From the NCBI GenBank assembly GCA_964644035.1, contig CAZXUH010000001.1:393093-457092 (forward strand): a stretch of 64,000 bases of DNA. Reading direction: 5' to 3'. The position numbers were made by a program, and so were the translations under genes. This document shows, piece by piece, positions 1-64,000 of this stretch (within the stretch, counting starts at the first letter, position 1; each line of letters begins with the position of its first letter). The stretch comes from an uncultured Candidatus Saccharibacteria bacterium. GTDB lineage: Bacteria > Patescibacteriota > Minisyncoccia > Phycocordibacterales > DAORIS01. The notes below the pieces were generated by a model that saw only the letters and a list, made by a program, of their open reading frames with translations, had not been told where the DNA came from and searched no databases.

Positions 1-1
1 G

Positions 2-2188
2 GGCTATGCCCCGTACTTTCTAGTGGTATCTGATCTCTTAAGATACGCTCACGAACACCACATTCTCACTACTATTAGAGGTTCGGTTGCAGGATCGATG
101 GTCACGTATCTCGCTGGTATTACCAATGTGAATCCACTCGAATACAAGCTACCATTTGAACGCTTCCTCAATCCTGAACGTCCTTCTGCTCCCGATATCG
201 ACATGGACTATGCCGACGATCGACGTGATGAAATGATCGAGTATGCCAAACAAAAATACGGCATGGATAAGGTCGCTCAAATCGGAACCTTCGGTACCAT
301 GATGGCTCGAGGTGCGGTGCGCGACGTAGCACGAGCACTTGGCTATCCATATTCTACCGGCGATAGTATTTCGAAACTCATTCCTATGGGTTCGCAAGGC
401 ATGCCCATGACGATCGACCATGCAATGGAAATTACACCCGAATTGACCGAACTGTATAAAAAAGATGAAGACAGCAGAGCAATCATAGACATGGCAAAGA
501 AGATCGAGGGCTGTGCACGTCACATCTCTGTACATGCTGCAGGAGTGGTGATTTCTCCTATACCTCTTAGTGAGATTGTCCCCGTCCAGCTTGATACCAA
601 AGACGGTGGAAAAATCATTACTCAGTACGACATGCACTCTGTCGACGAAAACAGCGCAGGGCTTCTTAAATTTGACTTTCTTGGTATTAAAAACTTGGCC
701 ATTCTTGCAGACGCAGTAGCATTGGTGAAAAAAATCGAAAACATAGATGTTGATATAGAAAACGTACCGGTAGACGATAAAAAAACCTTCAATATTTTGG
801 CAAAGGGCGAAACGATCGGTCTTTTCCAACTCAATGGTTCGGGTATGACCAAATTCCTTAAAGAGCTAAAACCTTCAACTATTCACGATATCAATGCCAT
901 GGTCGCCCTTTATCGCCCAGGCCCGATGGAATCGATTCCTAAATATATTGAACGCAAACACAATCCTGTTCTTGTTCAATATCTCGATCCGCGCATGAAA
1001 GAGATCCTCTCTCAATCCTTCGGCGTCATCACCTACCAAGACGACGTCATGCTTATCGCCATTCATTTGGCTGGCTATTCCTGGCTTGAAGCCGATAAAC
1101 TGCGCAAAGCGATGGGTAAGAAAATTCCCGAAGTTATGCAAGCTGAAAAAGGCAAACTGATGGAGGGTCTCTTGAAAAACGGCATGTCTCAGAAAAAAGC
1201 CGACGAACTGTGGAAACTTATTGAGCCTTTTGCTGCCTATGGTTTCAACAAAGCTCATGCTGCGAGCTATGGCCGCGTTGCTTATCAGACCGCCTACATG
1301 AAAGCCAACTTCCCGGCTATATATATGAGCGCTGTTCTCACGGCCGATTCTGGTGATGTCGAAAGAATTGCTGAAACCATTGCTGAGTGCAAACGCATGA
1401 AAATTGACGTCCTTGCTCCGGATATCAATGAAAGCTTCGAAGGATTTACCGTCGTTAAAAAGCAAAATGAACAAGACAAGATCAGATTTGGTCTCACGAC
1501 TATTAAAAACTTCGGCGAAGGTATAGCCAAGGTGATTATCGATGAACGCAAGAAAAACGGGCACTTCACTTCCCTTGCCAACTTTTTCGAACGTATCAAG
1601 GACAGAAATTTAAATAAAAAATCAGTCGAAGCACTTATCAAATCTGGTGCTCTCGATACACTTGGAGAACGCGGTATTATGCTTGCCAATCTCGATTCCC
1701 TACTCCAATTCAACAAAGAACACCGTGGTGCTGAAGGACACGATTCCCTTTTTGGTGATATGCAAGACGCATTGCCTGATCTCAAACTCGTCGACGCTCC
1801 GGCAGCTACTATCGAAGAAAAGCTTTTGTGGGAAAGAGAATTGCTTGGTTTGTATATTTCCGGTCATCCACTCGATAAACACAAAGAAAAACTAGCAAAA
1901 GCTGAAATGACGATTGGTGAAGTCAAAAAAACACTTCGCGAAGGCATGATGGCGGTTGTCTATGGCATGCTTGAAGAAGCAAAACCGTTTGTTACACAAA
2001 AGGGCGATAAAATGTTTTTTATAAAAATCGGTGATCACAGCGGTATTATGGAAGGAGTCATCTTCCCAAAACTTGCTAAAGAGCATGAGAAAATCATTAT
2101 TCCCGACAATTGTGTTGCTCTCAAAGGCAGACTCAGTATGCGCAATGGTGGTCTCAATCTCGTCGTAGAAAAAATGAAGCAGTTGTAA
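2..2188 (+). CDS. dnaE: DNA polymerase III alpha subunit (DnaE), C-terminal ~720 aa; 5' end lies outside the window
   Basis: The ORF is open to the window start, with no stop in frame before position 23. Motifs GYPYSTGDSISK, AGVVISP, HHH and OB-fold region are typical of DnaE finger/C-terminal domains. Stop TAA at 2186-2188. Confidence 0.85.
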   Translation, partial: GYAPYFLVVSDLLRYAHEHHILTTIRGSVAGSMVTYLAGITNVNPLEYKLPFERFLNPERPSAPDIDMDYADDRRDEMIEYAKQKYGMDKVAQIGTFGTMMARGAVRDVARALGYPYSTGDSISKLIPMGSQGMPMTIDHAMEITPELTELYKKDEDSRAIIDMAKKIEGCARHISVHAAGVVISPIPLSEIVPVQLDTKDGGKIITQYDMHSVDENSAGLLKFDFLGIKNLAILADAVALVKKIENIDVDIENVPVDDKKTFNILAKGETIGLFQLNGSGMTKFLKELKPSTIHDINAMVALYRPGPMESIPKYIERKHNPVLVQYLDPRMKEILSQSFGVITYQDDVMLIAIHLAGYSWLEADKLRKAMGKKIPEVMQAEKGKLMEGLLKNGMSQKKADELWKLIEPFAAYGFNKAHAASYGRVAYQTAYMKANFPAIYMSAVLTADSGDVERIAETIAECKRMKIDVLAPDINESFEGFTVVKKQNEQDKIRFGLTTIKNFGEGIAKVIIDERKKNGHFTSLANFFERIKDRNLNKKSVEALIKSGALDTLGERGIMLANLDSLLQFNKEHRGAEGHDSLFGDMQDALPDLKLVDAPAATIEEKLLWERELLGLYISGHPLDKHKEKLAKAEMTIGEVKKTLREGMMAVVYGMLEEAKPFVTQKGDKMFFIKIGDHSGIMEGVIFPKLAKEHEKIIIPDNCVALKGRLSMRNGGLNLVVEKMKQL

Positions 2189-2194
2189 AACTAT

Positions 2195-5100
2195 CTACGG
2201 AGTAGGTTCAGTTACCGGTGGTTCTTCTACTGGAGGAGTTTCCTGCTCAGATCCAGAGTCTGCTGGTGTATCCTCGGAAGGTGTTTCATCTGCCGAAGTA
2301 TCTTCTGGCGGCGGTTCATCACTCGGAGTTTCATCCTCTACAGGTGGAGTGCTTGAAGCATTGCCATCATCTGGTGGTGGTTCATCGCCGCCTCCATTAC
2401 CTGGATTTGATGGTGGGGGTGTGCTTCCACCAGTCTGATTGAGCAATGCTCGCAACTGGTCTTTGTTGATACATACATCATCAAGACAGAGTTCGCTTGT
2501 CTGAACCTTTGTAAAGACACCGAGTGTAGCCTGGATTCTATCGAAGATGCTTACTGAAGAGAGCATTGCAGATGTTGAGGCAATCAACTGTTCAAGCGTC
2601 GTCACCTTCATATCGAGTTCTTGTATACCTTGGACGAGATATGGAGCGAAGCTTGAGTATGCGAGAGATTTATATCCATCAGGATTGGTATTCACAAGAT
2701 CTGGGAATACTGCTTCTACTTCCTGAGCAATGAAACCTGGGTGTCTTTCTGCAGCATCATTTTCAGCAAGCCAGTTGAATGATACCGATCGAAGATTTCT
2801 TAGTTTCTCAAGACTTGATGATGTTGAGAGTGTTGCTATATTTTTCTTCAAACGTTGATCGGATGTACATGAGAGCGCTGAGCTTGTAGGATCGACGTCG
2901 CAGGTACCGTTGGTATTTTGGAATCGAGCGATGACACCAGTTGTTGAGGCATTACCTACCGACAACATGTATGCCGGTGTCGATGTACCAATACCGACAA
3001 AACCATTTGGCGCAACTTCGAGAACCGTCTCGTTAGAAGATGATGAAATTCGGAATGTACTATTAGCTCCAGGTATACCAGTAATATGCAATCGTGCCAA
3101 AGGACTTGTTGTACCAATACCAATGTTACCATCAGCATTGACTCTCAAGAGTGTAGCTCCGCTCGACGAAGCAACATCAAAAATAATTTTGGTTGGTCGT
3201 GTAGAAGTGCCTCGTACAGAGAACGTTGCCCCTGGGGTTGTTGAACCAATCGAAACAGCACCGTTTGAGATTGTAAGTACTGCTCCAAGGTATCCACCAA
3301 GCGCAGCTGTCATTCGCTGGTTGTAGCGTAATTCTCCATTAATAACTTCAAGAGAAGAACAACTTCGACCACCATGCTGACAAGTAATTGAGGTAATAAT
3401 ACCATTTGAATCGTACGTTGGGTCTGATGCCATGTTTTGTACTACCCCCGATGCATCGGATATTATGTCCATAGTATAGCCTCCGTGGAATAGGAAGCTT
3501 GAGGTGTTATTAAAACCAAGTGCTCGATATGAGTTGCCACTAGCATCAGCGTTATTTCTTTCAATCGTTAGTGCTGCACCTTTGAACGGTGTGGATGTTC
3601 CTATTGCCACTTGACCTGTAGAAAGAACTCTCATGAGAGTACCTGATGGCTTGCCTGGCGCATGATTAGTCGATGAAGATATTTCAAATAATGGTGTTGC
3701 ACCAGCTGCACCCGTAATTTGGAGACGTGCGATAGGTGTAGTTGTTCCAATACCGACATTATTCATGCCGGTTATAGTAAGATGACCTGAGCTGTTTATT
3801 ACAAAATCAGTATCAACAACCCCAGGGTAGGTCATTCTTAATTTATTATTCGTACCATATATCTGAAGTGTTCCTGGTGCAGCAGTTGTGTTATTTCCCG
3901 TCGTATTGATAATAATTCCATTGTTGGTGTGTATACCGCCGTTTACATCGAGTTTTACAAGAGGACTTGTCGTACCAATACCCACATTACCGGCTTGATT
4001 AATTTCAAGAAGGCTTACGTTGGTAGATGAAGAAATTCTAAATGGATTAGTGCCGCCAATACCCCTGACCTGGAGAGATGTCGCGGGACTAGATGTACCT
4101 ACTCCAACAAGTCCTCCTGAAGGATTAAGGCTCAAAGTCTTAGCTGTACTTGCACCATCTGTCACGTCAATTTGAAAATGTTGTACTCCACCTGGAGTTT
4201 GAATGGCAAAATCAGCCTGCAAGTTATTGACCTGACCAGTACGTTCAATACGCATTGTGGCCAATCCTCCTGAATCATTGATAGTTAAGATTTTTGCTGG
4301 ATTTGAATTACCAATACCTACATAGCCATTCTGAAGTATCTCAAACATACTTGAGTTTGTTGAAGAAGAAACTCTGAATGGACTTGAGCCAGCAGATCCT
4401 GTGACCTGGAACTTGGTCAAAGGTGTTGTTGTTCCGACTCCAACCTTGCCAGTACCCAATATAGTAAATATTTCATTTCCTGCTGGTGCATCCATAAATG
4501 AATACCTGTTGTTTGCAGAAGTGTAGAGATTGAATCTAAACTGACCGCTTTGAGCACCAAGACCCATAGTTGAGGTTCCATCGTCATAAATTGCCAATTT
4601 TGTATTTGCAGTATCAGAGCCGAGAGATACTTTGGTTGTTGGATTTGCAACTCCGACTCCAAAGTTTCCGTTTTGCAAAAGCTGAAGCATTACTGTATTT
4701 GTTGATGAAGCGATTCTAAATGGATTGGTACCTGCACTTCCTGTAACCTGAAGTTTTGCCGCAGGAGTAGTTGTACCAATACCAACCAATGTATCTTCAT
4801 TGAGAGTCATCACGTTGTTATTTCTAACAAAGAATGAAGCCGTGTCTGTGCTTGCTGCCGAGACCTGCATTGAGAATCGTTCAGTACCACCTGAGTAGAT
4901 GGCGAAACTGTCAGTATTGTCGTTAGGATTTTCAATCGAGAGATTTGCAGTACCGTTTGTTATTCCGACACCCACGTTACCATTTGAATTTATTCTAAAT
5001 ATAGAATTATTTGTTGAAGATGCGACTTCAAAGAGTGGCGTTGTAGGCGCAGAACTAATTCCCTTTACGTTGAGCTGTGCAACAGGCGTAGTTGTACCGA

Positions 5101-8100
5101 TACCTACCCTACCTCCCAATGCTGCGAGAAGAACATTTGCATACTCTACACCAGCTTTTAGACCAGGATTGATTGTAACGTTCCCAGCTGTTCCAGAAGT
5201 TCCTGCATCACCAGCAGTAATCGTAACTGCTCCACCTGTACCAGTACTACCGGCTGAGCCAGCAGTGATACTTAGACTTCCACCTACCGTACTAGCAGCA
5301 CCTGAAGCAGAACCAGCCGCCAATACGAGATTTCCACCAAATGAGTTCGAACCAGTACCTGCACCCGATCGAATAGTAATGACACCACCACCTGTACCAC
5401 CATTACCACCTTCTCCACCAATAATAGTGACCCCTCCACCAGCATCTGTTCCCGATCCACCCAACACTCTGAGAGCTTCAGGTGCATCAGAAGAAGAAAC
5501 ATCAGAAGCATTTAGTCCCTCTATAGAAAGAGTTGCGAGCGGAGTACTTGAACCAATACCTACCATACCATTTTGAAGAATCGAGAAGTATTCATTGCCA
5601 CCCGCTGAAGCTGCGTCGAAGATACCAAAACGATCGGGACCTGTGGCTGAGATCGACCATGTAGTTGTACCTACATTATATGTTCCAGCCCAGACCGAAT
5701 TCCATCGTGCACCTGTTGCTCCGAGATTGTATGCTGACATATTGCCGCTGTATGGTGCACTTGGAAGAATATCTCTCATCATCGATGTGCCAGCGACAGT
5801 AAGAAGACTTGTAGGTGTTGTTGTACCAATACCGACATTGCCCGTCATATAGTAAATATCATTTCCTGTCTGTGTCCATTTTGATAGACCAGGAATACCA
5901 AGTGAAGATGTTGATGTCCATACTGGAGCTGCAGTTGAACCTTGTGACAAAAGCACCTGACCAAGTGTACCAGCATTGTTATTGAAGAGCGTTGCACCTG
6001 ACTGATTAATTTCAAACATCTTCGTATTTGTTGAAGATGAAATGAGGAATGGGGTTACAGTTCCCGATCCAGTAACCTGAAGTCTAGAAATAGGTGTTGT
6101 TGTACCAATACCAACATTTCCAGCTGTAGGGTTGATGATCAAATTGCCTCCTGCAGAAACGAGATATGAGTACAGACCACTTACCCCCAAACGTATACCT
6201 CCACCAATTACACCAGTTCCCCAGTTGTTTGAATTAGTATTGAAACTTATTCGAGGATCTGTTGTCCAGCTGAATGTAGCTTGAGCATCAACACCAGAAC
6301 CTACATCAACCGTAAGATTTCCTTCAGCCACAGTTCCTATTTGCAATTCTGACGTTGGGATAGGTGTAGCAATTCCAACATGTCCATTCGCATTTATTCT
6401 AAATATTGATGCGCCAGTGGATGATGCAATATCTACAAGAGGTACTGTTGGAGCAGTCGATGAACCTCTGATTGCGAGCTGTCCGCTTGGTGTAGATGAT
6501 CCAATACCAAGTCGTCCTGAGAGATAGTTGTGATTTTCACCAACCATATACAAACCATAATTGACCTGTCCGCCAGTAGGATTGCCATAGTATGAGACAA
6601 CTGATGTAGGGCCGAAAATAAATGATACTCCAACTGGAGTTGATTTAACACCAATAAGAGCTCCTGATATATCATAATCACCACCTATGTCTATGATTGT
6701 TTTTGAACCCGCAATCGTAACAGATGAACCACCTGTTGTGAATGCAAGATCAGGATTTGAACTACTTGGATTAATAATGCCAACATTGCCAGTAACAGTA
6801 AGTTTTGAACTTGGATTGACTGTATTGATTCCCACATTGCCGTTTTGCAATATTTCAAGCAAACTTACATTTGTAGACGAAGCGATTCTGAATGGATTCG
6901 TTCCACCCACTCCTGTGACTTGGAATGTGGTCAGAGGTGTTGAAGTACCTACAGCAACTTTTCCTGTGTTGTAATAGATATCGGATCCATTGGTGATCCA
7001 TTGTGATGACGATGCAATATTTGCAAAACCAAGTGAAGATGTTGCTACCCATAGCGGTGCAGCAGTTGAACCTTGTGACAAGAGAACCTGGCCAAGAGTT
7101 CCTGCTGAATCATTAAATAATGTTGCGCCAGACTGATTAATCTCAAACATCTTCGTATTTGTTGAAGATGAAACAAGGAATGGTGATGAGCCACCTGCAC
7201 CTGTGATTTGCAGACGAGCAAGTGGGGATGTAGTGCCAAAACCTGAGTTTCCGCCAGTCAACATAGTCAATTTGACCGTAGCTGTTGGACCAATCATCAA
7301 AGAGCTAGCAACATCGTTGACGATAAAGTTACCAAATACGAGTGAGTTGGCTGCGGAAACCGTGTTGAACGAACCAACTGCTGTACCATAACCAACATTG
7401 ATCGTGTTGGAATTACCGATTGCAGTTGAGTATCCATCGATTGGACCGCTTCTACCATTTACAATATTGAAACTTCCGAGTGCCGCGTTGTATATACCAC
7501 CTCCGACATTGTTACTACCTCCGATTGCGATGCTATTACCAAGCGTTGATGTGGCACTATTGTATTGACCGATAATGATTGATTCTGGGCCGCTCGCAAC
7601 TTGGTTGTGTGCTGTTCTTCTGCTCTGAATATCAATTGATCGTGCACCACGTGCCGCACCGCTGGTATCTCCCATAATAATCGCTCCACTTGATCCAGGA
7701 TGACTTACTGAGAGTGCGCCGAATACTGTTGTTGTTCCAACAACAGAAAATATTGATGCTGGAGATGATGTACCCACACCAACACTACCCGAACTATTCA
7801 AGACGGACAGGACAGGACTGTCAGCACTGCCGTTTGACGTACTGTCACCAATAAATACACTACTTGCGCCGTCGGGTTGGATATACAAATCTGCCCAAGC
7901 ATTAAGAGCGGCACTATGTCCTCCAAGCCATGCTTGAGAATTGTATTCGCCCATCAAAAATGCAACATTGTCTCCGCCGGCTACAATTCTTCCTCTCCAT
8001 GAGGCAGTCGATGCGCCTGTACCGCGTACATAGAGTTTTGCACCGCCATTTGCCGAAGGAATATCGTTGGAACCAATTCCAACATTACCGTTTTGCTGAA

Positions 8101-11100
8101 CTTCAAACAAAACAGTATTCGTTGACGAAGCGATTCTGAATGGATTCGTTCCACCCACTCCTGTGACCTGGAGTGTTGTGAGGGGTGTTGAAGTTCCTAC
8201 TCCTACTTTGCCTGCAGTGTATGAAAGATCATTGACTGTTTTTGTCCAGTAGTTGATCGAGGCTGGGAGTGTTGTTGAACCCAAGATATAGTTCGATACA
8301 CGTTGATCTGTGTAATAAAGATTTGAACCTTCTGCAACATTTGTTGTCAAAAAGCCAAGCGATGAAGTTGAAGTCCAGAGTGGAGCTGCAGTTGAACCTT
8401 GTGACAGAAGTACTTGGCCCAAGGTTCCATTTTGATTGTTGAATGCTACAGCGCCAGATTGATTGATTTCGAACATCTTCGTATGAGTCGATGAAGAAAC
8501 CAAGAATGGGTTGTTAGCACCTCCTCCTGTTATTTGCAATCGCGCAAGCGGAGTTGTTGTGCCGAGACCAACATTGCCACTGAAGTAAGCTCCCCCATCG
8601 ATAAAGCTTATATAAGAAGTGCCGATACTCGTTCCACTTGACTGTGTAGTCGAACTAAACACCAATTGTCCTGAGGCATTGGTATATGTGTAACCCTGCA
8701 ATGCATCACTAATCGATGTTCCATGGCGCCACTCGATCGCACCACCTCGTCGTGGAGGAGTAGGTCCTGCCGAAAGACCAGTGAGCACAATTTTTCCTCC
8801 ACCAGTCTGCCAATCACCAACATACAGATCTCTTCCCGCATTTACAAATACATCGCTATAAAATGTTGACGTACCTGATCCCAAAACATTGAGCACACCT
8901 TCAGCTGATATATTTCCTGCGAAGTAACCATTACCAGCAACTGAAAGTTTTTCAATTGGTGATGAACTTCCAATACCGAAGTTACCGTTTTGCAAAAGTT
9001 GGAGCATTACCGCATTTGTCGAAGATGACACTCTAAATGGATTCGTGCCCCCTACTCCTGTGACCTGGAACGTGGTCAAAGGCGTTGAAGTACCTACAGC
9101 AACTTTTCCAGTGTTGTAGTAGATATCAGATCCGTTGGTAATCCACTGTGATGAAGATGCAACGCTCGCAAATCCAAGCGAAGAGGTTGCTACCCATTGA
9201 GGCGCTGCAGTCGAACCAAATGATCGGAGAATAAATCCTGATGTTCCGGCATCGTTGTTGAAGAGTACAGCACCTGATTGATTGATTTCAAACATCTTCG
9301 TATTTGTTGAAGAAGAGATGAGGAAAGGACTTGCTGTGCCCGCACCTGTTACCTGAAGTCGAGCGATAGGTGTCGTGGTACTCAATCCAATATTTCCAGT
9401 ACTCAAATCACCAAAAAGCGCATTGCCTATGTTTAAGAAATTGGAATCAGAAGCTGAGCGAGCAAGTACTGAACCGATAAGTATGTTATTCGCACCTGTC
9501 GTTGAGGTTGTACCAACCCGATAACCGAGCATAATGTTATTTGATCCAGATGTAAGTGCTCCGCCTGACTGATAACCCACAAGCGTATTGGCAGAATTTC
9601 CTGTACCACTGCCCTGACCTGACAAATAACCAATTGCTACGTTCGCAGAACCTCCGTTGTTTTGGCTTCCAGCGTGGTTACCAATGTAGACGTTTACCAA
9701 TCCACCAGCATTTGAAGATCCTGCACCAGTACCAAGAAATACGTTGTTGCTACCTGTACTGCCACTACCAGCCGAATTACCTAAGAAGAGGTTGTTGCCT
9801 CCCGAAACGTTACCTGTACCAGCATTCGATCCGAGGAAGATATTGTCCGAGCCACCAACATTGGAGAATCCAGACTGATTTCCAACAAAAATGTTGTCAT
9901 TACCGCTTGTATTTGAAAATCCAGACTGATTTCCAACAAAGAAGTTATATGCTCCGCTTACTCCAGCAGCAACAGGTGTTGCACCTCCCAAAAACAAGTT
10001 GCCGGTCGTTGTTGCCAATCCAAAGAGCTGTCCGCCTGAGTAATAACTCGTGCTATCAGTGATACCAGCTACCGTAAGTGCTGCCCATGGAGTGGTTGTA
10101 CCAACACCCACCTTTCCTGTCGCACGATAGACATTACCCGATCCAAGAGTCCAATAGTTAATCGAAGCAGGAAGTGTTGTTGAACCAAGTACATAATCAG
10201 ACACCCTTTGGTTTGTGTAATAAAGATTTGTTCCTTCTGCTACGTTTGTTGTGAGAAAACCAAGTGTTGAAGTAGAAGTCCAGACTGGTGCAGCTGTTGA
10301 ACCTTGCGACAAGAGAACCTGTCCGAGTGTTCCGTTTTGATTGTTGAATGCTACTGCACCCGACTGATTGATTTCAAACATCTTCACATTTGTCGAAGAT
10401 GAGATGAGGAATGGGGATGAGGCTCCAGCACCAGAAACATGTAATCGAGCTATTGGTGACGAAGTACCAATCCCAACTAGACCATTTCCAGTTATTGTCA
10501 TAAGTTCAGTAGCGCCTGAGCTAAAGAACGAAAATGCTTTGCCAAACGCTGTACCCGATGGCTGTGATGTACCTGAGAATAAATCAACACCGTAATTACC
10601 ATTGAGTTGGAAAACATTTACCTGTGCAAAATCTGATGGTCTGCGGTACTTTATAGGATTGTTGTAATCAAGAACGATTGAGCCATTTGCAATATCGAGT
10701 TTCTGTTGGGGGGTTGTTGTACCGATACCAACATTGCCTTGGACAATCAATCCATTCGTAGGAGGTGTCTGGTTGTAATATCCTGTACCAATTGCCGCAT
10801 ATCCATTAACACCAAGTAATGTTCCAACATATATTCCGCTATTGGTATCACCAGCAACACCAAGCTGCAATTTTGCACGAGATGCACCATCTCCAGTCAC
10901 CGCATCGAGCGTTGGCAATGAACCTGCACCACCGATCACCATACGTGCGAAGTTGAAGCTTGCATTTCCAGCACCATCGGGATCAGCGAACCAGATTTGT
11001 TTGTTGTTTACCGCATTGTATCCGAGTGAGAACAAGAAACCGCTACCGCTACTTACTCCGCTGAGTGAGCTGCCGGTAAATGCAATACCACGAGTAGAAG

Positions 11101-14100
11101 TTGCTCCAGTTGCTGATTGAGCAACAGTAAAGTTCGCAGCGGGAGTTGATGTGCCGACTCCGATATTCCCATTGTTCAAAATAGTGAAGAGTGACGTTCC
11201 GGTTGAAGATGAAACGTTGAATGGATTGACTCCACCTGTTCCTTGAAGATTGAATGTATACGATGACGATGATGCATTGATACCAACAACCGATCCATTC
11301 TCTCGGAGAATAGAATCTGTAAATGCGCTACCTGTCCATCGTGGCATGAAGCCCGATGTGAGAGAGGCGGTGATTGCTGATGAAGTAAAGCCAAGTGAAG
11401 ATGTTGATGTCCAAACAGGAGCTGCTGTTGAACCTTGTGACAAGAGGACCTGACCCAATGTTCCAGCCTGATTATTAAAGAGGGCTGCACCTGATCTATT
11501 GATTTCAAACATCTTCGCATTTGTTGAAGATGAAATAAGGAAAGGACTTGCTGTACCTCCACCTGTTAGCTGAAGTTTTGCAATAGGTGTAGTTGTACCA
11601 ATACCGATATTTCCTGAAGAATTAATTGTCATATGAACAACACCAATACCCGCTCCATCTCCAGTCATAAACTGTAGATCATTAAATGTGCTATCACCAG
11701 CAACAGTACCAATTACAAGTGCGTTGTTTTGTGCTCCTGTAACGACGTCTCCAGCAGAAGTTGTAAGTGCTGAGCCAACAAAACCAAAGTACCCTGTGGT
11801 GAGAGAACCATCCTGGAGCAAGGAGATTCCAGGGTTGTCATTCTCATCGTTATTATCAGTATCAGAATCAATTACAAATAAACCGTCGCCTGCTATACCA
11901 CCACTAACATGAAGACGACCGCTTGGAGACATAGTGCCGATACCGACATTTCCGTTTTGCAAAATCTCAAACAAACTTGCATTTGTCGATGAAGAAACTC
12001 TGAAAGGATTGGTACCACCTGTTCCCCTTACTTGAAAAGTATTGAGCGGTGTTGATGTTCCTACACCAACTTTTCCTGCAGTGTATGAAAGATCATTAAC
12101 TGTTTTTGTCCAGTAGTTGATTGAAGCAGGAAGTGTTGTTGAGCCCAAGATATAGTTCGATACACGTTGGTCTGTGTAATACAAGTTTGAACCTTCGGCG
12201 ACGTTTGTTGTGAAGAATCCGAGAGAAGATGTTGAAGTCCATAGAGGTGCTGCAGTAGAACCTTGTGAAAGTAGTACTTGGCCAAGTGTTCCGTTTTGAT
12301 TGTTGAATGCTACTGCACCTGACTGATTGATTTCGAACATCTTGGTATTTGTCGAAGATGAGACGAGGAATGGATTTGATCCTCCAACTCCTGTTACCTG
12401 CAATCGCGCAAGCGGAGTAGTTGTACCTACACCCAGATTTCCAGTTGATGAGATAGTGATCTTTGCAGAATCACTTGAACCAATCTGAATACTATTTGCA
12501 ATTGAGTTGTTGATGTTTTGTCCAATAATTGTCGCATCTGCTGCCGACACAATGTTGTTGTAACCAAAAATGAGTCCGTTACTTCCGCTTGAAGTATTTG
12601 CATTACCATAAAGTACTGAACCTCCGGCTTCTGCTAGGTTATCCCTACCGATAAGTACAGCATCAGACGAAGAAGCAATGTTACCTCTTCCGATCAATGT
12701 ACTATCGGCAGAAAAAGCATTTGCGCTGTTTGAGATACCAACAATAAATACATCTGCTGCCTCGTTAAGGTTCGATGATCCAAAAATAGATCCACCTGAA
12801 CCATTATTACTATTGCCCAGACCAAATGTAACAGCATTCGCTTTAGTCGAACTATTCGAGAGTCCAACTACAAACTGCTCAGTTTCAACACCTCCCCCCG
12901 TCAAAGCATTGTCACGACCAAAGGATGCACATTGTTCGCAATCCACTGAGTTTGCAAAACCAATTGCAATCGTTTGAACTCTGGACGCCTGGTTGTCGGC
13001 ACCGAAAGCTATTGCATTAACTCCGCTGGCTACCCATGTAGGATCGCCATGCGAAGATTGAATATCGATAGAGCTCGTTCCGCGCGCATTACCGGAAGTG
13101 TCTCCAATCACCACCGCATTTGTAATTGGATACTTCATTGAGAGAGCTCCGTAAATGCTTGTTGTGCCAACCACATACAACGGTGTTGCTGGCGTCGATG
13201 TACCAATACCAACATTACCTGTATTGAAGTAAATGTTAGCGCCGTTATTGATCCATTGTGACGAAGTAGCTGTACCTCCAATACCAAGTGATGAAGTTGC
13301 GACCCAGATAGGCGCAGCTGTTGAACCTTGAGACAAAAGCACTTGACCAAGCGTTCCAGCTTGGTTGTTGAAGAGCGCTGCGCCCGATTGATTAATCTCG
13401 AACATTTTCGCATTTGTTGAAGATGCAATGAGGAACGGACTTGCTCCACCAGCACCCGTGATCTGAAGTCGAGCAATAGGTGTCGATGTACCAATACCCA
13501 ATCGATCGTTTGTATCATCCCAAATAAAATTGGCTGCATCGCTTGAAAGATAACCGTTGGTCGATGCAAATGGAATGATGCCAGAACTAAACGCCGTAGC
13601 GCTGCTGTTTTGAAGCAAAATATTTCTATCGGTGTTGGCTGGTGAGAAGTAAAGCTGCGTTCCGTCGTATTCGACTGCTCCAGCTTCAGCCGATGTGAGG
13701 TTGGTACCAGGGCTGAACTTGAGAGGTGCCGTGCTTGCAGATGCCGTACCAGTTGCAAGATGAAGCAAAGCGCTAGGTGTTGTAACACTGCCTCCCAAAA
13801 ACAACTTACCGTTGAGTTTGCTGCTCAATCGGTCGGTCAAATTCAATGCAATAGTGCCATTGCCATCATAGAGATTCATTGCACCACCGTCGACATGGAT
13901 AAACGATGAACCATTTTGAGAGCGGAATGAGTATGAGTACACACCAATGTTTGGAACAATGCGAGCCTGACCCCCGGCACCAGTGAAGAGGGCGATACCG
14001 TCATCAGCAACGCTGAAACGCTCTACATCAGCACTGTTGAATGTTGCAAAATGCTTATCAGAACCACTACCGGTACTGCGAACAGTCAGACGATGCGTCG

Positions 14101-14704
14101 GTGTGGATGTACCAACGCCAACATTGCCGCTTGAAGTGATCGAAAATACTGAGCTTGTGCTTGCACCAAAGAATTCTGCAACCTTGCCAGCACCAGTTTG
14201 GATGATGCTCATAAACGTCGAAGCACTTGAGGTGCTGTTGCTCTGATCGTTTCTGAAAAATGCACTTCCCGAAACACCGCCAAGTGTTCCCGCATCTTTT
14301 GCAATCATTGCTGCAGGCACTGCACCGAGAATTTTTCTTGGTGTCATTTCACTATCCGCTTCGATCGTCACACCAAGATACAACACCTGATTGAAATCAA
14401 TACTCGTCAACGAAGTTGTTGAACCGAGCATGATGCTGAAGAGTCCGTCGGTTACTTGTACGGTGTCCGACTCTGTCCAGATTGCAACGCCACCTGTTGG
14501 AACTGTGTAGAGTTTGAAAACGATATCGTAATCACCGTTGGTGACTGCAATGTTTGCCGGAGTGGTGAGACGACCTTGATAATTGATTTGAGGATTGAAT
14601 GCAGCTTGTGCAACTGGCATTTCAAAAAATCCGACGAAAGGAATTGCGAGTGATGCAACGAGAACGAGGACTGACACTGGGATGTACAATAGTTTTTTTA
14701 TCAT
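2195..14704 (-). CDS. Giant (4169 aa) secreted, fibre-like surface protein. It has an N-terminal signal/TM, a tail-fibre-like N-terminal domain, more than 8 repeated ~50-aa modules (GIGTTTP..ARLQVTG..SPFLISSSTN.KMFEINQSGA), Gly/Asn-rich beta-helix-like repeats, a C-terminal intramolecular chaperone auto-processing (peptidase S74) domain, and a Pro/Glu/Thr/Asp-rich tail.
   Basis: Single uninterrupted ORF. N-terminus MIKKLLYIPVSVLVLVASLAIPFVGFF..AQA is signal-like. The C-terminal segment CTSDQRLKKNIATL..SFNWLAENDAAERHPGFIAQEVEAVFPDLV..DGYKSLAYSSFAPYLVQGIQEL matches the conserved S74 chaperone-of-endosialidase motif set (approx DNA 2575-2900). The final ~76 aa are PE/T-rich low complexity. Confidence 0.8.
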   Translation of the reverse strand: MIKKLLYIPVSVLVLVASLAIPFVGFFEMPVAQAAFNPQINYQGRLTTPANIAVTNGDYDIVFKLYTVPTGGVAIWTESDTVQVTDGLFSIMLGSTTSLTSIDFNQVLYLGVTIEADSEMTPRKILGAVPAAMIAKDAGTLGGVSGSAFFRNDQSNSTSSASTFMSIIQTGAGKVAEFFGASTSSVFSITSSGNVGVGTSTPTHRLTVRSTGSGSDKHFATFNSADVERFSVADDGIALFTGAGGQARIVPNIGVYSYSFRSQNGSSFIHVDGGAMNLYDGNGTIALNLTDRLSSKLNGKLFLGGSVTTPSALLHLATGTASASTAPLKFSPGTNLTSAEAGAVEYDGTQLYFSPANTDRNILLQNSSATAFSSGIIPFASTNGYLSSDAANFIWDDTNDRLGIGTSTPIARLQITGAGGASPFLIASSTNAKMFEINQSGAALFNNQAGTLGQVLLSQGSTAAPIWVATSSLGIGGTATSSQWINNGANIYFNTGNVGIGTSTPATPLYVVGTTSIYGALSMKYPITNAVVIGDTSGNARGTSSIDIQSSHGDPTWVASGVNAIAFGADNQASRVQTIAIGFANSVDCEQCASFGRDNALTGGGVETEQFVVGLSNSSTKANAVTFGLGNSNNGSGGSIFGSSNLNEAADVFIVGISNSANAFSADSTLIGRGNIASSSDAVLIGRDNLAEAGGSVLYGNANTSSGSNGLIFGYNNIVSAADATIIGQNINNSIANSIQIGSSDSAKITISSTGNLGVGTTTPLARLQVTGVGGSNPFLVSSSTNTKMFEINQSGAVAFNNQNGTLGQVLLSQGSTAAPLWTSTSSLGFFTTNVAEGSNLYYTDQRVSNYILGSTTLPASINYWTKTVNDLSYTAGKVGVGTSTPLNTFQVRGTGGTNPFRVSSSTNASLFEILQNGNVGIGTMSPSGRLHVSGGIAGDGLFVIDSDTDNNDENDNPGISLLQDGSLTTGYFGFVGSALTTSAGDVVTGAQNNALVIGTVAGDSTFNDLQFMTGDGAGIGVVHMTINSSGNIGIGTTTPIAKLQLTGGGTASPFLISSSTNAKMFEINRSGAALFNNQAGTLGQVLLSQGSTAAPVWTSTSSLGFTSSAITASLTSGFMPRWTGSAFTDSILRENGSVVGINASSSSYTFNLQGTGGVNPFNVSSSTGTSLFTILNNGNIGVGTSTPAANFTVAQSATGATSTRGIAFTGSSLSGVSSGSGFLFSLGYNAVNNKQIWFADPDGAGNASFNFARMVIGGAGSLPTLDAVTGDGASRAKLQLGVAGDTNSGIYVGTLLGVNGYAAIGTGYYNQTPPTNGLIVQGNVGIGTTTPQQKLDIANGSIVLDYNNPIKYRRPSDFAQVNVFQLNGNYGVDLFSGTSQPSGTAFGKAFSFFSSGATELMTITGNGLVGIGTSSPIARLHVSGAGASSPFLISSSTNVKMFEINQSGAVAFNNQNGTLGQVLLSQGSTAAPVWTSTSTLGFLTTNVAEGTNLYYTNQRVSDYVLGSTTLPASINYWTLGSGNVYRATGKVGVGTTTPWAALTVAGITDSTSYYSGGQLFGLATTTGNLFLGGATPVAAGVSGAYNFFVGNQSGFSNTSGNDNIFVGNQSGFSNVGGSDNIFLGSNAGTGNVSGGNNLFLGNSAGSGSTGSNNVFLGTGAGSSNAGGLVNVYIGNHAGSQNNGGSANVAIGYLSGQGSGTGNSANTLVGYQSGGALTSGSNNIMLGYRVGTTSTTGANNILIGSVLARSASDSNFLNIGNALFGDLSTGNIGLSTTTPIARLQVTGAGTASPFLISSSTNTKMFEINQSGAVLFNNDAGTSGFILRSFGSTAAPQWVATSSLGFASVASSSQWITNGSDIYYNTGKVAVGTSTPLTTFQVTGVGGTNPFRVSSSTNAVMLQLLQNGNFGIGSSSPIEKLSVAGNGYFAGNISAEGVLNVLGSGTSTFYSDVFVNAGRDLYVGDWQTGGGKIVLTGLSAGPTPPRRGGAIEWRHGTSISDALQGYTYTNASGQLVFSSTTQSSGTSIGTSYISFIDGGAYFSGNVGLGTTTPLARLQITGGGANNPFLVSSSTHTKMFEINQSGAVAFNNQNGTLGQVLLSQGSTAAPLWTSTSSLGFLTTNVAEGSNLYYTDQRVSNYILGSTTLPASINYWTKTVNDLSYTAGKVGVGTSTPLTTLQVTGVGGTNPFRIASSTNTVLFEVQQNGNVGIGSNDIPSANGGAKLYVRGTGASTASWRGRIVAGGDNVAFLMGEYNSQAWLGGHSAALNAWADLYIQPDGASSVFIGDSTSNGSADSPVLSVLNSSGSVGVGTSSPASIFSVVGTTTVFGALSVSHPGSSGAIIMGDTSGAARGARSIDIQSRRTAHNQVASGPESIIIGQYNSATSTLGNSIAIGGSNNVGGGIYNAALGSFNIVNGRSGPIDGYSTAIGNSNTINVGYGTAVGSFNTVSAANSLVFGNFIVNDVASSLMIGPTATVKLTMLTGGNSGFGTTSPLARLQITGAGGSSPFLVSSSTNTKMFEINQSGATLFNDSAGTLGQVLLSQGSTAAPLWVATSSLGFANIASSSQWITNGSDIYYNTGKVAVGTSTPLTTFQVTGVGGTNPFRIASSTNVSLLEILQNGNVGINTVNPSSKLTVTGNVGIINPSSSNPDLAFTTGGSSVTIAGSKTIIDIGGDYDISGALIGVKSTPVGVSFIFGPTSVVSYYGNPTGGQVNYGLYMVGENHNYLSGRLGIGSSTPSGQLAIRGSSTAPTVPLVDIASSTGASIFRINANGHVGIATPIPTSELQIGTVAEGNLTVDVGSGVDAQATFSWTTDPRISFNTNSNNWGTGVIGGGIRLGVSGLYSYLVSAGGNLIINPTAGNVGIGTTTPISRLQVTGSGTVTPFLISSSTNTKMFEINQSGATLFNNNAGTLGQVLLSQGSTAAPVWTSTSSLGIPGLSKWTQTGNDIYYMTGNVGIGTTTPTSLLTVAGTSMMRDILPSAPYSGNMSAYNLGATGARWNSVWAGTYNVGTTTWSISATGPDRFGIFDAASAGGNEYFSILQNGMVGIGSSTPLATLSIEGLNASDVSSSDAPEALRVLGGSGTDAGGGVTIIGGEGGNGGTGGGVITIRSGAGTGSNSFGGNLVLAAGSASGAASTVGGSLSITAGSAGSTGTGGAVTITAGDAGTSGTAGNVTINPGLKAGVEYANVLLAALGGRVGIGTTTPVAQLNVKGISSAPTTPLFEVASSTNNSIFRINSNGNVGVGITNGTANLSIENPNDNTDSFAIYSGGTERFSMQVSAASTDTASFFVRNNNVMTLNEDTLVGIGTTTPAAKLQVTGSAGTNPFRIASSTNTVMLQLLQNGNFGVGVANPTTKVSLGSDTANTKLAIYDDGTSTMGLGAQSGQFRFNLYTSANNRYSFMDAPAGNEIFTILGTGKVGVGTTTPLTKFQVTGSAGSSPFRVSSSTNSSMFEILQNGYVGIGNSNPAKILTINDSGGLATMRIERTGQVNNLQADFAIQTPGGVQHFQIDVTDGASTAKTLSLNPSGGLVGVGTSSPATSLQVRGIGGTNPFRISSSTNVSLLEINQAGNVGIGTTSPLVKLDVNGGIHTNNGIIINTTGNNTTAAPGTLQIYGTNNKLRMTYPGVVDTDFVINSSGHLTITGMNNVGIGTTTPIARLQITGAAGATPLFEISSSTNHAPGKPSGTLMRVLSTGQVAIGTSTPFKGAALTIERNNADASGNSYRALGFNNTSSFLFHGGYTMDIISDASGVVQNMASDPTYDSNGIITSITCQHGGRSCSSLEVINGELRYNQRMTAALGGYLGAVLTISNGAVSIGSTTPGATFSVRGTSTRPTKIIFDVASSSGATLLRVNADGNIGIGTTSPLARLHITGIPGANSTFRISSSSNETVLEVAPNGFVGIGTSTPAYMLSVGNASTTGVIARFQNTNGTCDVDPTSSALSCTSDQRLKKNIATLSTSSSLEKLRNLRSVSFNWLAENDAAERHPGFIAQEVEAVFPDLVNTNPDGYKSLAYSSFAPYLVQGIQELDMKVTTLEQLIASTSAMLSSVSIFDRIQATLGVFTKVQTSELCLDDVCINKDQLRALLNQTGGSTPPPSNPGNGGGDEPPPDDGNASSTPPVEDETPSDEPPPEDTSADETPSEDTPADSGSEQETPPVEEPPVTEPTP
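4300..13450 (-). repeat. Intragenic near-identical DNA repeats within the giant gene, with 0.8-1.3 kb spacing
   Basis: The motif ...ctgattgatttcaaacatcttcgtatttgttgaagatga.. recurs at ~6011, 7141, 8461, 9281, 10361, 11491, 12321 and 13381, with weaker copies at 4341, 4680, 6850, 8100, 8990, 11180 and 11960. A second motif, ccttgtgacaa(g/a)ag.acctg.cc.a..gttcc, precedes each copy. Confidence 0.8.
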
Positions 14705-15075
14705 TTTCCTATTTGTGCATCCTTGTCCAATAACGTGACTGTTTCTGTAAGACTCTTTGCGGGAGTTTTCAGTGCAACATTTGATGTTGTTGTCTCACCT
14801 GAAAAATAGAAAAAGGCGGATGCAAATCCGCCTACACAAAAGAGAAATACTGCAACCAAAAGTCCTCGACCATTTGCAAACAATGCTCTCCCGGCTGGCA
14901 CGTAGTGCTTGGTCATGAAATAAGATTTTACTTCCCGTTCACTGACAAACCAGTTGCGGCCTACCTTCTTACCTTTGACCTTTCCAGAACGAATAAGAGC
15001 CCCGATGTAATCGGAGTGATACCCTGAAATTTGGGCGGCTTGCTTAAGCGTGATGTAATCCTGAAATATGGCCAT
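14701..15075 (-). CDS. Membrane-tethered helix-turn-helix protein with an HTH_17/excisionase-type DNA-binding domain and one TM helix; stop codon overlaps the giant gene start (ATGA)
   Basis: ITLKQAAQISGYHSDYIGALIRSGKVKGKKVGRNWFVSEREVKSY fits the HTH_17 pattern (..IRsG.l....gr.wri..). A hydrophobic stretch LLVAVFLFCVGGFASAFFYF follows, then a 30-aa tail. The 4-nt overlap 14701-14704 is read directly from the coordinates. Confidence 0.6.
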   Translation of the reverse strand: MAIFQDYITLKQAAQISGYHSDYIGALIRSGKVKGKKVGRNWFVSEREVKSYFMTKHYVPAGRALFANGRGLLVAVFLFCVGGFASAFFYFSGETTTSNVALKTPAKSLTETVTLLDKDAQIGK

Positions 15076-15090
15076 GTTGAGGGCTCGTAC

Positions 15091-15117
15091 AGAAATCTCG
15101 AGTTACTCGAGATTTCT
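15091..15117. promoter_or_regulatory. Perfect 27-bp palindrome AGAAATCTCGAG-TTA-CTCGAGATTTCT followed by a T-run, ~16 nt upstream of the HTH gene start. Candidate operator, leader hairpin or terminator.
   Basis: Read directly: the 12-bp arms are exact reverse complements. Confidence 0.55.
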
Positions 15118-15204
15118 TTTTTACTAATAAAAGCCCTGTAGATATAATTATATCTCAGAAAATGTTCAAAATATGGCTATAAATCAAGGGTTGTTGATAA
15201 CTTT

Positions 15205-16596
15205 TTAATAAAGTTTTTGAGTTTTTTCCCTTATGAAAATTCTGACGATTACGTAGATTCCGATGAACAAAATGATCAAGTAAATGAGCAAAAATAAACC
15301 AATGAAAAATATAATTTGTCTATTTTTTAGACTTCCCTGCCCGACAAGATTTGAGCTCGAAATAAACATACCTGGAACGTGCGTTTCGCTACCTCGACTC
15401 AAGAAAACAATGTCAAAAAATGAGTCTCCGGAGGTAAGTGAAGCAGGCACTACAACTTCAAGATATCCATCGCTATGTTTTCTGAAAAGAAATGTATTGA
15501 TGTTACCCTTTTCGATGATTCGAATGTATGACTGTTCTGTATTTTTTGGTATGACCGATTTTGGTACACGCACGATCACTGCTTGTTGATTGTTGATAGA
15601 AAAATTTTGTCGTGAACCAAAAATCCTCGCACCATTTTGAAAAAATAAAATCGATTCAGTTGCTGTGGTCGAAGTTGAAATAGTATTTCCGCCAAAAAGT
15701 GGAAGTGATCCAAAATTGTTTCCCGATGAATCGTAGAAAATAAAATCGGTGACCGCGCCGGAAGAATAATTTCCAAATCGATCTCGTGCAAACGCTGTAT
15801 AAAAATAATGCATGTTTGAAAATGCATTTGAATCGAGTGCTTGCTGTCCCCGACCTTCGTACACAAAATATCCTTCTTGAGGATCGCGCGGATAATATCT
15901 CGTACCGCGTCTGATACGAACAAAATCAAAATCTTCATCGCGAGGATTCTTCCACGTCAGCAAAATATTTCCTCCAAATGAAAGTTCAGCACGAAAATCA
16001 GTAATGTTCGAAGGTGGCGTACGATCAAACAATGATTTTGTTCTAAACGCATAGGTCACCTGCGCCGACTGACCAAAACCGTCCGATGCTCGAACTGTTA
16101 CGTAGTACAGCGTATCCGGCAAAAGGTTGGTCAGCAAAATATTGTGAATATTCCTCAGATCAGTTTCAGTAACATTGCCCGCCGAAGTATCTGGATCGGT
16201 ACCCCAGGAAACCGTGGACAAAGTCTTGGCTGGGGTCGTCCAACTCACTATGGCCGTCGTCGTAGAAGCCTCTATTTTGAAGTTTTCGAAGACAATTGGC
16301 CATTTGTACGTACCTCCAGGACCTGGTTCGGCGGGAGGTTGTGGTGCCACAGAAGGTGTGGTTGTGGGAGTCGGAGGGGTGGTAGTAGCAGTACAATCTG
16401 AAGGACAACTACTGACCGTTTCCCCTAAAAACAGTTCGCAAATCAGATTGTTATTACAGCCCTCAACCAAGAGCTCGATTACCGTCGAATCATCCGCTGT
16501 CGCGGCCTGTACCGAAGAATGTCCTATAGAAACATAAAGGACACAGACCGAAATTACCAGAAATAACCAGGCAAATGTCGTCTTTTTTGAAAGCAT
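15205..16596 (-). CDS. Secreted, membrane-anchored protein with an N-terminal signal, a Cys-rich segment, a Pro/Thr linker, two fibronectin-III-like domains and a C-terminal TM anchor
   Basis: Signal MLSKKTTFAWLFLVISVCVLYVSIG..VQA. Linker TTTPPTPTTTPSVAPQPPAEPGPG. FN3-like stretches (TAIVSWTTPAKTLSTVSWGTDP...LYYVTVRASD; ILLTWKNP..DFVRIRRGT..YFY). C-terminal IIFFIGLFLLIYLIILFIGIYVIV plus RIFIREK. Confidence 0.6.
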   Translation of the reverse strand: MLSKKTTFAWLFLVISVCVLYVSIGHSSVQAATADDSTVIELLVEGCNNNLICELFLGETVSSCPSDCTATTTPPTPTTTPSVAPQPPAEPGPGGTYKWPIVFENFKIEASTTTAIVSWTTPAKTLSTVSWGTDPDTSAGNVTETDLRNIHNILLTNLLPDTLYYVTVRASDGFGQSAQVTYAFRTKSLFDRTPPSNITDFRAELSFGGNILLTWKNPRDEDFDFVRIRRGTRYYPRDPQEGYFVYEGRGQQALDSNAFSNMHYFYTAFARDRFGNYSSGAVTDFIFYDSSGNNFGSLPLFGGNTISTSTTATESILFFQNGARIFGSRQNFSINNQQAVIVRVPKSVIPKNTEQSYIRIIEKGNINTFLFRKHSDGYLEVVVPASLTSGDSFFDIVFLSRGSETHVPGMFISSSNLVGQGSLKNRQIIFFIGLFLLIYLIILFIGIYVIVRIFIREKTQKLY

Positions 16597-16603
16597 GGTC
16601 GTA

Positions 16604-17359
16604 TTATAACGCTACTGCTGTTGCCGTGATAACTGCCGAATAAGCACCACTTTCTTGCATCTTTGACGGTCCTATTTCAGCTCTTACCTTGACGGTCGTG
16701 GTGGCGCCCGAAGGATGGTTGGAACCGGTCGATTGCGATATATTCTTGGTTGTTAGAGTAAAACCGTCCCAGCAAGCGTCTGCGGTGTCAGAGGAGCCTG
16801 TATTACACACAGAACTGTTATCTTTGAAGCGTGGAAGAATATCAGCTCCTTCTGGGCTAAATCCAAAGGCCGATGTAGTCGAAACTATAGCAAAAGTATA
16901 ATCAGGGTCAGCACTTGCCGGTGTGTAATCGTCAAAAGAGATTCCTCCGGAGGTTTGAAGTGCAGGATCAGTCGAGGCTTGGACCGAAAGCACGTAGCCA
17001 GCGCTATTGTCGGTCAATACATTCCAAGCGATAGAACCATTACTCGTACCTCCAATCAAGCCGTTGATATCAGCAAGCGCCACATCTGGTGGTGAGCTAA
17101 TCGAGATATACGACGTATACATCTGCTGATACCCAGCTTTCATGACATAGTTGGTGCTACTGGAAAGTCCTGTTGCTATCTCACCTACCGTATCTTCGAG
17201 ATTGAAACTGGTACTCGTCGAACGCCCTCCCCCGACATCAATAGCATCAAAATTGATTTTGTAATTGGTACTTTGCATTGCAGCAAAAGCCGAAACGAAA
17301 GACAGTGAGAGAATACCGATGGCAATGTACGCGCCCGCGCGCATGATTTTATTTATCAT
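16604..17359 (-). CDS. WxL-like secreted cell-surface protein (Csc-cluster-like, small subunit type)
   Basis: Signal peptide; Ser/Thr/Gly-rich beta-rich composition. The C-terminus SGAYSAVITATAVAL resembles the WxL C-terminal motif G.Y.GTLTWTL but lacks Trp. Start overlaps the upstream gene by 4 nt. Confidence 0.45.
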   Translation of the reverse strand: MINKIMRAGAYIAIGILSLSFVSAFAAMQSTNYKINFDAIDVGGGRSTSTSFNLEDTVGEIATGLSSSTNYVMKAGYQQMYTSYISISSPPDVALADINGLIGGTSNGSIAWNVLTDNSAGYVLSVQASTDPALQTSGGISFDDYTPASADPDYTFAIVSTTSAFGFSPEGADILPRFKDNSSVCNTGSSDTADACWDGFTLTTKNISQSTGSNHPSGATTTVKVRAEIGPSKMQESGAYSAVITATAVAL

Positions 17360-18360
17360 TGCTTGCGACGAAATTCAAATCTTGAAAGGAAGAAGTAAGA
17401 AATAAGTATAAGCAGGACAAGACCACCGCCAACAGCAAGAAGAATTTTCCACGGAAGAATCCAGAATGCCAGAACTTTGGTATCAATAATGTCACCGTAA
17501 CCTCGATTGAGTTCGAGAGTTGCCTTGTAACGTCCGATCCTGAAGCTATCATCTGCCCAATTTACATCTCGGTAACGCAATGAATCTGGAAGTGAGAAAT
17601 AAGCGTCAATCGGTAAAACTCCGATTTCACTACCAAACAGATTGCTAATCCTGATCACACCGTAGGGCGCCAAGTGCACACTACCTGTGTTGTTGAAAAG
17701 TATTTGGAATTTGTCAGGAGATGTTTCGTATATCCAATGTTTATCTGAAATACGAAAATCTTCCACAAAACCGCTTTCATTTACCGGACCGTTGACTCTG
17801 ACAAAAAACAAGACACCGACACGAGAAATAATCTGAGCACCACTAACCGAAGTACTACTGTCGTTCTGAGGCCCATTGGCGACAATTACCGACGAATAAT
17901 AGCCTCCCGGCAAGGCATTTGCTGGGATTTGTATGGTGATAGGAATAGTGATTCTATCCCCAAAATTAAGGGTAAAATCGGAAACTGCAGGCCGTAAAGA
18001 GTCCTTAAATGAATTAGGGCTTCTGTCATCGCCAAGAAGAACAACGGGATTTTGTTCTTCACGAGAACCGACGAAATCTTCGGTCGTAACCTTGAAATCC
18101 GTCTTCCTGTTTATACGACTGGTAACTGAAATATATTTGACGATTGTGTCGCCCGGATCAGCAAAAATTTCCATTTTGCCTGGTTCGAGAACGAAGTCAT
18201 TTTTGTCATCGACACTCATCGATGTGATCTGAGGTCTTTCGGAAGTCTGAGCAAATGTTGCCGCAGGAGCAAGTATGCACGACATCAATACGATTAAGAA
18301 TGCAATATTCTTAGTACGGCTTAGTCCGCAAGATCGTAGTATTGATTTCTTTTTCGGCAT
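17356..18360 (-). CDS. DUF916/DUF3324-like cell-surface protein with a C-terminal TM anchor (CscA-like)
   Basis: Signal peptide; N-terminal domain ..ITSMSVDDKNDFVLEPG..; C-terminal ..YKATLELNRGYG..VLAFWILPWKILLAVGGGLVLLILISYFF plus RRKQ. This is the architecture of DUF916-DUF3324 proteins in WxL loci. Confidence 0.5.
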   Translation of the reverse strand: MPKKKSILRSCGLSRTKNIAFLIVLMSCILAPAATFAQTSERPQITSMSVDDKNDFVLEPGKMEIFADPGDTIVKYISVTSRINRKTDFKVTTEDFVGSREEQNPVVLLGDDRSPNSFKDSLRPAVSDFTLNFGDRITIPITIQIPANALPGGYYSSVIVANGPQNDSSTSVSGAQIISRVGVLFFVRVNGPVNESGFVEDFRISDKHWIYETSPDKFQILFNNTGSVHLAPYGVIRISNLFGSEIGVLPIDAYFSLPDSLRYRDVNWADDSFRIGRYKATLELNRGYGDIIDTKVLAFWILPWKILLAVGGGLVLLILISYFFLSRFEFRRKQ

Positions 18361-18365
18361 TTTTA

Positions 18366-19028
18366 TTAGATCGTTGTCGCTGTAGCCACGATGGTAGCCT
18401 TGTATGTTCCGGATGGAATATAGGAGTTATTCTGTTCTACCGCATAGCAGACCGTACTGTCAACACCCGAAGTTGTTGTTGTCGACGAGCGTGTAGCGAT
18501 TGTTACGTCCGATGTTGTGAAGCCTTTGTATTTGAGTGTAGTTGAAGTTGCGTGAGCGTTGGTAGTAGTGCTGCAGAGAGATCCTGTTCCCCATGTACCA
18601 GTTGGTACATCGGTACCGAAGGCTGAGTAGCCAAATTCGTATGTACCAAATGGAGTACTCCAAAATGCCGGTGCGCCAGTCTGGTCGTCACCAATAGTGT
18701 TGGTTGAGGATTGCATAGCAGGAGTAGAAGTAGCCTTGACTGCGAGGGTGTAGCCGAGGTTATTGTTTGTCTTAACATTCCAAGTCGTTGTCGCAACAGC
18801 ACTGTTTTGCGCGACACCGACTGCTGTACTCATGGTTGCATCAGCAGGGCTCGTGATCGAAATACCAGCGGTCACGTTGAGCGTGATAATGACCGTATCT
18901 GATGCCGAGGCCTGTGCTCCAGCGTACATCGGTTCGAGAGATGCGTACGTAACCAGTGCGCCGACGCTCAAGACCAAGTATGATGCAGCGAGCTTAAATA
19001 TTTTTTTCTTAATGTTCATGATGTACAA
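18366..19028 (-). CDS. WxL-like secreted cell-surface protein
   Basis: Signal MNIKKKIFKLAASYLVLSVGALVTYAS. TTTWNVKTNNNLGYTLAVKAT resembles the first W.L region. The C-terminal SGTYKATIVATATTI resembles the WxL terminal motif. It is the first gene of the 4-gene minus-strand operon. Confidence 0.45.
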   Translation of the reverse strand: MYIMNIKKKIFKLAASYLVLSVGALVTYASLEPMYAGAQASASDTVIITLNVTAGISITSPADATMSTAVGVAQNSAVATTTWNVKTNNNLGYTLAVKATSTPAMQSSTNTIGDDQTGAPAFWSTPFGTYEFGYSAFGTDVPTGTWGTGSLCSTTTNAHATSTTLKYKGFTTSDVTIATRSSTTTTSGVDSTVCYAVEQNNSYIPSGTYKATIVATATTI

Positions 19029-19260
19029 TTTACCCTCTTATAATTTCCAGACCCTAATAGTACAGGAATCATTCTAAATGTCACAACTGCAATATATGAA
19101 TAAGATGTGTATAAACCGTTAATAACCCACAGTATCATTGTATATAGACGTTTTATGGCCTATATTCTGACAAGAAACTTTTATTTTTAGACCGAATTTA
19201 GATTTATTTTATTTAAATTTTAATTAAATAAATCTTTTTATTTTGTCGAGAAAACTTTTT

Positions 19261-19300
19261 TGGAGCCGCTACACAAATCGAACTGGCTACTAGATTTGCA
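19261..19300 (-). other. Degenerate partial copy of the tRNA-Thr 3' half (T-loop AGTTCGA plus identical acceptor 3' end AGCGGCTCCA); possible att-site remnant or tRNA pseudogene
   Basis: tggagccgct (19261-19270) is identical to 19315-19324. The alignment tgcaaatcta.gtagcc.agttcgatttgtgtagcggctcca against tgtaaacagtaggtcctcagttcgaatctgagaagcggctcca was read directly. Confidence 0.5.
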
Positions 19301-19314
19301 TGGAACTAAAATTT

Positions 19315-19390
19315 TGGAGCCGCTTCTCAGATTCGAACTGAGGACCTACTGTTTACAAAACAGTTGCTCTACCAACTGAGCTAAAGCGGC
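19315..19390 (-). tRNA. tRNA-Thr, anticodon UGU, CCA encoded
   Basis: Reverse complement: GCCGCTTTAGCTCAGTTGGTAGAGCAACTGTTTTGTAAACAGTAGGTCCTCAGTTCGAATCTGAGAAGCGGCTCCA. It forms a canonical cloverleaf with anticodon loop TTTGTAA. Confidence 0.85.
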
Positions 19391-19404
19391 ATGAACCTAT
19401 ACTA

Positions 19405-19806
19405 TCACATTGAATCCTGCTCTCCTTCTTCTTTGCTTTTCTTATGCTCTGACAAATGCTGTAGATGTTCCGATACACTTCTTGTCGTCGACTTGGAATA
19501 CTCAAACATGTGCGACAACTTACGGTGCAGCCTGTACAATGCACTAGCCAATTTCCTATATTGATTTTCAAGAAACGGAATGAATCGATGATAAATGACT
19601 GAAAGAATTTTCAATAGACCAGTATGCTTTACATAAATCACATTGTCACGTATCCAACCCGCAATGCGATGTAGAATTGAGTCCGTCATTTTGCGAACAC
19701 TAACCCACAATGCAATATGCGTGTCATCGAAGACGAACATCTTAAGCAGAATGATGGTGATCATTCCACCGAGTGATATTGAGAATGTTGTAAATGAAAA
19801 TAACAT
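19405..19806 (-). CDS. Hypothetical protein with an N-terminal hydrophobic segment
   Basis: ORF only; no recognisable motif. Confidence 0.25.
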   Translation of the reverse strand: MLFSFTTFSISLGGMITIILLKMFVFDDTHIALWVSVRKMTDSILHRIAGWIRDNVIYVKHTGLLKILSVIYHRFIPFLENQYRKLASALYRLHRKLSHMFEYSKSTTRSVSEHLQHLSEHKKSKEEGEQDSM

Positions 19807-19833
19807 ACGCGCTCGTGTCTCACGAGCAAAGTG

Positions 19834-20418
19834 CTACGACAATACGCTGTAGCGGACCATGCGAGAAATATCAATCTTCTCGCCAAACTTTTGCACTGCC
19901 TCTTCGATCAAGCCTCCGACCGTGACGTCTGGATTCTTGATAAAAGGCTGATCAAGAAGCACGCGCTCCTTGAAATATGCACCGATTTTGCCTTCGAGGA
20001 TCTTTGGTCGCATATCAGCCGGCTTATCCTCGACTTCCTTGGCAAAGAGCTCTGCAGCCTTTGCTCTCGTTTCCTCAGAGATATCGGAAACCTTTACAAA
20101 TTCAGGATTTGAAGCCGCGACATGCATAGCAATATCCTTGGCAAGCTTGGTGAAGTCTTCGTTCTTAGATACGAAGTCGGTCTCACAGACGAGCTCGACA
20201 AGTGTGCCCACAGCGCCTCCCGAGTGGATATAAGAGGCTACAGTGCCAGCACCAAAGGTTCTGTCACCTTTCTTTGCAGCAATATCCTTGCTCTTTTTGC
20301 GCAAGATAGCGAGGGCTTTTTCCATATCGCCACCTCCTTCTTCAAGAGCCTTTTTACACTGCATGACTGACACACCAGTGGCATCTCGCAGTTCTTTGAT
20401 TTGTTCAGTGGTTATCAT
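19834..20418 (-). CDS. tsf: Elongation factor Ts (short form)
   Basis: The N-terminal UBA-like segment TTEQIKELRDATGVSVMQCKKALEEGGGDMEKALAILRKK and the dimerisation core match EF-Ts. Confidence 0.9.
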   Translation of the reverse strand: MITTEQIKELRDATGVSVMQCKKALEEGGGDMEKALAILRKKSKDIAAKKGDRTFGAGTVASYIHSGGAVGTLVELVCETDFVSKNEDFTKLAKDIAMHVAASNPEFVKVSDISEETRAKAAELFAKEVEDKPADMRPKILEGKIGAYFKERVLLDQPFIKNPDVTVGGLIEEAVQKFGEKIDISRMVRYSVLS

Positions 20419-20465
20419 TTGTATATTTTAACCGAGTTCTTCCTTATTTGGAAAGAGTGAGAAGA

Positions 20466-21161
20466 CTATTTCTTGGCCGCCTTAGCTGCATCAGCCACTT
20501 CAGTGAGAACATATGAAATGCATGCTACTGAGGCATCGTTGCCAGGAATAGCGATATCAATCGTACTGAAGTCGCAGTCGCTTGAAGAAAGAGAGATGAC
20601 AGGAATACCAACCTGCTTCGCTTCGGCAACAGCAATGTGTTCTCTCTTAGCATCGACGATAAAGACTGCTTTAGGCAATTCTTTCATTGTAACAATACCG
20701 AAGAAATATTTCTCAAGGTTTGCAATTTCTTTGTCGAGGATAAGACGTTCCTTTTTAGTGTATTTTGCAAAATCACCTTTCTCCTTTTCTGTCTGAAGAG
20801 TTTCGAGTCGAGCTACACGCTTCTTGATTTCAGGGAAGTTGGTAAACGTACCTCCGATCCATCGGCCAGCAACGTATGGCATGTCGATAGACTCAGCTAT
20901 CTTTTTGACCATAGCCTTGGCTTCGTTTTTGCCTCCAATAAAGAGAATCTTTCCGCCTTCTGAGACAATTTTGGCTACGTATTCTTTTGCCTTGATAAGA
21001 AGAGCGGCTGTCTTTTCAAGATCAAAAATCTCAACACGGTCTTTTACTCCGTATATATATTGTGCAGTGGTAGGGTGACGACGTGATCGGATCTGTCCGA
21101 AGTGTGCGCCGGCGCTAAAAAGCGCCTCAATCGTCCCGCTTGCTTTCTGTTGGTCTTCCAT
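20466..21161 (-). CDS. rpsB: 30S ribosomal protein S2; ORF extends to 21203 but the likely start is MEDQQK at 21161
   Basis: LFSAGAHFGQIRSRRHP, ..KILFIGGKNEAKAMVKK.. and GRWIGGTFTNF match S2. Confidence 0.9.
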   Translation of the reverse strand: MEDQQKASGTIEALFSAGAHFGQIRSRRHPTTAQYIYGVKDRVEIFDLEKTAALLIKAKEYVAKIVSEGGKILFIGGKNEAKAMVKKIAESIDMPYVAGRWIGGTFTNFPEIKKRVARLETLQTEKEKGDFAKYTKKERLILDKEIANLEKYFFGIVTMKELPKAVFIVDAKREHIAVAEAKQVGIPVISLSSSDCDFSTIDIAIPGNDASVACISYVLTEVADAAKAAKK

Positions 21162-21192
21162 AATGTGTCGTACTAATCTACCAAAAACGGCC

Positions 21193-22188
21193 TTACTCTG
21201 CAACTAATTCGTCATTTGAGGCCTCTACAGCCATATCTGAGCTGTTTTTAGAGCTTAGAGTGTCGATAATATCTCCTATATCGCCAGCCATGATTTTGGG
21301 CAGATTGTGCCATGTTTCCTTGATCCTATGATCTGTAATTCTGTCTTGGAGAATGTTATAGGTTCTTATTTTCTCAGATCTATCTGCTGTACCAATCTGT
21401 TCTTTGCGTTCGCTTGAGAATTTCTTGGCATCTTCTTCGTCTTTGAGTGCTTCGAGCTTGGCCATCAGAATACTCATAGCTCGTTCACGGTTTTTGAGCT
21501 GACTGCGCTGCGCAGTTGAGCGGACATCGATACCTGTGGGCTTGTGAATGATTCTGACGGCTGTTTCAACCTTATTGACGTTTTGTCCGCCCTTGCCGCC
21601 AGCACGAGAAAATTCGATTTCGAGCTCTGAAGGATCAACGGTAAATTTTACTTTTGTCCTGATCGGAAGAATCGCCACCGATGCAGTCGAAGTATGCACT
21701 CGGCCTGATTTTTCGGTAGCCGGCACACGCTGAATACGATGCACTCCGGTTTCATATCTGAGTTTTTTATAGACATCTTTTCCTCTGATTTCAAAACTGG
21801 CTTCTTTGTAGCCACCAAGAGCACTTGCAGATTCGTCGACAACTGCCACAGACCAACCTTGAGTCTCAGCATACTTGCGATACATCAAAGACAACTCTTC
21901 AGCAAAAAGAGCTGCTTCTTCCCCGCCCGCGCCAGCGCGGACTTCAAGCACCACTTCATTGGGAAATTTATCATCTTCCTCGTCACCTTTCACAATAACC
22001 TGCATCTGATCATAGAGTTCTTTTTTGCGAGCTCGCACTTCGGGCAAATCTGCCTCAGCAAGTTCTTTCATATGCGGATCGGTAGCAATCAGGTGCTCCA
22101 AATCTTTTTCCTTTTTTTCCTCCTCAATATAGAGAGACGCCAAATAAGAAGTTTTGTGATTCTTCTTGAATTGTTCTATTTCTTCCAT
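21193..22188 (-). CDS. prfA: Peptide chain release factor 1
   Basis: GGQ motif ([19 protein letters not shown]) and RF1-type PAT tripeptide ([14 protein letters not shown]). Confidence 0.9.
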
Positions 22189-22242
22189 AGGTGCATTATA
22201 CGCAAAATCCGGACTTTTGGCCGGATTGCTCGATTGAGAAAT

Positions 22243-22536
22243 CTATTTAGACTTACTTACCTTAGTTGCAGCCTTTTCTACGCGCTTCTGACGCTTTGCA
22301 GCTTTGACTTCTGACTTTTTCTTGACGTCAGTCTTCTTGGCAGCTGTGCGAGTCTTAAACTTCTCTACGCGTCCTGCTGAGTCGAGAGTCTTTTCCATAC
22401 CAGTGAAGAAAGGGTGGCACGCACTGCAGATTTCAACGTGAATTTCTGGCTTAGTTGAGCCTACGGTAAAGGTGTTACCGCATGCGCAGGTAACTTTTGC
22501 CTTTTCTATATATGTTGGGTGTATATCTGCTTTCAT
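22243..22536 (-). CDS. rpmE: 50S ribosomal protein L31 with a Lys-rich C-terminal extension; start taken at MKADIHP
   Basis: [46 protein letters not shown] matches L31. Confidence 0.85.
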
Positions 22537-22595
22537 AGGGGAAAATCCTACCAGAAAAATCAAATTTGCACAATACCCTGCTCATTTTAGGGCTA

Positions 22596-23909
22596 TTAGT
22601 TCTGCAAAGGGTTGATCATGTTTTCCTGAATATTCTGAGTCTTTTTCATGACCTGATCGCCGTAAAAGGCATTGGCAGGCTTAGCCCAGTTGCCTCCGGC
22701 ATAGTATTTGAGAGCAGCGGTACGCTCTGCAGTGAAACTTCCAGCTCCTGCTCCAAGGTCTTGCATGTATATAGCAGTAGCGACAATAGCATCTCGTGCA
22801 TCCCACGGATTTGGATATGCTCCAGTAACTGCTTGAATACGTTCAATATACATTTCCCAGGTTGAAGGAATAAATTGTGATGGACCCATTGCTCCTCCCC
22901 ACCCATTGCCGATTGCGCAGGAAACTGGAGTGGTGTCGGGATTGAGCCCTAGAGTCGAAGTAATACGCAAGAAGGGCGCATGGTCTCTGGTTGGCTTCAT
23001 GACTTCTTTCCAGCTCTTTTCTGGTGGATCACCAGGACGGTTACAAGTACCGACGTTCTTACCCAAATCACTTTCTTGGGTCAAAATACCAAGAATAAAG
23101 GCTGGTCGAACGCCTGTTTTCTGAGAAGCAAAGATTGCATATTCAAGAGCCTTTCCGAATGGAATAGCAGCCGTATCTCGAAGAGCGAAGAGTGCTGCTC
23201 TAATAGCTGCAGCCTTATTTTCTTGAGATTTGATAATGGTCTGGTAATTTTGCTGTTCTTTTTTAGAAAGATTGAGGAGTGTTTTCTTCTCGCCTTCTGA
23301 TTTTTCAATAACTCTTTTCTCTGCTTCGATTGAGATTTTGGCATCTATTTCCTCTGCTCGCTTGTTGTCGAGAGTATTGCGTTCGACTTCTGTATCAACC
23401 TTGACCTTCTTTACCGTATCAAGAGAAAGATTGAGGGATTGTTTTACAAAATAATACGCATCGAGATCTTGTAGAAATTCTGACAAGTCTTTATTGCCGA
23501 GCATGATTTCGGCAATACTGTAGTCATCGAGATATCGAGTCTTTCGAAGTAGTTGTGACAATGAGTCTTTGCCCTGCTCTGCCTTTTCGCCGAGAAGCTG
23601 AATGCGCTCTGTTTTGGTATTGATATCCTTGCCCAGTTGCTGAATACTGATTTCCTTGGCTTTGATCTTGAGCTTTGCCTGAGAGATTTTGGCATTGAGA
23701 ATAGCAATGTCGCGTTCGATAGATACACCTTCTTGCTGTTTTTGAGAAAGAATAGCTCTTTGTTGTTCGATATCCTTCAACACCTGATTGAGCTCGGCTT
23801 GGAGGGCTGCTTGGCGCGCAGCAATCTCTTCGGGCGTTTGTGCCAAAATAAAGCTCGGTACTGTACCGAAAAGGACAATGAAAACACAAACTGCTGCTAA
23901 AATTCGCAT
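22596..23909 (-). CDS. Secreted coiled-coil protein with a C-terminal lytic murein transglycosylase (MltB/SLT family-3-like) domain
   Basis: Signal peptide; long Q/E/K-rich coiled-coil; C-terminal GILTQESDLGKN..GAMGPSQFIPSTW resembles the catalytic region of MltB-type lytic transglycosylases. Confidence 0.65.
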   Translation of the reverse strand: MRILAAVCVFIVLFGTVPSFILAQTPEEIAARQAALQAELNQVLKDIEQQRAILSQKQQEGVSIERDIAILNAKISQAKLKIKAKEISIQQLGKDINTKTERIQLLGEKAEQGKDSLSQLLRKTRYLDDYSIAEIMLGNKDLSEFLQDLDAYYFVKQSLNLSLDTVKKVKVDTEVERNTLDNKRAEEIDAKISIEAEKRVIEKSEGEKKTLLNLSKKEQQNYQTIIKSQENKAAAIRAALFALRDTAAIPFGKALEYAIFASQKTGVRPAFILGILTQESDLGKNVGTCNRPGDPPEKSWKEVMKPTRDHAPFLRITSTLGLNPDTTPVSCAIGNGWGGAMGPSQFIPSTWEMYIERIQAVTGAYPNPWDARDAIVATAIYMQDLGAGAGSFTAERTAALKYYAGGNWAKPANAFYGDQVMKKTQNIQENMINPLQN

Positions 23910-23923
23910 CGGTTTATTATAAC

Positions 23924-23952
23924 AAAAACCCCTCCGATACGGGAGGGGTTTT
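23924..23952 (-). terminator. Rho-independent terminator hairpin (CCCCTCCG-ATA-CGGGAGGGG) flanked by A and T runs, downstream of rplY
   Basis: Read directly: aaaaacccctccgatacgggaggggtttt. Confidence 0.6.
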
Positions 23953-23965
23953 ATGTGGTTTAGTG

Positions 23966-24643
23966 TTACTTTTTCTCTTCCTTCTTTTCTTCTTTCTTCT
24001 CTGGAGCGGCTTCGCCATCTGCGGCGGCTTCTTCATCCTTACCTTTCTTCTCAACTTCAATATCAGTAATATCCATAGGTACAGCCACTTCTTCTTCCTT
24101 CATAGGTTCTGCGACAGAGGCTACGATATCATCGCCTTTGGTGATGAGTTCTACGCCAGCTGGGAGAGTGACGTCTTTTGCAAGAATAACGCTATCCATA
24201 GCAATAAGAGGAGCAATATCTACATGCAAATCTCGAGGAAGGTCCTTTGGAAGAGCTTCGACTTCGAGTTCATGAAGAACCTTAACAAGCGTACCACCAA
24301 GACTCTTAATAGCTTCTGAAACACCGATAAATTCGATAGGTACACCGATCTGGACTTTCTTACCCTTTTCAAAGGCATAGAAGTCTACGTGGCGAGGAGT
24401 GTCTGTTACAGGGTCAAAATCAATATCGTGTACAAGAGCTTCGACTTCTACACCTTCGCCTTGGAGGGTGATAACCATTGATTCTCCGGCCTGTTTGAAG
24501 ACCTTCTTAAAATCAACTAGAGAAATAGCGATCGGCGTTGAAGCCTCCTTTTTACCGTAAAATACGGCTGGAATCTTGCCGGCGCGCATGAGCGCGGGAA
24601 CCGTATCGGCCTTGGTTCGCTTTGTAACATCAAGTGAAATCAT
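23966..24643 (-). CDS. rplY: 50S ribosomal protein L25/general stress protein Ctc with an acidic/Lys-rich tail
   Basis: ISLDVTKRTK..GKIPAVFYGK.. and the beta-barrel domain match L25/Ctc. SD AGGAA lies 4 nt upstream. Confidence 0.85.
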   Translation of the reverse strand: MISLDVTKRTKADTVPALMRAGKIPAVFYGKKEASTPIAISLVDFKKVFKQAGESMVITLQGEGVEVEALVHDIDFDPVTDTPRHVDFYAFEKGKKVQIGVPIEFIGVSEAIKSLGGTLVKVLHELEVEALPKDLPRDLHVDIAPLIAMDSVILAKDVTLPAGVELITKGDDIVASVAEPMKEEEVAVPMDITDIEVEKKGKDEEAAADGEAAPEKKEEKKEEKK

Positions 24644-24896
24644 GGTTCCTGATTATATATAAAGAGAGGAAAAAGTCAAAGCGCAGTCACTACAACGATG
24701 GCTGAAACAAAGAAAAAGAAGCATGAAATGCCTACACATAGATAGAAGGCTTGGTCGGCGCTTCTGACTACTCCGGACTTGAAAAACATCCTAAAGAGAG
24801 CGGAATTGGAGTCCGGCTGGGAGCGCGGCACGAGATCGCGCAGTCGATTCTCTTCAGTGAAATCTACTTCGCCCATATAGTTGTATTATATACCCA

Positions 24897-25763
24897 TTAT
24901 ATCTTACTGAAAAGCTTCAATCGGCCTTCTGCAACCTTGCCAAGTGCGGCTGCAGCAGGTTTGAGGTATTTGTATGGAGCCACTTCTTCGGGATTTTGCT
25001 GAAGCTCGATCACAAGACCTTTTGTATACGCTACACGCAGCTCTGTATTGATATGGATAATAGAAACACCAGCATCGATAGCCGAGACAAAATCTTCATC
25101 GACTGTTCCCGACCCTCCGTGCAATACAAGCGGCACTCCTGTAGCTTCGTGAATGGCTTTGATACGAGGTATATCGAGTCGAGGATCATGACCAACTGAA
25201 AGCATGCCGTGAACATTACCAACAGCCGGTGCTAAGAGATCTACTCCTGTTGCAGCGACAAATTCTTTTGCTTGTTCAGGGCTCGTCATGCTCAGCGCAT
25301 CGAGCGCAGCACCTTTTGGAAGCTCTTTAAGCACTTTTGACGACGTACCGATATATCCGAGTTCGCCTTCGATAAGAATGTCTGGGTTTTTATTCTTCGC
25401 ATAAGCAACTGCCTTTTGGGTCAGCGCAACATTTTCTTCAAAAGAGAGTTGTGCGCCGTCGATGATCACAGCATCAAAACCGGCATCGACGGCTTCTTGG
25501 ACACGTTCGTATGAATAGGTGTGATCAGCATTGATAAAAATAGGAAAATTGTTTTCTTCGCGAATCATGCGCACCACCTTGGCAATTGCCCTGACTCCTA
25601 CGTAGTCACGCTCGCCTTCTGACACACCAATAATAACTGGTACCTGAAGTTTGACCGCAACAGCATAAATAGACCATAGAGCGTCAAGTGTTGAAACATT
25701 GAAATGTCCGATAGCTACTTTCTTTTGTCGTGCTTCCAGTATGTATTCCTTGAGTGATTTCAT
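24897..25763 (-). CDS. fba: Class II fructose-bisphosphate aldolase family protein; start taken at MKSLKEY
   Basis: ..VAIGHFNVSTLD.., ..FINADHTYSYE.., HGGSGT match class II FBA/tagatose-bisphosphate aldolase. Confidence 0.8.
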   Translation of the reverse strand: MKSLKEYILEARQKKVAIGHFNVSTLDALWSIYAVAVKLQVPVIIGVSEGERDYVGVRAIAKVVRMIREENNFPIFINADHTYSYERVQEAVDAGFDAVIIDGAQLSFEENVALTQKAVAYAKNKNPDILIEGELGYIGTSSKVLKELPKGAALDALSMTSPEQAKEFVAATGVDLLAPAVGNVHGMLSVGHDPRLDIPRIKAIHEATGVPLVLHGGSGTVDEDFVSAIDAGVSIIHINTELRVAYTKGLVIELQQNPEEVAPYKYLKPAAAALGKVAEGRLKLFSKI

Positions 25764-25795
25764 GCCAATATTGTAGCACATGCTATAATTTCCAT

Positions 25796-26818
25796 ATGTT
25801 TTTCAAGAAAAGCGTTCCTCTTGATTTTTTATCAGTTGGCGACACAGCAACGGATGCCTTCATTCGTCTCAAGGAAGCTTCGGTCAATTGTTCGATCAAT
25901 CACACCGATTGCCAACTCTGCATGCGTTTCGGTGACAAAATCCCCTATGAGTTTTCAAAAATAATTGCCGGCGTCGGTAACAGTGCCAACGCCGCCGTCG
26001 CAGCTTCACGACTTGGTCTCTCTACAGGATTTGCCAGCAATATTGGAGCTGACCTCTTTGGACAGCAAGTGCTCGAGTCCCTTCAACGCGAAAAGATAGA
26101 CACCAGTCTTATTTCAGTTCAGCAAAACAAATCGACCAACTATCACTATGTGTTGTGGTATGAAAGTGAGCGTACGATTCTTATTAAGCACGAGTCTTTT
26201 GATTATTCATTCAAGGAGCCGGCTACGCCTCCTCGCTGGTTATACCTCAGTTCTCTGGCCGAAGGCACCGAAGACTACCACAAATCCATTACGAGTTATC
26301 TTTTGAAAAATCCTCATATCAATTTTGCTTTTCAGCCTGGCACACTCCAGATCAAAATGGGATTGGAGAAGCTCGGTACGATGTACAAAAGAACAGACAT
26401 CTTTGTCTGTAATGTCGAAGAGGCACGGATTATTTTGAAAGATACTTCAACAGCCAAAGATGTGTTTTCTATTAAAAAGCTTCTGGAAACAATGCATTCA
26501 AAGGGACCTAAAGTTGTCCTTATTACCGATGGTCCAGAGGGCGCATATACCTACGACGGACATGAATTCCTCTTTATGCCGCCATATCCTGATCCTAAGC
26601 CGCCATATGAGCGCACTGGTGCTGGCGATGCATTTGCTTCGACCTTTGTTGCAGCACTTGCTTTGGGCAAAACAGTCAAAGAATCTCTGGCATGGGCTCC
26701 TATCAATTCTATGTCCGTCGTACAACATGTCGGTGCTCAAGAGGGCCTCCTCCAACGAGAAAAACTCGAAGCGTATCTCAAAGACGCTCCGAAAAACTAT
26801 CTACCTAAAAATATCTAA
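25796..26818 (+). CDS. PfkB-family carbohydrate kinase (ribokinase-like); start taken at MFFKK because the ORF-track start would overlap fba
   Basis: The C-terminal PfkB signature ..TGAGDAFASTFVAALALG.. and the N-terminal GG motif region were read from the translation. Confidence 0.75.
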   Translation: MFFKKSVPLDFLSVGDTATDAFIRLKEASVNCSINHTDCQLCMRFGDKIPYEFSKIIAGVGNSANAAVAASRLGLSTGFASNIGADLFGQQVLESLQREKIDTSLISVQQNKSTNYHYVLWYESERTILIKHESFDYSFKEPATPPRWLYLSSLAEGTEDYHKSITSYLLKNPHINFAFQPGTLQIKMGLEKLGTMYKRTDIFVCNVEEARIILKDTSTAKDVFSIKKLLETMHSKGPKVVLITDGPEGAYTYDGHEFLFMPPYPDPKPPYERTGAGDAFASTFVAALALGKTVKESLAWAPINSMSVVQHVGAQEGLLQREKLEAYLKDAPKNYLPKNI

Positions 26819-26830
26819 AGAATATTTAGA

Positions 26831-27079
26831 TTAATATTCTTCTATTTGCTCTTCTGAAATATATTCAAAACGCGGCTGCATTCTTCCTTGATATTCTACT
26901 TCTTCCATAAACATGATTGCTGGTCTGACCCACAATTTGTTTTCAGTATCGTATTGAGCTTCATACACCACCAAATCCTCTAACGTTTCAGAATGCTTTG
27001 CCAACCCCAATACTTTGTATATATTTCTATTTTTATAATGTCTATACCTTCCTCCGATCTTTATGCCTTGTGGTTTCAT
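26831..27079 (-). CDS. DUF1653 domain protein
   Basis: GRYRHYKNRNIYKVLGLAKHSETLEDLVVYEAQY...LWVRPAIMF matches the DUF1653 consensus. Confidence 0.7.
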   Translation of the reverse strand: MKPQGIKIGGRYRHYKNRNIYKVLGLAKHSETLEDLVVYEAQYDTENKLWVRPAIMFMEEVEYQGRMQPRFEYISEEQIEEY

Positions 27080-27094
27080 GATCGTGTGTGAAAG

Positions 27095-28093
27095 TTATTT
27101 CTTTCTTTTTAAAACCCTCTTCACTGCATCATATATTCCCTTTTCATCCATACCATAGTGAGCAATGAGCTCTTTGGGAGTACCCGACTGGCCAAACTTA
27201 TCCTGCACACCGACAAATTCGATCGGCATTGGCATTGTCTTGGCCAAAAATTCCGCTACTGCCGATCCCATTCCACCAGCTACTTGATGTTCTTCAACGG
27301 TTACCACAGCCTGTGTCTTTTCTACACTAGCTTTGATTGTTTTTTCATCGAGAGGTTTGATCGTTGCCAAATTTACCACCAATGCACCAATCTTTTCTTC
27401 TTCGAGTTTCTTTGCCACCTTGAGTGCCTGATGCACAAGTGCACCTGTTGCAATAATAGTTACATCCGGTCGGCCATCGGGAGAATCAAAAAATACTTGT
27501 GCCTTACCGATTTCAAAAGGCGTATCTTCAGTGGTGATCACAGGAGTTTTTTCTCGAGCTAGACGTATATAAACGGGTGTATTGGTACTCGCTGCGGCTA
27601 TAGTCGCCTTCTTTGCTTCTACAGAGTCACAAGGCGAAATTACTACCATACGCGGCATAACACGCATCAGAGCCATATCTTCTATAGCTTGGTGCGTTCC
27701 ACCATCGGGTCCTACCGATATGCCAGCATGAGAACCGGCAAGTTTGACCGGACGATCGTTGTACGCAATCGTTGTTCTGATCTGTTCCCAGTTGCGACCA
27801 GGAGAAAACATGGCATACGAAGTAATGAATGGAATCTTACCCATAGCCGCCATACCAGAAGCGACTGTCGCCAAATTTTGTTCTGCTACACCAACTTCCA
27901 CAAATCTATTGGGGAATTTATTTTTGAAAAGATGCATCTGTGTCGACTCTGTTAGATCGGCGCATAGACCAACAATGTTTTCATTTTTCTCTCCTGCAGC
28001 AAGCAAACCTTCGCCAAACCCTTTGCGAATAGGAATCATTTCAACATCGGCATTGAATAATTTTGGATTGAGTTTTTGATGAGGATTAATCAT
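27095..28093 (-). CDS. Transketolase, C-terminal subunit (pyrimidine-binding and C-terminal domains)
   Basis: ..RKGFGEGL..FVEVGVAEQNLATVASGMA..GSHAGISVGPDGGTHQAIEDMALMR.. matches the split-transketolase C-terminal half. Confidence 0.85.
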   Translation of the reverse strand: MINPHQKLNPKLFNADVEMIPIRKGFGEGLLAAGEKNENIVGLCADLTESTQMHLFKNKFPNRFVEVGVAEQNLATVASGMAAMGKIPFITSYAMFSPGRNWEQIRTTIAYNDRPVKLAGSHAGISVGPDGGTHQAIEDMALMRVMPRMVVISPCDSVEAKKATIAAASTNTPVYIRLAREKTPVITTEDTPFEIGKAQVFFDSPDGRPDVTIIATGALVHQALKVAKKLEEEKIGALVVNLATIKPLDEKTIKASVEKTQAVVTVEEHQVAGGMGSAVAEFLAKTMPMPIEFVGVQDKFGQSGTPKELIAHYGMDEKGIYDAVKRVLKRKK

Positions 28094-28095
28094 GA

Positions 28096-28959
28096 TTATT
28101 CATGTTCGGATTTAATCTTTCCTCCAAGTGTGCGGAGTTCTGCCAGAGCCATGGCTGCTTCTTCTTTATTTGGCGTCTTGCCATGCCATTCGTATTTTCT
28201 TTCAAATTCTTTTACCCCCTTGCTAGGAATAGTATGGGCAATAATCACTTTTGGCTTTTCAAAAATTGCTTTTGAAGCTTCTACAGCATCGACAATTTCT
28301 CGCATATTGTGGCCGTCGATTTCTATAACATGAAAATTGAATGCTTTCCATTTTTCTGCCAGTGGTTCGAGCGGCATGATATCTTCAGTGAAACCATCAA
28401 TTTGAATATTGTTGCGATCAACGAAACAAATCAGATTTCTAAGCTTCTCTTTGCCAGCAAACATTGCTGCTTCCCAGATATTACCTTCATCGAGTTCACC
28501 ATCGCCCATCGAGCAATATATCCATCGATCAGCTTTGTATCCATCGATTTTATCCGCCAAAGCCATACCAGCAGCCTGTGAAAGACCAGAACCGAGTGGA
28601 CCCGAACTATTTTCAAGCATGGGCAAATATTCTCTATGTGGATGACCTTGGAGTCGCGTGCCAAACTTGCGCAATGTTTTGAGTTCGCTTACCGGAAAAT
28701 AGCCGCTGTGCGCCATGGTTGCATACAATACCGGACAAATATGACCGTTGGAGAGTACGAAACGATCTCGGCCTTCCCAAGAAGGTTTTCGAGGATCGTG
28801 ATTGAGAATATGAAAATAGAGCGCAGTAAAAATATCCGTCATGTCGAGCGGACCAGCCGTATGACCTGAGCCAGCTTCGAGTAGCATTTCAATGATTGAC
28901 TGACGGATCTCATTGGCTTTGGATTCAAGCTTGAGAACCTCTTGGTCAGTGAGTGACAT
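28096..28959 (-). CDS. Transketolase, N-terminal subunit (TPP-binding)
   Basis: ..SGHTAGPLDMTDIFTALYF..LSNGH..GHPHRE..GPLGSGLSQAAGMALA..GDGELDEGNIWEA.. matches the transketolase N-terminal half. Confidence 0.85.
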   Translation of the reverse strand: MSLTDQEVLKLESKANEIRQSIIEMLLEAGSGHTAGPLDMTDIFTALYFHILNHDPRKPSWEGRDRFVLSNGHICPVLYATMAHSGYFPVSELKTLRKFGTRLQGHPHREYLPMLENSSGPLGSGLSQAAGMALADKIDGYKADRWIYCSMGDGELDEGNIWEAAMFAGKEKLRNLICFVDRNNIQIDGFTEDIMPLEPLAEKWKAFNFHVIEIDGHNMREIVDAVEASKAIFEKPKVIIAHTIPSKGVKEFERKYEWHGKTPNKEEAAMALAELRTLGGKIKSEHE

Positions 28960-29004
28960 GCATAAATTGTATCATATGCAGTTGAGCTCCTCCCGTAGAG
29001 AAGT

Positions 29005-29712
29005 TTATTCCTGATACGCCGCTTGCTTGAGACTTCTTATAGCGTCGATGGGATTGATTTCATTGAATATAGCCGAGCCAGATACAAACCGCGACACACC
29101 TGCAGCAGAGAGTTCGCCGATATTTTCTTCACTGACACCACCGTCTATTGATATGGGAAGTTCGGGGGCGAGTTCACGCAATTCTCTTACTTTTTCAAAT
29201 ACTTCTTCATCGAACTCTTCACCTTGGAAACCAATCCTTTTTATACCCATGCACTGTATACATGAAATTTCATTGATATATGGAGCAATAACACTCACGG
29301 GAGTATCGATGTTAATCGCCAAACCTATTTCAGTAAAATCATTTTTATATGACAAAGCCTTTTCCATATCACGAGAGATATCTTTTTCATGTCTAAAAGA
29401 ATCAAACGTCTCAACATGAAAAAGTAACCTTCGTGCTCCAGCACTTATCCAATGATCTGCAGCATCAAAAGGGGTCGCAACCATAAGATCGATTTCATAG
29501 TCGACATCTTGCCACATTGGCAAACCATCTTCACCTGCAACTATTTTCTCAAAAAAGTCATCGTGTTTGATATACGGCCATGTCTTATTTTTCACAAATA
29601 CACCATCCATAATATCTATCTGCACGACACGCACAGCTTCGGCTACTTTTGAAACGTGATCCTCGAGATCACGCAATGTTTTGGGCATTACAGCCGGAAT
29701 AATTTCTGCCAT
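29005..29712 (-). CDS. rpe: Ribulose-phosphate 3-epimerase-like (TIM barrel)
   Basis: IIPAVMP...VQIDIMDGVFV.N.TW resembles Rpe (IaPSil..D.MDG.FVPN.tfG). The gene sits in a pentose-phosphate gene block. Confidence 0.6.
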   Translation of the reverse strand: MAEIIPAVMPKTLRDLEDHVSKVAEAVRVVQIDIMDGVFVKNKTWPYIKHDDFFEKIVAGEDGLPMWQDVDYEIDLMVATPFDAADHWISAGARRLLFHVETFDSFRHEKDISRDMEKALSYKNDFTEIGLAINIDTPVSVIAPYINEISCIQCMGIKRIGFQGEEFDEEVFEKVRELRELAPELPISIDGGVSEENIGELSAAGVSRFVSGSAIFNEINPIDAIRSLKQAAYQE

Positions 29713-30188
29713 AGTGATTTTTTACTTACATTAGCACCCTTTTCAATATTCTCTATCTTTTCTATACGTCTCTTGTGCCGATCAGCGAGCGAATACTGTC
29801 CGAGAAGCCACTGTCTGACTACCCTTTTCGCTTCTTGTTCATCGATAAATTTTGCTCCGAGTGAGAGCATGTTGGCGTCATTGTGCTCGCGTGAAAGTGT
29901 GATGATTTCTGGATTGTGACCATAGTACGCTGTGGCACGCACATGTCGGTATTTATTGGCGACCATAGCCTCACCTTCTCCTGATCCTCCGACAATGATA
30001 CCAAGTGTCTTCTGAGGATTGTCAGAGACCGCCTCTGCTGCCTTTTTTATATAGTCGGGATAGTCGTCATTGGGATCGTAGGTATGAGCTCCAAAATCCT
30101 GCACTTCAAAACCAAGCTCTTTGACATAGCTCACGAGAGTTTCTTTGAGCTTAAATCCTGCATGGTCTGTAGCAAAATATATTTTCAT
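29688..30188 (-). CDS. rpiB: Ribose-5-phosphate isomerase B
   Basis: MKIYFATDHAGFKLKE..GIIVGGSGEGEAMVANKYRHVRA matches the RpiB/LacAB family. Confidence 0.85.
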   Translation of the reverse strand: MKIYFATDHAGFKLKETLVSYVKELGFEVQDFGAHTYDPNDDYPDYIKKAAEAVSDNPQKTLGIIVGGSGEGEAMVANKYRHVRATAYYGHNPEIITLSREHNDANMLSLGAKFIDEQEAKRVVRQWLLGQYSLADRHKRRIEKIENIEKGANVSKKSLWQKLFRL

Positions 30189-30658
30189 TTTTGAAATTGT
30201 TTGAGATCTTCCAGCACTTCTTCGGCGTGAGTGACTGGATTTACTTTCTCGTATACCTTGAGAATATCACCTTTTGGGTCAATGAGAAATGACATGCGCT
30301 TGGTACCCATATATTCCCTACCCATAAACTTTTTGAGTCCCCAAACGCCGTATTTATTCACTACCTTCTTATCTTCGTCTGAAAGAAGTGTAAATGGAAG
30401 TTTGTATTTCTTGGCAAACTTATCGTGGCTTTTTACAGAATCAATACTTATACCAAGTACTTTTGCCTTGAGTTTCTTAAAAGCAGGAAAATTGTCACCT
30501 ATCGCACATGCTTCTTTGGTACACCCTTCGGTATCATCTTTTGGATAAAAATAGACAAGCACCCACGATCCTACATACTCAGAAAGTGAATGCATTTCTC
30601 CTGCCTGATCTGGAAGTGAAAAACCCGGCGCTTTCTTTCCGACCTTAGGTAGTGGCAT
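30185..30658 (-). CDS. bcp: Thioredoxin-dependent peroxiredoxin (Bcp-type)
   Basis: ..KAPGFSLPDQAG..VLVYFYPKDDTEGCTKEAC.. matches Bcp. Confidence 0.85.
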   Translation of the reverse strand: MPLPKVGKKAPGFSLPDQAGEMHSLSEYVGSWVLVYFYPKDDTEGCTKEACAIGDNFPAFKKLKAKVLGISIDSVKSHDKFAKKYKLPFTLLSDEDKKVVNKYGVWGLKKFMGREYMGTKRMSFLIDPKGDILKVYEKVNPVTHAEEVLEDLKQFQK

Positions 30659-30678
30659 AATGCACCTAGAAAATTTAT

Positions 30679-31707
30679 TTATTTCGAACCAGCCAACACA
30701 ACATGCTCTACGAGTGTATTGGTATACCCCATCTCATTGTCATACCAGGCCATGACTTTGACCAAATTTCCATCGACGACGCGAGTAAATGAAAGATCGG
30801 CAATAGAAGCATATGGACTACCTTTGATATCAGAAGAAACAAGCTCTTCTTCGGTCACCGTAAATGACTTGCTCCAACGCTTTTCAGAAGCAGCTTTTTT
30901 GAGAATACTATTTATTTCTTCTACGGTCGTATTACGCTTTGCGATAAACGTCACATCGACAATAGAACCAACAACTACTGGCACACGCATAGAAATACCA
31001 TCAAATTTTCCTTTGAGATCTGGAATGACTTTGGTCACAGCAATTGCTGCGCCAGTCGAAGATGGCACGATATTTTGAGCGGCAGCACGACCTTCACGAA
31101 AATCCTTTTTATTTGGACCATCGACAATACCTTGGCTGGCTGTATAACCATGCACTGTATTGAGAAGAGCTTTTTCAATACCAACACTTTCGTGCAAAAT
31201 TGCGATGAGTGGAGAACCAGCATTGGTTGTACATGAAGCATTGGAGCTGATCTGTAGATCGCCAATAATGTCTTCATTGATACCAAGAAGCGCCGTGCCA
31301 CCTTTTATGTCCCCTGTCGGTTCATCTTTGACTGGAGCGGAAATAACTACCTTCTTAGCACCAGCTGTTATATGAGCTTGAGCTTTTTCATATGAAGTGA
31401 AGAGTCCTGTTGATTCGACAACAACATCAATTTCAAGCTTTCCCCATGGCAGCATGGCTGGATCTTTTTCAGAAATATATTGTATTTCCTTTCCATCGAC
31501 TTCTATTGCCGATTTATTAGCATTTACCTTTACTTCAAATGGACTGATGCCATAGGCCGTATCGTATTTGAGAAGATATGCGATATTGTCGATCGAGCCA
31601 AGATCATTCATAGCAACCACTTCGATATCCTTGCGATCTTTCGCAACTTTTAGAAATGCTCTGCCGATGCGTCCTGCGCCATTGATTGCCACTCTGATTT
31701 TCTTCAT
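30679..31707 (-). CDS. gap: Glyceraldehyde-3-phosphate dehydrogenase, type I
   Basis: ..INGAGRIGR.. and the active site SNASCTTN match GAPDH. Confidence 0.9.
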   Translation of the reverse strand: MKKIRVAINGAGRIGRAFLKVAKDRKDIEVVAMNDLGSIDNIAYLLKYDTAYGISPFEVKVNANKSAIEVDGKEIQYISEKDPAMLPWGKLEIDVVVESTGLFTSYEKAQAHITAGAKKVVISAPVKDEPTGDIKGGTALLGINEDIIGDLQISSNASCTTNAGSPLIAILHESVGIEKALLNTVHGYTASQGIVDGPNKKDFREGRAAAQNIVPSSTGAAIAVTKVIPDLKGKFDGISMRVPVVVGSIVDVTFIAKRNTTVEEINSILKKAASEKRWSKSFTVTEEELVSSDIKGSPYASIADLSFTRVVDGNLVKVMAWYDNEMGYTNTLVEHVVLAGSK

Positions 31708-31751
31708 ATATTGAAATGAATAATATTTATATGTCTTACATACAGTATATC

Positions 31752-31785
31752 AAAAAAGCCGCGGATATTTCATCCGTGGCTTTTC
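31752..31785 (-). terminator. Bidirectional Rho-independent terminator (AGCCGCGGAT-ATTTC-ATCCGTGGCT with flanking A6/T4) at the end of the nrdAB transcription unit
   Basis: Read directly: caaaaaagccgcggatatttcatccgtggctttt. Confidence 0.6.
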
Positions 31786-31801
31786 ATCTGGAAGGGACCA
31801 T

Positions 31802-31987
31802 TTAGGCAGCCTTCCGAAGTTCGATCGTTTCCACCCGATCACTGTTGCCCAGATTATTGATCAAAGCTGCTGACTCCACGTGGAGCGCGTCGAGGGTCTT
31901 TTGTTCATCACTATGCAGACTCCCGAAATCCACATTTTTCTGCTGCAGCTTTGCAATAATCTCCCATGCGCACAAGAGCCTATCCAT
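31802..31987 (-). CDS. Small hypothetical ORF (61 aa) between nrdB and the terminator
   Basis: ORF only. Followed by a terminator. Confidence 0.2.
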   Translation of the reverse strand: MDRLLCAWEIIAKLQQKNVDFGSLHSDEQKTLDALHVESAALINNLGNSDRVETIELRKAA

Positions 31988-32077
31988 AGGTCCTCCGCGT
32001 AAGAGATACAGTACTTCCCGTATTATGCCACTGCTACAAATTTTGAAAAATTGAGTTATCCACCTACCTTTTCAACA

Positions 32078-33115
32078 CTACTCTCCTGCTACTTCTGCAG
32101 CAGCTTTAGGGGCTTCTGGCTTAGTAGCCTTTTTGCCATGTGAGACACCATCGACTTCATAGCTTGTATTTTGAGCTTCGAAGAAATTGACCAATTCAAA
32201 GACGTCAGTAGCAGTACTCATCCATTTTGCAGGATTGGTTGCATTGTAATGCTTTGGCAAACCAAGCTCTTCGAGACGTCGATCAGCCACATATTGCACG
32301 TACTGATTCACATAGTCAGCATTGAGACCGAGAATACCGTTTGGAAAGAGATCCTTGTTGTATTCTGTTTCGAGATTGACGCCTTCGACGATAATACCCT
32401 TGATTTCATTGGCAAATTCTTCGGTGAGGAGCTCTTGGTTTTCTTCAAGAATATGCTGAACCAAATTCATACCGAACTTCAAGTGCAACGATTCATCTCT
32501 AATGACCCAGTTGATCATTGAACCGAAATTGCGCAATTGATTGCGCTGACGGAATGAAAGAGCAACCATAAAGCCCGAATAGAACCAAATACCTTCCATG
32601 ACAATGTTGGTAGCAACGAGGTTTCTAATAAAATCCATCTTGCCTTCTGTGGTTTCGATATCGAGAGTATCGTCCATCATTCTCTTCATGTATTTATTGA
32701 TGAAGTTTTCCTTGGCCTGCATTGATGGAACTTCGAGGTGCACACCGAAGACCTTTTCACGGTCAAATGGAAACGTTTCGAGCACATACTCAAAAGCCAC
32801 ACAATGATTGGCTTCTTCCCACATCTGCTTTGCGAGATAGAGGTGACATTCTGGAGATTTTAGATATGGATATACACCAAGCGCAATCGAACGATTCACA
32901 ATAAGCTCGGCTGGATTAAAGAAAGCCATAAGAAATGAAACTGCATGCTTTTCGTCATCAGTCATCTTTTCCCAGTCTTGCAAATCTTCCTTGAGAGCAA
33001 TTTCGTGAGGAAACCACGTATTGCGAACTGCCTGCTGATACAAATCATATGCCCACTGATACTTGATCGGGTGCAGATTCATGTCTTCGGGCGAGGCTTT
33101 TCCTATGAGTGGCAT
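32078..33115 (-). CDS. nrdB: Ribonucleoside-diphosphate reductase beta subunit (class I R2)
   Basis: ..EANHCVAFEY.. and the ferritin-like di-iron ligand region match RNR R2. Confidence 0.9.
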   Translation of the reverse strand: MPLIGKASPEDMNLHPIKYQWAYDLYQQAVRNTWFPHEIALKEDLQDWEKMTDDEKHAVSFLMAFFNPAELIVNRSIALGVYPYLKSPECHLYLAKQMWEEANHCVAFEYVLETFPFDREKVFGVHLEVPSMQAKENFINKYMKRMMDDTLDIETTEGKMDFIRNLVATNIVMEGIWFYSGFMVALSFRQRNQLRNFGSMINWVIRDESLHLKFGMNLVQHILEENQELLTEEFANEIKGIIVEGVNLETEYNKDLFPNGILGLNADYVNQYVQYVADRRLEELGLPKHYNATNPAKWMSTATDVFELVNFFEAQNTSYEVDGVSHGKKATKPEAPKAAAEVAGE

Positions 33116-33219
33116 ATATTTTATCTAATGATTAATTTTGGCTTTGTATTTTAACACAACGATTCACTCCCCATGCAATGGATAGAGTGAATGATATGTG
33201 TTCCAATTTTAAAAAACTT

Positions 33220-35928
33220 TTACTGGCAACCGTCACAAATATTGGCTTCTGCTGGATCGCTTGAATCGACAATTCTCTTGTGTACTCTGTACTGCTTTGG
33301 TCCTTCACTACCCATAACCGTCACTGTCGATGTAGTGGTTTTAGGAGCTGGAGCCGCTGCTGAAGCAACAACTTCTTTGATCTCTTGTTTCTGAGCAACT
33401 GCCACTGGCTCACGAGTGACAACTGCCGATGGCACAGGAATTTCTTTGGCTGGTATAGAAAACGCAGCTTGAATCGGTTCGATCATTGTTTTCTGAAGAG
33501 GAGCGGCAAAGGCACCTGCTGTGACTGTCTCTGCTGCAGGCTTCTTGAATACCCTTCCGAAGCCCATTTTGCCCATAGCAGCACCTTTATTGACCTGAAC
33601 AGTGCTCTGCTCTGCAGTGTGACGAGGCTTCATGTGGAGATAATACGTCGACTTGAGACCCTTTTCCCATGCTGTGCGATAAATCTTCATTGTGTCGTCG
33701 ATATCGCGAGTTTCGAGATACATATTTCTCGAAAGTGCCTGGTCAATCCATTTCTGAGCTCGTGCAGCGACTTCGATAAATGCATACGGAGATGTTGTGA
33801 ACGAAGTTTTGTAAATATCCTTGAGATGCTGAGGAATACCAGCGATATCTGAAATATCTCCCTGCTTTTCAATGATTTCTTCTCTAACCTTTTCCCAAAT
33901 ACCCATATTCTTGAGATCCTTGACCATGTTGTGGTTAATATCGAGATACTTTCCAGAAATCTTATTTCGTGAAAATACCTGAGCAAAGCGAGGATCGATA
34001 CCAGGGGTCGTGCCAGCAACAAGACCAATGTTTGCATTTGGAGCGACGGCCATGAGTGTGGCATTGCGTACACCCTTCTTTACTTTTTCTCGAAGCAAAT
34101 CCCAATTGAGACCTTTATGCTTGCTTTCTTTTGAAACAGTGAGAGCTTTGCCACGGTTTTGTTCGAGCGTTTTGATGCTATCGATAGGCACCTTGCCCTT
34201 TGACCATTCTGATCCAGGGAAATTTTTGTAGCTGCCGCGAACTTCAGCGAGATTTGCTGATTCGTCGATAGCCATATAGCTAATGAATTCAAATATTCTG
34301 TCGGCAAAATCGTGTGCATGTTCTGAATCATATGACATACCAAGCTGTTCGATCGTGTCTGAGAATCCCATCACTCCAAGACCAATAGCGCGATTCTCTT
34401 TGTCCGACTTTTCTGCTTCAGGAATAGGCAGACGGTTGATATCGATAAGATTGTCGAGCTGACGAATAGCAAGACGTACGCTTTCTTCGAGTTTTGCCCA
34501 ACTTACTTCTTTGTTATTAACGTGAGCGGCAAGGTTGAGCGATGCAAGGTTGCAGACAGCGACATTTTCTCTATCCTGTGGAAGACAGATTTCTGTGCAG
34601 AGGTTAGACATATGAATCGTACCAGTGTTGTTGTTGAGAGCACGAAGGTTCATGGTGTCTTTCCAGTTGAGCCATGGGTGTGATGTCGTCTGAAGAGCAA
34701 CAAGAATCTGTCGGAACTGTTCCTGAGCTGGTACCTTCTTGTAGGTGCGTAGTTTGCCGCTTTCAGCCATTTCTATGTACTCTGCGTATCGCTTTGAAAA
34801 TGCGGCACCGTAGAGCTCCACAAGGTCAGGTGTCTCGGCAGGGTCAAACATATACCAGTCCCCGCCTCCTTCGACTCGCTTCATGAACTCATCGGTCATA
34901 AATACGGCTGTATTGGCAGTTCTCATGCGCATATAGTCGTCGCCGGCATTGTGTTTCCAGTCGAGGAATTCAGGAAAATCGAGGTGCCAGTTCTCCATGT
35001 AAAAAGCCAGAGCACCCTTCTTCTTTCCGCCTCTCTGAATAGCTCTAATAGCCGTATCAATAATTTTTGCAAAAGGAGTAGGACCTGTTGAGACACCGCC
35101 GAAATTTGATTTCAAAGGTGAACCGCCTGCGCGGAGTTTTGTAACCGATGCACCAAGACCGCCTGAACCTTTTGAAAGAAGCATGACGTCGGCAACAGAT
35201 TTTGCAATGTGCTCCATGTCATCTTGGATTTCAAGAAGGAAGCAGTTGGAAAGTGCGGGTCGAGTGGTGCCAGCGCCGAGATTGGTCGAGCCGCCAGCGA
35301 TATATTCCATCTTCGACATCTTGTGATAAAACTTCTTTGCCCATTCTGTAGGATCCTTTTCATTGTAAGAAAGGCCCATAGCAATACGCATAAAGAGATA
35401 CTGGGGAGTTTCTACCGACTCCTGCTTCATACCCTTGAGACCATAGCGGTTCATCAGACCATCGAGACCAGCATAGGTGAAAAGTTCATCACGAGTAATG
35501 ACGAGTGTGTCTGCAAGAGACTCTATATTGTATTTAGAGATCATGTCTGGGTGCAAACGGCTATTTGCAACACCGGCTTTGAGGTAGGTAATGAAACTAT
35601 CGCGGTGCTTTTTGCGCAAATCGTCGGCACTATCCTTGTTGTAGTCGCCAAGAACGTTACGATATATGGTTTTGAGGAGGAGACGAGTAGCTACTTTGTC
35701 ATAATCAACATCGAGTTTGATGTTTTGGACGGCCGCATTGATCGTCGCTTGGTCGAGTTCAGTGGTACCTATGCCATCATACAGCGTGAGACGCGTATCC
35801 GTCGCAATCTGCGTGACCATAGCAACAGGATCAGCCAAGCCCTTGGTGGCTCGCTCGATCGATCTGTTGATATGATCGGCATTGAACGGTTCTTTCGTGC
35901 CGTCATGCTTAGTGATGGTGATACTCAT
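33220..35928 (-). CDS. nrdA: Ribonucleoside-diphosphate reductase alpha subunit (class I, with N-terminal ATP-cone)
   Basis: ATP cone (ITKHDGTKEPFNADHINRSIE), ..NLCTEICLPQ.., ..CNLASLNL.. and a C-terminal Cys pair match class I RNR R1. Confidence 0.9.
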   Translation of the reverse strand: MSITITKHDGTKEPFNADHINRSIERATKGLADPVAMVTQIATDTRLTLYDGIGTTELDQATINAAVQNIKLDVDYDKVATRLLLKTIYRNVLGDYNKDSADDLRKKHRDSFITYLKAGVANSRLHPDMISKYNIESLADTLVITRDELFTYAGLDGLMNRYGLKGMKQESVETPQYLFMRIAMGLSYNEKDPTEWAKKFYHKMSKMEYIAGGSTNLGAGTTRPALSNCFLLEIQDDMEHIAKSVADVMLLSKGSGGLGASVTKLRAGGSPLKSNFGGVSTGPTPFAKIIDTAIRAIQRGGKKKGALAFYMENWHLDFPEFLDWKHNAGDDYMRMRTANTAVFMTDEFMKRVEGGGDWYMFDPAETPDLVELYGAAFSKRYAEYIEMAESGKLRTYKKVPAQEQFRQILVALQTTSHPWLNWKDTMNLRALNNNTGTIHMSNLCTEICLPQDRENVAVCNLASLNLAAHVNNKEVSWAKLEESVRLAIRQLDNLIDINRLPIPEAEKSDKENRAIGLGVMGFSDTIEQLGMSYDSEHAHDFADRIFEFISYMAIDESANLAEVRGSYKNFPGSEWSKGKVPIDSIKTLEQNRGKALTVSKESKHKGLNWDLLREKVKKGVRNATLMAVAPNANIGLVAGTTPGIDPRFAQVFSRNKISGKYLDINHNMVKDLKNMGIWEKVREEIIEKQGDISDIAGIPQHLKDIYKTSFTTSPYAFIEVAARAQKWIDQALSRNMYLETRDIDDTMKIYRTAWEKGLKSTYYLHMKPRHTAEQSTVQVNKGAAMGKMGFGRVFKKPAAETVTAGAFAAPLQKTMIEPIQAAFSIPAKEIPVPSAVVTREPVAVAQKQEIKEVVASAAAPAPKTTTSTVTVMGSEGPKQYRVHKRIVDSSDPAEANICDGCQ

Positions 35929-36055
35929 ATAGTGTTGTTTGTAGCCTAACTGATACGGTTAATAAATCGGCAAATAAAAATGCGTCTCCTTAAACACACT
36001 CATCGCCTTGATGAGAACTAGATACAATTGTAACCAAAAAAACTTTCAAAAGACC

Positions 36056-36064
36056 TGTGGATAA
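36056..36064 (-). promoter_or_regulatory. Perfect DnaA box (TTATCCACA on the minus strand) ~125 nt upstream of the nrdA start
   Basis: The plus strand reads cctgTGTGGATAAgtc. Confidence 0.5.
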
Positions 36065-36149
36065 GTCACTGTGATATACAAAATTTTCTTTGTAAATAAG
36101 GATGTCAGAAAATGAAGCTAGGTAGAGCCGCTACAGCAACACACACAAA

Positions 36150-36650
36150 TTAATTTCTCTCAATTTCGACGCTATCCCCAATCTTTGCACCTGAATTTTT
36201 GAAAACTCCAGCATTTACTTCCAAAACATAGCGAGCATTGTCTTTTGGAAAGAAAGTTTCAGGATATGAACCTGGTGTCGCACCTGTTTTTACATCAACA
36301 ATCGTACTCGAAGCACTGAGCCAAATAATATCGATCGGATAATTCATATTTTTCATCCATATTCCCCACTTCTGATCATTTTCAAATATAAAAAGCAGTC
36401 CGGCATCTTGCGCGAGTGATGAAGTATCCGACAATCCATGCGCACGAGTCTCAAAACTATTGGCGATACCGACTCGGAGCGTCGTCGTACCGATCTCAAC
36501 ACTACTTTCTTCAGCCAAGGTAGAGCTTCCGGTCTCGCTGGTAGCTATATAATGCAAGGCCTTAGGGTCTTTTTTGCTAATCCAGTACACAGTAGCACCT
36601 GCAATGACGCATATCGAGACAAAAACCAATAGATATTTAATAAATTTCAT
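36150..36650 (-). CDS. DUF192 domain protein (secreted/membrane-anchored)
   Basis: The N-terminal TM and ..TRAHGLSDTSSLAQDAGLLFIF..WMKNMNYPIDIIWL.. match the DUF192 consensus. Confidence 0.65.
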   Translation of the reverse strand: MKFIKYLLVFVSICVIAGATVYWISKKDPKALHYIATSETGSSTLAEESSVEIGTTTLRVGIANSFETRAHGLSDTSSLAQDAGLLFIFENDQKWGIWMKNMNYPIDIIWLSASSTIVDVKTGATPGSYPETFFPKDNARYVLEVNAGVFKNSGAKIGDSVEIERN

Positions 36651-36651
36651 T

Positions 36652-37707
36652 TTATTCTTGTTCTAAAGTAAATTTCCCTTCTTTTATAGCACTACGGACC
36701 TCATGTGAGACTATTGAGCGTTCCGCGAGCTTACTAAACACTGCAGACTTCTTTTCATCAGACATCAAAACAGCCTGCTCCTTAATAATATCAAATGGAA
36801 AGAGTTCGTAGCTAATCTCATCAGAATCGAGCATTATTTGCACCGCTAAACCTTGGCTCGTAGGTATAGAAAAAGATTGATCGAAAATAAAGTTCCCTAG
36901 AGAATAAAAGATTGCCTTCCCATTATAAATCTCGATCGGCTCGATCACGTGTGGATGAGCACCCAAAATAAGATCAGCACCAGCGTCAATAAATTGCCTC
37001 GCCGTCCTTTTTTGAAAATCGGTCATACCCTGTTCATATTCCTCTCCCCAATGCGGATACACAATCACAAAAGCATCTTGAAGATCTGCCTGCTCGATAG
37101 CTTTCAGCGTAGAAGTAGTATCTTGATCGTAATACTGATGATAACCGACAAAGGCTACTTTTTGTCCTCTCACGTTTGCAATATACGGACCAGGGTTGTT
37201 ATTAAAGGCATCGCCAAAAACCGCTATTCCTGCAGTATTGATAGCTGCAACAGACTGCTCATAGCCTTCTCGACCAAAATCACGTGTATGATTGTTGGCT
37301 TGGCTGAAAATAGTAAAGCCTAGCTCTTTGAGTACAGGCAATGCTCTTTTATCAAAGGTAAAGGTCAGTGTTTTATTGACGAGACTTGCTGTAAGCGATG
37401 GAAAATCGGTAAAAGGACCCTCGGCATTGGCCACCACAATATCGTGACCCTTTAGAAAGCTTTCTATACGTGCAAATGGATACCTATATCCAAATTCTGT
37501 CATTTTATTGCGGACATTTCTATCAAGCATCATGTCGCCAAAAGCCAATATATCGAGTGGCGCATCGGATTTTCTGTCATAATCGGAGGGTATGACAAAA
37601 CCGCCAGTCAAAATCTTGTGCCCACCCGATAGCAAAAGATTGACCAATAATATAGCCACGACACAGATACAAAAGATGAGAAAACGGAGAGCGAAAGAAT
37701 GTTTCAT
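36652..37707 (-). CDS. CapA family (poly-gamma-glutamate capsule synthesis-like) metallophosphatase
   Basis: ..LAFGDMML.., ..ANNHTRDFG.., ..YPHWGEEY.. and ..GAHPHVIEPIE..YSLGNFIFDQ match CapA/PGA_cap. Confidence 0.8.
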   Translation of the reverse strand: MKHSFALRFLIFCICVVAILLVNLLLSGGHKILTGGFVIPSDYDRKSDAPLDILAFGDMMLDRNVRNKMTEFGYRYPFARIESFLKGHDIVVANAEGPFTDFPSLTASLVNKTLTFTFDKRALPVLKELGFTIFSQANNHTRDFGREGYEQSVAAINTAGIAVFGDAFNNNPGPYIANVRGQKVAFVGYHQYYDQDTTSTLKAIEQADLQDAFVIVYPHWGEEYEQGMTDFQKRTARQFIDAGADLILGAHPHVIEPIEIYNGKAIFYSLGNFIFDQSFSIPTSQGLAVQIMLDSDEISYELFPFDIIKEQAVLMSDEKKSAVFSKLAERSIVSHEVRSAIKEGKFTLEQE

Positions 37708-37739
37708 GTTTGGCTGTTAGTCTTTGATATACTTATACC

Positions 37740-38396
37740 ATGATTAGCACAAGAAACCTTTCCCCAAAAGCAAAAAATATTTTAATAATAATTGTCGTTT
37801 TACTTGTCGCCGTCGGCCTCTATTTTCTTTACAATACCGATTCTGGACCCAAAACTGTCGTAGAGGGTCAACCTACTACTTTTGCAGAATTTGGTGTACT
37901 CAATTTCCGTGCTGCCGAAGGATCAAAAAATCTTTCTGATATGTACCTAATCTATGAAGAAGAAGGAAAGCCTTCACTCACTACTCGTCTCAAGCTCAAT
38001 GAAGACAGTATTTGCGTCATGGGAAGCAGTGCTACTCAGTGTCTTGCCATAAGTGCCACACTCAATATCCCTTTCAACAATAGACGCGCAGTAGCAGAAG
38101 GAATCGAAACTGACAACAATGAAGTGATCATAAAGAAACTGCTCGTCCTACAAGCCGACGAACCGGATCCATTTGTGCCACATGCCGGTCTTACCTATAT
38201 TCCATGGATGCAAGCAAAAACTCTTATTCAGGAATGCAAAATAAAAATGGTCACACAGTCACACGATCTCAATGTAGATATTGAACTGCAAGACGGACAA
38301 AATGTTATTGCTGTCGAGCCTACAATAGACGAAGTTTTTGGTGTAGTCAGTCTTTCAAGAGAAAATTGCGGCAATATTCCTGTCGCTACAGAATAA
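37740..38396 (+). CDS. Hypothetical membrane-anchored protein (N-terminal TM)
   Basis: ORF only; N-terminal hydrophobic helix. Confidence 0.4.
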   Translation: MISTRNLSPKAKNILIIIVVLLVAVGLYFLYNTDSGPKTVVEGQPTTFAEFGVLNFRAAEGSKNLSDMYLIYEEEGKPSLTTRLKLNEDSICVMGSSATQCLAISATLNIPFNNRRAVAEGIETDNNEVIIKKLLVLQADEPDPFVPHAGLTYIPWMQAKTLIQECKIKMVTQSHDLNVDIELQDGQNVIAVEPTIDEVFGVVSLSRENCGNIPVATE

Positions 38397-38825
38397 TTAC
38401 TTCTCGAGCAACTCTTTCATCTTAGCGAGCACTGCTCCCCAGTTGCCTTCGGAATGCTTTGCGCTTTCTGGCGTATCTACGTTTTCTTGTTTAATAGTAA
38501 GTTTGGTACCACCATCTTCTGGAGCAAGGATATAAGAGACAACTTGATGATTTTCAGGCAGGTCAGGCAATGCTAAAAAATTGCTGTGATAGGTGCTGAC
38601 AAGAAGTTTCTCTGGTTCTATTTCTAGAATCGTACCTTTGTCGGTATATGCCTTCCCTTCCCAGACTCCCGTATACGTAAGTGAGCTGCCTACTTTCCAA
38701 TCCGAAGATACGTCGGTACCAAACAGATATTGTTTGACCATTGCCGGATCGGTCAATGCTTTCCAGACTTCTGCTGCTGATGCATTGATATGAATCTCTG
38801 CTTTTGCTACGTTTGGATATTTCAT
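38397..38825 (-). CDS. SRPBCC-superfamily protein (AHSA1/activator of Hsp90 ATPase-like)
   Basis: AEIHINASAAEVWKALTDPAMVKQYLFG... matches AHSA1-like SRPBCC proteins. Confidence 0.7.
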   Translation of the reverse strand: MKYPNVAKAEIHINASAAEVWKALTDPAMVKQYLFGTDVSSDWKVGSSLTYTGVWEGKAYTDKGTILEIEPEKLLVSTYHSNFLALPDLPENHQVVSYILAPEDGGTKLTIKQENVDTPESAKHSEGNWGAVLAKMKELLEK

Positions 38826-38941
38826 ATGTTTGAATTTATTTATCTACTTCATTTTTATTGTAACTCAATACTACCCTGTCACCTATTTAGACTTTTTTAA
38901 GTAAAACTGATAGCGTAGATTTAAACAACAAGGAGTTCTTT

Positions 38942-39223
38942 ATGGAAGCAGAAGAGGTACGACGTGTCATCGAAACATATCGTCGAAAATTCGTAGAAAT
39001 GAAGGTTGGGAAAACCAGATTTCCTCATGAAAAAGTCCTGACCGATCAACAACTCGGTTTCGAGCACTGCCATTGGATGCTTGATGAAATGGAGGGCTTT
39101 ATCAAAGAAGAAAGGATGGATAAGGTCAATCGCTGGCTCGGTTTCATCCAAGGCTTTCTGTGGTCAAACCAAGTATATGCCCTTACTGAAATGATGAATC
39201 ACAATCGTAACCAGAAAAAGTAG
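38942..39223 (+). CDS. Hypothetical protein (93 aa)
   Basis: ORF only. Confidence 0.35.
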   Translation: MEAEEVRRVIETYRRKFVEMKVGKTRFPHEKVLTDQQLGFEHCHWMLDEMEGFIKEERMDKVNRWLGFIQGFLWSNQVYALTEMMNHNRNQKK

Positions 39224-39261
39224 ATTTCAAACATCTCCGTCCGAGCAATCGGACGGTTTTT

Positions 39262-39729
39262 TTATTTCAATAACTTTTCTATCATTTCCAATTCCTCGTA
39301 TATACCGGCGATAAGATCGAGTTCTTTTGCTTCTTTGAGACCTACCCATCGATATTCGACAGCGTCTTCATCGAGCTTCACTTCTCCCGAAACATATGGA
39401 GAATAGTAGCTCAAGACCAAAACCGGAATAGCATCAGGACGAATAAATGTCAGATCAAGTAAATACGTCGCCTTTCCTATTTCAACATTTACTTCTTCTT
39501 TCACTTCCCTCCGAAGAGCTGCTTCAACGGCACCATACCACGCACCCATTCCTTCTGTTTGAGGACCGTGCATATAATCATCGACATTGAGACCACCTCC
39601 CGGCACTGTCCATTTATTGGGATGCACTTTCTTCGACGGACTTCTTTTTGTCACCAAAAACTTTCCCTCTTTGTTGTAGATAATACAAGTGATCGCTATC
39701 CTATGTAATTCCTTATCCTTGATTTCCAT
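39262..39729 (-). CDS. NUDIX hydrolase
   Basis: Nudix box GGGLNVDDY...EAALRREVKEEVNVEI. Confidence 0.8.
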   Translation of the reverse strand: MEIKDKELHRIAITCIIYNKEGKFLVTKRSPSKKVHPNKWTVPGGGLNVDDYMHGPQTEGMGAWYGAVEAALRREVKEEVNVEIGKATYLLDLTFIRPDAIPVLVLSYYSPYVSGEVKLDEDAVEYRWVGLKEAKELDLIAGIYEELEMIEKLLK

Positions 39730-39747
39730 AAATGCATTTTAGCACGA

Positions 39748-40317
39748 CTAATTTTTAATCATGACTGCCTTAAAACCAAGCTCATCAGCAAGATTCCTAA
39801 CCAAATCTGAAACAGTTACACCCTTCTTCCCAGCACGATATTCCGCCTGAATTGGGTCATTTACTGAAACGATCCTTTCTTGAATAGATTTAATACCTAT
39901 ATCACCCATTACTTTATTTTTAATAACATCAAATATGATTGACTGAATATTGAGTGGCGTACCCGACAAAAAATTTTCAATGGTTGGTTCAAGTTTTCTT
40001 CTTATAATTGAATGGACATTTTTGAGAGGGATACAATCAATATAAAATGATGGACCTACTAGTTTCGGGTTTCCATAATCATTTTTCTTAATTACCCAAT
40101 CATCTGGTACTTTTATTTCCTTAGGATTTTCTACAATAAAATCAAGATCAGCATTCTTAGACATCGGAACTCCATATATATTTTCAACAATACTTCTAAA
40201 CACAAAGCCTCCCATTAACCATATTCCACCCTCTGAATTTTTCTTAATAATTTCCACGGCTTCCTTGAATTCAGGATATGTATTCGCAATATTAAGAAAT
40301 GATTCTGTGTAATCCAT
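39748..40317 (-). CDS. Hypothetical protein, possibly a nucleotidyltransferase fold (GG...DLDFIV)
   Basis: WLMGGFVFRSIVENIYGVPMSKNADLDFIV resembles a Pol-beta-type hG[GS]...DxD motif, but the spacing is atypical. Confidence 0.35.
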   Translation of the reverse strand: MDYTESFLNIANTYPEFKEAVEIIKKNSEGGIWLMGGFVFRSIVENIYGVPMSKNADLDFIVENPKEIKVPDDWVIKKNDYGNPKLVGPSFYIDCIPLKNVHSIIRRKLEPTIENFLSGTPLNIQSIIFDVIKNKVMGDIGIKSIQERIVSVNDPIQAEYRAGKKGVTVSDLVRNLADELGFKAVMIKN

Positions 40318-40320
40318 TAT

Positions 40321-40923
40321 TCATTTCTTAAGTATAATCTCCAACCATCCTTGTCCTCTCAAATTCACTGATTCACTTTTAATAAAAACAAATTGCTTTG
40401 CAATATCTTTGATATCCTGCAATGAATAGTGGTAATACGTCCTAATTCCAAATTCATCTTCATTGGTAACTTCAGAATACAGATCAGACTGCTTCATAGA
40501 CATCCTCACCACCCCTCCAGGATTGAGATTCTCAAATATCTGATCAAATACTACTTTTAGATTTTCCTTTGATACATGTATAAGTGAGGCGAAGGCAAAG
40601 ACAACATCAAGATTCTCTGGAAACGTATATGTTTCAACATCAGCAATTTCAAATTTCGCTTGAGGTACTTTTTTGCGAGCAAGTTCGATTAACTTTTCTG
40701 AAATATCTATACCGAGGTAGTCGTTTGTGTGCTTAATTATTTCCTCGACATCACGACCGTTACCACACCCAATTTCAAGTGTTTTAGGATTCTTTTTGTC
40801 GATAAGCGCAAATGTTTCTTTTATGTCATTTACTCTCGCACCCAATGTATCAAACTTCAATGCAAGCACATCTGCGCTTTTATTGTATGTATCGGTTGTT
40901 TGAGCTTTTTTACCCTCGAGCAT
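40321..40923 (-). CDS. Class I SAM-dependent methyltransferase
   Basis: Motif I LEIGCGNGRD, post-I DISEKL, ..PGGVV... Confidence 0.8.
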   Translation of the reverse strand: MLEGKKAQTTDTYNKSADVLALKFDTLGARVNDIKETFALIDKKNPKTLEIGCGNGRDVEEIIKHTNDYLGIDISEKLIELARKKVPQAKFEIADVETYTFPENLDVVFAFASLIHVSKENLKVVFDQIFENLNPGGVVRMSMKQSDLYSEVTNEDEFGIRTYYHYSLQDIKDIAKQFVFIKSESVNLRGQGWLEIILKK

Positions 40924-41100
40924 TTATTGGTCCTTAGACTCAGCTTTGAGATAAAACCAAGAAGTTGCCGGACCAATGAGAGCAGCCCATATGTACAACC
41001 ATGTATCTTCATAACCATTGGCTGCCCAGACTACAGCAAGCACTACCCCTGTCACGACATAGATTGCTACGAGCATTTTTTTAGCAGATTGTGGTGTCAT
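40924..41100 (-). CDS. Small (58 aa) membrane protein. It is not in the ORF track (<60 aa); its stop abuts the methyltransferase start.
   Basis: Hand translation: MTPQSAKKMLVAIYVVTGVVLAVVWAANGYEDTWLYIWAALIGPATSWFYLKAESKDQ*. Confidence 0.35.
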   Translation of the reverse strand: MTPQSAKKMLVAIYVVTGVVLAVVWAANGYEDTWLYIWAALIGPATSWFYLKAESKDQ

Positions 41101-41154
41101 ATATTTTATTTATTCTTTTCAAGACTCTTACATTTTATCACTTTTCAACAGCAG

Positions 41155-41244
41155 TGGCGGAGAGAGAGGGATTCGAACCCTCGGTACCGTTACCAGCACA
41201 CAGTCTTTCCAGGACTGCCGATTAAACCACTCTCGCATCTCTCC
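41155..41244 (-). tRNA. tRNA-Ser, anticodon GGA, long variable arm, CCA encoded
   Basis: Reverse complement: GGAGAGATGCGAGAGTGGTTTAATCGGCAGTCCTGGAAAGACTGTGTGCTGGTAACGGTACCGAGGGTTCGAATCCCTCTCTCTCCGCCA. Confidence 0.85.
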
Positions 41245-41300
41245 ATACATGAGCTCACATACTATAACAAAAATCCTCTGATTGAAATCAGAGGATTAAA

Positions 41301-41374
41301 TTGGGATGGCAGGGTTCGAACCTGCAACCTCCACACGCTGTGGCGCTCTACCGGTCTTATTGAGCTACACCCCG
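41301..41374 (-). tRNA. tRNA-like gene with canonical acceptor, D-arm and T-arm (GGTTCGAAC) but an aberrant, short anticodon arm. Identity unclear: Arg-like variable region AGGTT and a C1:A72 mismatch. Possible pseudogene.
   Basis: Reverse complement: CGGGGTGTAGCTCAATAAGACCGGTAGAGCGCCACAGCGTGTGGAGGTTGCAGGTTCGAACCCTGCCATCCCAA. I could not fold a 7-nt anticodon loop by eye. Confidence 0.4.
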
Positions 41375-41435
41375 GGCGATCTCTACAGAGTCTAGCACAA
41401 CAAAATAGCGAGTAAAGAATTTAAGTAATAAGAGT

Positions 41436-42326
41436 CTAGACTGACAAACCACGAAGGATTTTGACTCTTTCAGCCACCGGAGGATGGGTTGAAAAAAGAT
41501 TTGAGAGTTTTTTGGTAGGACCAAAAGGATTGGAGATAAAAAGGTGTGCTGTCGCTTCATTGACTCGCTTCATAGGCTGGCCGTAACCAGAGATTTTTTC
41601 GAGCGCAGACGCAAGACCTTCTGGGTAACGTGTCATAAGTGCACCGGTAGCATCGGCCAGATATTCACGCTTGCGAGAAATTGCAAACTGAATGAGTGTA
41701 GCGACGATCGGAGAGAGGATAACAAAAATAATACCAACAATCATGATAAGAGGATGACCGCCCTTGCTGTCACGATCACGTCCCCCACCCAAATGCATCG
41801 TTCTCAAAAAGAAATTGGCCAGTATGGAAATAAAACCAACCAGCACGACGACAACCGTTGCTATCAACGTATCTCGATTGCCAATATGGGCCATTTCATG
41901 GGCAATCACGCCCTCAAGCTCGGTTTTGCTAAGCATTTGCAGCAATCCTTGCGTCACCGCTACCGCTGCATGATCTTTATTTCTGCCGGTTGCAAAAGCA
42001 TTGGGTGCCTGATCGGGTATGACGTAGACCTTAGGCATAGGCAAACCAGCGGTTATAGAAAGATTTTCGACGACATTGTAGAGATCAGGATGACTTTCAT
42101 TGGTCACCAGTATTGCCTTGTACATCGACAAAACGATTTTGTCCGAATACCAATAACTAACGATATTCATAATGACGCTGAAAAACGCAAAGATATATAA
42201 GATTCCAGGATTGTTATAGGCATAGCTTATATACCACCCAAGTCCAATGATAAGAATGAGAAATGCCGACATGAAAAACCATGTCTTGGCGATATTGCTA
42301 CTTTGATGTGTATAAAGTGTTGCCAT
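41436..42326 (-). CDS. htpX: Zinc metalloprotease HtpX (M48 family)
   Basis: HEMAHIGNRD zinc motif and multiple TM helices. Confidence 0.85.
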   Translation of the reverse strand: MATLYTHQSSNIAKTWFFMSAFLILIIGLGWYISYAYNNPGILYIFAFFSVIMNIVSYWYSDKIVLSMYKAILVTNESHPDLYNVVENLSITAGLPMPKVYVIPDQAPNAFATGRNKDHAAVAVTQGLLQMLSKTELEGVIAHEMAHIGNRDTLIATVVVVLVGFISILANFFLRTMHLGGGRDRDSKGGHPLIMIVGIIFVILSPIVATLIQFAISRKREYLADATGALMTRYPEGLASALEKISGYGQPMKRVNEATAHLFISNPFGPTKKLSNLFSTHPPVAERVKILRGLSV

Positions 42327-42328
42327 AA

Positions 42329-44152
42329 TTAACTTGCTCCTCCGCCACCACCTCCCCCGCCTCCGCCTGCCCCACCACCGCCACCAGAGGCACCAGTACC
42401 AGTAGACGTTGCAAAAGCAGAAGAGAAACTAGAACTAAACGATGCAGAAAATGCCGATGCTGAGAAACCAGGCGATACCGATCCAGAACCATCTACATGA
42501 GCAACCATTATTCCAGGATGAGGAGTAACATACCAGTTTGGTGCCTGCATATTGATCGTTTCAAAAGCCTTGGCCCATTTCTTCTCTATTCCAAACACCA
42601 TAGCGTATGGAAGATATTTTTCAAAGAGATCTGGTGTCAGGTTTTGCAAACGATATTTCTCGGCTGTTTCTAGATACAATCTGAAACCCAGAATCTTTCT
42701 TTTCAGCTCATTGCCTTCTGCATTGAGACGAGTAGCAAACTTTATCCTATATATCGTTCCTAGACCAAGCACAAGCAGAGTTACCAAAAAGATTACTATC
42801 TGAGGAAATTTGTTTTCAAACATGCCTGGCATTTTTGTAGAAAATGCCCCAGAAAAACCTGCACCAATAACCAAAGCCAGCATAAGCACCGAAAAGGCTC
42901 GGAGTGACTTAGGTCTTACTACATATCCTTTGGTATCACTGTACGTTTCCTTGTACAAATTCTTTCTGAGCTTATTTATTTTTGTGGCAAAAGCCATTTT
43001 GGAGCCCTGCCCCATTTTACTCAACTCTTTTGTAGAAAACGTATTTTTATTTTCAAAAAGAACACTGAGAAAACTTTTTTCATAGTCTTCAAGAGTCTGA
43101 TCGTCTGAAAACGATTTTATATTTTCTACCGTATAGTGCTTGCTGCCAAGAGGCATTTTAAATAAACCTAGATTCAAACTCGATGGTGCTTCTTCGGTTA
43201 TTTTGAGATATCCACGCACAGCAAGATCCACAATCGTTGCTGGCCAGGTTTTACCTCCTATAAATGTTTTAGCCACTACTTCAGCTTCAGCTGGACGAAT
43301 ATTGTTGGGTGGTTCATATTCTGCTACTATCGTGCGCGAATGGAGCTGTTTCCAGACCTTGAAATACCAAAACAGAAACAAGAAGACAATAAAAGAGACA
43401 ATCATCACTATTGCAGCCAAAAATCCCCAATAAATAGTGAGGAAACTTTTCCAATATGCAGACTGGTCGATCAATCCTTTGGGCCAACCAAATGCAATAG
43501 TCAGAGCAGTATCAGGAACAATATTTTTTGCTTCAAAAAATGCTCTGCGATTGTCGACTATACGATATGACGGATCGGTAGAACCAACGTCATATATACT
43601 TCCTTGAAGATCGCTGACGGAGAAATTGTTCTCCGGAATCCTAACTGTAGCCGTGACCTGGTCGATAGGCACGTCGTAGCCACCAAAAAGATTCCAATAG
43701 ATTTCATCATGATCGTTGTAAAAACTAATACCACCCCAGACTTTGTATTCTATGATCCATGTATGCGACGTGTCAGCAAGATCGTAATACCAGTCTATAT
43801 ATATCGAACTATTTTTACGATAGTGTGTATATTTTCCCCAACTTGAAGGCTCAAGTTTGTCGAGAGATTTTGAACTGTATTCAAGTGGTTCCCCAGTTTC
43901 AGCATCTATGACCTTAATGTCGGTAATAGCATCTATTTTATTGAGAGGAATAAAACGTTGGCCTTGGTGATATTCGCCGACAAATTCATAGACTTGCCTT
44001 TCTTGGACAGTAAACGTCGAGTCAGCCTGTACCTCTATAGCATAGTCAATAGAATCGTAGTGATACGATCTGTTTTGATTTTGCGCTGCTGCTATCGAAA
44101 ATAAACCGAAAGTCAGCGCAACAAGGCTAACAACGACGGTTATTTTTTTCAT
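42329..44152 (-). CDS. DUF2207-family membrane protein with a C-terminal poly-Gly tail
   Basis: The signal peptide, large extracytoplasmic domain, TM helices and C-terminal SGGGGGAGGGGGGGGGGAS give the typical DUF2207 architecture next to LemA. Confidence 0.7.
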   Translation of the reverse strand: MKKITVVVSLVALTFGLFSIAAAQNQNRSYHYDSIDYAIEVQADSTFTVQERQVYEFVGEYHQGQRFIPLNKIDAITDIKVIDAETGEPLEYSSKSLDKLEPSSWGKYTHYRKNSSIYIDWYYDLADTSHTWIIEYKVWGGISFYNDHDEIYWNLFGGYDVPIDQVTATVRIPENNFSVSDLQGSIYDVGSTDPSYRIVDNRRAFFEAKNIVPDTALTIAFGWPKGLIDQSAYWKSFLTIYWGFLAAIVMIVSFIVFLFLFWYFKVWKQLHSRTIVAEYEPPNNIRPAEAEVVAKTFIGGKTWPATIVDLAVRGYLKITEEAPSSLNLGLFKMPLGSKHYTVENIKSFSDDQTLEDYEKSFLSVLFENKNTFSTKELSKMGQGSKMAFATKINKLRKNLYKETYSDTKGYVVRPKSLRAFSVLMLALVIGAGFSGAFSTKMPGMFENKFPQIVIFLVTLLVLGLGTIYRIKFATRLNAEGNELKRKILGFRLYLETAEKYRLQNLTPDLFEKYLPYAMVFGIEKKWAKAFETINMQAPNWYVTPHPGIMVAHVDGSGSVSPGFSASAFSASFSSSFSSAFATSTGTGASGGGGGAGGGGGGGGGGAS

Positions 44153-44713
44153 TTAGAATTTTACTTCGACTGGATTTCGAGCTGCCGCATCTGCCTCACC
44201 AAGCTCAAAGAATGGCATTTTTTCAAAATGGAAGATGTTTGCAATAACGTTTGAAGGGAAAGATTCGACAGAAATATTCAAATCACGAACATTGCCATTG
44301 TAAAAGCGTCGTGACGCCTGGACCTTATTTTCTGTATCAGAAAGTTCTCTCTGGAGTTCTAGGAAATTCTGATTGGCCTTGAGATCAGGATATGCTTCGG
44401 CGATAGCGAAGACAGACTTAAGTGCTCCAGTGAGCATGTTTTCTGCTTTTGACTTATCTTCAACAGAACCAGCCGACATAGCCTGGCTACGAGCTTTGGT
44501 AACATTTTCAAAAGCACTCGATTCGTGAGTGGCATAGCCTTTAACGGTGTTGACGAGGTTTGGAATCAAGTCATAACGGCGCTTGAGCTGTACGTCGATA
44601 TCAGCCCATGCTTCTTTAGTGCGGGCAATCAGTCGTACGAAATGGTTGTATGAAGCCGCAAACCAAATGGCCACAACAACGATTATTCCGAAGAAAATGA
44701 ATATTACGATCAT
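44153..44713 (-). CDS. lemA: LemA family protein
   Basis: The N-terminal TM plus ..RRYDLIPNLVNTVKGYATHE..SRRFYNGNVRDLN.. match LemA. Confidence 0.85.
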   Translation of the reverse strand: MIVIFIFFGIIVVVAIWFAASYNHFVRLIARTKEAWADIDVQLKRRYDLIPNLVNTVKGYATHESSAFENVTKARSQAMSAGSVEDKSKAENMLTGALKSVFAIAEAYPDLKANQNFLELQRELSDTENKVQASRRFYNGNVRDLNISVESFPSNVIANIFHFEKMPFFELGEADAAARNPVEVKF

Positions 44714-44773
44714 ATGTTTGTGTTAATCTATATTATTACACCAGGAGTATAGCATTTATTCCAGTTTTTCTCA

Positions 44774-45052
44774 TCAAGCCAGAGTTTCCCGCAAATGCTT
44801 TTTATGGATAGCGTTTTCCATGAGACTATTGACGTTATCTGACACATCTCTCAATTCAGACTTTACATTCGACAAATCTGTTTTAATAAATGACACATCA
44901 GACTCCAACCTACCCAATCTATTCTCTACCCGTTCAAATCTCGCATCTATTTGCTCGAATCTTTTATCAATCAGAAGAAATTTCTGATCAATTGTATCGA
45001 ATTTTACTTCCAAATACTCATACAGTTTCTTAAATGCTGTTTCAATATTCAT
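44774..45052 (-). CDS. Small coiled-coil hypothetical protein
   Basis: ORF; heptad-rich sequence. Confidence 0.4.
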   Translation of the reverse strand: MNIETAFKKLYEYLEVKFDTIDQKFLLIDKRFEQIDARFERVENRLGRLESDVSFIKTDLSNVKSELRDVSDNVNSLMENAIHKKHLRETLA

Positions 45053-45132
45053 TATTATTTTCTTATTACTCTAATATGCAAAAAGTATTGCATATCGGGT
45101 ATGAAGAATATTTAAAAAAATAATAAAGAGAA

Positions 45133-47095
<1,963 letters not shown>

Positions 47096-47243
47096 ATGCC
47101 AGTGATTATAAGTATGCAAAGGCCCTCTGTCAAAAAAATTGTGTGTTATAGAAATAAAATATTTATGAAGACGAAATTGAAAAATGATGGTATCGAAAGA
47201 AGTTTTACTTTACACTTTCGTCATATCAGCTAAATGCAATGTA

Positions 47244-47918
47244 ATGAGAATACTTGTAATTGATGATGACGAACTACTGACTGACAGTTTGTGTGCTTCA
47301 CTGGAAGCAGAGTCGTTTATCGTCGACTGTGCCCACGATGGAGAAAAAGGTTCGTATATGGCGAGGACCAATTCCTATGATCTTATTATTCTGGACAATA
47401 TTCTTCCCAAACGATCCGGCGTCAAAGTGTGCGAAGAAATACGCGCTTCCGATATCAGCACGCCGATTATCATGCTTTCAATGAAAGATGATCCTCTGTT
47501 TAAATCTTCCCTGCTCAATTCGGGTGCCGACGATTACCTGACCAAACCTTTTTCATTTCAAGAGCTCCTCGCCCGCATCAAGGCCTTGATGCGCAGGCCA
47601 CGCCAGATCAAAAGTGACATTCTCAAAATAGACAATCTCGTCCTCGATAGTGCCAAACAGCAAGTAACACGCGGCAAGAAAGTTATCTACCTGACTCGAA
47701 AAGAATTTTCTTTGCTCGAATACCTATTGCGTCACAAAAACAATGTCGTGTCACGGGGCATGATTATGGAACACGTCTGGAACATCGACACTGATCCCTT
47801 TTCAAATACCATCGAGGCTCATATTCTCAATCTCAGAAAGAAAATCGAGGGACCGAAACAAAGAAAGCTCATTCACAACGTACCAGGCAGAGGTTACAAA
47901 ATCGCGCTCGATCGCTAG
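47244..47918 (+). CDS. OmpR-family response regulator; start taken at MRILVIDDD
   Basis: Receiver domain (DDD...D...K) and a C-terminal winged-helix (..LTRKEFSLLEYLLRH...GRGYKI). Confidence 0.85.
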   Translation: MRILVIDDDELLTDSLCASLEAESFIVDCAHDGEKGSYMARTNSYDLIILDNILPKRSGVKVCEEIRASDISTPIIMLSMKDDPLFKSSLLNSGADDYLTKPFSFQELLARIKALMRRPRQIKSDILKIDNLVLDSAKQQVTRGKKVIYLTRKEFSLLEYLLRHKNNVVSRGMIMEHVWNIDTDPFSNTIEAHILNLRKKIEGPKQRKLIHNVPGRGYKIALDR

Positions 47919-48046
47919 TTTATTTTTCCTTTAACAAATCTACAGCTCGCCTTCATTGCCGAAAGACTATAGTTACCCTGTTACCACGTAACATGGTCGC
48001 AGCCAATAATTCATATTATGATATGGAGCACGAAACATAAGCAAGA

Positions 48047-48847
48047 TTGTTCTTCCTCGTAATGATCAGCATTATCAAAAAAGTTTTGTCATCGCCTCGC
48101 GAACTCTTCCATAAAAGGGTTCGCGAAATGCGTTTTGAGGAAATAGAACAACAAATACAGCGCCTGCAGGCATATGAGAAATTCATCAGTTTTGGAAAAA
48201 TGTCGATGGGAGTATTTCACGACCTATCGAGCCCGCTCACTGCCCTACTTCTAACCATTGAAAGATTACGTAGGTCCACGCATGCTCTGCCAGAAAAAAT
48301 CGAAGGTGAAATAGGCAGACTGACAAAAATTTCCACGACCATCGAACGATTTTTAAAGACCATTCAAAATTCATACAAAGACCAGTCTGTCTGCACCATG
48401 TTCTGCATCAATACTCTCATTCATGATATTTGTGAAATGCTTTCACACAAAAGCACTTCTTTTGGAGTAGATATGGTCTTTTATACAAAAGAAAGAATCA
48501 TCACCGAAGGCAATTATCTCCGACTTCAGCATGTCATTACCAATATCATAAGCAATGCTCTCGATGCTATGGAAGACGCGGACCGACGCAATAAGCGTTT
48601 GAAGATTATCACCAAAAGAGGATCTCTTTTGAGCAAGATACATGTTATAGACAATGGTATTGGTATGAATACAGAAACGGTGTCAAAAATCTTCGAACCA
48701 TTTTTTACTACCAAGCCTGCACATGCCGGTGCTGGTATAGGACTCTGCCAATCTCAGGAAATAATACAAAAAGAATTTGGTGGAAACATATCGGTCAAAA
48801 GCCAAGTCGGCAAAGGAACAATTTTCACTATCACTCTCAAGTCATGA
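48047..48847 (+). CDS. Sensor histidine kinase, apparently cytoplasmic with no TM sensor domain; start uncertain
   Basis: H-box FHDLSSPLTAL; HATPase N/G boxes (NALDAM.., DNGIGM.., GAGIGL). Confidence 0.8.
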   Translation: MFFLVMISIIKKVLSSPRELFHKRVREMRFEEIEQQIQRLQAYEKFISFGKMSMGVFHDLSSPLTALLLTIERLRRSTHALPEKIEGEIGRLTKISTTIERFLKTIQNSYKDQSVCTMFCINTLIHDICEMLSHKSTSFGVDMVFYTKERIITEGNYLRLQHVITNIISNALDAMEDADRRNKRLKIITKRGSLLSKIHVIDNGIGMNTETVSKIFEPFFTTKPAHAGAGIGLCQSQEIIQKEFGGNISVKSQVGKGTIFTITLKS

Positions 48848-48878
48848 CGATGCCTCGTAGCGGGTATATAATAGAGAT

Positions 48879-49277
48879 ATGAATGATCATACATATCCTA
48901 TACTGGAAGAAGAGATAAAGAAGAAACTTTCTCCCGAGGAATACCAAGTGCTCAGACAAAAAGGCACTGAAGCGCCTTTTTCAGGCAAACTTCTCAAGGA
49001 AGATCGCGATGGGATGTTTCGTTGCAAAGTCTGCAACACTCCACTTTTTGCATCTGATGCGAAATTTGATTCTGGTACTGGGTGGCCAAGCTTCGATCAG
49101 GCACTCCCCAATGCCGTAAAGTACACAACCGACAACGAGCATGGTATGAGCCGTACCGAGGTCACTTGTGCAACTTGCGGTTCTCACTTGGGACATGTCT
49201 TCGACGACGGACCGACAAAAACCGGCAAACGTTATTGCCTCAATTCCGTCTGTCTCGATTTTGAACCTCAAAACTAA
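48879..49277 (+). CDS. msrB: Peptide-methionine (R)-S-oxide reductase MsrB
   Basis: CxxC...CxxC zinc site and ..GTGWPSF.. / ..CATCGSHLGHVFDDGP... Confidence 0.9.
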   Translation: MNDHTYPILEEEIKKKLSPEEYQVLRQKGTEAPFSGKLLKEDRDGMFRCKVCNTPLFASDAKFDSGTGWPSFDQALPNAVKYTTDNEHGMSRTEVTCATCGSHLGHVFDDGPTKTGKRYCLNSVCLDFEPQN

Positions 49278-51013
49278 AGCGAGTCTATAGAACCTGGAGT
49301 TTTTATTCCTTCGATCCTCTTATAAGCTAGTTCGGCCGAGATCAGGCACATAGCCATACTCGTGCCTGGGTGCGTATTGGCGCCGACATAGTAGAGATTT
49401 TTTACTTTGTTACTCATATTGCTTGGACGGAAAGGTCCTGTCTGTGAAAATGTCTGAGCCAAGCCAAATGCACTACCCTTGTAACTGTTATACTCTTTTA
49501 CAAAATCCCGCGTGCAATATGTCTTGAGATAATCTGTCTGCGCTTTTATATCTTTGATACCTGTAGCGATCTCTATCAAATGCATAATTTTTTCGGCATA
49601 AAGAGGCAAATCTGCATCGCCATATTCTACTCCGGCTGGAATCGGCACAAAAACAAAAAGACTTTCTTTGCCTGCTGGCGCTGCTGCAGAATTAGTTTTT
49701 GCAGGACAAGAAACATAGACAATAGGATTGTCCGGAAACTTTTTCATTGAAAAGATTTGTTTGAGACTTTGTGTCATATCTTTAGGGAAAATGACATTTC
49801 TCTCAAGAAGCGTACTGACCTTTTCCTTGAGCCCTACATGCAAAATAAATGCCGATGGACCCATGCTCTTCTTTGACCAATATCCCTCAGGATAAGTCTG
49901 CGATTCTTTGGGCAAGAGCGAGGTCTCACTATGATGCATGTCTGCGCCTGATATCACGATATCTGCTTCAAGCGTTCTACCAGAGAGAAGTTCGACACCA
50001 TGAACGGTACCGCCGTTGGTGATAATTCTTTTGACTGGAGCATCGGTAAAATACTGCACACCGTATCTGTCGGTGATTTTCTTGAGTGCTTCGGGCAATT
50101 TAGCAGTACCACCTTCGATATTTGCTATGCCGCCAATGAAATTGGCTTGGTTTATAAAACTGTATAGATCTGGAGTATCGGCCGGATTGGTTCCCAAAAA
50201 GAGAAATTGCTGCTTCAAAATTCCACGCAATAGATCGCTTTTAAATGTTGTATCGATAATTGCTCCAGCTTTGCTAAGCAATTTGAGTTTTTGCAATTCC
50301 ATCAATACGTCAAACTTCGAATCGAAATTCCTAAATAGAAATTTCTCTTTAGCCATTTCATAGGTCTTTTTACACTCGCCAACATATGCACGTAGTTTAT
50401 CCCCTGCACCAGGTTCAACGGTATCAAACATGATCGCATTCTCTTCTAAGTCTGGATAGATATCGTATTGCTTGCTATCAGGACCAAATACCCTGTAGGT
50501 AATTTCTGATTTTTTAAGAGTAACATGATCCTTGATATCTTCTCGCAAAAGTGAAAAATAATGCTCTACTATTTCAGGCATTGTGCATTCGGCAAGATTT
50601 TTATCAAATACATACCCTTCGTCTTCGATTACTCCTGCGGTACCACCTATATTTATATTCTTTTCAAGGACAGTGACGTGATAGCCCTTCTTAGCCAAAA
50701 GCGCAGCACTGGCTAGAGAACTAAGACCTGCGCCAATTACGATTACCCTATTACCAAGAGGAGCTGATGTCGATACATGAGCTTGCTCGACAATTGGTTT
50801 TTGAATTTCTGCGACTTTTTCTTTTTTATCTTTCTTTAGAAAGCCCGAGAATATACTTTTCTTTTCTTGCACAGGCTGTGTGTCCTTGGCTACGGGCCGA
50901 AGCGCATCGTGCAATTGCTTCTGGATTATTTCATGCGCAGACTGGATTTGATCCTCTTGCGATTCATTGGCAGTTTTTGGAGTTGTGACCGGAAAATTGT
51001 CTTCTTCGCTCAT
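49274..51013 (-). CDS. Phytoene-desaturase-family (CrtI-like) FAD-dependent oxidoreductase with an ~90-aa low-complexity N-terminal extension
   Basis: Dinucleotide-binding VIVIGAGLSSLASAALLAKKGYHVTVLEKN..GG and C-terminal ..YYVGANTHPGTSM.. Confidence 0.65.
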   Translation of the reverse strand: MSEEDNFPVTTPKTANESQEDQIQSAHEIIQKQLHDALRPVAKDTQPVQEKKSIFSGFLKKDKKEKVAEIQKPIVEQAHVSTSAPLGNRVIVIGAGLSSLASAALLAKKGYHVTVLEKNINIGGTAGVIEDEGYVFDKNLAECTMPEIVEHYFSLLREDIKDHVTLKKSEITYRVFGPDSKQYDIYPDLEENAIMFDTVEPGAGDKLRAYVGECKKTYEMAKEKFLFRNFDSKFDVLMELQKLKLLSKAGAIIDTTFKSDLLRGILKQQFLFLGTNPADTPDLYSFINQANFIGGIANIEGGTAKLPEALKKITDRYGVQYFTDAPVKRIITNGGTVHGVELLSGRTLEADIVISGADMHHSETSLLPKESQTYPEGYWSKKSMGPSAFILHVGLKEKVSTLLERNVIFPKDMTQSLKQIFSMKKFPDNPIVYVSCPAKTNSAAAPAGKESLFVFVPIPAGVEYGDADLPLYAEKIMHLIEIATGIKDIKAQTDYLKTYCTRDFVKEYNSYKGSAFGLAQTFSQTGPFRPSNMSNKVKNLYYVGANTHPGTSMAMCLISAELAYKRIEGIKTPGSIDSL

Positions 51014-51085
51014 TTGCTATTAATTGTATCAAATTTTAGGTTTGCATATTGACTAAAACTGTATAAGGCAATATACATATTACAC

Positions 51086-51481
51086 ATGGCAAATATTTTT
51101 AGAGCATATGACGTCCGAGGTCTCTACCCAAGCGAGATCAATGAGCCTATTACCGAAGACATAGGCCGTCGCGCTGCCCACATGTTCGAATCGGGACCAT
51201 TCATTATCGGCCGCGACGGCCGATATGGATCTGTGTCTCTGCAAGAAGCCTTTCTCAAAGGACTTCAAGCTGAGGCTCAAAAAATACACAAAACGTTTAC
51301 TGTCATAGATATAGATCTCTGCACTTCGCCCATGTTCTATTTTCTGGTCAATCATCACAAAGCCTCGGGCGGCGCCATGATCACGGCCTCGCACAATCCC
51401 AAAGAATACAATGGCATAAAAGCTGTCCGAGCTGGTGCAGTTATTATTCCTGGGACTGAAATAGAAGCAATCAACATCTAA
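51086..51481 (+). CDS. Phosphomannomutase/phosphoglucomutase, domain I fragment. It contains active-site Ser TASHNP and ends at a TAA stop; the remainder continues in the +1 frame.
   Basis: ..AYDVRG..TASHNPKEYNGIK.. matches PGM/PMM domain I. Confidence 0.7.
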   Translation: MANIFRAYDVRGLYPSEINEPITEDIGRRAAHMFESGPFIIGRDGRYGSVSLQEAFLKGLQAEAQKIHKTFTVIDIDLCTSPMFYFLVNHHKASGGAMITASHNPKEYNGIKAVRAGAVIIPGTEIEAINI

Positions 51482-51482
51482 T

Positions 51483-52385
51483 ATGGAACAAAATTCTCAT
51501 CTCCAGGCCTATATTGATTTTTTATCCACAAAAATTGCAATGGCAAGACCTCTTAAAATAGTCTGCGACTGTTCCAATGGTCCGGCAGGGCTTATTATCA
51601 ATGCTCTCAAAAAGCAAAGAAAAGAATTTGCTGAGACTGTACTTATCAATGAAAATATTCATCCGGACTTCCCTGCTCATGGTGCCGATCCGACGACAGC
51701 GAGTGCCCTCGATGATGTTGTAAAAGCAATAAAAGAACACAATGCCGATCTCGGCGTCGTCTATGATGGAGATGCCGACCGAGCGATCTTTGTCGATGAA
51801 AAAGGCAATCGTATTCCTTCGCACGTCATTGCCGCACTCATGACTGCCAATATCCCTGGTACTCATATTGCTGACGCTTTGGTCTATGAAGCGCTTATTC
51901 ATACAGATCCTGCAATCAAAGATAGAATCATAGCTTCGAGAGTCGGCCGATACTATATCAATCTCTCAATGCACCAGCACAGCGCAGTGATGGGTGCAGA
52001 ATTTTCAGGGCACTATTATTTTGCCGATTTTTGGAATGCTGATTCTGCAGTACTCACTACGATCAAGGTTATGAATATTTTGTCTGCTGAAAAAAATACT
52101 GTCTCAGCAATTCTTAAACCCTATGGAAAACAACGTATCGATGCAGACAAGATCGGTATATCAGTATCATTTGATGAAATTAAAAAAGCCGTACTAGAAT
52201 ATATAGCCAACAAAAAAGTTACACGCACGAGTGAACTCGATGGATTGTCAGTAGATTTTGGCGAAAGCTGGATCAATGTCAGACCATCAAACACTGAACC
52301 AATCATTCGCATCACCGCTGGTGCCAGCGACATTGCACAGATTCACGAGCTGATCGCTGAATACAAGACTCTGCTTTCAAAATAA
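51483..52385 (+). CDS. Phosphomannomutase/phosphoglucomutase, domains II-IV. It starts 1 nt after the upstream stop, so this is a split or frameshifted gene.
   Basis: ..VVYDGDADRAIFVDEKGN.. (metal-binding loop) and ..GAEFSGHYYF.. match PGM/PMM. Confidence 0.7.
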   Translation: MEQNSHLQAYIDFLSTKIAMARPLKIVCDCSNGPAGLIINALKKQRKEFAETVLINENIHPDFPAHGADPTTASALDDVVKAIKEHNADLGVVYDGDADRAIFVDEKGNRIPSHVIAALMTANIPGTHIADALVYEALIHTDPAIKDRIIASRVGRYYINLSMHQHSAVMGAEFSGHYYFADFWNADSAVLTTIKVMNILSAEKNTVSAILKPYGKQRIDADKIGISVSFDEIKKAVLEYIANKKVTRTSELDGLSVDFGESWINVRPSNTEPIIRITAGASDIAQIHELIAEYKTLLSK

Positions 52386-52448
52386 GAGACAAGCAAAAAC
52401 CCTTTCACATATGTGAAAGGGTTTTTGTAATTGAGGTAACTACGGAGA

Positions 52449-52769
52449 TTAGTAGCGACCGCCGAAACCGCCTCGGTTGCCACCGCCCATTCCACCACCT
52501 ATTGGAGAACGCTCACGCTTTTCCATAGGCTTTGCAATGTTGACGATAAGTTTTCGTCCTTCAAGCTCCTTGTTATTCCACATATCGATAGCTGCCTGTG
52601 CTCCTTCTGGAGTTGCCATTTCTACGAAACCGAAGCCTCGTGATCGGCCAGTCATCTTATCCATAAGAATCTGAGCTGATACAACCTCACCGGCCTGAGC
52701 GAACGCATCGCGAAGACCATCATCTGTTGTGCGGTAATTGATACCACCAACGTACAATTTTTTATCCAT
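52449..52769 (-). CDS. RRM-type RNA-binding protein with a Gly-rich tail
   Basis: RNP2 LYVGGI and RNP1 RGFGFVEM; the C-terminus is GGMGGGNRGGFGGRY. Confidence 0.85.
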   Translation of the reverse strand: MDKKLYVGGINYRTTDDGLRDAFAQAGEVVSAQILMDKMTGRSRGFGFVEMATPEGAQAAIDMWNNKELEGRKLIVNIAKPMEKRERSPIGGGMGGGNRGGFGGRY

Positions 52770-52837
52770 TATCTATTTACTTACTAATAACCGTAATTGA
52801 CTCTCGAGGAGCTGCTTACTTAATGCCAATAGTACCT

Positions 52838-53446
52838 TTAGGGCTTGGTTTCGTCAAGTTCTGACCGCTCGAGTGCTCGCTCCGAAAGATTGCTGATTGT
52901 CTGCTCAATGACAATGAATACGACGACTGCCAAAAGGAATAAAATCTCCGTATATTTGAGATAGTGCTTAAAATGTCCGATCGACTGGCTAAAGAGAGAG
53001 CCTGCGGTAATGATAATCGTATACCACAAGAGATCAACGACGATAATCAGCTTTGCATACTGCCTCAGTTTCATACCCATACTACCAGCTTTGATAAGCA
53101 CAGCATGATGAATACCATAGATAAATTTTGAGACAAAAATAAGTCGAAATGGCTTATGTTGCAACAATCTATTGAATGACCGAGTAATTCTATTGACTGC
53201 TTTGCCCAATCTTGGAAATCGCGGTAAGAGACGCAGGCCGACAAAATACCATAGGAAATCGCCGATAAACAATCCGCTAAGACTCGTTATGACGACCATT
53301 ACTGGATCGAGTACATGCCGAGAAACCAGCAATATAGCCGTAAATAGAATTGCCTCGCCTTCTATCATCATTCCGACAAATAGAAGTGCATACAAGACCG
53401 GTCGCAGTTCATAGAGCTGCTGAAGGATCATCATATGCTGCATCAT
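52838..53446 (-). CDS. DedA/SNARE-associated (TVP38/TMEM64) family membrane protein
   Basis: Multiple TM helices and ..IEGEAILFTAILLVS.. typical of DedA. Confidence 0.65.
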   Translation of the reverse strand: MMQHMMILQQLYELRPVLYALLFVGMMIEGEAILFTAILLVSRHVLDPVMVVITSLSGLFIGDFLWYFVGLRLLPRFPRLGKAVNRITRSFNRLLQHKPFRLIFVSKFIYGIHHAVLIKAGSMGMKLRQYAKLIIVVDLLWYTIIITAGSLFSQSIGHFKHYLKYTEILFLLAVVVFIVIEQTISNLSERALERSELDETKP

Positions 53447-53474
53447 AGGATTAAAATTGTACCATACGTCACTT

Positions 53475-54701
53475 TTATATTTTCCTCAGTATAAAGATAT
53501 TTTTTCTTTTATCTTTTTTTGATCGGCCGGCTTTCTTCTGCATACTCGAACCAAGCACCACACTTTCATCACCAAATCTTTTTCTAATACTAGTATCAAT
53601 ATGACTTTCTAATCCATCAAATGTCCTATTGCGCACTTGGGATCCAAACAAATCATCCTGAGCATGTGCTTCAGGTAACACGTTGAACAGTGATATGCCT
53701 GTCGCTCGGTATAAGACATTGGGCACGTATACTTCGTCGATCTTTTCTATTATTTTTGAAACAATAAGCTCTGGTGATGATGTCGGATATTCAAAATGCA
53801 GGTCAGTACGTAAGTATTGAAAGCTCTGCTTCTTTATAAAAAATGATCCCTGCCGAGCACATAGACCATAGCGACGCATGTGCTTCGTTGCCTCCTCTGC
53901 ATGCCGCGAAAGTTCTGATATAAGAAACGCTTTCGCGGAAGTGGGTGGTCTGAAAGTGCTTGTGCTCATAAAAGATTTCTGAAGATCTTTAGGACTATCG
54001 TGAATACCAAAAACCAAATGTCCATTGAGCTCAAGCCAGAGCTCGCGCATTGGTTTGTCAAAATACGTTCTGACTTGCGATTCATTTTGATCGGCAAATT
54101 CTGCAGCCGTTTTTATACCCAAGCCAGCACAATACGCTGCGGAGCTTCTGCCGATACCCCAGATTTTCGATACAGGCACTTCCCTCAGAGTTGCTTGCAA
54201 ATTTTCTTCAGTAATAACTTTGAAACCATCGGGTTTTTGCCATTTCGATGCTACTTTTGCCAAAAGCTTGTTGATAGAAAGACCAACTGAAAAAGTTGTC
54301 CCGAGTTCTTCAAACAAGGCATTCTTAATACGCCGAGCAATTTCTTCATACGATATGCCTAGCATACTGTCACAACCCGTCAGATCAGCAAAACATTCAT
54401 CGATACTGTAGGCTTCGACATGGGGTGCAAATCTGGCAACGATTGCATTCATTCTTACCGAATAGAGTTTGTACAGATCAAAATTACTTGGCAGCACCAC
54501 AACCTCGGGACAAATCTGCCTTACCCTAAACACAGGCATGGCCCTGACCACTCCTCTTGCTTTGGCTTCATAGCTCATTGCGCAGGCAATACCTTTCTCA
54601 CTACCTACAATAACCGGTTTACCTCGCAAATCTGGCCTATGTGCTATTTCGCATCCCACGAAAAAAGAATCTCCATCAACATGTAGAATGGCTTTATTCA
54701 T
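53475..54701 (-). CDS. dinB: Y-family DNA polymerase IV
   Basis: ILHVDGDSFFVGCE..RGKPVIVG.. and ..SIDECFADLTG.. match the Y-family catalytic core. Confidence 0.85.
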   Translation of the reverse strand: MNKAILHVDGDSFFVGCEIAHRPDLRGKPVIVGSEKGIACAMSYEAKARGVVRAMPVFRVRQICPEVVVLPSNFDLYKLYSVRMNAIVARFAPHVEAYSIDECFADLTGCDSMLGISYEEIARRIKNALFEELGTTFSVGLSINKLLAKVASKWQKPDGFKVITEENLQATLREVPVSKIWGIGRSSAAYCAGLGIKTAAEFADQNESQVRTYFDKPMRELWLELNGHLVFGIHDSPKDLQKSFMSTSTFRPPTSAKAFLISELSRHAEEATKHMRRYGLCARQGSFFIKKQSFQYLRTDLHFEYPTSSPELIVSKIIEKIDEVYVPNVLYRATGISLFNVLPEAHAQDDLFGSQVRNRTFDGLESHIDTSIRKRFGDESVVLGSSMQKKAGRSKKDKRKNIFILRKI

Positions 54702-54716
54702 TTTAATAGACTCCTC

Positions 54717-55283
54717 TTAATACTTTCTTACTACTCCTCTTACGATTGCTGCAATCTTAAGATCAGCTGTGGGATAAATAGGTTTGTAATTTTTATTTGC
54801 CGGTTCAAGCCACACTCTGCCATTTCTCTGCTTGAGATATTTCATTGTCCACTCGCCATCTACTTCTGCTACGACGATATCGCCATCTTTTGCTTTATTG
54901 GTCCTTTCTACAATAACCAAATCTCCTTTTGCAATATGCGCGTCGATCATGGAGTCACCGTCTACTTCGAGAATATATGTTGCTTCTTTCCTTTCAATAA
55001 GAAAATTGTCGATGCTCATGGTGTCTTTGAGCTCCTCTTCGACTGCCGATGGAAAACCAGCTTTAACAAGACCAAGCACCGGTGTTTCACTAAATAGATT
55101 GGTTGGTACGATCTTGCCCTGGCGATCTTTCTGCACAAATCCTGCTTCGACAAGTTTGTCGATGAGTTTGTAGACAGCATTTTTTGATTTAAATCCAAAC
55201 AAAGCCATCATCTCGCGATAAACGGGCATGCGCTTGTGCGTATCGTAAAAACCAATCAATTTGTCTTTGTGCTCGTTGTGCAT
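54717..55283 (-). CDS. lexA: LexA-like SOS repressor (N-terminal wHTH plus C-terminal S24 peptidase)
   Basis: N-terminal winged helix; C-terminal ..VDGDSMIDAHI..GDLVIV..EWTMKY (Ser/Lys dyad). Confidence 0.8.
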   Translation of the reverse strand: MHNEHKDKLIGFYDTHKRMPVYREMMALFGFKSKNAVYKLIDKLVEAGFVQKDRQGKIVPTNLFSETPVLGLVKAGFPSAVEEELKDTMSIDNFLIERKEATYILEVDGDSMIDAHIAKGDLVIVERTNKAKDGDIVVAEVDGEWTMKYLKQRNGRVWLEPANKNYKPIYPTADLKIAAIVRGVVRKY

Positions 55284-55285
55284 GT

Positions 55286-55516
55286 TTAAAACAAAGTAAA
55301 CCTAAGTTTAGCAAACGAACGGCCGACATTTAAGATACTCTGAGTAAATTCTGATATCCTTTCCCTGCGCATAATCTTCGTCAATGTCTCAAGAAGCAAC
55401 TTGTGTCTCTTGGCATCACTTTCATAGGGATATCCCATGAGGATCTTATTATCAATTCGCTTATTGAGCCTTGAGAGCTCGTTGCGAAGCATAAATGCAT
55501 ATTCTCTTTTGTTCAT
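55286..55516 (-). CDS. Small hypothetical protein, first gene of the lexA-dinB transcription unit
   Basis: ORF only; the LexA box lies immediately upstream. Confidence 0.35.
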   Translation of the reverse strand: MNKREYAFMLRNELSRLNKRIDNKILMGYPYESDAKRHKLLLETLTKIMRRERISEFTQSILNVGRSFAKLRFTLF

Positions 55517-55572
55517 ATAGTTGTAGCTCTATATATTAATAAGTGCACGTCCTGTGCGTGTATATAGTATAA

Positions 55573-55588
55573 GTGAACGATCGTTCAC
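55573..55588. promoter_or_regulatory. LexA operator of Cheo-box type: perfect palindrome GTGAACGATCGTTCAC (GAAC-N4-GTTC)
   Basis: Read directly; it lies ~60 nt upstream of the small ORF-lexA-dinB operon. Confidence 0.75.
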
Positions 55589-55614
55589 CTGTCAACAACT
55601 ACTGATAAAAAGAC

Positions 55615-55623
55615 TGTGGATAA
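55615..55623 (-). promoter_or_regulatory. Perfect DnaA box (TTATCCACA on the minus strand) next to the LexA operator
   Basis: The plus strand reads TGTGGATAA. The same 13-mer ctgtggataagtc occurs at 36053-36065. Confidence 0.4.
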
Positions 55624-55631
55624 GTCGGGAA

Positions 55632-57455
55632 TTATTCTACAGTAACTGATTTTGCAAGGTTTCTTGGCTTGTCTACATCGAGCCCTCTAATGCATGCAGC
55701 GTAGTAGGCAAAAAGCTGGAGTGGAATAATCGACAAAATAGGATAGAGCATTTCGTGCGTTTCTGGCACAGAAATAATTGCGTCAGCCAGAGACTTTATT
55801 GATTCATCACCCTCAGTTGCTACAGCAACGATAGGACCGCGTCGAGCTTTGATTTCCTGAATATTGGAAATCATTTTTTCATAGAGATTGTCTTTTGTGC
55901 ACAATGCCACTGTCGGTACGGCTGGTTCGATAAGGGCGATCGGGCCATGCTTGAGTTCCCCTGCTGCATAGGCTTCAGCATGAAGATATGAAATTTCTTT
56001 CATCTTGAGCGCACCTTCGTAAGCAATCGGATACTGATATTTTCTACCGATATACAACATGTGTTCTGAATGTGCGTATTTTGCCGCTACCGATTTTATT
56101 GAGTCTGCATTTTTAAGAATATGCTTGATATGTTCAGGAAGAGTGCTGAGACCATTGAGAATCTTTTTGACATCAGCTTCATCAAGACCCCTCCGTCGTG
56201 CCATAAATGTCGTAAAGAGTGCAAGTGTCGTGAGTTGTGAAATAAAAGCCTTGGTTGTCGCCACTGCTACTTCTGGACCAGCATGATTGTATATACCAGC
56301 ATCTGTTTCACGAGCAATGCTTGAACCGACGACATTCACGATACCGAGAGTCAGTATGCCCTGCCTCTTTGCTTCGCGAATCGCCTCGAGTGTATCGGCA
56401 GTTTCGCCTGACTGAGAAATCGCAAGAAGTGCCGTACCTTCTTCGAAGACATGAGTTTTATATCTAAATTCCGATCCGAAGCACACTTCTACTGGTATGC
56501 GTGCATATTGCTCGAGCATGTATTCTCCGACTTGGCCAGCATAGTAGGCACTGCCGCAACCGACAATTACCAAACGTTTAATATCGCGAAGTTTATCTTC
56601 GATAGTCTTGAGACCTCCAAGTACTACGTCATGATGATCGGGCAATATCCTGCCGCGAAGGGTATTCTTAATAACTTCTGGTCCTTCCATGATTTCCTTG
56701 AGCATGAAATGATCGAAACCATTTTTCTCTGCCGCTTCAAAAGAAAATTCGAGTTCTGAAGTCTTATGATCGACGCACGCACCATCGAGCGTATAGATAT
56801 CGTGAGTATGTGGAGTAAGGACTGCGATTTCTTTATCATTGAGATATATCACCTTGCGCGTATGTCTAATGATTGCCGCACCGTCCGATGCTACAAAATA
56901 TTCACCTTCACCAAGACCAATGAGCAGCGGACTGCCCATGCGTGCCACGACAAGCTTGGTCGGTTCTTTTTTGGTAACTACCGCAATACCGTATGCTCCC
57001 CTGACATGAGTGAGAGCTTTGGTCACCGCTTTTTCGAGTAGTGTTTCTGACTTGAGTTCTTCTGAAATAAGATGAGCGAGTACTTCAGAGTCTGTTTCTG
57101 ATCTAAAGATGATACCCTTTTCTTTGAGTTCGTCTTTTATATCCTGATAGTTTTCAATGATACCGTTGTGTACTACAAAGACTTGATTGTCGGTATCCAT
57201 GTGCGGGTGAGCATTGGCTTCCGACGGTACACCATGAGTAGCCCAGCGAGTGTGAGCAATACCTGTACTTCCTTCAACAGCATCATTGGCCTGCTTCTTG
57301 AGGTTGGCGACACGACCCAGTGATTTGAGAGCATTATCATTGCCACAGATATAGAGGCCAGCCGAATCATAGCCTCGATATTCGAGACTTTGAAGTCCAT
57401 CAATAAGAATTGGGAGAGCTTTTCTTGCTCCCGTGTAAGCAATGATTCCGCACAT
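55632..57455 (-). CDS. glmS: Glutamine--fructose-6-phosphate aminotransferase
   Basis: MCGIIAY.. Ntn-glutaminase start and two SIS domains. Confidence 0.95.
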   Translation of the reverse strand: MCGIIAYTGARKALPILIDGLQSLEYRGYDSAGLYICGNDNALKSLGRVANLKKQANDAVEGSTGIAHTRWATHGVPSEANAHPHMDTDNQVFVVHNGIIENYQDIKDELKEKGIIFRSETDSEVLAHLISEELKSETLLEKAVTKALTHVRGAYGIAVVTKKEPTKLVVARMGSPLLIGLGEGEYFVASDGAAIIRHTRKVIYLNDKEIAVLTPHTHDIYTLDGACVDHKTSELEFSFEAAEKNGFDHFMLKEIMEGPEVIKNTLRGRILPDHHDVVLGGLKTIEDKLRDIKRLVIVGCGSAYYAGQVGEYMLEQYARIPVEVCFGSEFRYKTHVFEEGTALLAISQSGETADTLEAIREAKRQGILTLGIVNVVGSSIARETDAGIYNHAGPEVAVATTKAFISQLTTLALFTTFMARRRGLDEADVKKILNGLSTLPEHIKHILKNADSIKSVAAKYAHSEHMLYIGRKYQYPIAYEGALKMKEISYLHAEAYAAGELKHGPIALIEPAVPTVALCTKDNLYEKMISNIQEIKARRGPIVAVATEGDESIKSLADAIISVPETHEMLYPILSIIPLQLFAYYAACIRGLDVDKPRNLAKSVTVE

Positions 57456-57529
57456 ATGTAGTTGAAATTAACCGCTTTTAAGCGGTTTTTCTACCATATG
57501 GTTTTATCGATGTAAATAGTTTTGAAAAT

Positions 57530-58495
57530 TTAAGAAATCTTTTTCTTAAATTCTTCTATCATTGGGACCTTGTCGGGTTCGGTGCCTGCAGCAAGAGCAA
57601 TATGATATGCCGTCCATTCTGCAAGAATGAGAGAGTTGAATATTTTTTCTAAGCGATTTTCTCCAGCTAGAGTAACGTCAGAAACTTTTATTCCCCTATT
57701 AGTATAAAGCTCCTTGCAGACATCCATACGTTTACGTATTTGCAGGTGATCTTCTGAGTCATGTACGAAAATACAATACAGATTTTTAGAAAGGTCGCGT
57801 GTCGAATCGACAACATCAAAACCATTCATTTCATTGTGATTGAGTTCAGGAAATAGATTGTAGAAAGCCGGAATCTTACCTGTTTCATTAAATTTTATCT
57901 TCCAGTTATACGCCAGAGCATTGTTCCTATCCGATGCATAGACCACAGGTATAGACTTGGAAAGTGTCTGTGCAAGATTTCTGCCATCTTCACGCAGTGC
58001 ATCTGGTTTGATCTTGTCGGAAAGAAGCTTAAGTTCTTTTTCAAAACTTTTATCAGACATGAGAGCGGCTAGAGCGATCATAGAGAAGCCGAGCGCACTG
58101 CGAGGCTGAATACCTGTGTCCGGCAATTGAATGTATGGAAGTTCGTGCTCTTGTGCAAAAGCGATCACTTTGCCCCCCACAGCTATACAAACTATATTGT
58201 ATTTATTTTTATATGCCTTTTCGAGACCACTGATTACTTCCTCTGTATTACCCGAATACGAACTAGCGATAAAAAGTGTGTCGGCAATATCTTCGGGTAA
58301 GATTGCGGGCAAATCATAGTCTTTGTGAATGAGTATCGGTACTTCGGGTTTGATATTTTTCAATATATCGCCCGCAAGATGAGAGCCGCCCATACCAAGT
58401 AAGACATAACGCTTAGCGCTTTTAAGATTCTGTTTATTTGCTATGACAGGTTCAAATGAAAACTGAGTGGCAAAATTGAGTATTGCTTGTTCCAT
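57530..58495 (-). CDS. Bifunctional phosphoglucose/phosphomannose isomerase-like SIS-domain protein
   Basis: ..LLGMGGSHLAGDIL.., SIS fold and ~320 aa size match bifunctional PGI/PMI. Confidence 0.65.
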   Translation of the reverse strand: MEQAILNFATQFSFEPVIANKQNLKSAKRYVLLGMGGSHLAGDILKNIKPEVPILIHKDYDLPAILPEDIADTLFIASSYSGNTEEVISGLEKAYKNKYNIVCIAVGGKVIAFAQEHELPYIQLPDTGIQPRSALGFSMIALAALMSDKSFEKELKLLSDKIKPDALREDGRNLAQTLSKSIPVVYASDRNNALAYNWKIKFNETGKIPAFYNLFPELNHNEMNGFDVVDSTRDLSKNLYCIFVHDSEDHLQIRKRMDVCKELYTNRGIKVSDVTLAGENRLEKIFNSLILAEWTAYHIALAAGTEPDKVPMIEEFKKKIS

Positions 58496-58513
58496 AATAT
58501 CTATACTGTAGCA

Positions 58514-59893
58514 CTATTCTGCAATAAATTCCGAGGGTATTTTTCCCTTCTTATATCTCTGAAGAGGTAAACTCTTAAACAATTCCAATAGCTTCATAAC
58601 GATCGTCCACTCCGATTTGACCTCTGATGTACTGGTAAAAAGTGTCTGGTCACCGCGAATACAATCGAAAAGCACTCTTTCATAGGCATCGGGAATTCTG
58701 CGTGTCAGTTCGTCTTTACCCTGTTCAAAAGAAAGCTTTTGCGGCTCAAGGACAAAATCAAACCCTGGTTTCTTAGACCAAAAGAGTATCGATATTGCCT
58801 CTTTGGGCTGCAGAGAAAATGTCAGAATGTTTACACTTTCTTTTGTATCGCTCTTGAAAAAGAGTTTTATATCGACTAGCGCAGAGCCAAACCCTTTGCC
58901 ACTTTCAAAATAAAACGGCACGCCGCGCCACCTGCGATTGCGTACCCTCAGAGTAACCTTGAAATACGTTTCCGTATCAGAATCGGTCGCCACACCCTTT
59001 TCCGATCGATATCCTTCGTACTGAGCTCTTTCAAAATGAGTCTTCGGATTTTTTTTGTACAAACGCACTGATTTGAGTACTTTTTCTCTAGCCAAACGAA
59101 TATTTTCAGAATCCATTTCCTTGGGTTCTTCCATGGCGATAAGAGCGAGCATTTGCAGCATGTGATTTTGACCAACATCGCGCAGTGCTCCTATACCATC
59201 GTAGAAAGATCCCCTGTCTCCGACAATATGTTCTTCGAGAAATCTAATCTCAACTTTCTCTATCGAATGCTTATCCCAAATAGGTTTAAATATGTCATTG
59301 GAGAAACGAAATGCCAAAATATTTTGAAGCGTTTCTTTGGCCAAATAATGATCGATGCGAAAAATCTGATTTTCTTTGAACAAATCTCCAAGAAGCAGAT
59401 CGAGCTTACGGGCTTCATCGAGATTGTTACCAAAAGGCTTTTCGACCAATATCCTTGCCCAAATATCTTTTTGATCAGCACAACCAGATGCAGCTAGATT
59501 TTTAAATATCGTCTCATAGAGTTTGGGAGGGACTGCCAAATAAAAGAGTTTATTGCTTTCTTCATTACCATGTTCACTATCATATCTTGCTAATGTATTC
59601 TTTAGCATTTTATAGTGTTCCGGATCTTCTATATTTCCTTTTTCATAAAATAGATTTTCAGAAAACTTTATGAAACTTTCATTGTCTACGGGCTTTTTAT
59701 CGGCTTCGAGCGCAAGCTTGGTTTCCCTTGCAAAATCCTGTTGTGAATACGGTCGTCTGCCATAGCCGACAATCCTGATCTTTTTTCCCAGAAATCCTCC
59801 AGTGTACAAATCGAAAAGCGCTCGTGCCAATTTTTTCTGATACAGGTCGCCGGTCGAACCAAATATCACTATCGTGAGCGGCTTCTGGTCCAT
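58514..59893 (-). CDS. zwf: Glucose-6-phosphate 1-dehydrogenase
   Basis: ..IFGSTGDL.. and ..RIDHYLAKE.. (G6PD signature). Confidence 0.9.
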   Translation of the reverse strand: MDQKPLTIVIFGSTGDLYQKKLARALFDLYTGGFLGKKIRIVGYGRRPYSQQDFARETKLALEADKKPVDNESFIKFSENLFYEKGNIEDPEHYKMLKNTLARYDSEHGNEESNKLFYLAVPPKLYETIFKNLAASGCADQKDIWARILVEKPFGNNLDEARKLDLLLGDLFKENQIFRIDHYLAKETLQNILAFRFSNDIFKPIWDKHSIEKVEIRFLEEHIVGDRGSFYDGIGALRDVGQNHMLQMLALIAMEEPKEMDSENIRLAREKVLKSVRLYKKNPKTHFERAQYEGYRSEKGVATDSDTETYFKVTLRVRNRRWRGVPFYFESGKGFGSALVDIKLFFKSDTKESVNILTFSLQPKEAISILFWSKKPGFDFVLEPQKLSFEQGKDELTRRIPDAYERVLFDCIRGDQTLFTSTSEVKSEWTIVMKLLELFKSLPLQRYKKGKIPSEFIAE

Positions 59894-59903
59894 GTCAGTC
59901 TAG

Positions 59904-60689
59904 TTATTGAAATGCAGGTTGAAGAATATCTTTGTTTGCACTCCTGCTCAAAGGAAATTCCTGAATACCGAGTGCATATGGACCAATTGAGTATTGTCCG
60001 AATATGAAGACAATATCGCTGTCAGTCACATACCACGTAGAAAAGGTCTGCGCTTCTGGTTTGGTTCCATCGTCGATACTGCTTGCTTCGCCCTTTTTAA
60101 ATTTATCTTTAAAATATGCCCTGGCCTTGTTTGAGAGATTAGTATACAGAGAGAAATCTGGTTTGAAAATATCTTCTACACCTAAGCGTTTATTCGATGC
60201 ATCGTAGGTAAATGACGTCACACTCGTAATACCATGCGCTCCTCCGGTATAACTATAGACCTCTATAATATAGCTGACTGTCTTTGCAGAAGTGATTACT
60301 TTTGTATTGATGATCAGATTCCACGGACTACGATCGAGGCCCATGATCTCTATATCTTTCTGAGAAAGATCGTTGAAATTCTCGATGAAGCCATTTTTCT
60401 CTGATTGGATAAACTTGTATACATCAGGCAAAACTGTAGATGAAGATTCCGGATACGAGAGATCGAGCGTGTAGTTGCTCGTTGTTGCAGTTTCCCTGAC
60501 AATTTTAGCGGTTTTAATGGCCTGCACTTTTGAAGTAGTAGCCTGGGTGTTTTGAGCATCTGGCACTTCCCTAAATTCGCGAGAGAATTTTATCAAGGCG
60601 AATACCATGAATATAATGACAAGGATAAGGGTAATGAACACGGCGCTCAGTACAATAAATGGCTTTTTCATGCACGTATTATACACCAA
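59904..60689 (-). CDS. Membrane-anchored DUF4163/DUF3298-type (RsiV/PdaC C-terminal-domain-like) protein
   Basis: The N-terminal TM, then ..YSYTGGAHG.. (hallmark of DUF3298). Confidence 0.6.
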   Translation of the reverse strand: MVYNTCMKKPFIVLSAVFITLILVIIFMVFALIKFSREFREVPDAQNTQATTSKVQAIKTAKIVRETATTSNYTLDLSYPESSSTVLPDVYKFIQSEKNGFIENFNDLSQKDIEIMGLDRSPWNLIINTKVITSAKTVSYIIEVYSYTGGAHGITSVTSFTYDASNKRLGVEDIFKPDFSLYTNLSNKARAYFKDKFKKGEASSIDDGTKPEAQTFSTWYVTDSDIVFIFGQYSIGPYALGIQEFPLSRSANKDILQPAFQ

Positions 60690-60748
60690 ACAAAAAAACA
60701 GCCCCAGATAGCCTGGAAGCCGCTTTTATTGTCAAAATAGTCCGATAT

Positions 60749-61981
60749 TTAGAGACCCAAATTTGATTTAAGGGAAGAATCAACTTCTAAAAGTGTGTCA
60801 TTCCCCTGAGCGGAACTTGAAGCTGAAGTATTTGATCCCTGACTTGCCTCTACTCCTGAAGAAGCATTTGCCGAGAGATCAATATCATCTACAACCGCAT
60901 CGATATCAACCTTAATCTTCAAATATGATTCTGCCTCTATCTTTGCTTCTTCGGCTTTCTTTTGTGCCTTTTTAAAGAGGACTAGAGCTTCGCTTTGCGC
61001 TTCGGCTTCCAAGCGAACTTCTGCCTGAGCTACAAAATCTTTGGCTTCTTTGATTGTAATCTGAACTCGAGTACGTGTCTCAGCATCTATCTTGTCGCCT
61101 TTGAGATATGCTTCCGCGTCGACTATGCTACTTGATGCCGCAGCTCGTGCATCTTCCATGATTTTGTTTATGTCACCTCCAGCTTCAAATGTCGCCTTTG
61201 CTGAAGCTTCCAAGCGAGTATTGCTTGCCGCTTCAAGACGAGAACGAGCTGAACCGATAGCATCGACAAAAACTGAAGTAACCTTTGTCTTCGACGCTGT
61301 CATAGTCATTGTGAGACCAGCCTGATTTGCAGCTTTTGCATCTGCTTCGCTGAGTGCAAAGTTGCCGCTCATTGAGAATGCTGCATATTGATGAGCGCGT
61401 AGTTGCCCTTCAAAATCTCCTGCGAGCAAGATTGCATCGGCATCATCGGCATCGGCTTTTTCTATGTATTCAATAGCCTGATTAGCATGATCTAAAAATC
61501 GTGCCTGAAGCTCAGCCTCTGTTTCGCCGTCGAGTGATCCCTTGAAAGCCAGCGCTTCGGCCTCTTCGAGACGATTGACTGCATGCTTAGCTTCTACCTT
61601 TGCTTTGGCTTCGCCACCAAATGCTAATGTAGATTGAACTTTTTCGTTAACATTGATTTTTATGGGGTACAGACTGTCTCCCGGCAATGTATCCTTGGCT
61701 GCATATGTTACTCCGCCGGTCAGAAGGGCTACGATTAATATAAGTGCTGGCATGGTTGTTTTCCAATTAAATATAAACGTTGATAATGGTGACAGCTTTC
61801 TAGGGCTGTATTCTTGTAGACGAACAGGCGAACTCTCCATGACACGAGTCTTCGAAATATGAGTATTGAGTCTCTCTCGTATAATATCTTTCTCTTCCTT
61901 AGAAAGGATGATAGATCGAGCTTCTTCTATGGTAGATTCAAACCTGTTCTTCATGATTAAAATATAATCTTGCTTTCTCAA
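60749..61981 (-). CDS. Putative anti-sigma factor with an extracytoplasmic DUF5667-like helical domain; it overlaps the sigma gene
   Basis: A cytoplasmic N-terminus of about 75 aa, TM MPALILIVALLTGGVTYAA, then DTLPGDSLYPIKINVNEKV.. (DUF5667 start motif), followed by an Ala/Glu-rich helical region. Confidence 0.55.
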   Translation of the reverse strand: MRKQDYILIMKNRFESTIEEARSIILSKEEKDIIRERLNTHISKTRVMESSPVRLQEYSPRKLSPLSTFIFNWKTTMPALILIVALLTGGVTYAAKDTLPGDSLYPIKINVNEKVQSTLAFGGEAKAKVEAKHAVNRLEEAEALAFKGSLDGETEAELQARFLDHANQAIEYIEKADADDADAILLAGDFEGQLRAHQYAAFSMSGNFALSEADAKAANQAGLTMTMTASKTKVTSVFVDAIGSARSRLEAASNTRLEASAKATFEAGGDINKIMEDARAAASSSIVDAEAYLKGDKIDAETRTRVQITIKEAKDFVAQAEVRLEAEAQSEALVLFKKAQKKAEEAKIEAESYLKIKVDIDAVVDDIDLSANASSGVEASQGSNTSASSSAQGNDTLLEVDSSLKSNLGL

Positions 61982-62471
61982 TTCCCCTGTGATATCGAAC
62001 GGTCACAGTATTCTCCGGTTCCCCGGTAATTTCTGAAATTTCCTTAAAGGAAAGATCCTGCACGCACCTCATGACGATGATATCCTTGTATTGTTTGGGT
62101 ATCTTATCAAGCAATGCTAGTGCTCGACCTCCGTCCAAATGGTCCAGATTGATAGACCCTTCGGATGCTTCAGGCTCGAAGCCATCCTCTTGGAGGGCAT
62201 CGAGCGAATCAGCCTTCTTTTTCCGGTAGTGATCGATGATCAGGTTATTGAGAATCTTATAGAGAAATGCCTTGAGATTGTCTACATTCTGACCTCCCGT
62301 CAGATAGTTCCATGTCTTCATAAGCGCTTCCTGCAGCAAATCCTTTGATAGTTCCCTGTCTCCCGTCTTATACAAGGCATATCTAAAAAGGGCGTCTGCA
62401 TGCTTTTCGTAAGACTCCAAAAAATGTTCTTCGGCCACGACTTTCATGATATATGACGAATGCATGAGCAA
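61938..62471 (-). CDS. ECF-type RNA polymerase sigma-70 factor; start uncertain (62471/62465/62447)
   Basis: Region 2 (..FRYALYKTGDRELSKDLLQEALMKTW..) and region 4 (..KDIIVMRCVQDLSFKEISEITGEPENTVTVRYHRGIEK..). Confidence 0.8.
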   Translation of the reverse strand: MLMHSSYIMKVVAEEHFLESYEKHADALFRYALYKTGDRELSKDLLQEALMKTWNYLTGGQNVDNLKAFLYKILNNLIIDHYRKKKADSLDALQEDGFEPEASEGSINLDHLDGGRALALLDKIPKQYKDIIVMRCVQDLSFKEISEITGEPENTVTVRYHRGIEKARLYFNHEEQV

Positions 62472-62535
62472 TACATGACATCCGTATATCTTTAGGATAT
62501 ACCACCTCTTGGCAAAAGCAACCGTCTATTGTGGC

Positions 62536-63072
62536 CTATTTTAAGAGTTCAGCAAACTCCTTCTGAACCTTGTCCAATTTGGGGTTTATGACCACCTGAC
62601 AATAGCTATTTTGAGGATTGCGGGCAAAGTAGTCATTGTGATACTCCTCGGCAGGGAAAAACTCCTCAAGCACCTTTACTTCGGTCACGATTGGATCTCC
62701 AGCACTACTCGAAGCATTGAGTGTAGCTATAAAATCATTGGCTCGTTTCTTTTGATCATCAGTTGTCGTCAATATAATAGAGCGATACTGTGTACCTATA
62801 TCTGCCCCCTGCCTATTGAGAGTTGTCGGATCGTGCGATGCAAAGAAAATAGTCAGCAGCGTTTCGTAAGCGACCTGTTTCGGATCATATTCGATCCTTA
62901 TTACCTCAGCATGACCGGTCATACCAGAAGAAACATTTTCATAATTTGGATTTTTAGTCTGACCTCCAGCATATCCAGGACCTACTGCCGATACACCCCT
63001 CAGCATTTTGAATACTGCTTCAGTGCACCAGAAACATCCTCCACCAAACACAGCAATTTCTTTTTCATTCAT
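62536..63072 (-). CDS. msrA: Peptide-methionine (S)-S-oxide reductase MsrA; start taken at MNEKEIAVFGGGCFW
   Basis: The GCFWC active site matches MsrA. Confidence 0.9.
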   Translation of the reverse strand: MNEKEIAVFGGGCFWCTEAVFKMLRGVSAVGPGYAGGQTKNPNYENVSSGMTGHAEVIRIEYDPKQVAYETLLTIFFASHDPTTLNRQGADIGTQYRSIILTTTDDQKKRANDFIATLNASSSAGDPIVTEVKVLEEFFPAEEYHNDYFARNPQNSYCQVVINPKLDKVQKEFAELLK

Positions 63073-63140
63073 GCACACATTATATATCAAACAAAATACC
63101 CCTTTCGGGGTTATTTTGAATATCACGCAGTATTTTTAAA

Positions 63141-63293
63141 TTACTGAATAGGATTTTGTCCTTTGATAAGTCTAATGAGAATAGCAATGATGGCTATTAC
63201 GAGTAGAACATGAATGAAACCTCCAATGGTATAAGAAGTCACTATTCCCAAGAGCCATAAGACGATAAGTATGATTGCAATTGTCCAAAGCAT
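63141..63293 (-). CDS. lmo0937-family small membrane protein (50 aa; not in the ORF track)
   Basis: Hand translation: MLWTIAIILIVLWLLGIVTSYTIGGFIHVLLVIAIIAILIRLIKGQNPIQ*. Confidence 0.55.
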   Translation of the reverse strand: MLWTIAIILIVLWLLGIVTSYTIGGFIHVLLVIAIIAILIRLIKGQNPIQ

Positions 63294-63344
63294 GGTTTTA
63301 TTTTTAAGGTGAATAAATACTTCTTACTTAATCATAACACAACG

Positions 63345-63371
63345 AAAAAATCGGCATCTCTGCCGATTTTT
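63345..63371 (-). terminator. Rho-independent terminator hairpin ATCGGCA-TCTC-TGCCGAT with flanking A6/T5
   Basis: Read directly: aaaaaatcggcatctctgccgattttt. Confidence 0.55.
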
Positions 63372-63376
63372 CACAA

Positions 63377-63454
63377 ACTACCTTTTTTTACTTCGCTTCT
63401 TCGTCTTTTTTGTCTTCTTTGTTGCTCTTTTCTTAGATGCCTTTTTCTTTGCCA
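63377..63454 (-). CDS. Possible tiny Lys/Arg-rich ORF (25 aa), immediately upstream of the terminator
   Basis: Hand translation: MAKKKASKKRATKKTKKTKKRSKKR*. Weak SD. Confidence 0.2.
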
Positions 63455-63594
63455 TAATATATTTCTTAATTTGAGTTGTTAATGTCGACCCCGTGTCGGT
63501 ACCTCAATAAAATTATACCGAATGCTGTGCAGATGTATACACTCGTCAACATAAAAACTGTTGATAAGTGCAAAAAATAAAAATCAGAAAAAAT

Positions 63595-64000
63595 TTACGG
63601 ACACGCTACGATTCCACTTCCAAGTGCAGAAGAAATTTGTCGCGCTGCTCCGCTGTTGTCGACACACCAATATGCACCAGTGCCAGAAAGTTGTGCAGAC
63701 ACTGCGTACGCAACACCGCTACTGTTGCATACAAGACTTGAATACGAAGGATAATTTGAAGCTGAAACCAGTCGTGCCAAACCTGCCGATGTATCAGTAA
63801 ACATTCCACTGCCGCAACTAGTACTGACCGATCCATAATCTCCTGCTGTTGTGTAGTAGAGCTCAGCTGCATTTCTAATATGCGCCATTTGAGCCTTTAT
63901 CTTGGCGTCATTTCCCTTGGTACGTGCAGTACCAAGTGCTGAGAGAGCAATAGCCGAAAGAATACCCATAATGGTAATAACAACCAGAAGTTCAATGAGG
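63595..64000 (-). CDS. Type IV pilin/pseudopilin (prepilin-type N-terminal methylation domain); N-terminus runs off the window end
   Basis: The open frame at the window edge encodes ..LIELLVVITIMGILSAIALSALGTARTKGNDAKIKAQMAHIRNAAELYY.., the class III signal/hydrophobic helix motif. A C-terminal Cys pair is present. Confidence 0.8.
   Translation of the reverse strand, partial: LIELLVVITIMGILSAIALSALGTARTKGNDAKIKAQMAHIRNAAELYYTTAGDYGSVSTSCGSGMFTDTSAGLARLVSASNYPSYSSLVCNSSGVAYAVSAQLSGTGAYWCVDNSGAARQISSALGSGIVACP

Follow-up and report, generated by a model that had tools for sequence, protein, structure and literature searches.

A gene cassette conserved in Paceibacteria as a candidate minimal usher-less pilus linked to a giant fibre

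Described surface systems and the layout of the locus

Several described surface systems bear on the locus studied here. The Pam pilus of CPR bacteria is known from Candidatus Mycosynbacter amalyticus (Troman et al., bioRxiv 10.64898/2026.03.03.709456, a 2026 preprint), where a tail-fibre-like protein is consistently co-localised with pam operons, PamR carries FN3 domains and a C-terminal transmembrane helix (TM), and the tip role of PamT is itself an AlphaFold-based proposal. The WxL/Csc system of Lactobacillales and Bacillales (Hassan et al. 2023, PMC10599100; PDB 9i1y, 9i25) includes WxLIP, in which a signal peptide precedes two Ig-like domains and then a C-terminal TM. Small secreted beta-proteins are encoded on both sides of the WxLIP gene, and a larger anchored surface protein is encoded nearby. 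A hairpin of WxLIP is predicted to enter WxL proteins, which are described as peptidoglycan-bound monomers and not filaments (PMC10599100). The other two systems are the chaperone-usher (CU) pili of diderm bacteria (especially archaic Csu/CupE and class 5 CFA/I) and the MAT fibres of Bdellovibrio bacteriovorus (Caulton et al. 2024, PMC10769870).

The window, the whole 64-kb stretch of DNA that was analysed, contains a cassette of six genes, P1 to P6. The cassette and its tRNA context comprise the following features:

18366-19028, minus strand: P1, 220 aa
17356-18360, minus strand: P2, 334 aa
16604-17359, minus strand: P3, 251 aa
15205-16596, minus strand: P4, 463 aa
15091-15117, minus strand: hairpin in the P4-P5 gap, 12-bp stem
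14701-15075, minus strand: P5, 124 aa
2195-14704, minus strand: P6, 4169 aa
2693-2863, minus strand: Peptidase_S74 domain of P6 (residues 3948-4004, Pfam PF13884)
19315-19390, minus strand: tRNA-Thr(tgt), Rfam; context, outside the cassette
ending at 19258, minus strand: degenerate copy of the tRNA-Thr 3' part; context, outside the cassette

The six minus-strand ORFs of the first-pass annotation were confirmed at these positions, with intergenic gaps of 5, -4 and 7 nt for P1/P2, P2/P3 and P3/P4. P4 and P5 are 129 nt apart, and P5 and P6 overlap by 4 nt. An independent gene call (Logan contig) recovered the same genes, placing the P1 start at ATG 19019, which is likely the true one, and the P3 start at ATG 17344. 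The surroundings also agree with that annotation: dnaE (23-2188, plus strand) converges with P6, the neighbours are housekeeping genes (EF-Ts, S2, release factor, L25 and aldolase), and a type IV pilin gene (63595-64000, minus strand) is cut by the window edge. The tRNA-Thr was recovered with Rfam, and its degenerate 3' copy was verified by a repeated 13-mer, AGCGGCTCCAAAA, at 19312-19324 and again at 19258-19270 (0.05 expected by chance).

The pilus-like genes P1 to P4

P2 consists of a signal peptide, two beta-domains (residues 44-162 and 180-301) and a C-terminal TM (residues 304-327, nt 17380-17451), and its AF2 model (pLDDT 89) shows the two beta-domains and the TM helix. When this model was compared with the PDB using Foldseek, the best matches were the WxLIP structures 9i1y/9i25 (E ~2e-12), followed by CfaA, CsuC, FimC, PapD and Caf1M. 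The P2 family profile gave a single significant match among PDB sequences, to E. faecium WxLIP1 (EfmWxLIP1, E 5e-5), and 9 of 48 family members matched PF06030 (best E 1.4e-8). P2 is a true, if distant, homologue of the WxLIP of Firmicutes (DUF916/DUF3324 plus TM) and has a PapD-like chaperone fold. The link of this chaperone to WxLIP appears to be unreported. By architecture and fold, P2 may be the equivalent of PamC/D.

P1 and P3 are paralogues (32% identity over 170 aa, E 6e-17), and neither has a Pfam match. The first-pass annotation had proposed a WxL-like architecture for the operon. This held for P2, but not for P1 and P3, which lack a W-x-L motif or PF13731 match across 33 relatives; structure comparison (AF2, Foldseek) likewise placed P2 with WxLIP and P3 with CU pilins, not WxL. 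The CU pilins dominate the structural matches of P3, each weak singly (E ~1e-2), and the WxL chain of 9i25 is missing from those matches. P1 and P3 have the chaperone-usher pilin fold and are not WxL proteins.

P3 comprises a signal peptide, a conserved N-terminal module of ~55 aa with SxNY hairpin motifs (residues 28-84, nt 17108-17278) and a chaperone-usher-type pilin domain (residues 85-251, nt 16607-17107). All 45 of 45 P3 family members matched the NCBIfam model for the CPR-type pilus protein PamT (NF058579), P3 itself scoring 37.7 bits, far under the equivalog cutoff of 240. P3 is the only cassette protein with sequence-level homology to a named Pam component. Extra N-terminal domains occur in 48 of the best 150 P3 representatives, with the P3 module always C-terminal; they include Laminin_G_3 (14 representatives), DUF2341 (6) and, in a few, CBM or toxin receptor-binding domains. 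About a third of P3 relatives carry lectin-type N-terminal domains, as in tip adhesins. In two representatives a WxLIP_PGBD domain is apparently fused to the P3 module. We infer from the PamT match and these architectures that P3 is a PamT-like tip subunit.

P1 is a small secreted single-domain protein in which the signal peptide is followed by an N-terminal strand and a beta-sandwich domain; WxL, Pam and LPXTG signals are all absent from it. The strand (residues ~43-56, nt 18861-18902) is conserved and alternates hydrophobic residues, and the family consensus past the signal peptide is ATDxVVVTLxVTxG. Such a strand at the mature N-terminus is common to P1 and P4 and missing from P3. P1 is pilin-like and a candidate shaft subunit.

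P4 carries a signal peptide and then its N-terminal strand, VxLxV (residues ~37-46, nt 16459-16488). Next come a 4-Cys knot (residues 47-68; conserved motif CNNNxICE...SCPxDC), a Pro/Thr linker, FN3 domains (~105-290; Pfam fn3 and Pur_ac_phosph_N, with FN3 matches in the PDB), a further beta region and a C-terminal TM (residues 423-458, nt 15223-15330). In layout, P4 looks like a PamR-like anchor or terminator. The gap downstream of P4 contains a stable hairpin with a 12-bp stem, 20 nt upstream of the P5 start (gap fold z = -4.3). The identical stem sequence follows P4 in loci L001, L003 and L006, and a stem of at least 9 bp is present at this position in 25 of 58 loci, compared with 11 in shuffles. 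The hairpin probably marks the boundary of two transcription units or is a processing/attenuation element.

The HTH-TM protein P5 and the giant fibre P6

In P5 an HTH_17 domain (residues 7-54) on the cytoplasmic side is followed by a TM (~69-93) and a short external tail. The HTH_17 score in Pfam is 26.5 bits, under the cutoff of 27, and TIGR01764 matches with an E of 9e-5. P6 is a secreted fibre of 4169 aa, rich in Gly, Ser, Thr and Asn. Residues 1-34 form a signal or anchor at its N-terminus, and a conserved N-terminal domain comes next (~35-165, nt 14210-14602). The body carries at least 28 GxVGIGT motifs in a repeat census, and beyond it lie a Peptidase_S74 domain (PF13884, E 2.1e-17) and a Pro/Glu/Asp-rich tail. 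The FN3, HTH_17 and S74 calls of the first-pass annotation were all borne out by Pfam profile search. The catalytic motif of the S74 domain, read from the translation as S3948-D-Q-R-L-K3953, fits the SDxxxK consensus of S74 domains (PMC10769870), and autocleavage is predicted at S3948.

P6 matched PHROG tail-fibre families (E 7e-38 and 3e-32) and, among PDB sequences, Bdellovibrio Bd2133 (E 5e-6). Like the MAT fibres, P6 combines a signal peptide and a conserved N-terminal domain with a repetitive body of beta-helix type, in which VG..P...L-like motifs recur, and a C-terminal S74 domain with SDxxxK; phage tail fibres likewise end in an S74 intramolecular chaperone. In both MAT and P6 the use is cellular, not viral, and the cell depends on contact with another bacterium. 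P6 differs from MAT in being about four times longer (MAT, ~1000 aa), in its tail past the S74 domain, in its pairing with (and sometimes fusion to) an HTH-TM protein, and in its genetic linkage to a pilus operon. By its sequence, P6 can be classed as an S74-ended fibre of the Bdellovibrio MAT or phage-tail-fibre type.

Of the 44 loci that could be evaluated, 40 have a P6-like gene downstream of P4, and in 27 of the 44 P5 separates P4 from the fibre gene. In three other genomes (L038, L051 and L056), the HTH-TM protein and the N-terminus of the fibre are joined in a single reading frame. Conserved adjacency is what suggests a connection between fibre and pilus.

Conservation, alternative readings and a proposed function

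The order P1-P2-P3 is kept in 79 of 79 loci from species-representative genomes. P4 is found in 72 of these; the other 7 stop at P3 or just past it, consistent with contig-end truncation. Among dozens of species the cassette proteins are 40-65% identical, and the six-gene order is the same.

The cassette shares with the Pam pilus a CPR lineage, Sec signals on all components and the lack of an usher. In each, a C-terminal TM retains a PapD-like chaperone, the small tip subunit is of PamT type, the FnIII anchor carries an N-terminal strand as well as a C-terminal TM, and a tail-fibre-like gene is co-localised. The earlier view that this was not a described system no longer stands as regards the kind of system, since the Pam preprint (10.64898/2026.03.03.709456) describes the same logic and the PamT model matches P3. 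There are differences: P1 is single-domain, whereas PamA (55 kDa) and PamB (39 kDa) have two domains; there is one chaperone and no PamE, in contrast to PamC plus PamD; P4, with its Cys-knot, is larger than PamR (32.8 kDa); the 64-kb window yielded no F1 ATP-synthase P-loop motif; and the lineage is Paceibacteria, whereas the preprint's Pam systems are mainly from Saccharimonadia and Microgenomatia. The cassette is a simpler Paceibacteria variant related to the Pam pilus. Compared with CU pili, it lacks an outer-membrane usher (and an outer membrane), its chaperone is membrane-tethered and the part of terminator would fall to an FN3-TM protein; no similarity to CU pili was detectable at the sequence level.

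WxLIP has been described not as a transient chaperone but as a stable partner of WxL at the surface, so P2 might display P1 and P3 without a polymer. The cassette would then be a non-filamentous complex of WxL/Csc type, with P2 as a permanent anchor presenting monomeric P1 and P3 by beta-hairpin insertion and P4 as a separate anchored adhesin. WxLIP is indeed the closest relative of P2 in both sequence and structure, its clusters similarly combine a small and a larger secreted beta-protein, and the predicted hairpin insertion would suit this arrangement (PMC10599100). We nevertheless consider it unlikely: P1 and P3 resemble CU pilins and lack WxL features, P3 matches PamT, and the matching N-terminal strand of P1 and P4 is typical of donor-strand subunits. 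No LPXTG protein or sortase signal was found at the locus, and the phylum differs, the lineage being CPR and not Lactobacillales or Bacillales. Still less probable is that P1 and P3 form a self-assembling matrix fibre by chaperone-free donor-strand complementation, with P2 and P4 as unrelated Ig/FN3 surface proteins. The TasA fibre (8aur) and Pyrodictium cannulae (9h8b) do appear among the structural matches of P3, but they rank beneath the CU pilins. The two-domain build specific to the chaperones and WxLIP is seen in P2, whose gene sits between those of P1 and P3 at every one of the 79 loci (here with a 5-nt gap and a 4-nt overlap), and the apparent WxLIP_PGBD fusions join such a domain to the P3 module.

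The first-pass annotation regarded the locus as an accessory island, and the adjoining tRNA-Thr with its degenerate 3' copy, the S74 domain and tail-fibre matches of P6 and the resemblance of P5 to excisionase-family HTH domains could point to a horizontally acquired island or a degenerate prophage remnant whose giant gene is a phage tail fibre. This reading is largely refuted, and we give it a minimal probability. The two tRNA end copies are separated by ~40 nt, the cassette does not lie between them, and a search for a distal repeat within the window found none. GC content is flat (0.41-0.46 throughout), no att pair was found, and none of the ORFs examined was identified as an integrase or other phage gene; the cassette is therefore not an accessory island. 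Synteny points the same way: the gene order persists while the flanks vary, tRNA adjacency is missing from most related loci, and in the closest relative ribonucleotide reductase genes lie between the tRNA and P1. P5, moreover, has a TM and occurs fused to the fibre. The cassette is conserved in many ultra-small Paceibacteria and is not a genomic island.

Building on the observed folds, homologies, membrane topology signals and gene-order conservation, we favor, with moderate confidence, a conserved cassette of Paceibacteria-type CPR that combines a minimal usher-less pilus (P1-P4) with a giant fibre (P5-P6). The pilus would be of the CPR Pam kind, assembled by a chaperone through donor-strand exchange; donor-strand insertion and subunit order are proposed here from architecture and fold. 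P1 to P4 would all be exported through Sec, and P2 would stay in the membrane by its C-terminal helix while its Ig-like domains cap the incomplete fold of freshly exported subunits, like PapD, FimC and WxLIP. P3, the PamT homologue, would form the distal tip, with a lectin domain in many relatives, like FimH or PapG. P1 would polymerise as the N-terminal VxLxV strand of each copy fills the groove of the subunit before it, until P4 stops growth by donating its equivalent strand and tethers the filament via its Pro/Thr linker, FN3 domains and C-terminal TM helix. In the second module, P6 may form a giant trimeric fibre resembling phage tail fibres or Bdellovibrio MAT, its S74 domain driving trimerisation and then self-cleaving at S3948, with P5 as a putative membrane partner or base.

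A role in host or prey attachment, suggested by the first-pass annotation, is plausible. With four pilus-like genes alongside HTH-TM and fibre genes, the cassette probably builds attachment structures, and both modules most likely mediate attachment to host cells.

Gene layout and conservation of the cassette

The first-pass annotation had described six consecutive minus-strand genes between tRNA-Thr and dnaE, and all six open reading frames are present: P1 (18366-19028), P2 (17356-18360), P3 (16604-17359), P4 (15205-16596), P5 (14701-15075) and P6 (2195-14704). The first four are separated by 5, -4 and 7 nt, exactly as it had reported. A 129-nt gap follows between P4 and P5, P5 and P6 overlap by 4 nt, and P6 is convergent with dnaE, with 6 nt between the two gene ends. 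The P1 frame as listed begins with TTG at 19028; translation more likely begins with the ATG at 19019, which has a Shine-Dalgarno-like sequence (AGAGGG) ahead of it. In an independent gene call, P1 is 217 aa long. P3 as annotated is 246 aa long and starts 5 codons later than listed.

The genes neighboring the cassette were correctly recognized as housekeeping genes, and tRNA-Thr(tgt) was confirmed at 19315-19390, including by an Rfam search of the intergenic regions of the window, which returned tRNA only. A degenerate copy of the tRNA 3' end, also noted earlier, follows ~40 nt past the tRNA, and the exact 13-mer AGCGGCTCCAAAA occurs at both 19312-19324 and 19258-19270, a repeat with a chance expectation of 0.05. 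The partial type IV pilin gene at the window edge is likewise present, truncated by that edge; together with the proposed pilus of the cassette, it would bring the different filament systems of the genome to at least two. The features flanking the cassette are as follows.

19258-19314, minus strand: degenerate copy of the 3' ~40 nt of tRNA-Thr(tgt), with AGCGGCTCCAAAA intact and the T-stem broken
22596-23909, minus strand: protein of 437 aa with a lytic transglycosylase domain (SLT_2), encoded amid translation genes ~3.5 kb upstream of the cassette
63595-64000, minus strand: type IV pilin, partial, reading ...LIELLVVITIMGILSAIALSALGTARTKG..., with four cysteines in the C-terminal part

The SLT_2 protein could be relevant to surface structures that cross the wall; its adjacency to the cassette is not kept in other loci.

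A scan of species-representative genomes recovered 79 related cassette loci, all from CPR MAGs. Their record titles include Taylorbacteria, Nomurabacteria, Paceibacterota, Parcubacteria and Minisyncoccia, and many of the TPA records are titled "uncultured Candidatus Saccharibacteria." The order P1-P2-P3 is kept in every one of the 79 loci and P4 in 72 of them; among the 44 loci with enough downstream sequence, 40 carry the fibre gene and 27 the HTH gene. The genes that flank the cassette in the window are almost never conserved (dnaE in 2 loci, the release factor in 11). In its 11 loci, the release factor is divergent; 10 of these have a tRNA-Thr(cgt)/(ggt) pair, and L063 has the (cgt) gene only.

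The cassette had been read as an accessory island next to a tRNA. We rejected this island (att) hypothesis because no distal tRNA copy exists in the window, the GC profile is flat across the window, and ribonucleotide reductase genes, not mobile elements, lie between the same tRNA and P1 in the closest relative. A search for the tRNA 3' end that allowed mismatches found only the tRNA and the adjacent scar, and in the closest relative no repeats were found on the flanks of the cassette. The comparison of synteny and GC content that the first-pass annotation had proposed thus yielded a conserved gene order within variable flanks, a flat GC profile and a tRNA scar that does not bracket the cassette, which is vertically maintained and has been relocated by ordinary rearrangement.

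The degenerate tRNA copy lies directly downstream of the intact gene and brackets nothing; a former tandem tRNA or an earlier rearrangement may have left it behind, and tandem tRNA-Thr genes are present in related loci. Loci with tRNA-Thr and release-factor genes include L019, L022, L027, L032, L034, L039, L054, L060, L063 and L074, mostly titled Nomurabacteria or Paceibacterota, in which these genes are divergent and lie about 0.2-1.5 kb upstream of P1. In the window, by contrast, tRNA-Thr(tgt) is co-oriented with the cassette and the release factor lies about 2 kb further upstream, an arrangement that may be a remnant of ancestral linkage.

Pilin-like subunits, candidate anchor and chaperone-like protein

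P1 (220 aa) and P3 are paralogues, P1 aligning with the single pilin domain of P3. Both had been called WxL-like, an identity that we could not sustain, as neither has a WxL motif or a WxL match in Pfam or at the structural level. Instead, P3 matches the NCBIfam model NF058579, "CPR-type pilus protein PamT" (E = 1.5e-9), as do 45 of 45 P3 relatives (best E = 2.1e-13). The P3 match covers only model positions 14-129 of 241 and scores 37.7 bits where the equivalog cutoff is 240, which makes P3 a PamT homologue and not an equivalog. No Pam-related NCBIfam match was found for P1, its 33-member family, P2 or P4, and the P3 family profile had no significant match among PDB sequences.

The P3 family comprises about 2,450 representatives at 50% clustering. 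In a profile search of the representatives, the best 150 matches were all close family members (E < 1e-57), and true PamT proteins were not among them. Forty-eight of these 150 (P0242-P0387) are long proteins in which the P3 module is C-terminal and the additional N-terminal domains are mostly of carbohydrate-binding types: Laminin_G_3 in 14, DUF2341 in 6, and Toxin_R_bind_N, CBM_4_9 and a sialidase N-terminal domain in one or two each. The tip adhesins FimH and PapG have a lectin-plus-pilin design, which the long P3-module proteins share. Four P3 orthologues in related cassette loci carry additional domains, either Laminin_G_3, alone or together with DUF2341, or others of carbohydrate-binding type.

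L006:10923-12326
L055:1521-3044
L077:11085-12893
L072:11027-12871

The added domain is N-terminal in all but the L072 protein, where it is inserted between the SxNY hairpin module and the pilin domain; one P3-module representative has 2187 aa. Two long proteins with a C-terminal P3 module, in alignment A5, also match WxLIP_PGBD (DUF916) and may be chaperone-tip fusions or read-throughs of overlapping P2 and P3 genes.

The FN3 assignment of P4 was upheld by Pfam, which reports fn3 together with Pur_ac_phosph_N; a hydrophobic segment at residues 423-458 is the predicted C-terminal transmembrane (TM) segment. The conserved mature N-terminus of P4 consists of a VxLxVEG strand followed by a putative four-cysteine knot, and the V-x-L-x-V pattern at the mature N-terminus is common to the P1 family and P4 and is not found in P3.

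16393-16458, minus strand: four-cysteine motif GCNNNxICE...GE...SCPxDC of P4 (residues 47-68), strongly conserved in the A4 consensus, directly past the N-terminal strand

This motif may form a small disulfide knot.

P2 had been described as DUF916/DUF3324-like with a C-terminal TM segment, a reading that is correct given its structural and sequence matches to the WxL-interacting protein (WxLIP) of Firmicutes. The AF2 model of P2 (pLDDT 89) has two beta-domains and a TM helix at residues 304-327, and its best Foldseek matches are the Enterococcus faecium WxLIP structures 9i1y and 9i25_C (~270 aligned columns), 9i25 being a WxLIP bound to a WxL protein. At the sequence level, Pfam found no WxL, DUF916 or DUF3324 match in any window protein, P2 included, and 9 of 48 P2 relatives match PF06030 (WxLIP_PGBD, formerly DUF916; best E = 1.4e-8); the sole significant match of the P2 family profile among PDB sequences is EfmWxLIP1 (E = 5e-5). 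The DUF3324 assignment is structure based. The next Foldseek matches are the chaperones CfaA, CsuC, FimC, PapD and Caf1M (E = 1e-10 to 1e-6), so that, as modeled, P2 also has the fold of Pam and chaperone-usher (CU) chaperones. The P2 family has 424 relatives, and metagenomes or CPR genomes are the source of all of them. That this CPR chaperone is homologous to WxLIP seems to be a connection not made before, because the preprint describing the Pam pilus mentions neither WxL nor DUF916 (10.64898/2026.03.03.709456), and our literature search found no paper linking DUF916 or DUF3324 with PapD or CU systems and nothing on the 9i25 WxLIP-WxL complex.

The giant fibre and the membrane-bound HTH protein

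Gly, Ser, Thr and Asn are abundant in P6 (4169 aa), which contains the GxVGIGT motif at least 28 times and a longer repeat 7 times. The protein begins with a hydrophobic segment (residues 1-32), and its N-terminal ~130 aa are conserved across loci, fusion proteins included. The predicted Peptidase_S74 domain was recovered by Pfam (PF13884, E = 2.1e-17, residues 3948-4004), and its motif S3948-DQRL-K3953 fits the SDxxxK consensus (PMC10769870); a Pro/Glu/Asp-rich tail follows. PHROG tail-fibre families match the S74 region and an internal region. Among PDB sequences, the sole significant match is Bdellovibrio Bd2133 (E = 5e-6), a mosaic adhesive trimer (MAT) fibre used for prey recognition (PMC10769870); a second match of the Bdellovibrio series, 8ojn, is nonsignificant (E = 0.007). 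Like MAT and other S74 fibres, P6 has a C-terminal Peptidase_S74 domain with SDxxxK, and with MAT fibres it also shares a signal peptide, a conserved N-terminal domain and a repetitive beta-helical body.

P5 consists of an N-terminal HTH_17 domain, one TM segment and a short external tail; Pfam does match HTH_17, as had been claimed, at a score slightly below the cutoff. A search for P5 homologues returned 14 matches, all stand-alone proteins. Among the cassette loci, three from unrelated-looking genomes encode a fusion in which a P5-like HTH_17 domain and TM segment continue in frame into the N-terminal domain that is conserved in the fibre.

L038:6968-8365
L051:12636-15590
L056:13580-16237

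These proteins place a predicted cytoplasmic HTH, a TM segment and an extracellular fibre in one polypeptide, which provides Rosetta-stone evidence for joint action of P5 and P6 at the membrane. We considered whether the fusions could be released transcription factors of the MyRF kind, which combine a DNA-binding domain with S74, and rejected this on topology: S74 lies at the far extracellular C-terminus, so cleavage there would not free the HTH.

A hairpin predicted to be stable lies in the gap that precedes P5.

15091-15117, between P4 and P5: 12-bp hairpin AGAAAUCUCGAG-UAA-CUCGAGAUUUCU, fold z = -4.3

Its stem sequence is kept after the P4 orthologue in the nearest relatives (L001, L003 and L006), and elsewhere other hairpins, often with a U-tract, stand in for it. 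On the coding strand the window hairpin has no U-tract and so does not qualify as a canonical terminator in this orientation; together, the hairpin and its counterparts in other loci suggest a boundary between two transcription units.

Relation to known systems and proposed assembly

The cassette had been regarded as an undescribed system. Its kind is already known, from the 2026 preprint on the Pam pilus of Ca. Mycosynbacter amalyticus and from the PamT model in NCBIfam. Pam pilins are Ig-like and assembled by donor-strand exchange, Pam chaperones are PapD-like with a C-terminal TM helix, PamR is an FnIII tether with an N-terminal strand and a C-terminal TM segment, and PamT is a single-domain tip; there is no usher or trans-envelope machinery, and a tail-fibre-like gene is co-localized (10.64898/2026.03.03.709456). 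The cassette shares the PamT-type tip pilin (P3), the TM-retained PapD/FimC-like chaperone (P2, by its model, and PamC/PamD, by description), the PamR-type anchor (P4, by sequence features, and PamR, by description) and the co-localized tail-fibre-like protein (P6). In contrast, the major pilins PamA and PamB have two domains (a nine-strand N-terminal domain, a donated linker strand and a truncated Ig C-terminal domain), an architecture that P1 does not have. ATP synthase genes neighbor the Pam genes, and a regular-expression scan of the 64-kb window found no F1 alpha/beta P-loop motif. The cassette is a distinct, simpler Pam-related variant in another CPR class: it has a single-domain candidate shaft and one chaperone, its anchor is larger and carries a putative Cys knot, and an HTH-TM protein is paired with a giant fibre. 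CU pili likewise share the Ig-like pilin and PapD-like chaperone folds; they differ in having an outer-membrane usher, and none of the six cassette genes is a candidate for a large beta-barrel.

From the folds and homologies, we propose a minimal usher-less pilus, with the following putative assembly steps. Membrane-tethered P2 would cap exported subunits, P3 would form the tip, P1 would polymerize via its N-terminal strand, and P4 would stop growth and anchor the filament. P6 would form a trimeric fibre beside the pilus, with P5 at its base, and the S74 domain of P6 would be released by self-cleavage after maturing the fibre. The main rival explanation is a nonpolymerizing display complex of the WxLIP-WxL type. 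Such Csc systems share with the cassette the WxLIP component (DUF916, DUF3324 and C-terminal TM segment), represented here by P2. They differ in their secreted proteins with a C-terminal WxL domain (PF13731, two W-x-L motifs), absent here, in an LPXTG sortase-anchored partner, absent from all six cassette proteins, and in their hosts, which are Lactobacillales and Bacillales, whereas the cassette loci carry CPR titles. For a Pam-like filament built by donor-strand exchange, indirect support comes from the fold of the pilins and from the conservation of the N-terminal strands.

A wider reading, which we offer tentatively and consider rather unlikely, is that the CU pili of diderms, the Pam pilus of CPR bacteria and the WxL/WxLIP systems of Firmicutes form one ancient family with the Paceibacteria cassette as its missing link, and that a TM segment physically connects the giant S74 fibre to an HTH in the cytoplasm. 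If so, the core of the family would be a two-domain chaperone whose donated strand fills in an incomplete Ig fold, and in monoderm-like cells a TM-tethered chaperone would suffice to build a pilus from three structural genes. The coupling of fibre, TM segment and HTH, hinted at by the three natural fusions, would link host contact outside the cell to DNA binding or gene regulation inside it.

Few CPR lineages are as abundant, or as little understood, as Paceibacteria. The initial observation is confirmed and its interpretation partly supported. With its gene order kept in at least 79 species representatives and about 2,450 representatives of the tip family, the cassette is a prime candidate for the attachment apparatus of Paceibacteria. 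As proposed, it would be the simplest usher-less donor-strand pilus yet seen (one chaperone, tip, shaft and anchor), a simplicity that makes it an attractive system for reconstitution, and its variable tip lectin domains and variable fibre may make host specificity readable from the genome. WxL clusters of Firmicutes matter in enterococcal and listerial virulence, and the homology of P2 to WxLIP suggests that their function may need rethinking in terms of chaperones and donor strands. The cassette is not categorically new, yet it is widespread and mechanistically suggestive, and it may join three systems that have been treated separately.

Follow-up and report, generated by a model that had tools for sequence, protein, structure and literature searches.

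The mosaic adhesive trimer (MAT) fibres have been described in Bdellovibrio and other bacteria, and an S74 subgroup is recognized among them (Caulton 2024, PMC10769870). All of the 21 MATs bear a signal peptide directly before a conserved beta-rich N-terminal domain (N-domain) of ~130 aa, for which no PDB homologue was reported and whose binding partner was left open by the Bdellovibrio study (PMC10769870). The motif of the capping loops was published as V-G-G/N-pi-x-x-P-x-x-x-L, and self-cleavage of one member, Bd3182, at its equivalent S74 Ser was shown experimentally (PMC10769870).

The gene analyzed here occupies 2195..14704 on the minus strand of the window, the whole stretch of 64,000 nucleotides that was analyzed. 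It probably encodes a giant MAT-type surface fibre terminated by an S74 domain, in the chromosome of a bacterium of Patescibacteria (probably Paceibacterota); the fibre would be folded by its own chaperone, cleave itself and bind a host as proposed below. The architecture is not new. As in Bd3182 (8ojn/8onb/8onc) and Bd2133 (8ond), whose PDB entries are limited to the tips, a signal peptide is followed by a beta-rich N-domain (the N-domains being likened by layout and description), a long beta-helical shaft with capping loops of the form G-x-G/N-T-x-x-P-x-x-x-L, matched to Bd2133 and Bd3182 by HMMER and Foldseek, and a C-terminal S74 domain with SDxxxK. The gene is likewise chromosomal rather than phage-borne, and its relatives carry either S74 or non-S74 tips, echoing the S74/NS74 split of MATs. 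As this layout had already been described as the S74 MAT subgroup, the first-pass annotation overrated the novelty of the gene. What goes beyond the MAT description is the fibre length, the extended fragment and a recurring upstream cluster with fusions. The fibre of 4169 aa is 2-4 times longer than the listed MATs, those of Bdellovibrio being ~1000 aa and the longest listed 1915 aa (PMC10769870). The predicted C-terminal fragment comprises 222 aa with a disulfide hairpin-helix and a 76-aa tail, whereas Bd3182 releases ~141 aa. A further difference is that HTH_17-TM, WxLIP-like and Fn3-TM genes form a conserved cluster with the fibre gene, and the organism is of the monoderm-type, ultrasmall Patescibacteria, a phylum not listed in PMC10769870.

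The gene has an ATG start and, with the stop codon (2195-2197) included, encodes a precursor with a computed mass of 421.8 kDa. An identical protein was found on an NCBI record (P0305) in a contig of 568,144 bp, of which the 12.5-kb gene makes up 2.2%. Chance is excluded as the source of the ORF, given its length of 12.5 kb and the 29 shaft motifs against 0.08 in shuffled sequences (see below). An assembly artefact was considered for the fibre length and rejected, since the internal DNA repeats share just 60-82% identity, the ORF is unbroken and homologues are equally long; proteins of 4749, 4020 and at least 3985 aa were found by the representative search and in genome loci. Giant homologues were seen only in this way, as the homologue searches with queries of 330 and 200 aa returned targets of up to ~1.75 times the query length (maxima of 577 and 349 aa). 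The closest relatives are of Patescibacteria (Paceibacterota); those of the N-domain were all of Patescibacteria, with the best identity of 63%, and the affiliation of the gene is deduced from them. The giant protein had zero matches in NCBIfam, and its relatives commonly carry the database name 'tail fiber domain-containing protein'; PF26696 is listed for some of the homologues. Promoter-like sites in the cluster described below were no commoner than in shuffled sequences. Logan contigs bearing the GroEL and g463 genes of the window end inside the fibre gene.

The precursor begins with a signal peptide (aa 1-34, MIKKLLYIPVSVLVLVASLAIPFVGFFEMPVAQA|A; 14603..14704, minus strand), recognized by direct reading of the sequence. 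Its AXA cleavage site lies 4-5 residues ahead of the INYQG motif, and an AQA|A-type site is kept in the relatives inspected; the peptide is probably cut at AQA|A. The conserved N-terminal beta-sandwich follows (aa 35-~140, INYQGRL...DGLFSIMLG...EMTPRKILGAVPAA; 14285..14602, minus strand) and was modelled with pLDDT >90. It is presumed to be the cell-proximal anchor of the fibre. The resemblance to the N-termini of other fibre proteins, noted in the first-pass annotation, turned out to reflect a real and very large family, with 82,710 cluster representatives at E<=1e-3, most of which carry the domain near the N-terminus. No PDB homologue of the domain was found. The C-terminal ends of the proteins sharing this N-domain vary: S74 is carried by 29 of 134 representatives, and the complete ORFs of Patescibacteria include both those with an S74 end, e.g., L003 (3429 aa), L038 and L054, and those with a non-S74 end, e.g., L075 (3404 aa), L032 and L050.

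The shaft (aa 141-3947; 2864..14284, minus strand) was recognized by motif count, modules, and PDB and PHROG matches. It contains 29 loop motifs of the form G-[IVLF]-[GN]-[TSI]-x(2-3)-P-x3-[LF], compared to a mean of 0.08 in 500 shuffles. A module of ~75-83 aa occurs in eight full copies (starting at aa 403, 758, 1034, 1411, 1773, 2046, 2488 and 2865), alternating with varied Gly/Asn/Ser-rich segments, and the DNA repeat family D1 in the shaft comprises eight copies of 231 nt with 70-82% identity. The last loop lies at aa 3904 and is followed by a pair of cysteines, C3935 and C3946, just ahead of the putative cleavage site. When the whole fibre was searched against PDB, the only sequence matches were Bd2133 (8ond, E 5e-6) and Bd3182 (8ojn, E 0.007) of Bdellovibrio, and the HMMER alignment placed GNIGIGTTSPLARLHI of the shaft with GNLGLGTAAPTSALHV of Bd2133. 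The single-chain model of the segment preceding S74 gave Foldseek matches to the beta-helices of Bdellovibrio MATs.

The S74 intramolecular chaperone domain (aa 3948-4062; 2519..2863, minus strand) was identified by Pfam, AF2 and Foldseek. Peptidase_S74 (PF13884) matched aa 3948-4004 (DNA 2693-2863) over positions 1-57 of the 58 in the model, with 63.6 bits against a cutoff of 22 and an E value of 2e-17. This match lies inside the interval of ~2575-2900 to which the domain had been assigned by eye, and the motifs quoted on that occasion (SDQRLKKNI, SFNWLAEND, HPGFIAQEVEAVFPDLV and DGYKSLAYSS) are all present. Besides the Pfam core, the domain comprises a long helix (4016-4050) and a short one (4053-4062), with pLDDT of 89-97 in the single-chain AF2 model. 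The fold, a beta part with a long helix after it, resembles solved chaperone domains, as anticipated: the C-terminal model was best matched by the MyRF ICA (7dc3, E 3.6e-5, TM 0.62-0.67 on the target), and the endosialidase endoNF ICD (3gw6) was matched with an E value of 1.2e-3. The predicted autoproteolytic motif, S3948-D-Q-R-L-K3953 (2846..2863, minus strand), was located by alignment to solved phage fibre chaperones, in which SDQRLK corresponds to SDERLK (8jov) and SDRRIK (6f45). In an alignment of 62 sequences, the Ser and Asp of the motif are invariant and the Lys is kept in at least 90%, and SDxxxK is present in 153 of 167 homologues. The Ser/Lys dyad is thus intact and conserved, and we predict from the sequence that S3948 acts as the nucleophile and K3953 as the base on the scissile bond T3947|S3948. 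The fibre would then cleave itself and release the C-terminal fragment.

This fragment extends beyond the chaperone domain proper. The extension (aa 4063-4093; 2426..2518, minus strand) was modelled by AF2 as a two-Cys beta-hairpin (LC4073LDDVC4078I; strands 4071-4074 and 4077-4080) and a helix (KDQLRALLNQ; 4081-4091) with pLDDT of ~90. Its motif T..LC..(G/D)..C[VI]T..QL..LL is kept in the closest homologues and was detected in 47 of the 93 'long' homologues versus none of the 74 'short' ones. The remaining 76 residues (aa 4094-4169; 2198..2425, minus strand) form a low-complexity tail rich in Pro, Thr and Ser by composition, with 28% Pro, 28% Asp+Glu, no Lys, Arg or His and a pI of 4.05, and AF2 modelled it as disordered (pLDDT 45-56). 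The acidic, Pro-rich character reported for the last ~76 residues is therefore borne out. The '~125 further residues' said to follow the chaperone do include an extra hairpin-helix (aa ~4071-4091) and the tail, but about one third of them, up to ~aa 4062, belong to the helices of the chaperone domain in the AF2 model. Neither are the extra residues peculiar to this gene: the long form of the fragment was standard in all the Patescibacteria loci checked, and the homologues in this phylum bear similar tails, in which composition is conserved but sequence is not. Most likely, the role of this disordered acidic tail ends with cleavage, until which it would serve the chaperone as a solubilising spacer.

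Upstream of the fibre gene and on the same strand, five genes form a cluster. To examine its distribution, we used 80 loci found with a closer set of N-domains (A3), since a locus scan was precluded by the variability of the diverse N-domain alignment (A2); the loci are accordingly biased to Patescibacteria, and Bdellovibrio is out of their reach. The collinear cluster recurs in ~27-43 of the 80 related loci, depending on the gene, and its order is repeated in dozens of Patescibacteria species genomes. About half of the related loci lack the cluster, 16 of the 80 having the fibre gene on its own, so that the cluster is not obligatory for every fibre paralogue. The gene adjoining the fibre (14701..15075, minus strand) encodes a protein of 124 aa with an N-terminal DNA-binding domain (Pfam HTH_17, E 8e-6) and a single transmembrane (TM) segment, and its stop codon overlaps the ATG of the fibre by 4 nt. 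A homologous HTH-TM ORF precedes the fibre N-domain in 30 of 77 loci, in the same orientation and at a distance of no more than 2.5 kb, and abuts or overlaps the fibre ORF in ~15 of these. All of the 73 upstream HTH-TM ORFs combine an N-terminal HTH with one TM segment, and in P0216 and L047 the HTH-TM is fused to the fibre. The next gene, g463 (15205..16596, minus strand; PF16656 and PF00041), encodes a signal peptide, a Cys-rich and Pro/Thr-rich linker, Fn3 / purple-acid-phosphatase-N-like domains and a C-terminal TM helix. In 43 of 80 loci, a homologue of g463 immediately precedes the fibre gene. In-frame fusions in the order g463, TM, loop, signal peptide and fibre were read in L027, L034 and L073, and a g463 match shares one stop-free ORF with the fibre N-domain also in L018, L044, L067, L072 and L077.

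The three remaining genes recall the WxL clusters of Firmicutes, in which one WxLIP (DUF916-DUF3324-TM) is accompanied by two WxL proteins (Hassan et al. 2023, PMC10599100). The product of g334 (17356..18360, minus strand; 32 of 80 loci) has a signal peptide, a two-domain ectodomain and a C-terminal TM helix, and resembles WxL-interacting proteins (WxLIP, DUF916) in layout and profile: the profile of 15 orthologues (A5) matched E. faecium EfmWxLIP1 (9i25_C and 9i1y_A) over the first domain with an E value of 1.3e-6. Four orthologues matched PF06030 (WxLIP_PGBD) with E values of 7e-6 to 1e-3, their scores of 19-26.5 bits falling just under the cutoff of 27.3, and the window's own copy had no match to this profile. 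As a WxLIP gene is flanked by WxL genes, g334 is flanked by those of two small secreted Ser/Thr-rich paralogues recognized by sequence and alignment A6. These are g251 (16604..17359, minus strand), whose homologues keep their place in the gene order in 43 of 80 loci, and g220 (18366..19028, minus strand), which is present in 27 of 80 loci and opens the cluster, with tRNA-Thr (19315-19390) just upstream of it. Pfam and PDB yielded no match for g251. We considered both paralogues as WxL-domain proteins, but profile and PDB comparisons gave no support in the form of a WxL match, and the dual W-x-L motif is not conserved in A6; in this respect the cluster differs from those of Firmicutes. We know of no WxL cluster in which an S74 fibre, an Fn3-TM protein or a membrane HTH takes part.

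The phage-like components of the fibre invite the interpretation that it is a prophage tail-fibre remnant and that the adjoining HTH_17 gene serves it as excisionase or regulator. The S74 and shaft parts indeed match the phage tail-fibre families phrog_9942 (E 7e-38) and phrog_18345 (E 3e-32), the fold of the adjoining gene is of excisionase type, and a tRNA-Thr gene stands at the upstream edge of the cluster. As for the domain itself, the fibre shares PF13884, the Ser-Lys spacing, the fold and the C-terminal position on a trimeric fibre (a trimer by homology in the present case) with the chaperones of K1F endoNF (3gw6), T5 L-shaped tail fibre pb1 and the distal subunits of long tail fibres (6f45 and 8jov). 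Nevertheless, no capsid, terminase, portal, tail, integrase or lysis gene of phages was detected in the whole 64-kb window, which extends the earlier remark that none is nearby; the other genes are housekeeping ones or belong to the conserved surface cluster, and GC content is uniform. The HTH_17 protein is membrane-anchored in 73 of 73 cases and part of a conserved cellular cluster, for which reason we rejected it as an excisionase, and the gene order is shared by dozens of Patescibacteria species genomes. In contrast to virion proteins, the fibre bears a Sec signal peptide, and its shaft is an order of magnitude longer than those of the phage proteins, with a C-terminal extension on the chaperone. 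A tblastn search of 50,697 phage genomes (E<=1e-3) gave no match to its N-terminal beta-sandwich, and a pattern-based scan of IMG/VR, which reaches close relatives only, detected none; the best Foldseek match in BFVD (E 4e-3) was to a generic Ig-like fold. A prophage origin is thus extremely unlikely and already largely refuted. The S74 profile, the dyad, the fold and the survey of phage genes all turned out favourably, so that the first-pass reading of a 'cellular surface fibre built with phage-fibre folding logic' is correct.

For such a cellular fibre, two other readings concern its cleavage and its role. The S74 domain may be retained uncleaved, leaving the Pro/Glu-rich tail as a wall-spanning or ligand-binding brush at a cell-proximal C-terminus. 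As a class, the extended fragment, hairpin and tail included, is kept in Patescibacteria, which suggests selection on the fragment. Gram-positive surface proteins use Pro-rich acidic segments as spacers across the wall, and cleavage is a prediction here. On the other hand, the conserved catalytic Ser, Asp and Lys would be superfluous in a non-cleaving domain, and the fibre end (...VTEPTP) has no sortase motif, transmembrane helix, wall-binding domain or other anchor signal. Furthermore, the tail is kept in composition rather than in sequence, and the conserved, partner-linked end of the protein is the N-terminus. We regard retention of the domain as unlikely. Still less probable in our view is that the fibre is a structural, matrix or secreted product (a sheath, biofilm or tether between cells of its own kind) rather than a host adhesin, with the cluster being an unrelated wall complex. 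Such a role would agree with the finding of no ligand-binding tip domain besides the last beta-helix turn, with the loci lacking the cluster and with the partly understood function of WxL-type clusters (PMC10599100). MAT fibres of the same build, however, are used by Bdellovibrio to recognize and handle prey (PMC10769870), the swapping of S74 and other tips among relatives is a pattern typical of receptor-binding proteins, and the fact that g463 and HTH-TM occur fused in frame to the fibre speaks for a functional connection.

Thus, we favour the self-cleaving, host-binding MAT-type fibre and propose the following course of maturation. The precursor would be exported via Sec and lose its 34-aa signal peptide at AQA|A. 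Outside the cell, the S74 domains of three chains may associate and nucleate the folding of an intertwined trimeric beta-helical shaft, by analogy with endosialidase, phage T5 pb1 and Bdellovibrio Bd3182. The S74 domain would subsequently cut itself off between T3947 and S3948 by the S3948/K3953 dyad, yielding an acidic fragment of 222 aa and 23.7 kDa made of the chaperone core, the helices, the disulfide hairpin and the Pro/Glu-rich tail. Another non-viral module that trimerises and cleaves through S74 is found in MyRF, the myelin regulatory factor, a eukaryotic membrane-bound transcription factor in which cleavage frees the DNA-binding domain; here, unlike in MyRF, the DNA-binding HTH resides in a module of its own (rarely fused), N-terminal and anchored in the membrane, which S74 cleavage would not free. 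The mature fibre (aa 35-3947) would amount to 394 kDa per chain and ~0.28 um in length, an extrapolation from the rise per residue of a single modelled protein, Bd3182, and about the diameter of such a cell. The N-terminal beta-sandwich would keep the fibre on the cell. Its likeliest partners are g463, the WxLIP-like g334 with the two secreted paralogues, and the membrane-tethered HTH_17 protein, the binding being suggested by the upstream cluster, whose genes accompany fibre genes in synteny throughout the phylum and in some cases are fused to them. Finally, the newly exposed distal tip may bind some structure on the surface of a host or partner cell. The surface location and adhesion are likewise predicted, and host binding by the tip is proposed by analogy and from the presumed episymbiotic lifestyle.

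Little is known of the means by which the ultrasmall, host-dependent Patescibacteria find their hosts and hold on to them, and the big surface proteins of these bacteria are mostly unannotated. Metagenome assemblies break at such repetitive giant genes, of which mostly fragments are seen, and their abundance is underestimated as a result. A MAT-type fibre matured by S74 is a concrete and testable candidate for host attachment in Patescibacteria, and it carries the MAT family, which was defined in predators, into the largest radiation of uncultivated bacteria. The fibre size together with the conserved partner genes may point to how Patescibacteria hold hosts, and the partner genes and fusions provide candidates for what the MAT N-domain binds. 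We tentatively consider, as a possibility we rate below even, that the fibre is the outward arm of an undescribed, phylum-wide surface apparatus of six genes in Patescibacteria. In such an apparatus, the membrane proteins would hold the N-domain, fibres of 0.1-0.3 um with interchangeable tips would capture hosts, the HTH would couple this to transcription, and the extended acidic tail of the chaperone would be adapted to the folding of such fibres on the outer side of a monoderm envelope that bears a wall. If this is true, the membrane proteins would be the long-sought partners that hold the MAT N-domain.

The fibre gene occupies positions 2195-14704 of the window on the minus strand, begins with ATG and encodes 4169 aa, as judged from the ORF listing and its translation. 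No other long ORF runs across this stretch. The NCBI record P0305 is the identical 4169-aa protein, encoded on a contig of 568,144 bp, of which the fibre gene makes up 2.2%. The sole Pfam domain found in the protein is Peptidase_S74 ("chaperone of endosialidase," PF13884), which was detected at aa 3948-4004 (E value of 2e-17; score of 63.6 bits, with the curated cutoff at 22). The domain begins with S3948-D-Q-R-L-K3953. In HMMER alignments, the corresponding residues are SDERLK in a phage tail fibre of solved structure (8jov) and SDRRIK in the distal subunit of a long tail fibre (6f45). In an alignment of 62 sequences, the catalytic Ser and Asp were invariant and the Lys was present in at least 90%, while SDxxxK was found in 153 of the 167 S74-bearing homologues gathered. 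The first-pass annotation had proposed a fibre with a C-terminal chaperone domain of the self-cleaving type, recognizable by an S74 profile match and a Ser/Lys dyad; the ORF, the S74 domain with its motif and the composition of the tail confirm this observation at the coordinates given.

The AF2 model covering aa 3840-4169 (mean pLDDT of 79) opens with beta-helix turns, followed by the S74 core (pLDDT of 89-97). Residues 4016-4050 then form a long helix and residues 4053-4062 a short one, after which come a confidently modelled beta-hairpin framed by C4073 and C4078, another helix (4081-4091), and a disordered C-terminal tail (pLDDT of 45-56). As the helices up to about aa 4062 continue the chaperone domain in the model, only the hairpin-helix and the tail are genuinely additional, and the approximately 125 residues that had been counted as lying beyond the domain are only in part extra. 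The last 76 aa are acidic and Pro-rich as anticipated, with 28% Pro, 28% Asp+Glu, zero basic residues and a pI of 4.05, and no anchor signal was found in the tail. Among the 167 homologues, the fragments following the catalytic Ser fell into two classes. The 74 "short" fragments (less than 150 aa) were of ordinary composition and never carried the two-Cys motif (0/74), while the motif was found in 47 of the 93 "long" ones, the final 60 residues of which comprise P, E, D, S, T and G at 63% on average. The fragment of the fibre protein itself (222 aa) belongs to the "long" class. At every locus of Patescibacteria genomes in which the Ser could be placed, 205-413 aa follow it; on the other hand, the examples from Bacteroidales and Omnitrophica, plus a single one from Parcubacteria (P0120), end directly after the helix. 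Thus, judging from these sequences, we regard the extended tail as a feature of the lineage and not as a peculiarity of this gene. The tails of the relatives are conserved in composition and not in sequence.

Searching PDB by sequence with the whole protein recovered only two Bdellovibrio fibres, Bd2133 (8ond, E value of 5e-6) and Bd3182 (8ojn, E value of 0.007), and the C-terminal 400 aa additionally matched phage fibre chaperones and MyRF. When the C-terminal model was subjected to Foldseek, the top match was the ICA domain of MyRF (7dc3, E value of 3.6e-5), followed by the Bd2133, Bd3182, Bd1334, and Bd2439 fibres and the endosialidase chaperone 3gw6. These Bdellovibrio proteins are those on which the mosaic adhesive trimer (MAT) family was defined (Caulton et al., 2024, PMC10769870). 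MATs start with a signal peptide and a beta-rich, conserved N-domain (approximately 130 aa) that lacks homologues in PDB, and continue as a long trimeric beta-helix bearing capping loops up to a variable tip; an S74 domain with SDxxxK terminates 13 of the 21, and self-cleavage at the S74 Ser was shown for Bd3182 (PMC10769870). The same authors presume that the N-domain binds an unidentified surface element, and list MATs of 417-1915 aa in Oligoflexia, the PVC group, Alpha- and Deltaproteobacteria, the FCB group, and Omnitrophica, the list containing no Patescibacteria (PMC10769870). The fibre protein is a member of this already described kind, its N-domain being likened to the MAT N-domain by description. 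The initial interpretation as a cellular fibre with a phage-type folding module was therefore right, albeit for a kind that had been described. In contrast to the published MATs, the fibre comes from a phylum beyond the description, is 2-4 times the size of the members listed (4169 aa versus 1915 aa for the longest), has an extended chaperone fragment, and is encoded beside a conserved partner locus. Our literature search found no report linking MAT or S74 fibres to Patescibacteria, and close homologues in MAGs of Patescibacteria, Bacteroidales, and Omnitrophica are routinely annotated as "tail fiber domain-containing protein."

The first 34 aa read as a Sec-type signal peptide ending in AQA|A, and an AXA site lies 4-5 residues ahead of the INYQG motif here and in the relatives inspected. 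Among 1.84 billion cluster representatives, the N-domain profile matched 82,710 at E values of 1e-3 or below and 39,847 at 1e-10 or below. The domain is almost always N-terminal in these representatives, the shortest of which have a few hundred residues and the longest 4749 aa. Among P0278, P0279, P0282, P0283, and P0285 are proteins with three or four N-domain copies or with the domain far from the N-terminus, architectures unlike that of a fibre with one N-domain. The shaft (aa 141-3947) is rich in Gly, Ser, Thr, Ala and Asn. It carries 29 copies of the motif G-[IVLF]-[GN]-[TSI]-x2-3-P-x3-[LF] against 0.08 expected from shuffling, and eight full copies of a module of 75-83 aa spaced by 270-440 aa. 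The modules are mirrored by DNA repeats with an identity of only 60-82%, pointing to old duplications; an assembly artefact is ruled out on the same ground. There are only eight Cys residues in the 4169 aa, arranged in four close pairs (589/592, 3775/3782, 3935/3946 and 4073/4078), which are probably disulfides in an exported protein. The pair 3935/3946 brackets the segment just ahead of the cleavage site (GTC...LSC|TSD) and is kept in the relatives, and the pair 4073/4078 sits in the hairpin of the released fragment.

In the data comprising one genome per species, 312 relatives of the N-domain were found. The best 80 of the 312 are all of Patescibacteria, with a maximum identity of 63%, and are labeled as Paceibacterota, Parcubacteria, Kaiser-, Taylor-, Nomura-, Zambryskii-, Vogelbacteria and similar. 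These relatives place the source among the Patescibacteria, with a genome other than those serving as species representatives. Short full-length proteins of approximately 480 aa, recovered by the C-terminal search, also possess the N-domain (E values of 1e-20 to 1e-23), indicating that the layout of N-domain, shaft and S74 is widespread. The complete ORFs with an N-domain in Patescibacteria genomes have lengths of 482-3429 aa; several ORFs run past the 10-kb flank and exceed 3500 aa. Some of these proteins terminate in S74 and others do not, reproducing the split between S74 and non-S74 MATs. Many loci (L004, L010, L012, L019, L041, L043, L074 and others; L082) reach only some hundred bases into the gene for the fibre as contigs break in the repeats, and Logan contigs of the same organism break within the gene as well. 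Since such repetitive giant genes fragment short-read assemblies, the databases mostly hold pieces of them. Some genomes without the full cluster described below carry more than one fibre gene, as L005 and L032 belong to a single MAG.

Five genes on the same strand lie 5' of the fibre gene, tightly packed with 4-nt overlaps or 5-7-nt gaps. From the distal end, they are g220 (18366-19028), g334 (17356-18360), g251 (16604-17359), g463 (15205-16596), and the gene for a 124-aa protein with an N-terminal HTH_17 and one TM segment (HTH_17-TM; 14701-15075), the stop codon of which overlaps the fibre ATG. g220 and g251 are paralogues encoding small secreted Ser/Thr-rich proteins. g334 has a signal peptide, an ectodomain and a C-terminal TM helix, and g463 combines a signal peptide and a C-terminal TM helix with domains resembling Fn3 and the purple acid phosphatase N-domain. 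The single sizeable gap (129 nt) separates g463 from the HTH gene and contains a perfect palindrome with a 12-bp stem at 15091-15117 (AGAAATCTCGAG-TTA-CTCGAGATTTCT) with a run of T next to it on the plus strand; the palindrome might serve in termination or attenuation, or be bound by a protein.

Across the 80 related loci, homologues were found for g463 in 43, g251 in 43, g334 in 32, g220 in 27, and the HTH protein in 49. They keep the same order and strand directly 5' of the fibre gene (L002-L078), i.e., a small secreted paralogue, a WxLIP-like TM protein, the second small secreted paralogue, and an Fn3-TM protein. Roughly half of the loci lack the cluster, the fibre gene standing alone in 16 and with only HTH genes in 15. 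A profile of 15 g334 orthologues matched EfmWxLIP1 of Enterococcus faecium (9i25, 9i1y) with an E value of 1.3e-6, and four orthologues matched Pfam WxLIP_PGBD with scores just under the cutoff. WxLIP proteins consist of two Ig-like domains and a TM helix, and typically occur with two WxL proteins in surface clusters of Firmicutes (PMC10599100). g220 and g251 occupy the positions matching those of the two WxL proteins, albeit no WxL match was found for either; thus, we go no further than naming the cluster WxLIP-like. No report of WxLIP-type proteins in Patescibacteria emerged from our literature search.

In each of the 73 HTH_17 ORFs of the 80 loci, the HTH lies at the very N-terminal end and one TM segment comes after it; about 15 of the ORFs adjoin that of the fibre or overlap with it (L008, L054, L032, L033, L039, L046, and L053 are examples carrying the family). 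Direct fusions of the HTH-TM module to the fibre N-domain occur in L047 and in the protein P0216. A DNA-binding protein held at the membrane beside a surface fibre suggests a putative ToxR-like regulator. Reading the ORFs of L027 (8383-14386), L034 (5088-8817), and L073 (8761-10780) revealed g463 continuing in frame past its TM helix and, over a short basic loop, on to the signal peptide and N-domain of the fibre, a single product that would be split by signal peptidase. In L018, L044, L067, L072, and L077, a g463 match and the N-domain share one stop-free ORF. The synteny and the fusions together argue that the membrane proteins of the cluster may work with the fibre N-terminus.

The rest of the window comprises ordinary chromosomal genes: DnaE, EF-Ts, ribosomal proteins S2 and L25, a release factor, fructose-bisphosphate aldolase, a split transketolase, ribulose-phosphate epimerase, GAPDH, both subunits of ribonucleotide reductase, GroEL, a two-component system, DinB, GlmS, G6PD, and two or three tRNAs. 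The third tRNA (41301-41374, minus strand) scored 44 bits against Rfam, adjoins tRNA-Ser and is absent from the ARAGORN output. The dnaE ORF enters from the left edge of the window on the plus strand and converges on the fibre gene, ending 6 nt from its stop (2188-2195), which leaves hardly any room between the two genes for terminators. At 51086-52385 (plus strand), a 300-aa ORF holds phosphoglucomutase domains II-IV only and a 131-aa ORF ends 1 nt ahead of it on the same strand, which may be a split or frameshifted phosphoglucomutase gene. GC content is even (0.40-0.47), and no capsid, terminase, portal, tail, integrase or lysis gene was detected in the window with Pfam and PHROGs, as the first reading had noted for phage genes near the fibre. 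The idea that the fibre gene is a prophage remnant is contradicted by this cellular context and by a synteny extending phylum-wide. Likewise, the N-domain found no match in 50,697 phage genomes (tblastn) and no close relative in IMG/VR, and the best fold match in BFVD was a generic Ig-like one (E value of 4e-3). We disfavour a second alternative, an S74 domain that does not cleave and bears a functional tail, as the catalytic residues are conserved and a C-terminal anchor is missing. A purely structural or matrix role of the fibre is possible, and fits less well with the swapping of tips among the relatives.

The analysis demonstrates which domains the protein contains, the presence and conservation of its catalytic motif, the folds predicted for it, a cellular context, the synteny, and the fusions. 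Beyond these, a course of assembly can be sketched from endosialidase, T5 pb1, and Bd3182. The C-terminal chaperone would bring three chains together, the shaft would fold as an intertwined trimer, and the chaperone would then cut itself at T3947|S3948, freeing an acidic fragment of 23.7 kDa and leaving, by homology, a fibre of 394 kDa per chain. The disordered tail might serve as a solubilising spacer prior to cleavage, which we offer as a low-confidence guess. Extrapolating from the full-length model of Bd3182, in which approximately 761 mature residues span approximately 550 Å (PMC10769870), the 3913 residues of the fibre would extend over approximately 0.28 μm.

Cells of CPR bacteria are roughly of this diameter. 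As the synteny suggests, the N-domain may dock on the membrane proteins (g463, the WxLIP-like protein or HTH-TM), and the exposed tip, by analogy, may bind a host cell. That the whole amounts to an apparatus dedicated to fibre anchoring and host capture in Patescibacteria, with a membrane-tethered regulator, is a tentative proposal that we consider rather doubtful at present. The most useful lead to emerge from the analysis of the fibre is the conserved partner locus.

Follow-up and report, generated by a model that had tools for sequence, protein, structure and literature searches.

Repeated modules in a giant S74-type fibre gene of a Paceibacteria-like CPR bacterium: probable ancient and diverged intragenic duplications

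A gene of 12.5 kb in a CPR genome repeats one protein motif eight times. The question is whether its DNA repeats are young and nearly identical, and so able to drive length variation and to mislead an assembly, or whether it is the protein modules that are alike. The window analysed, the whole stretch of DNA containing this gene, is 64,000 nucleotides long, and a sequence-only reading of it had favored the first answer.

The giant gene and its modules

The open reading frame runs uninterrupted from an ATG start over 2195..14704 on the minus strand, as do all features within it, and encodes 4169 residues (protein-library entry P0018). It makes up about 2% of a contig of about 0.57 Mb. The product matches Pfam Peptidase_S74 and, along its shaft, PHROG tail-fibre families, and is predicted to be secreted and to form a trimeric fibre of the S74 (tail-fibre-like) type. 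A putative signal peptide, called by eye from the translation, spans residues 1–34 (14603..14704; MIKKLLYIPVSVLVLVASLAIPFVGFFEMPVAQA followed by A); its n-region is basic and its core hydrophobic, and it has an AxA site. The following β-sandwich domain, defined from an AF2 model and homologues, covers residues 35–128 (14321..14602; INYQGRL...W.E...V.V..G.FS..LG). Residues 1–95 of the domain model are all β-strands with pLDDT above 90. The domain has 51 homologues, mostly partial Patescibacteria/Parcubacteria proteins, and no significant match among PDB folds. Near the other end, the Peptidase_S74 intramolecular chaperone/autoprotease domain (PF13884) occupies residues 3948–4004 (2693..2863), with an E-value of 2.1e-17, 63.6 bits against a cut-off of 22, and coverage of profile positions 1–57 of 58. 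It opens with SDQRLK (residues 3948–3953), in which Ser3948 and Lys3953 form the SDxxxK dyad; this segment aligns with SDERLK (8jov) and SDRRIK (6f45) of solved phage tail-fibre chaperones. The tail past this domain, residues 4046–4169 (2198..2569), ends in an acidic Pro/Glu/Thr-rich low-complexity stretch and, given autocleavage, would be released together with the chaperone.

The recurring motif SSSTN.KMFEINQSGA..FNNQ.GTLGQVLLSQGSTAAP is present in eight in-frame copies, starting at residues 428, 783, 1059, 1436, 1798, 2071, 2513 and 2890. Start-to-start distances are 1065, 828, 1131, 1086, 819, 1326 and 1131 nt, in agreement with the 0.8–1.3 kb noted before. All are divisible by 3, and the copies keep both frame and register; the view that the repeats are in-frame protein modules of a single giant fibre-like gene is right. 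Taken as 76-aa modules, copy 1 is at residues 401–476 (13277–13504), copy 2 at 755–830 (12215–12442), copy 3 at 1031–1106 (11387–11614) and copy 4 at 1408–1483 (10256–10483). Copy 5, the most divergent (GTSGFILRSFGSTAAPQW), is at 1770–1845 (9170–9397), copy 6 at 2043–2118 (8351–8578), copy 7 at 2485–2560 (7025–7252) and copy 8 at 2862–2937 (5894–6121). Copies 2 and 4 hold a 35-nt exact repeat (12285–12319 and 10326–10360), and copies 7 and 8 one of 31 nt (7143–7173 and 6012–6042). What defines these eight as module A is an additional extension of about 30 residues, FNNQ.GTLGQVLLSQGSTAAP.W..TSSLG, with no PDB or Pfam match.

The second module type (FQVTGVGGTNPFR.SSSTN..L.EILQNGNVGIG) and the degenerate copies described earlier were recovered with an HMM of the common core of about 48 residues, which gives 37 hits in the giant protein, about 21 of them full length. 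Module B is found by this HMM at residues 877–925 (GKVGVGTSTPLNTFQVRGTGGTNPFRVSSSTNASLFEILQNGNVGIG; 11930–12076), and other well-conserved copies are at 11147–11293, 8963–9109, 8066–8212, 6815–6964, 4646–4792, 4304–4450 and 3968–4114; B hits score 62–88 bits. The basic unit reads GNVGIGTxxPxxxLxVxG....PF...SSST....F.I...G, and its first 12–14 residues are the capping-loop motif. The strict form, VG[IVL][GN][TSA]xxPxxxL, matches 18 times where residue shuffles give 0.004, and a looser form 33 times where they give 0.6. The repeats far exceed chance. Larger blocks of about 0.5 kb, made of an A module, a linker and a B module, were also duplicated as units. The nearest paralogue of copy 2 is copy 6 together with its linker and B module, matching over 507 nt at 80.7%.

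Divergence between the copies

The DNA segments of more than 60 nt that were thought nearly identical are in fact well diverged. Pairwise nucleotide identity is 64–80% over the 237-nt module (mean 70.5%) and 68–85% over the 144-nt core (mean 76%). The best 60-nt window has a mean of 83% (73–92%); it encodes PFLxSSSTNxKMFEINQSGA, part of which is a stretch of residues with low codon degeneracy (K, M, F, E, I, N, Q). Comparison of the gene with itself by blastn gives 49 off-diagonal matches, and at 60 nt or more none reaches 85%, the top one being 83%. Tandem Repeats Finder reports nothing in the gene, indicating that there are no tandem arrays. Exact repeats of at least 20 nt number 23. The longest in the gene, 44 nt, lies within B modules (8124–8167 and 6876–6919), and the longest within the main module is 35 nt. 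In synonymous-codon shuffles the longest exact repeat is 22.9 ± 3.6 nt (maximum 41), and 6 repeated 20-mers are found there against 105 in the gene. Identical residues use the identical codon at a frequency of 0.505, where codon usage predicts 0.369; some ancestry remains in the DNA, and the copies are far from identical. The similarity persists because of strong purifying selection on the protein and low-degeneracy codons in part of the core.

Silent sites between copies have diverged almost to saturation. By the Nei–Gojobori method dS is never below 0.62 and its median is 1.25, and dN/dS is 0.06–0.27. Even the paired blocks around copies 2 and 6, over 172 codons, combine 88% amino acid and 80% nucleotide identity with a dS of 1.03. 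Near-saturated dS together with low dN/dS points to old duplicates held by purifying selection on the protein, and with DNA identity this low the proposal of recent duplication or gene conversion falls away. We consider it quite probable that the repeats arose by duplication within the gene long ago and have since diverged, as structural modules of a giant fibre protein secreted by a Paceibacteria-like CPR bacterium. The pair starting at residues 783 and 1436 is the sole one with a run of shared variable sites (global p 0.002) that would fit a short conversion tract, and shared subfamily ancestry accounts for it equally well. This run and the excess of exact matches leave room for occasional short-tract conversion. 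The eight copies are mutually 70–91% identical in amino acid sequence and at most 70% identical to any module of other proteins, which indicates lineage-specific amplification of module A. Module number does change by duplication in this fibre family: full copies range from 0 to 8 per family member, and two relatives hold copies that are 100% identical.

Variation, assembly and origin

Rapid in-frame expansion or contraction, in which recent or gene-converted, near-identical DNA repeats serve as recombination substrates and vary the length or antigenicity of the fibre, would fit copies that share frame and register. The exact repeats in excess of shuffle expectation, the 783/1436 run, the grouping of the eight copies relative to other proteins and the identical copies in two other family members can be read in the same direction. 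As substrates, however, the in-frame copies are weak, with exact matches of only 20–44 nt inside 70–80% identical DNA, making it unlikely that the fibre often varies in length or antigenicity. Homologous recombination becomes much rarer once sequences differ by about 20% and share exact matches no longer than these. In addition, a C-terminal fragment of 1281 aa is identical in five independent sample assemblies, and another assembly matches the N-terminal 2.4 kb at 100%. With the identities, dS values and lack of tandem arrays given above, the "recent" and "near-identical" parts of this explanation are already contradicted, and as a whole it is very unlikely. Near-identical repeats of the kind expected in contingency-type surface genes, long enough to sustain homologous recombination or slippage, are absent (64–80% identity, longest exact repeat 44 nt, dS at least 0.62). 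Streptococcal Alp/Rib-type and mycoplasma Vlp-type surface proteins have tandem, nearly identical DNA repeats and vary by recombination; the giant protein is like them a surface protein, by prediction, with repeated in-frame modules, but its copies are dispersed 0.8–1.3 kb apart and saturated at silent sites. The repeated motifs reflect conservation at the protein level and not high DNA identity, so none of the inferences drawn from high identity (a recent origin by duplication, gene conversion, fast changes in length, concealed assembly collapse) follows from them. The suspected assembly hazard is real in one respect: k=31 Logan contigs break at exact repeats, ending at 12290 inside the 35-nt repeat and at 6041 inside the 31-nt repeat, and the break at 6040/6041 was predicted from the repeats of the window before it was found. 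Yet independent k=31 assemblies are 100% identical to the window over 12290–19876 and 1195–6041, and every exact repeat, at 44 nt or less, is shorter than the read length; fragmentation is therefore expected, and unnoticed collapse or expansion is not. That the repeats led the assembly to a wrong number or arrangement of copies in the window, by collapse, expansion or chimerism, might still be argued from the interior, 6042–12289, which the agreement of independent contigs in the flanks leaves out, and from related fibre genes in other assemblies that are cut by contig ends after 220–275 aa. Such an error is very improbable for copies that differ at 20–36% of positions, so that reads place uniquely, in an unbroken 12.5-kb frame with all spacings in frame, and for a protein derived from a 568-kb NCBI contig. 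Exact repeats of 31–44 nt suffice to fragment such genes in k=31 assemblies, which is the probable reason that relatives in databases are mostly truncated; repeat-driven fragmentation has been described for giant surface genes of CPR and other host-dependent bacteria (PMC8080830; 10.1101/2023.11.21.568195).

The PHROG tail-fibre matches and the S74 domain could also mean that the gene encodes no cellular surface fibre but was left behind by a prophage or another mobile element, such as an integrated element that brought in a phage tail fibre next to the tRNA-Thr at 19315–19390. The gene immediately upstream fits this, encoding a 124-aa excisionase-like HTH_17 protein with a hydrophobic segment (14701..15075, minus strand), whose stop overlaps the start codon of the giant gene (ATGA), and so does the absence of the giant gene beside dnaE in 80 related genomes. 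However, integrase, capsid, terminase and other tail genes were not found among the scanned surrounding ORFs, a pattern scan of IMG/VR gave no match to module A, and a putative secretion signal peptide is present, which virion fibres do not have. The next four genes upstream (15205..19028, minus strand) encode secreted or membrane proteins of 220, 334, 251 and 463 aa and recur in the same order in another Parcubacteria MAG, there upstream of a related fibre gene, with 63, 54, 51 and 25% identity; the 334-aa protein weakly matches an Enterococcus WxL-interacting protein. The window carries a cellular CPR context (dnaE, tsf, rpsB, a prfA-type release factor, RNR, GroEL and DUF5667), and the best DnaE relatives, at 67%, are from Paceibacterota/Parcubacteria MAGs; the host is a Paceibacteria-like CPR bacterium. 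Cellular S74 fibres are moreover established in Bdellovibrio (PMC10769870), and we regard a phage or mobile-element origin as highly improbable.

A cellular fibre of known type

To our knowledge, experimental characterisation of S74 capping-loop fibres is confined to Bdellovibrio and phages. The closest system is the S74 subgroup of the mosaic adhesive trimeric (MAT) fibres of Bdellovibrio bacteriovorus (Bd3182; Bd2133, 8ond; Caulton et al. 2024, PMC10769870). Like these, the giant protein is cellular and has a long shaft punctuated by VGIGTxxPxxxL capping loops and a C-terminal S74 domain with SDxxxK, this terminus taking the place of the variable tip; at its other end it carries the putative signal peptide and the confidently modelled β-sandwich. 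The organism is also, like Bdellovibrio, thought to live on other cells. The MAT N-domain (about 130 aa, β-rich) is reported to have no structural homologue in the PDB, and the MAT capping loop is described as V-G-[I]-G/N-π-x-x-P-x-x-x-L, with LVGIGTATPAAPLH and RVGINTDRPDEALV as example loops (PMC10769870). In HMMER alignments the capping-loop motif aligns directly with MAT chains 8ond (Bd2133) and 8ojn; the similarity to solved MAT fibres is limited to this short motif, and the best whole-sequence E-value is 5e-6. The loop would mark an intertwined trimeric β-helix, as in S74-type fibres such as Bdellovibrio MAT fibres, phage tail fibres and MyRF. MAT fibres are about 1000 aa long (417–1915 aa in the cross-phylum Supplementary Table S3 of PMC10769870), whereas the giant protein, at 4169 aa, is about four times longer. 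It also differs in its CPR host, a group missing from that table, in eight copies of an extended module undescribed in that paper, and in several insert domains. With phage tail fibres and tailspikes that carry the intramolecular chaperone (K1F endosialidase, T5 pb1, S16 long tail fibre 6f45, and 8jov) it shares the S74 Ser-Lys dyad and the tail-fibre matches along the shaft; unlike theirs, its gene is chromosomal among housekeeping neighbors, with no virion genes nearby, and the product is far longer and has a putative signal peptide. Giant surface proteins of CPR and host-dependent bacteria (Vampirococcus lugosii, PMC8080830; preprint 10.1101/2023.11.21.568195) are likewise secreted repeat proteins of several thousand residues in very small genomes, presumed to be host-attachment fibres, but those reports describe other domains (WD40, PKD, integrin, dockerin) and not an S74/capping-loop architecture. 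The giant gene is a clear case, in a CPR bacterium, of a tail-fibre-like surface fibre with capping loops and an S74 domain, and an ordinary further example of a known fibre type.

From this architecture we infer export, trimerisation, autocleavage, surface location and a role in attachment. The signal peptide would export the chain; the S74 domain would nucleate trimerisation from the C-terminus and then cleave itself at Ser3948; and the modules would stack into a long trimeric shaft broken by insert domains, with the N-terminal β-sandwich at the cell surface. An AF2 monomer model of the A–linker–B block has a pLDDT of 54 and is unusable. At about 0.7 Å per residue, as in the Bd3182 model, the fibre would extrapolate to about 0.28 μm, and attachment to a host or partner cell would be its likely role. 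Its length would be set by module number and would change by rare duplication over evolutionary time, with no rapid switching. Such fibres in CPR bacteria, annotated just as "hypothetical protein", may plausibly determine how the cells attach to a host and which hosts they can use. A bolder and rather doubtful reading is a dedicated host-attachment organelle: a CPR-specific MAT-like trimeric fibre of about 0.3 μm, comparable to the cell, made and anchored together with the conserved upstream WxL/Csc-like cluster of secreted and membrane proteins, its eight A modules being periodic nodes (hinges or docking sites for accessory proteins) and not mere spacers. If true, this would connect the chemistry of phage tail fibres with prey recognition by Bdellovibrio and with episymbiosis in CPR bacteria. 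The conserved upstream cluster offers a testable handle on the assembly or anchoring of the fibre. Related multi-module proteins from metagenomes number 13,242 representatives at E ≤ 1e-3; the best-scoring 150 of these are 775–7,920 aa long with up to 56 matched stretches, and S74 is detectable in 56 of the 150.

Repeat architecture of the giant gene and divergence of its modules

The giant gene is a single unbroken ORF on the minus strand (2195..14704, 4169 aa) that contains the whole repeat region. A motif scan of the protein finds SS[ST][NH].KMFEIN.SGA eight times, at aa 428, 783, 1059, 1436, 1798, 2071, 2513 and 2890. The same eight copies, the A modules, are grouped as one family by the DNA repeat finder (minus strand, 5891-6121, 7022-7252, 8348-8578, 9167-9397, 10253-10483, 11384-11614, 12212-12442 and 13277-13507). 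The spacing between them is 819–1326 nt and always a multiple of three. The core of ~48 aa, GNVGIGTxxPxxxLxVxG....PF...SSST....F.I...G, gives 37 HMM matches in the protein, ~21 of them full length. The copy number, spacing and module types of the sequence-only reading are therefore reproduced, including a second, shorter module type (B) and degenerate copies.

The same reading took the copies for nearly identical segments of >60 nt, and from this proposed recent duplication or gene conversion and an engine of length or antigenic variation. This part is largely not borne out. Pairwise DNA identity is 64–80% (mean 70.5%) over the 237-nt module and 68–85% (mean 76%) over the 144-nt core, and even the best 60-nt window reaches a mean of only 83% (range 73–92%). 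This 60-nt segment codes for PFLxSSSTNxKMFEINQSGA, in part a stretch of amino acids with only one or two codons each, and so stays similar in DNA without any recent event. The self dot-plot that the reading proposed (blastn) has 49 off-diagonal direct matches with a median identity of 74%, none of at least 60 nt at 85% or more, and no inverted matches. Tandem Repeats Finder detects no tandem repeats in the gene. The longest exact repeat is 44 nt (8124-8167 / 6876-6919) and lies in the second module type, followed by 35 nt (12285-12319 / 10326-10360) and 31 nt (7143-7173 / 6012-6042).

Silent sites are close to saturation between the A copies. Median dS is 1.25 (minimum 0.62), dN is ~0.2 and dN/dS is 0.06–0.27 (Nei-Gojobori, 79 gapless codons). 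The most similar large block, A2-linker-B against A6-linker-B, is 88% identical in protein and 80% in DNA over 172 codons, with dS 1.03 and dN/dS 0.08. These values point to old duplicates that are maintained by purifying selection on the protein. Their common ancestry is still visible from codon agreement and an excess of exact matches: residues identical between copies use the same codon 50.5% of the time, against 36.9% predicted by codon usage alone, and synonymous-codon shuffles give a longest exact repeat of 22.9 ± 3.6 nt (44 nt observed) and ~6 repeated 20-mers (105 observed). In only one pair, aa 783 and aa 1436, do shared variable sites form a significant run (GENECONV-style permutation, global p 0.002). 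A short conversion tract would account for this run, and so, equally well, would subfamily ancestry common to A2, A4 and A6 (motifs at aa 783, 1436 and 2071). Each A copy shows 70–91% identity to its sisters and at most 70% to any foreign module, so the A expansion occurred in this lineage. Two relatives hold module copies that are 100% identical, and recent duplication thus does happen elsewhere in the family.

The modules are separated by insert regions (minus strand, ~12450-13100, ~9400-10000, ~7300-7700 and ~5150-5450) with short internal periodicities of their own and no match in Pfam. These are of the type IG..N.A.G..S.A.G at aa 560–740 and 2340–2470 and N.F.G..AG..N..G..N at aa 1560–1760, while aa 3085–3190 are Gly-rich (GG.G..G.VTI). 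The inserts look like other β-helix or β-roll types. Plus-strand ORFs inside the gene (e.g. 4899-5576 and 9556-10062) were interpreted as shadow ORFs of the long frame on the minus strand.

Assembly of the repeat region

The sequence-only reading also warned of an assembly hazard from collapsed or expanded repeats. The actual hazard is fragmentation: k=31 contigs break at the 35- and 31-nt repeats. In SRR14271361, a k=31 Logan contig matches 12290-19876 at 100% identity and stops 30 nt inside the 35-nt repeat. The 31-nt repeat led to the prediction of a downstream contig that starts at 6041 and encodes the last 1281 aa; five contigs carry exactly this product, and one of them, retrieved for comparison, matches 1195-6041 at 100% identity. 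Independent contigs thus agree with the window over 1195-6041 and 12290-19876, either side of the interior 6042-12289. Collapse or expansion is unlikely, since the longest exact repeat has 44 nt and between a fifth and a third of positions differ among the copies. In other assemblies, contig ends truncate related fibre genes after 220–275 aa. Two loci of a related organism from two independent Hainich groundwater assemblies (L098 and L099, 8001-8660) both end 660 nt into the homologous fibre gene, and this shared end point indicates that such genes systematically terminate short-read contigs.

A predicted trimeric fibre and its relatives

The protein begins with a putative signal peptide, read from the translation, that has the site AQA|A. 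Residues 34–128 are modeled by AF2 as a β-sandwich with pLDDT above 90; a Foldseek search of this domain against the PDB gave no significant match: all hits were generic Ig-like sandwiches at E > 0.02. Most homologues of this domain belong to Patescibacteria/Parcubacteria and are truncated. The C-terminus carries the Pfam domain Peptidase_S74 (E 2.1e-17). Its catalytic SDxxxK motif reads SDQRLK here (aa 3948) and aligns with the SDxxxK motifs of two phage tail-fibre chaperones of known structure, 8jov and 6f45. After this domain ~124 aa continue (2198-2569, minus strand), ending in an acidic Pro/Glu/Thr/Asp-rich low-complexity tail (…DEPPPDDGNASSTPPVEDETPSDEPPPEDTS…), an extension unusually long for a C-terminal chaperone domain.

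In the shaft, the repeat-bearing middle of the protein, Pfam recognizes nothing, and NCBIfam has no match to the protein. PHROG tail-fibre families match both the shaft and the end of the protein. The only solved structures that match the shaft by sequence are the mosaic adhesive trimeric (MAT) fibres of Bdellovibrio (Bd2133, 8ond; 8ojn), and the match to both entries runs through the GNVGIGTxxPxxxLxV stretch. This stretch is the capping loop at the edges of an intertwined trimeric β-helix, common to other S74 proteins including MyRF (Caulton et al. 2024, PMC10769870). The motif occurs in 18 strict and 33 loose instances, against 0.004 and 0.6 in shuffles. A single-chain AF2 model of an A-linker-B block has pLDDT 54 and is too poor for use, as expected for an obligate trimer modeled alone.

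The most plausible reading of the modules is as consecutive segments of one very long trimeric shaft, and the protein probably works like S74-type trimeric fibres and belongs with them. It shares capping loops and an S74 tip with MAT fibres, and its putative signal peptide and β-rich N-domain may correspond to theirs in outline. It is four times as long as is usual for them; the MAT-like proteins listed across phyla range from 417 to 1915 aa, and none is from a CPR bacterium (PMC10769870). Giant surface proteins as such have been described before from CPR bacteria. By analogy with S74 fibres (PMC10769870 and phage work cited there), the C-terminal domain would template trimerisation and then self-cleave at Ser3948, removing a ~220-aa piece with the acidic proline-rich tail. 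The modules would stack into the shaft and set its length by their number, while the N-terminal domain would remain at the cell. Rough extrapolation from the Bd3182 fibre model (~550 Å for ~780 residues; PMC10769870) suggests a fibre of ~0.28 µm. Its most likely role would be attachment to a host or partner cell, given known CPR biology and the MAT fibres.

A profile of the eight A modules, searched against 1.84 billion proteins, matches 13,242 representative proteins at E ≤ 1e-3; for 87 of them E is 1e-30 or lower. The 150 top-scoring relatives among these 13,242 have 775–7,920 aa and up to 56 matched stretches, with an S74 domain detectable in 56 by single-sequence search. Among the same 150, 110 have no full A module, 35 have one to three and four have five or six; only the giant protein itself has eight. 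Clustered at 90% identity, it is a singleton; the sequence is itself among the representative proteins and derives from an NCBI contig of 568 kb, while an exact-sequence query returned no gene record for it. Homology queries with the module block and N-domain returned only short or partial proteins under ~320 aa, informative for motifs and not as orthologues. Scans of GTDB genomes and of IMG/VR found no module A patterns, and a metagenome scan with the unique insert aa 2215–2484 found only distant relatives (≤67% identity over 100 aa).

Gene neighbourhood

The window is cellular DNA; its genes include dnaE, tsf, rpsB, a release factor, ribonucleotide reductase, groEL, glmS, zwf and DUF5667. 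A prophage origin of the giant gene was considered and rejected. The closest DnaE sequences (61–67% identity) come from Paceibacterota, Parcubacteria and Nomurabacteria MAGs. In 80 DnaE-anchored related CPR loci, no module-bearing gene lies beside dnaE (0/80) and no synteny is shared. The giant gene and dnaE are convergent with ~6 nt between their stop codons (2188-2195), leaving no room for a separate terminator.

Immediately upstream is the gene of a 124-aa protein (14701-15075, minus strand) that has HTH_17, an excisionase-like domain, at its N-terminus and a hydrophobic segment after it. The stop codon of this gene overlaps the ATG of the giant gene (ATGA), which suggests translational coupling of the two. 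A related HTH (45% identity over 49 aa) begins a 300-aa protein at L098:5950-6852, two genes (~1.1 kb) upstream of another fibre gene.

The products of four further upstream genes (15205-19028, minus strand) are secreted or membrane proteins with lengths of 220, 334, 251 and 463 aa. Another Parcubacteria MAG (GCA_046049705.1) has them in the same order at L100:3835-8004, with 63, 54, 51 and 25% identity, and there too they lie upstream of a fibre gene; this looks like a conserved fibre-associated operon. A second S74 protein is nearby in that MAG. The 334-aa protein (17356-18360, minus strand) weakly matches the WxL-interacting protein EfmWxLIP1 of Enterococcus faecium (9i25/9i1y, E 0.007 over ~180 aa) and has a transmembrane helix at its C-terminus, like CscA/DUF916 proteins. 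The paralogous 220- and 251-aa proteins (18366-19028 and 16604-17359, respectively, minus strand; ~30% identity to each other) have no Pfam match; their motifs W.V.T.N..GY.L.V and C-terminal Y.A.I.ATA are reminiscent of WxL proteins. The cluster may encode a surface complex of the Csc/WxL type, here in a CPR bacterium. Elsewhere in the window, a candidate third tRNA (41301-41374, minus strand; Rfam 44 bits, no ARAGORN call) adjoins tRNA-Ser (41155-41244) and may be one of the unusual or intron-affected tRNAs described for Patescibacteria.
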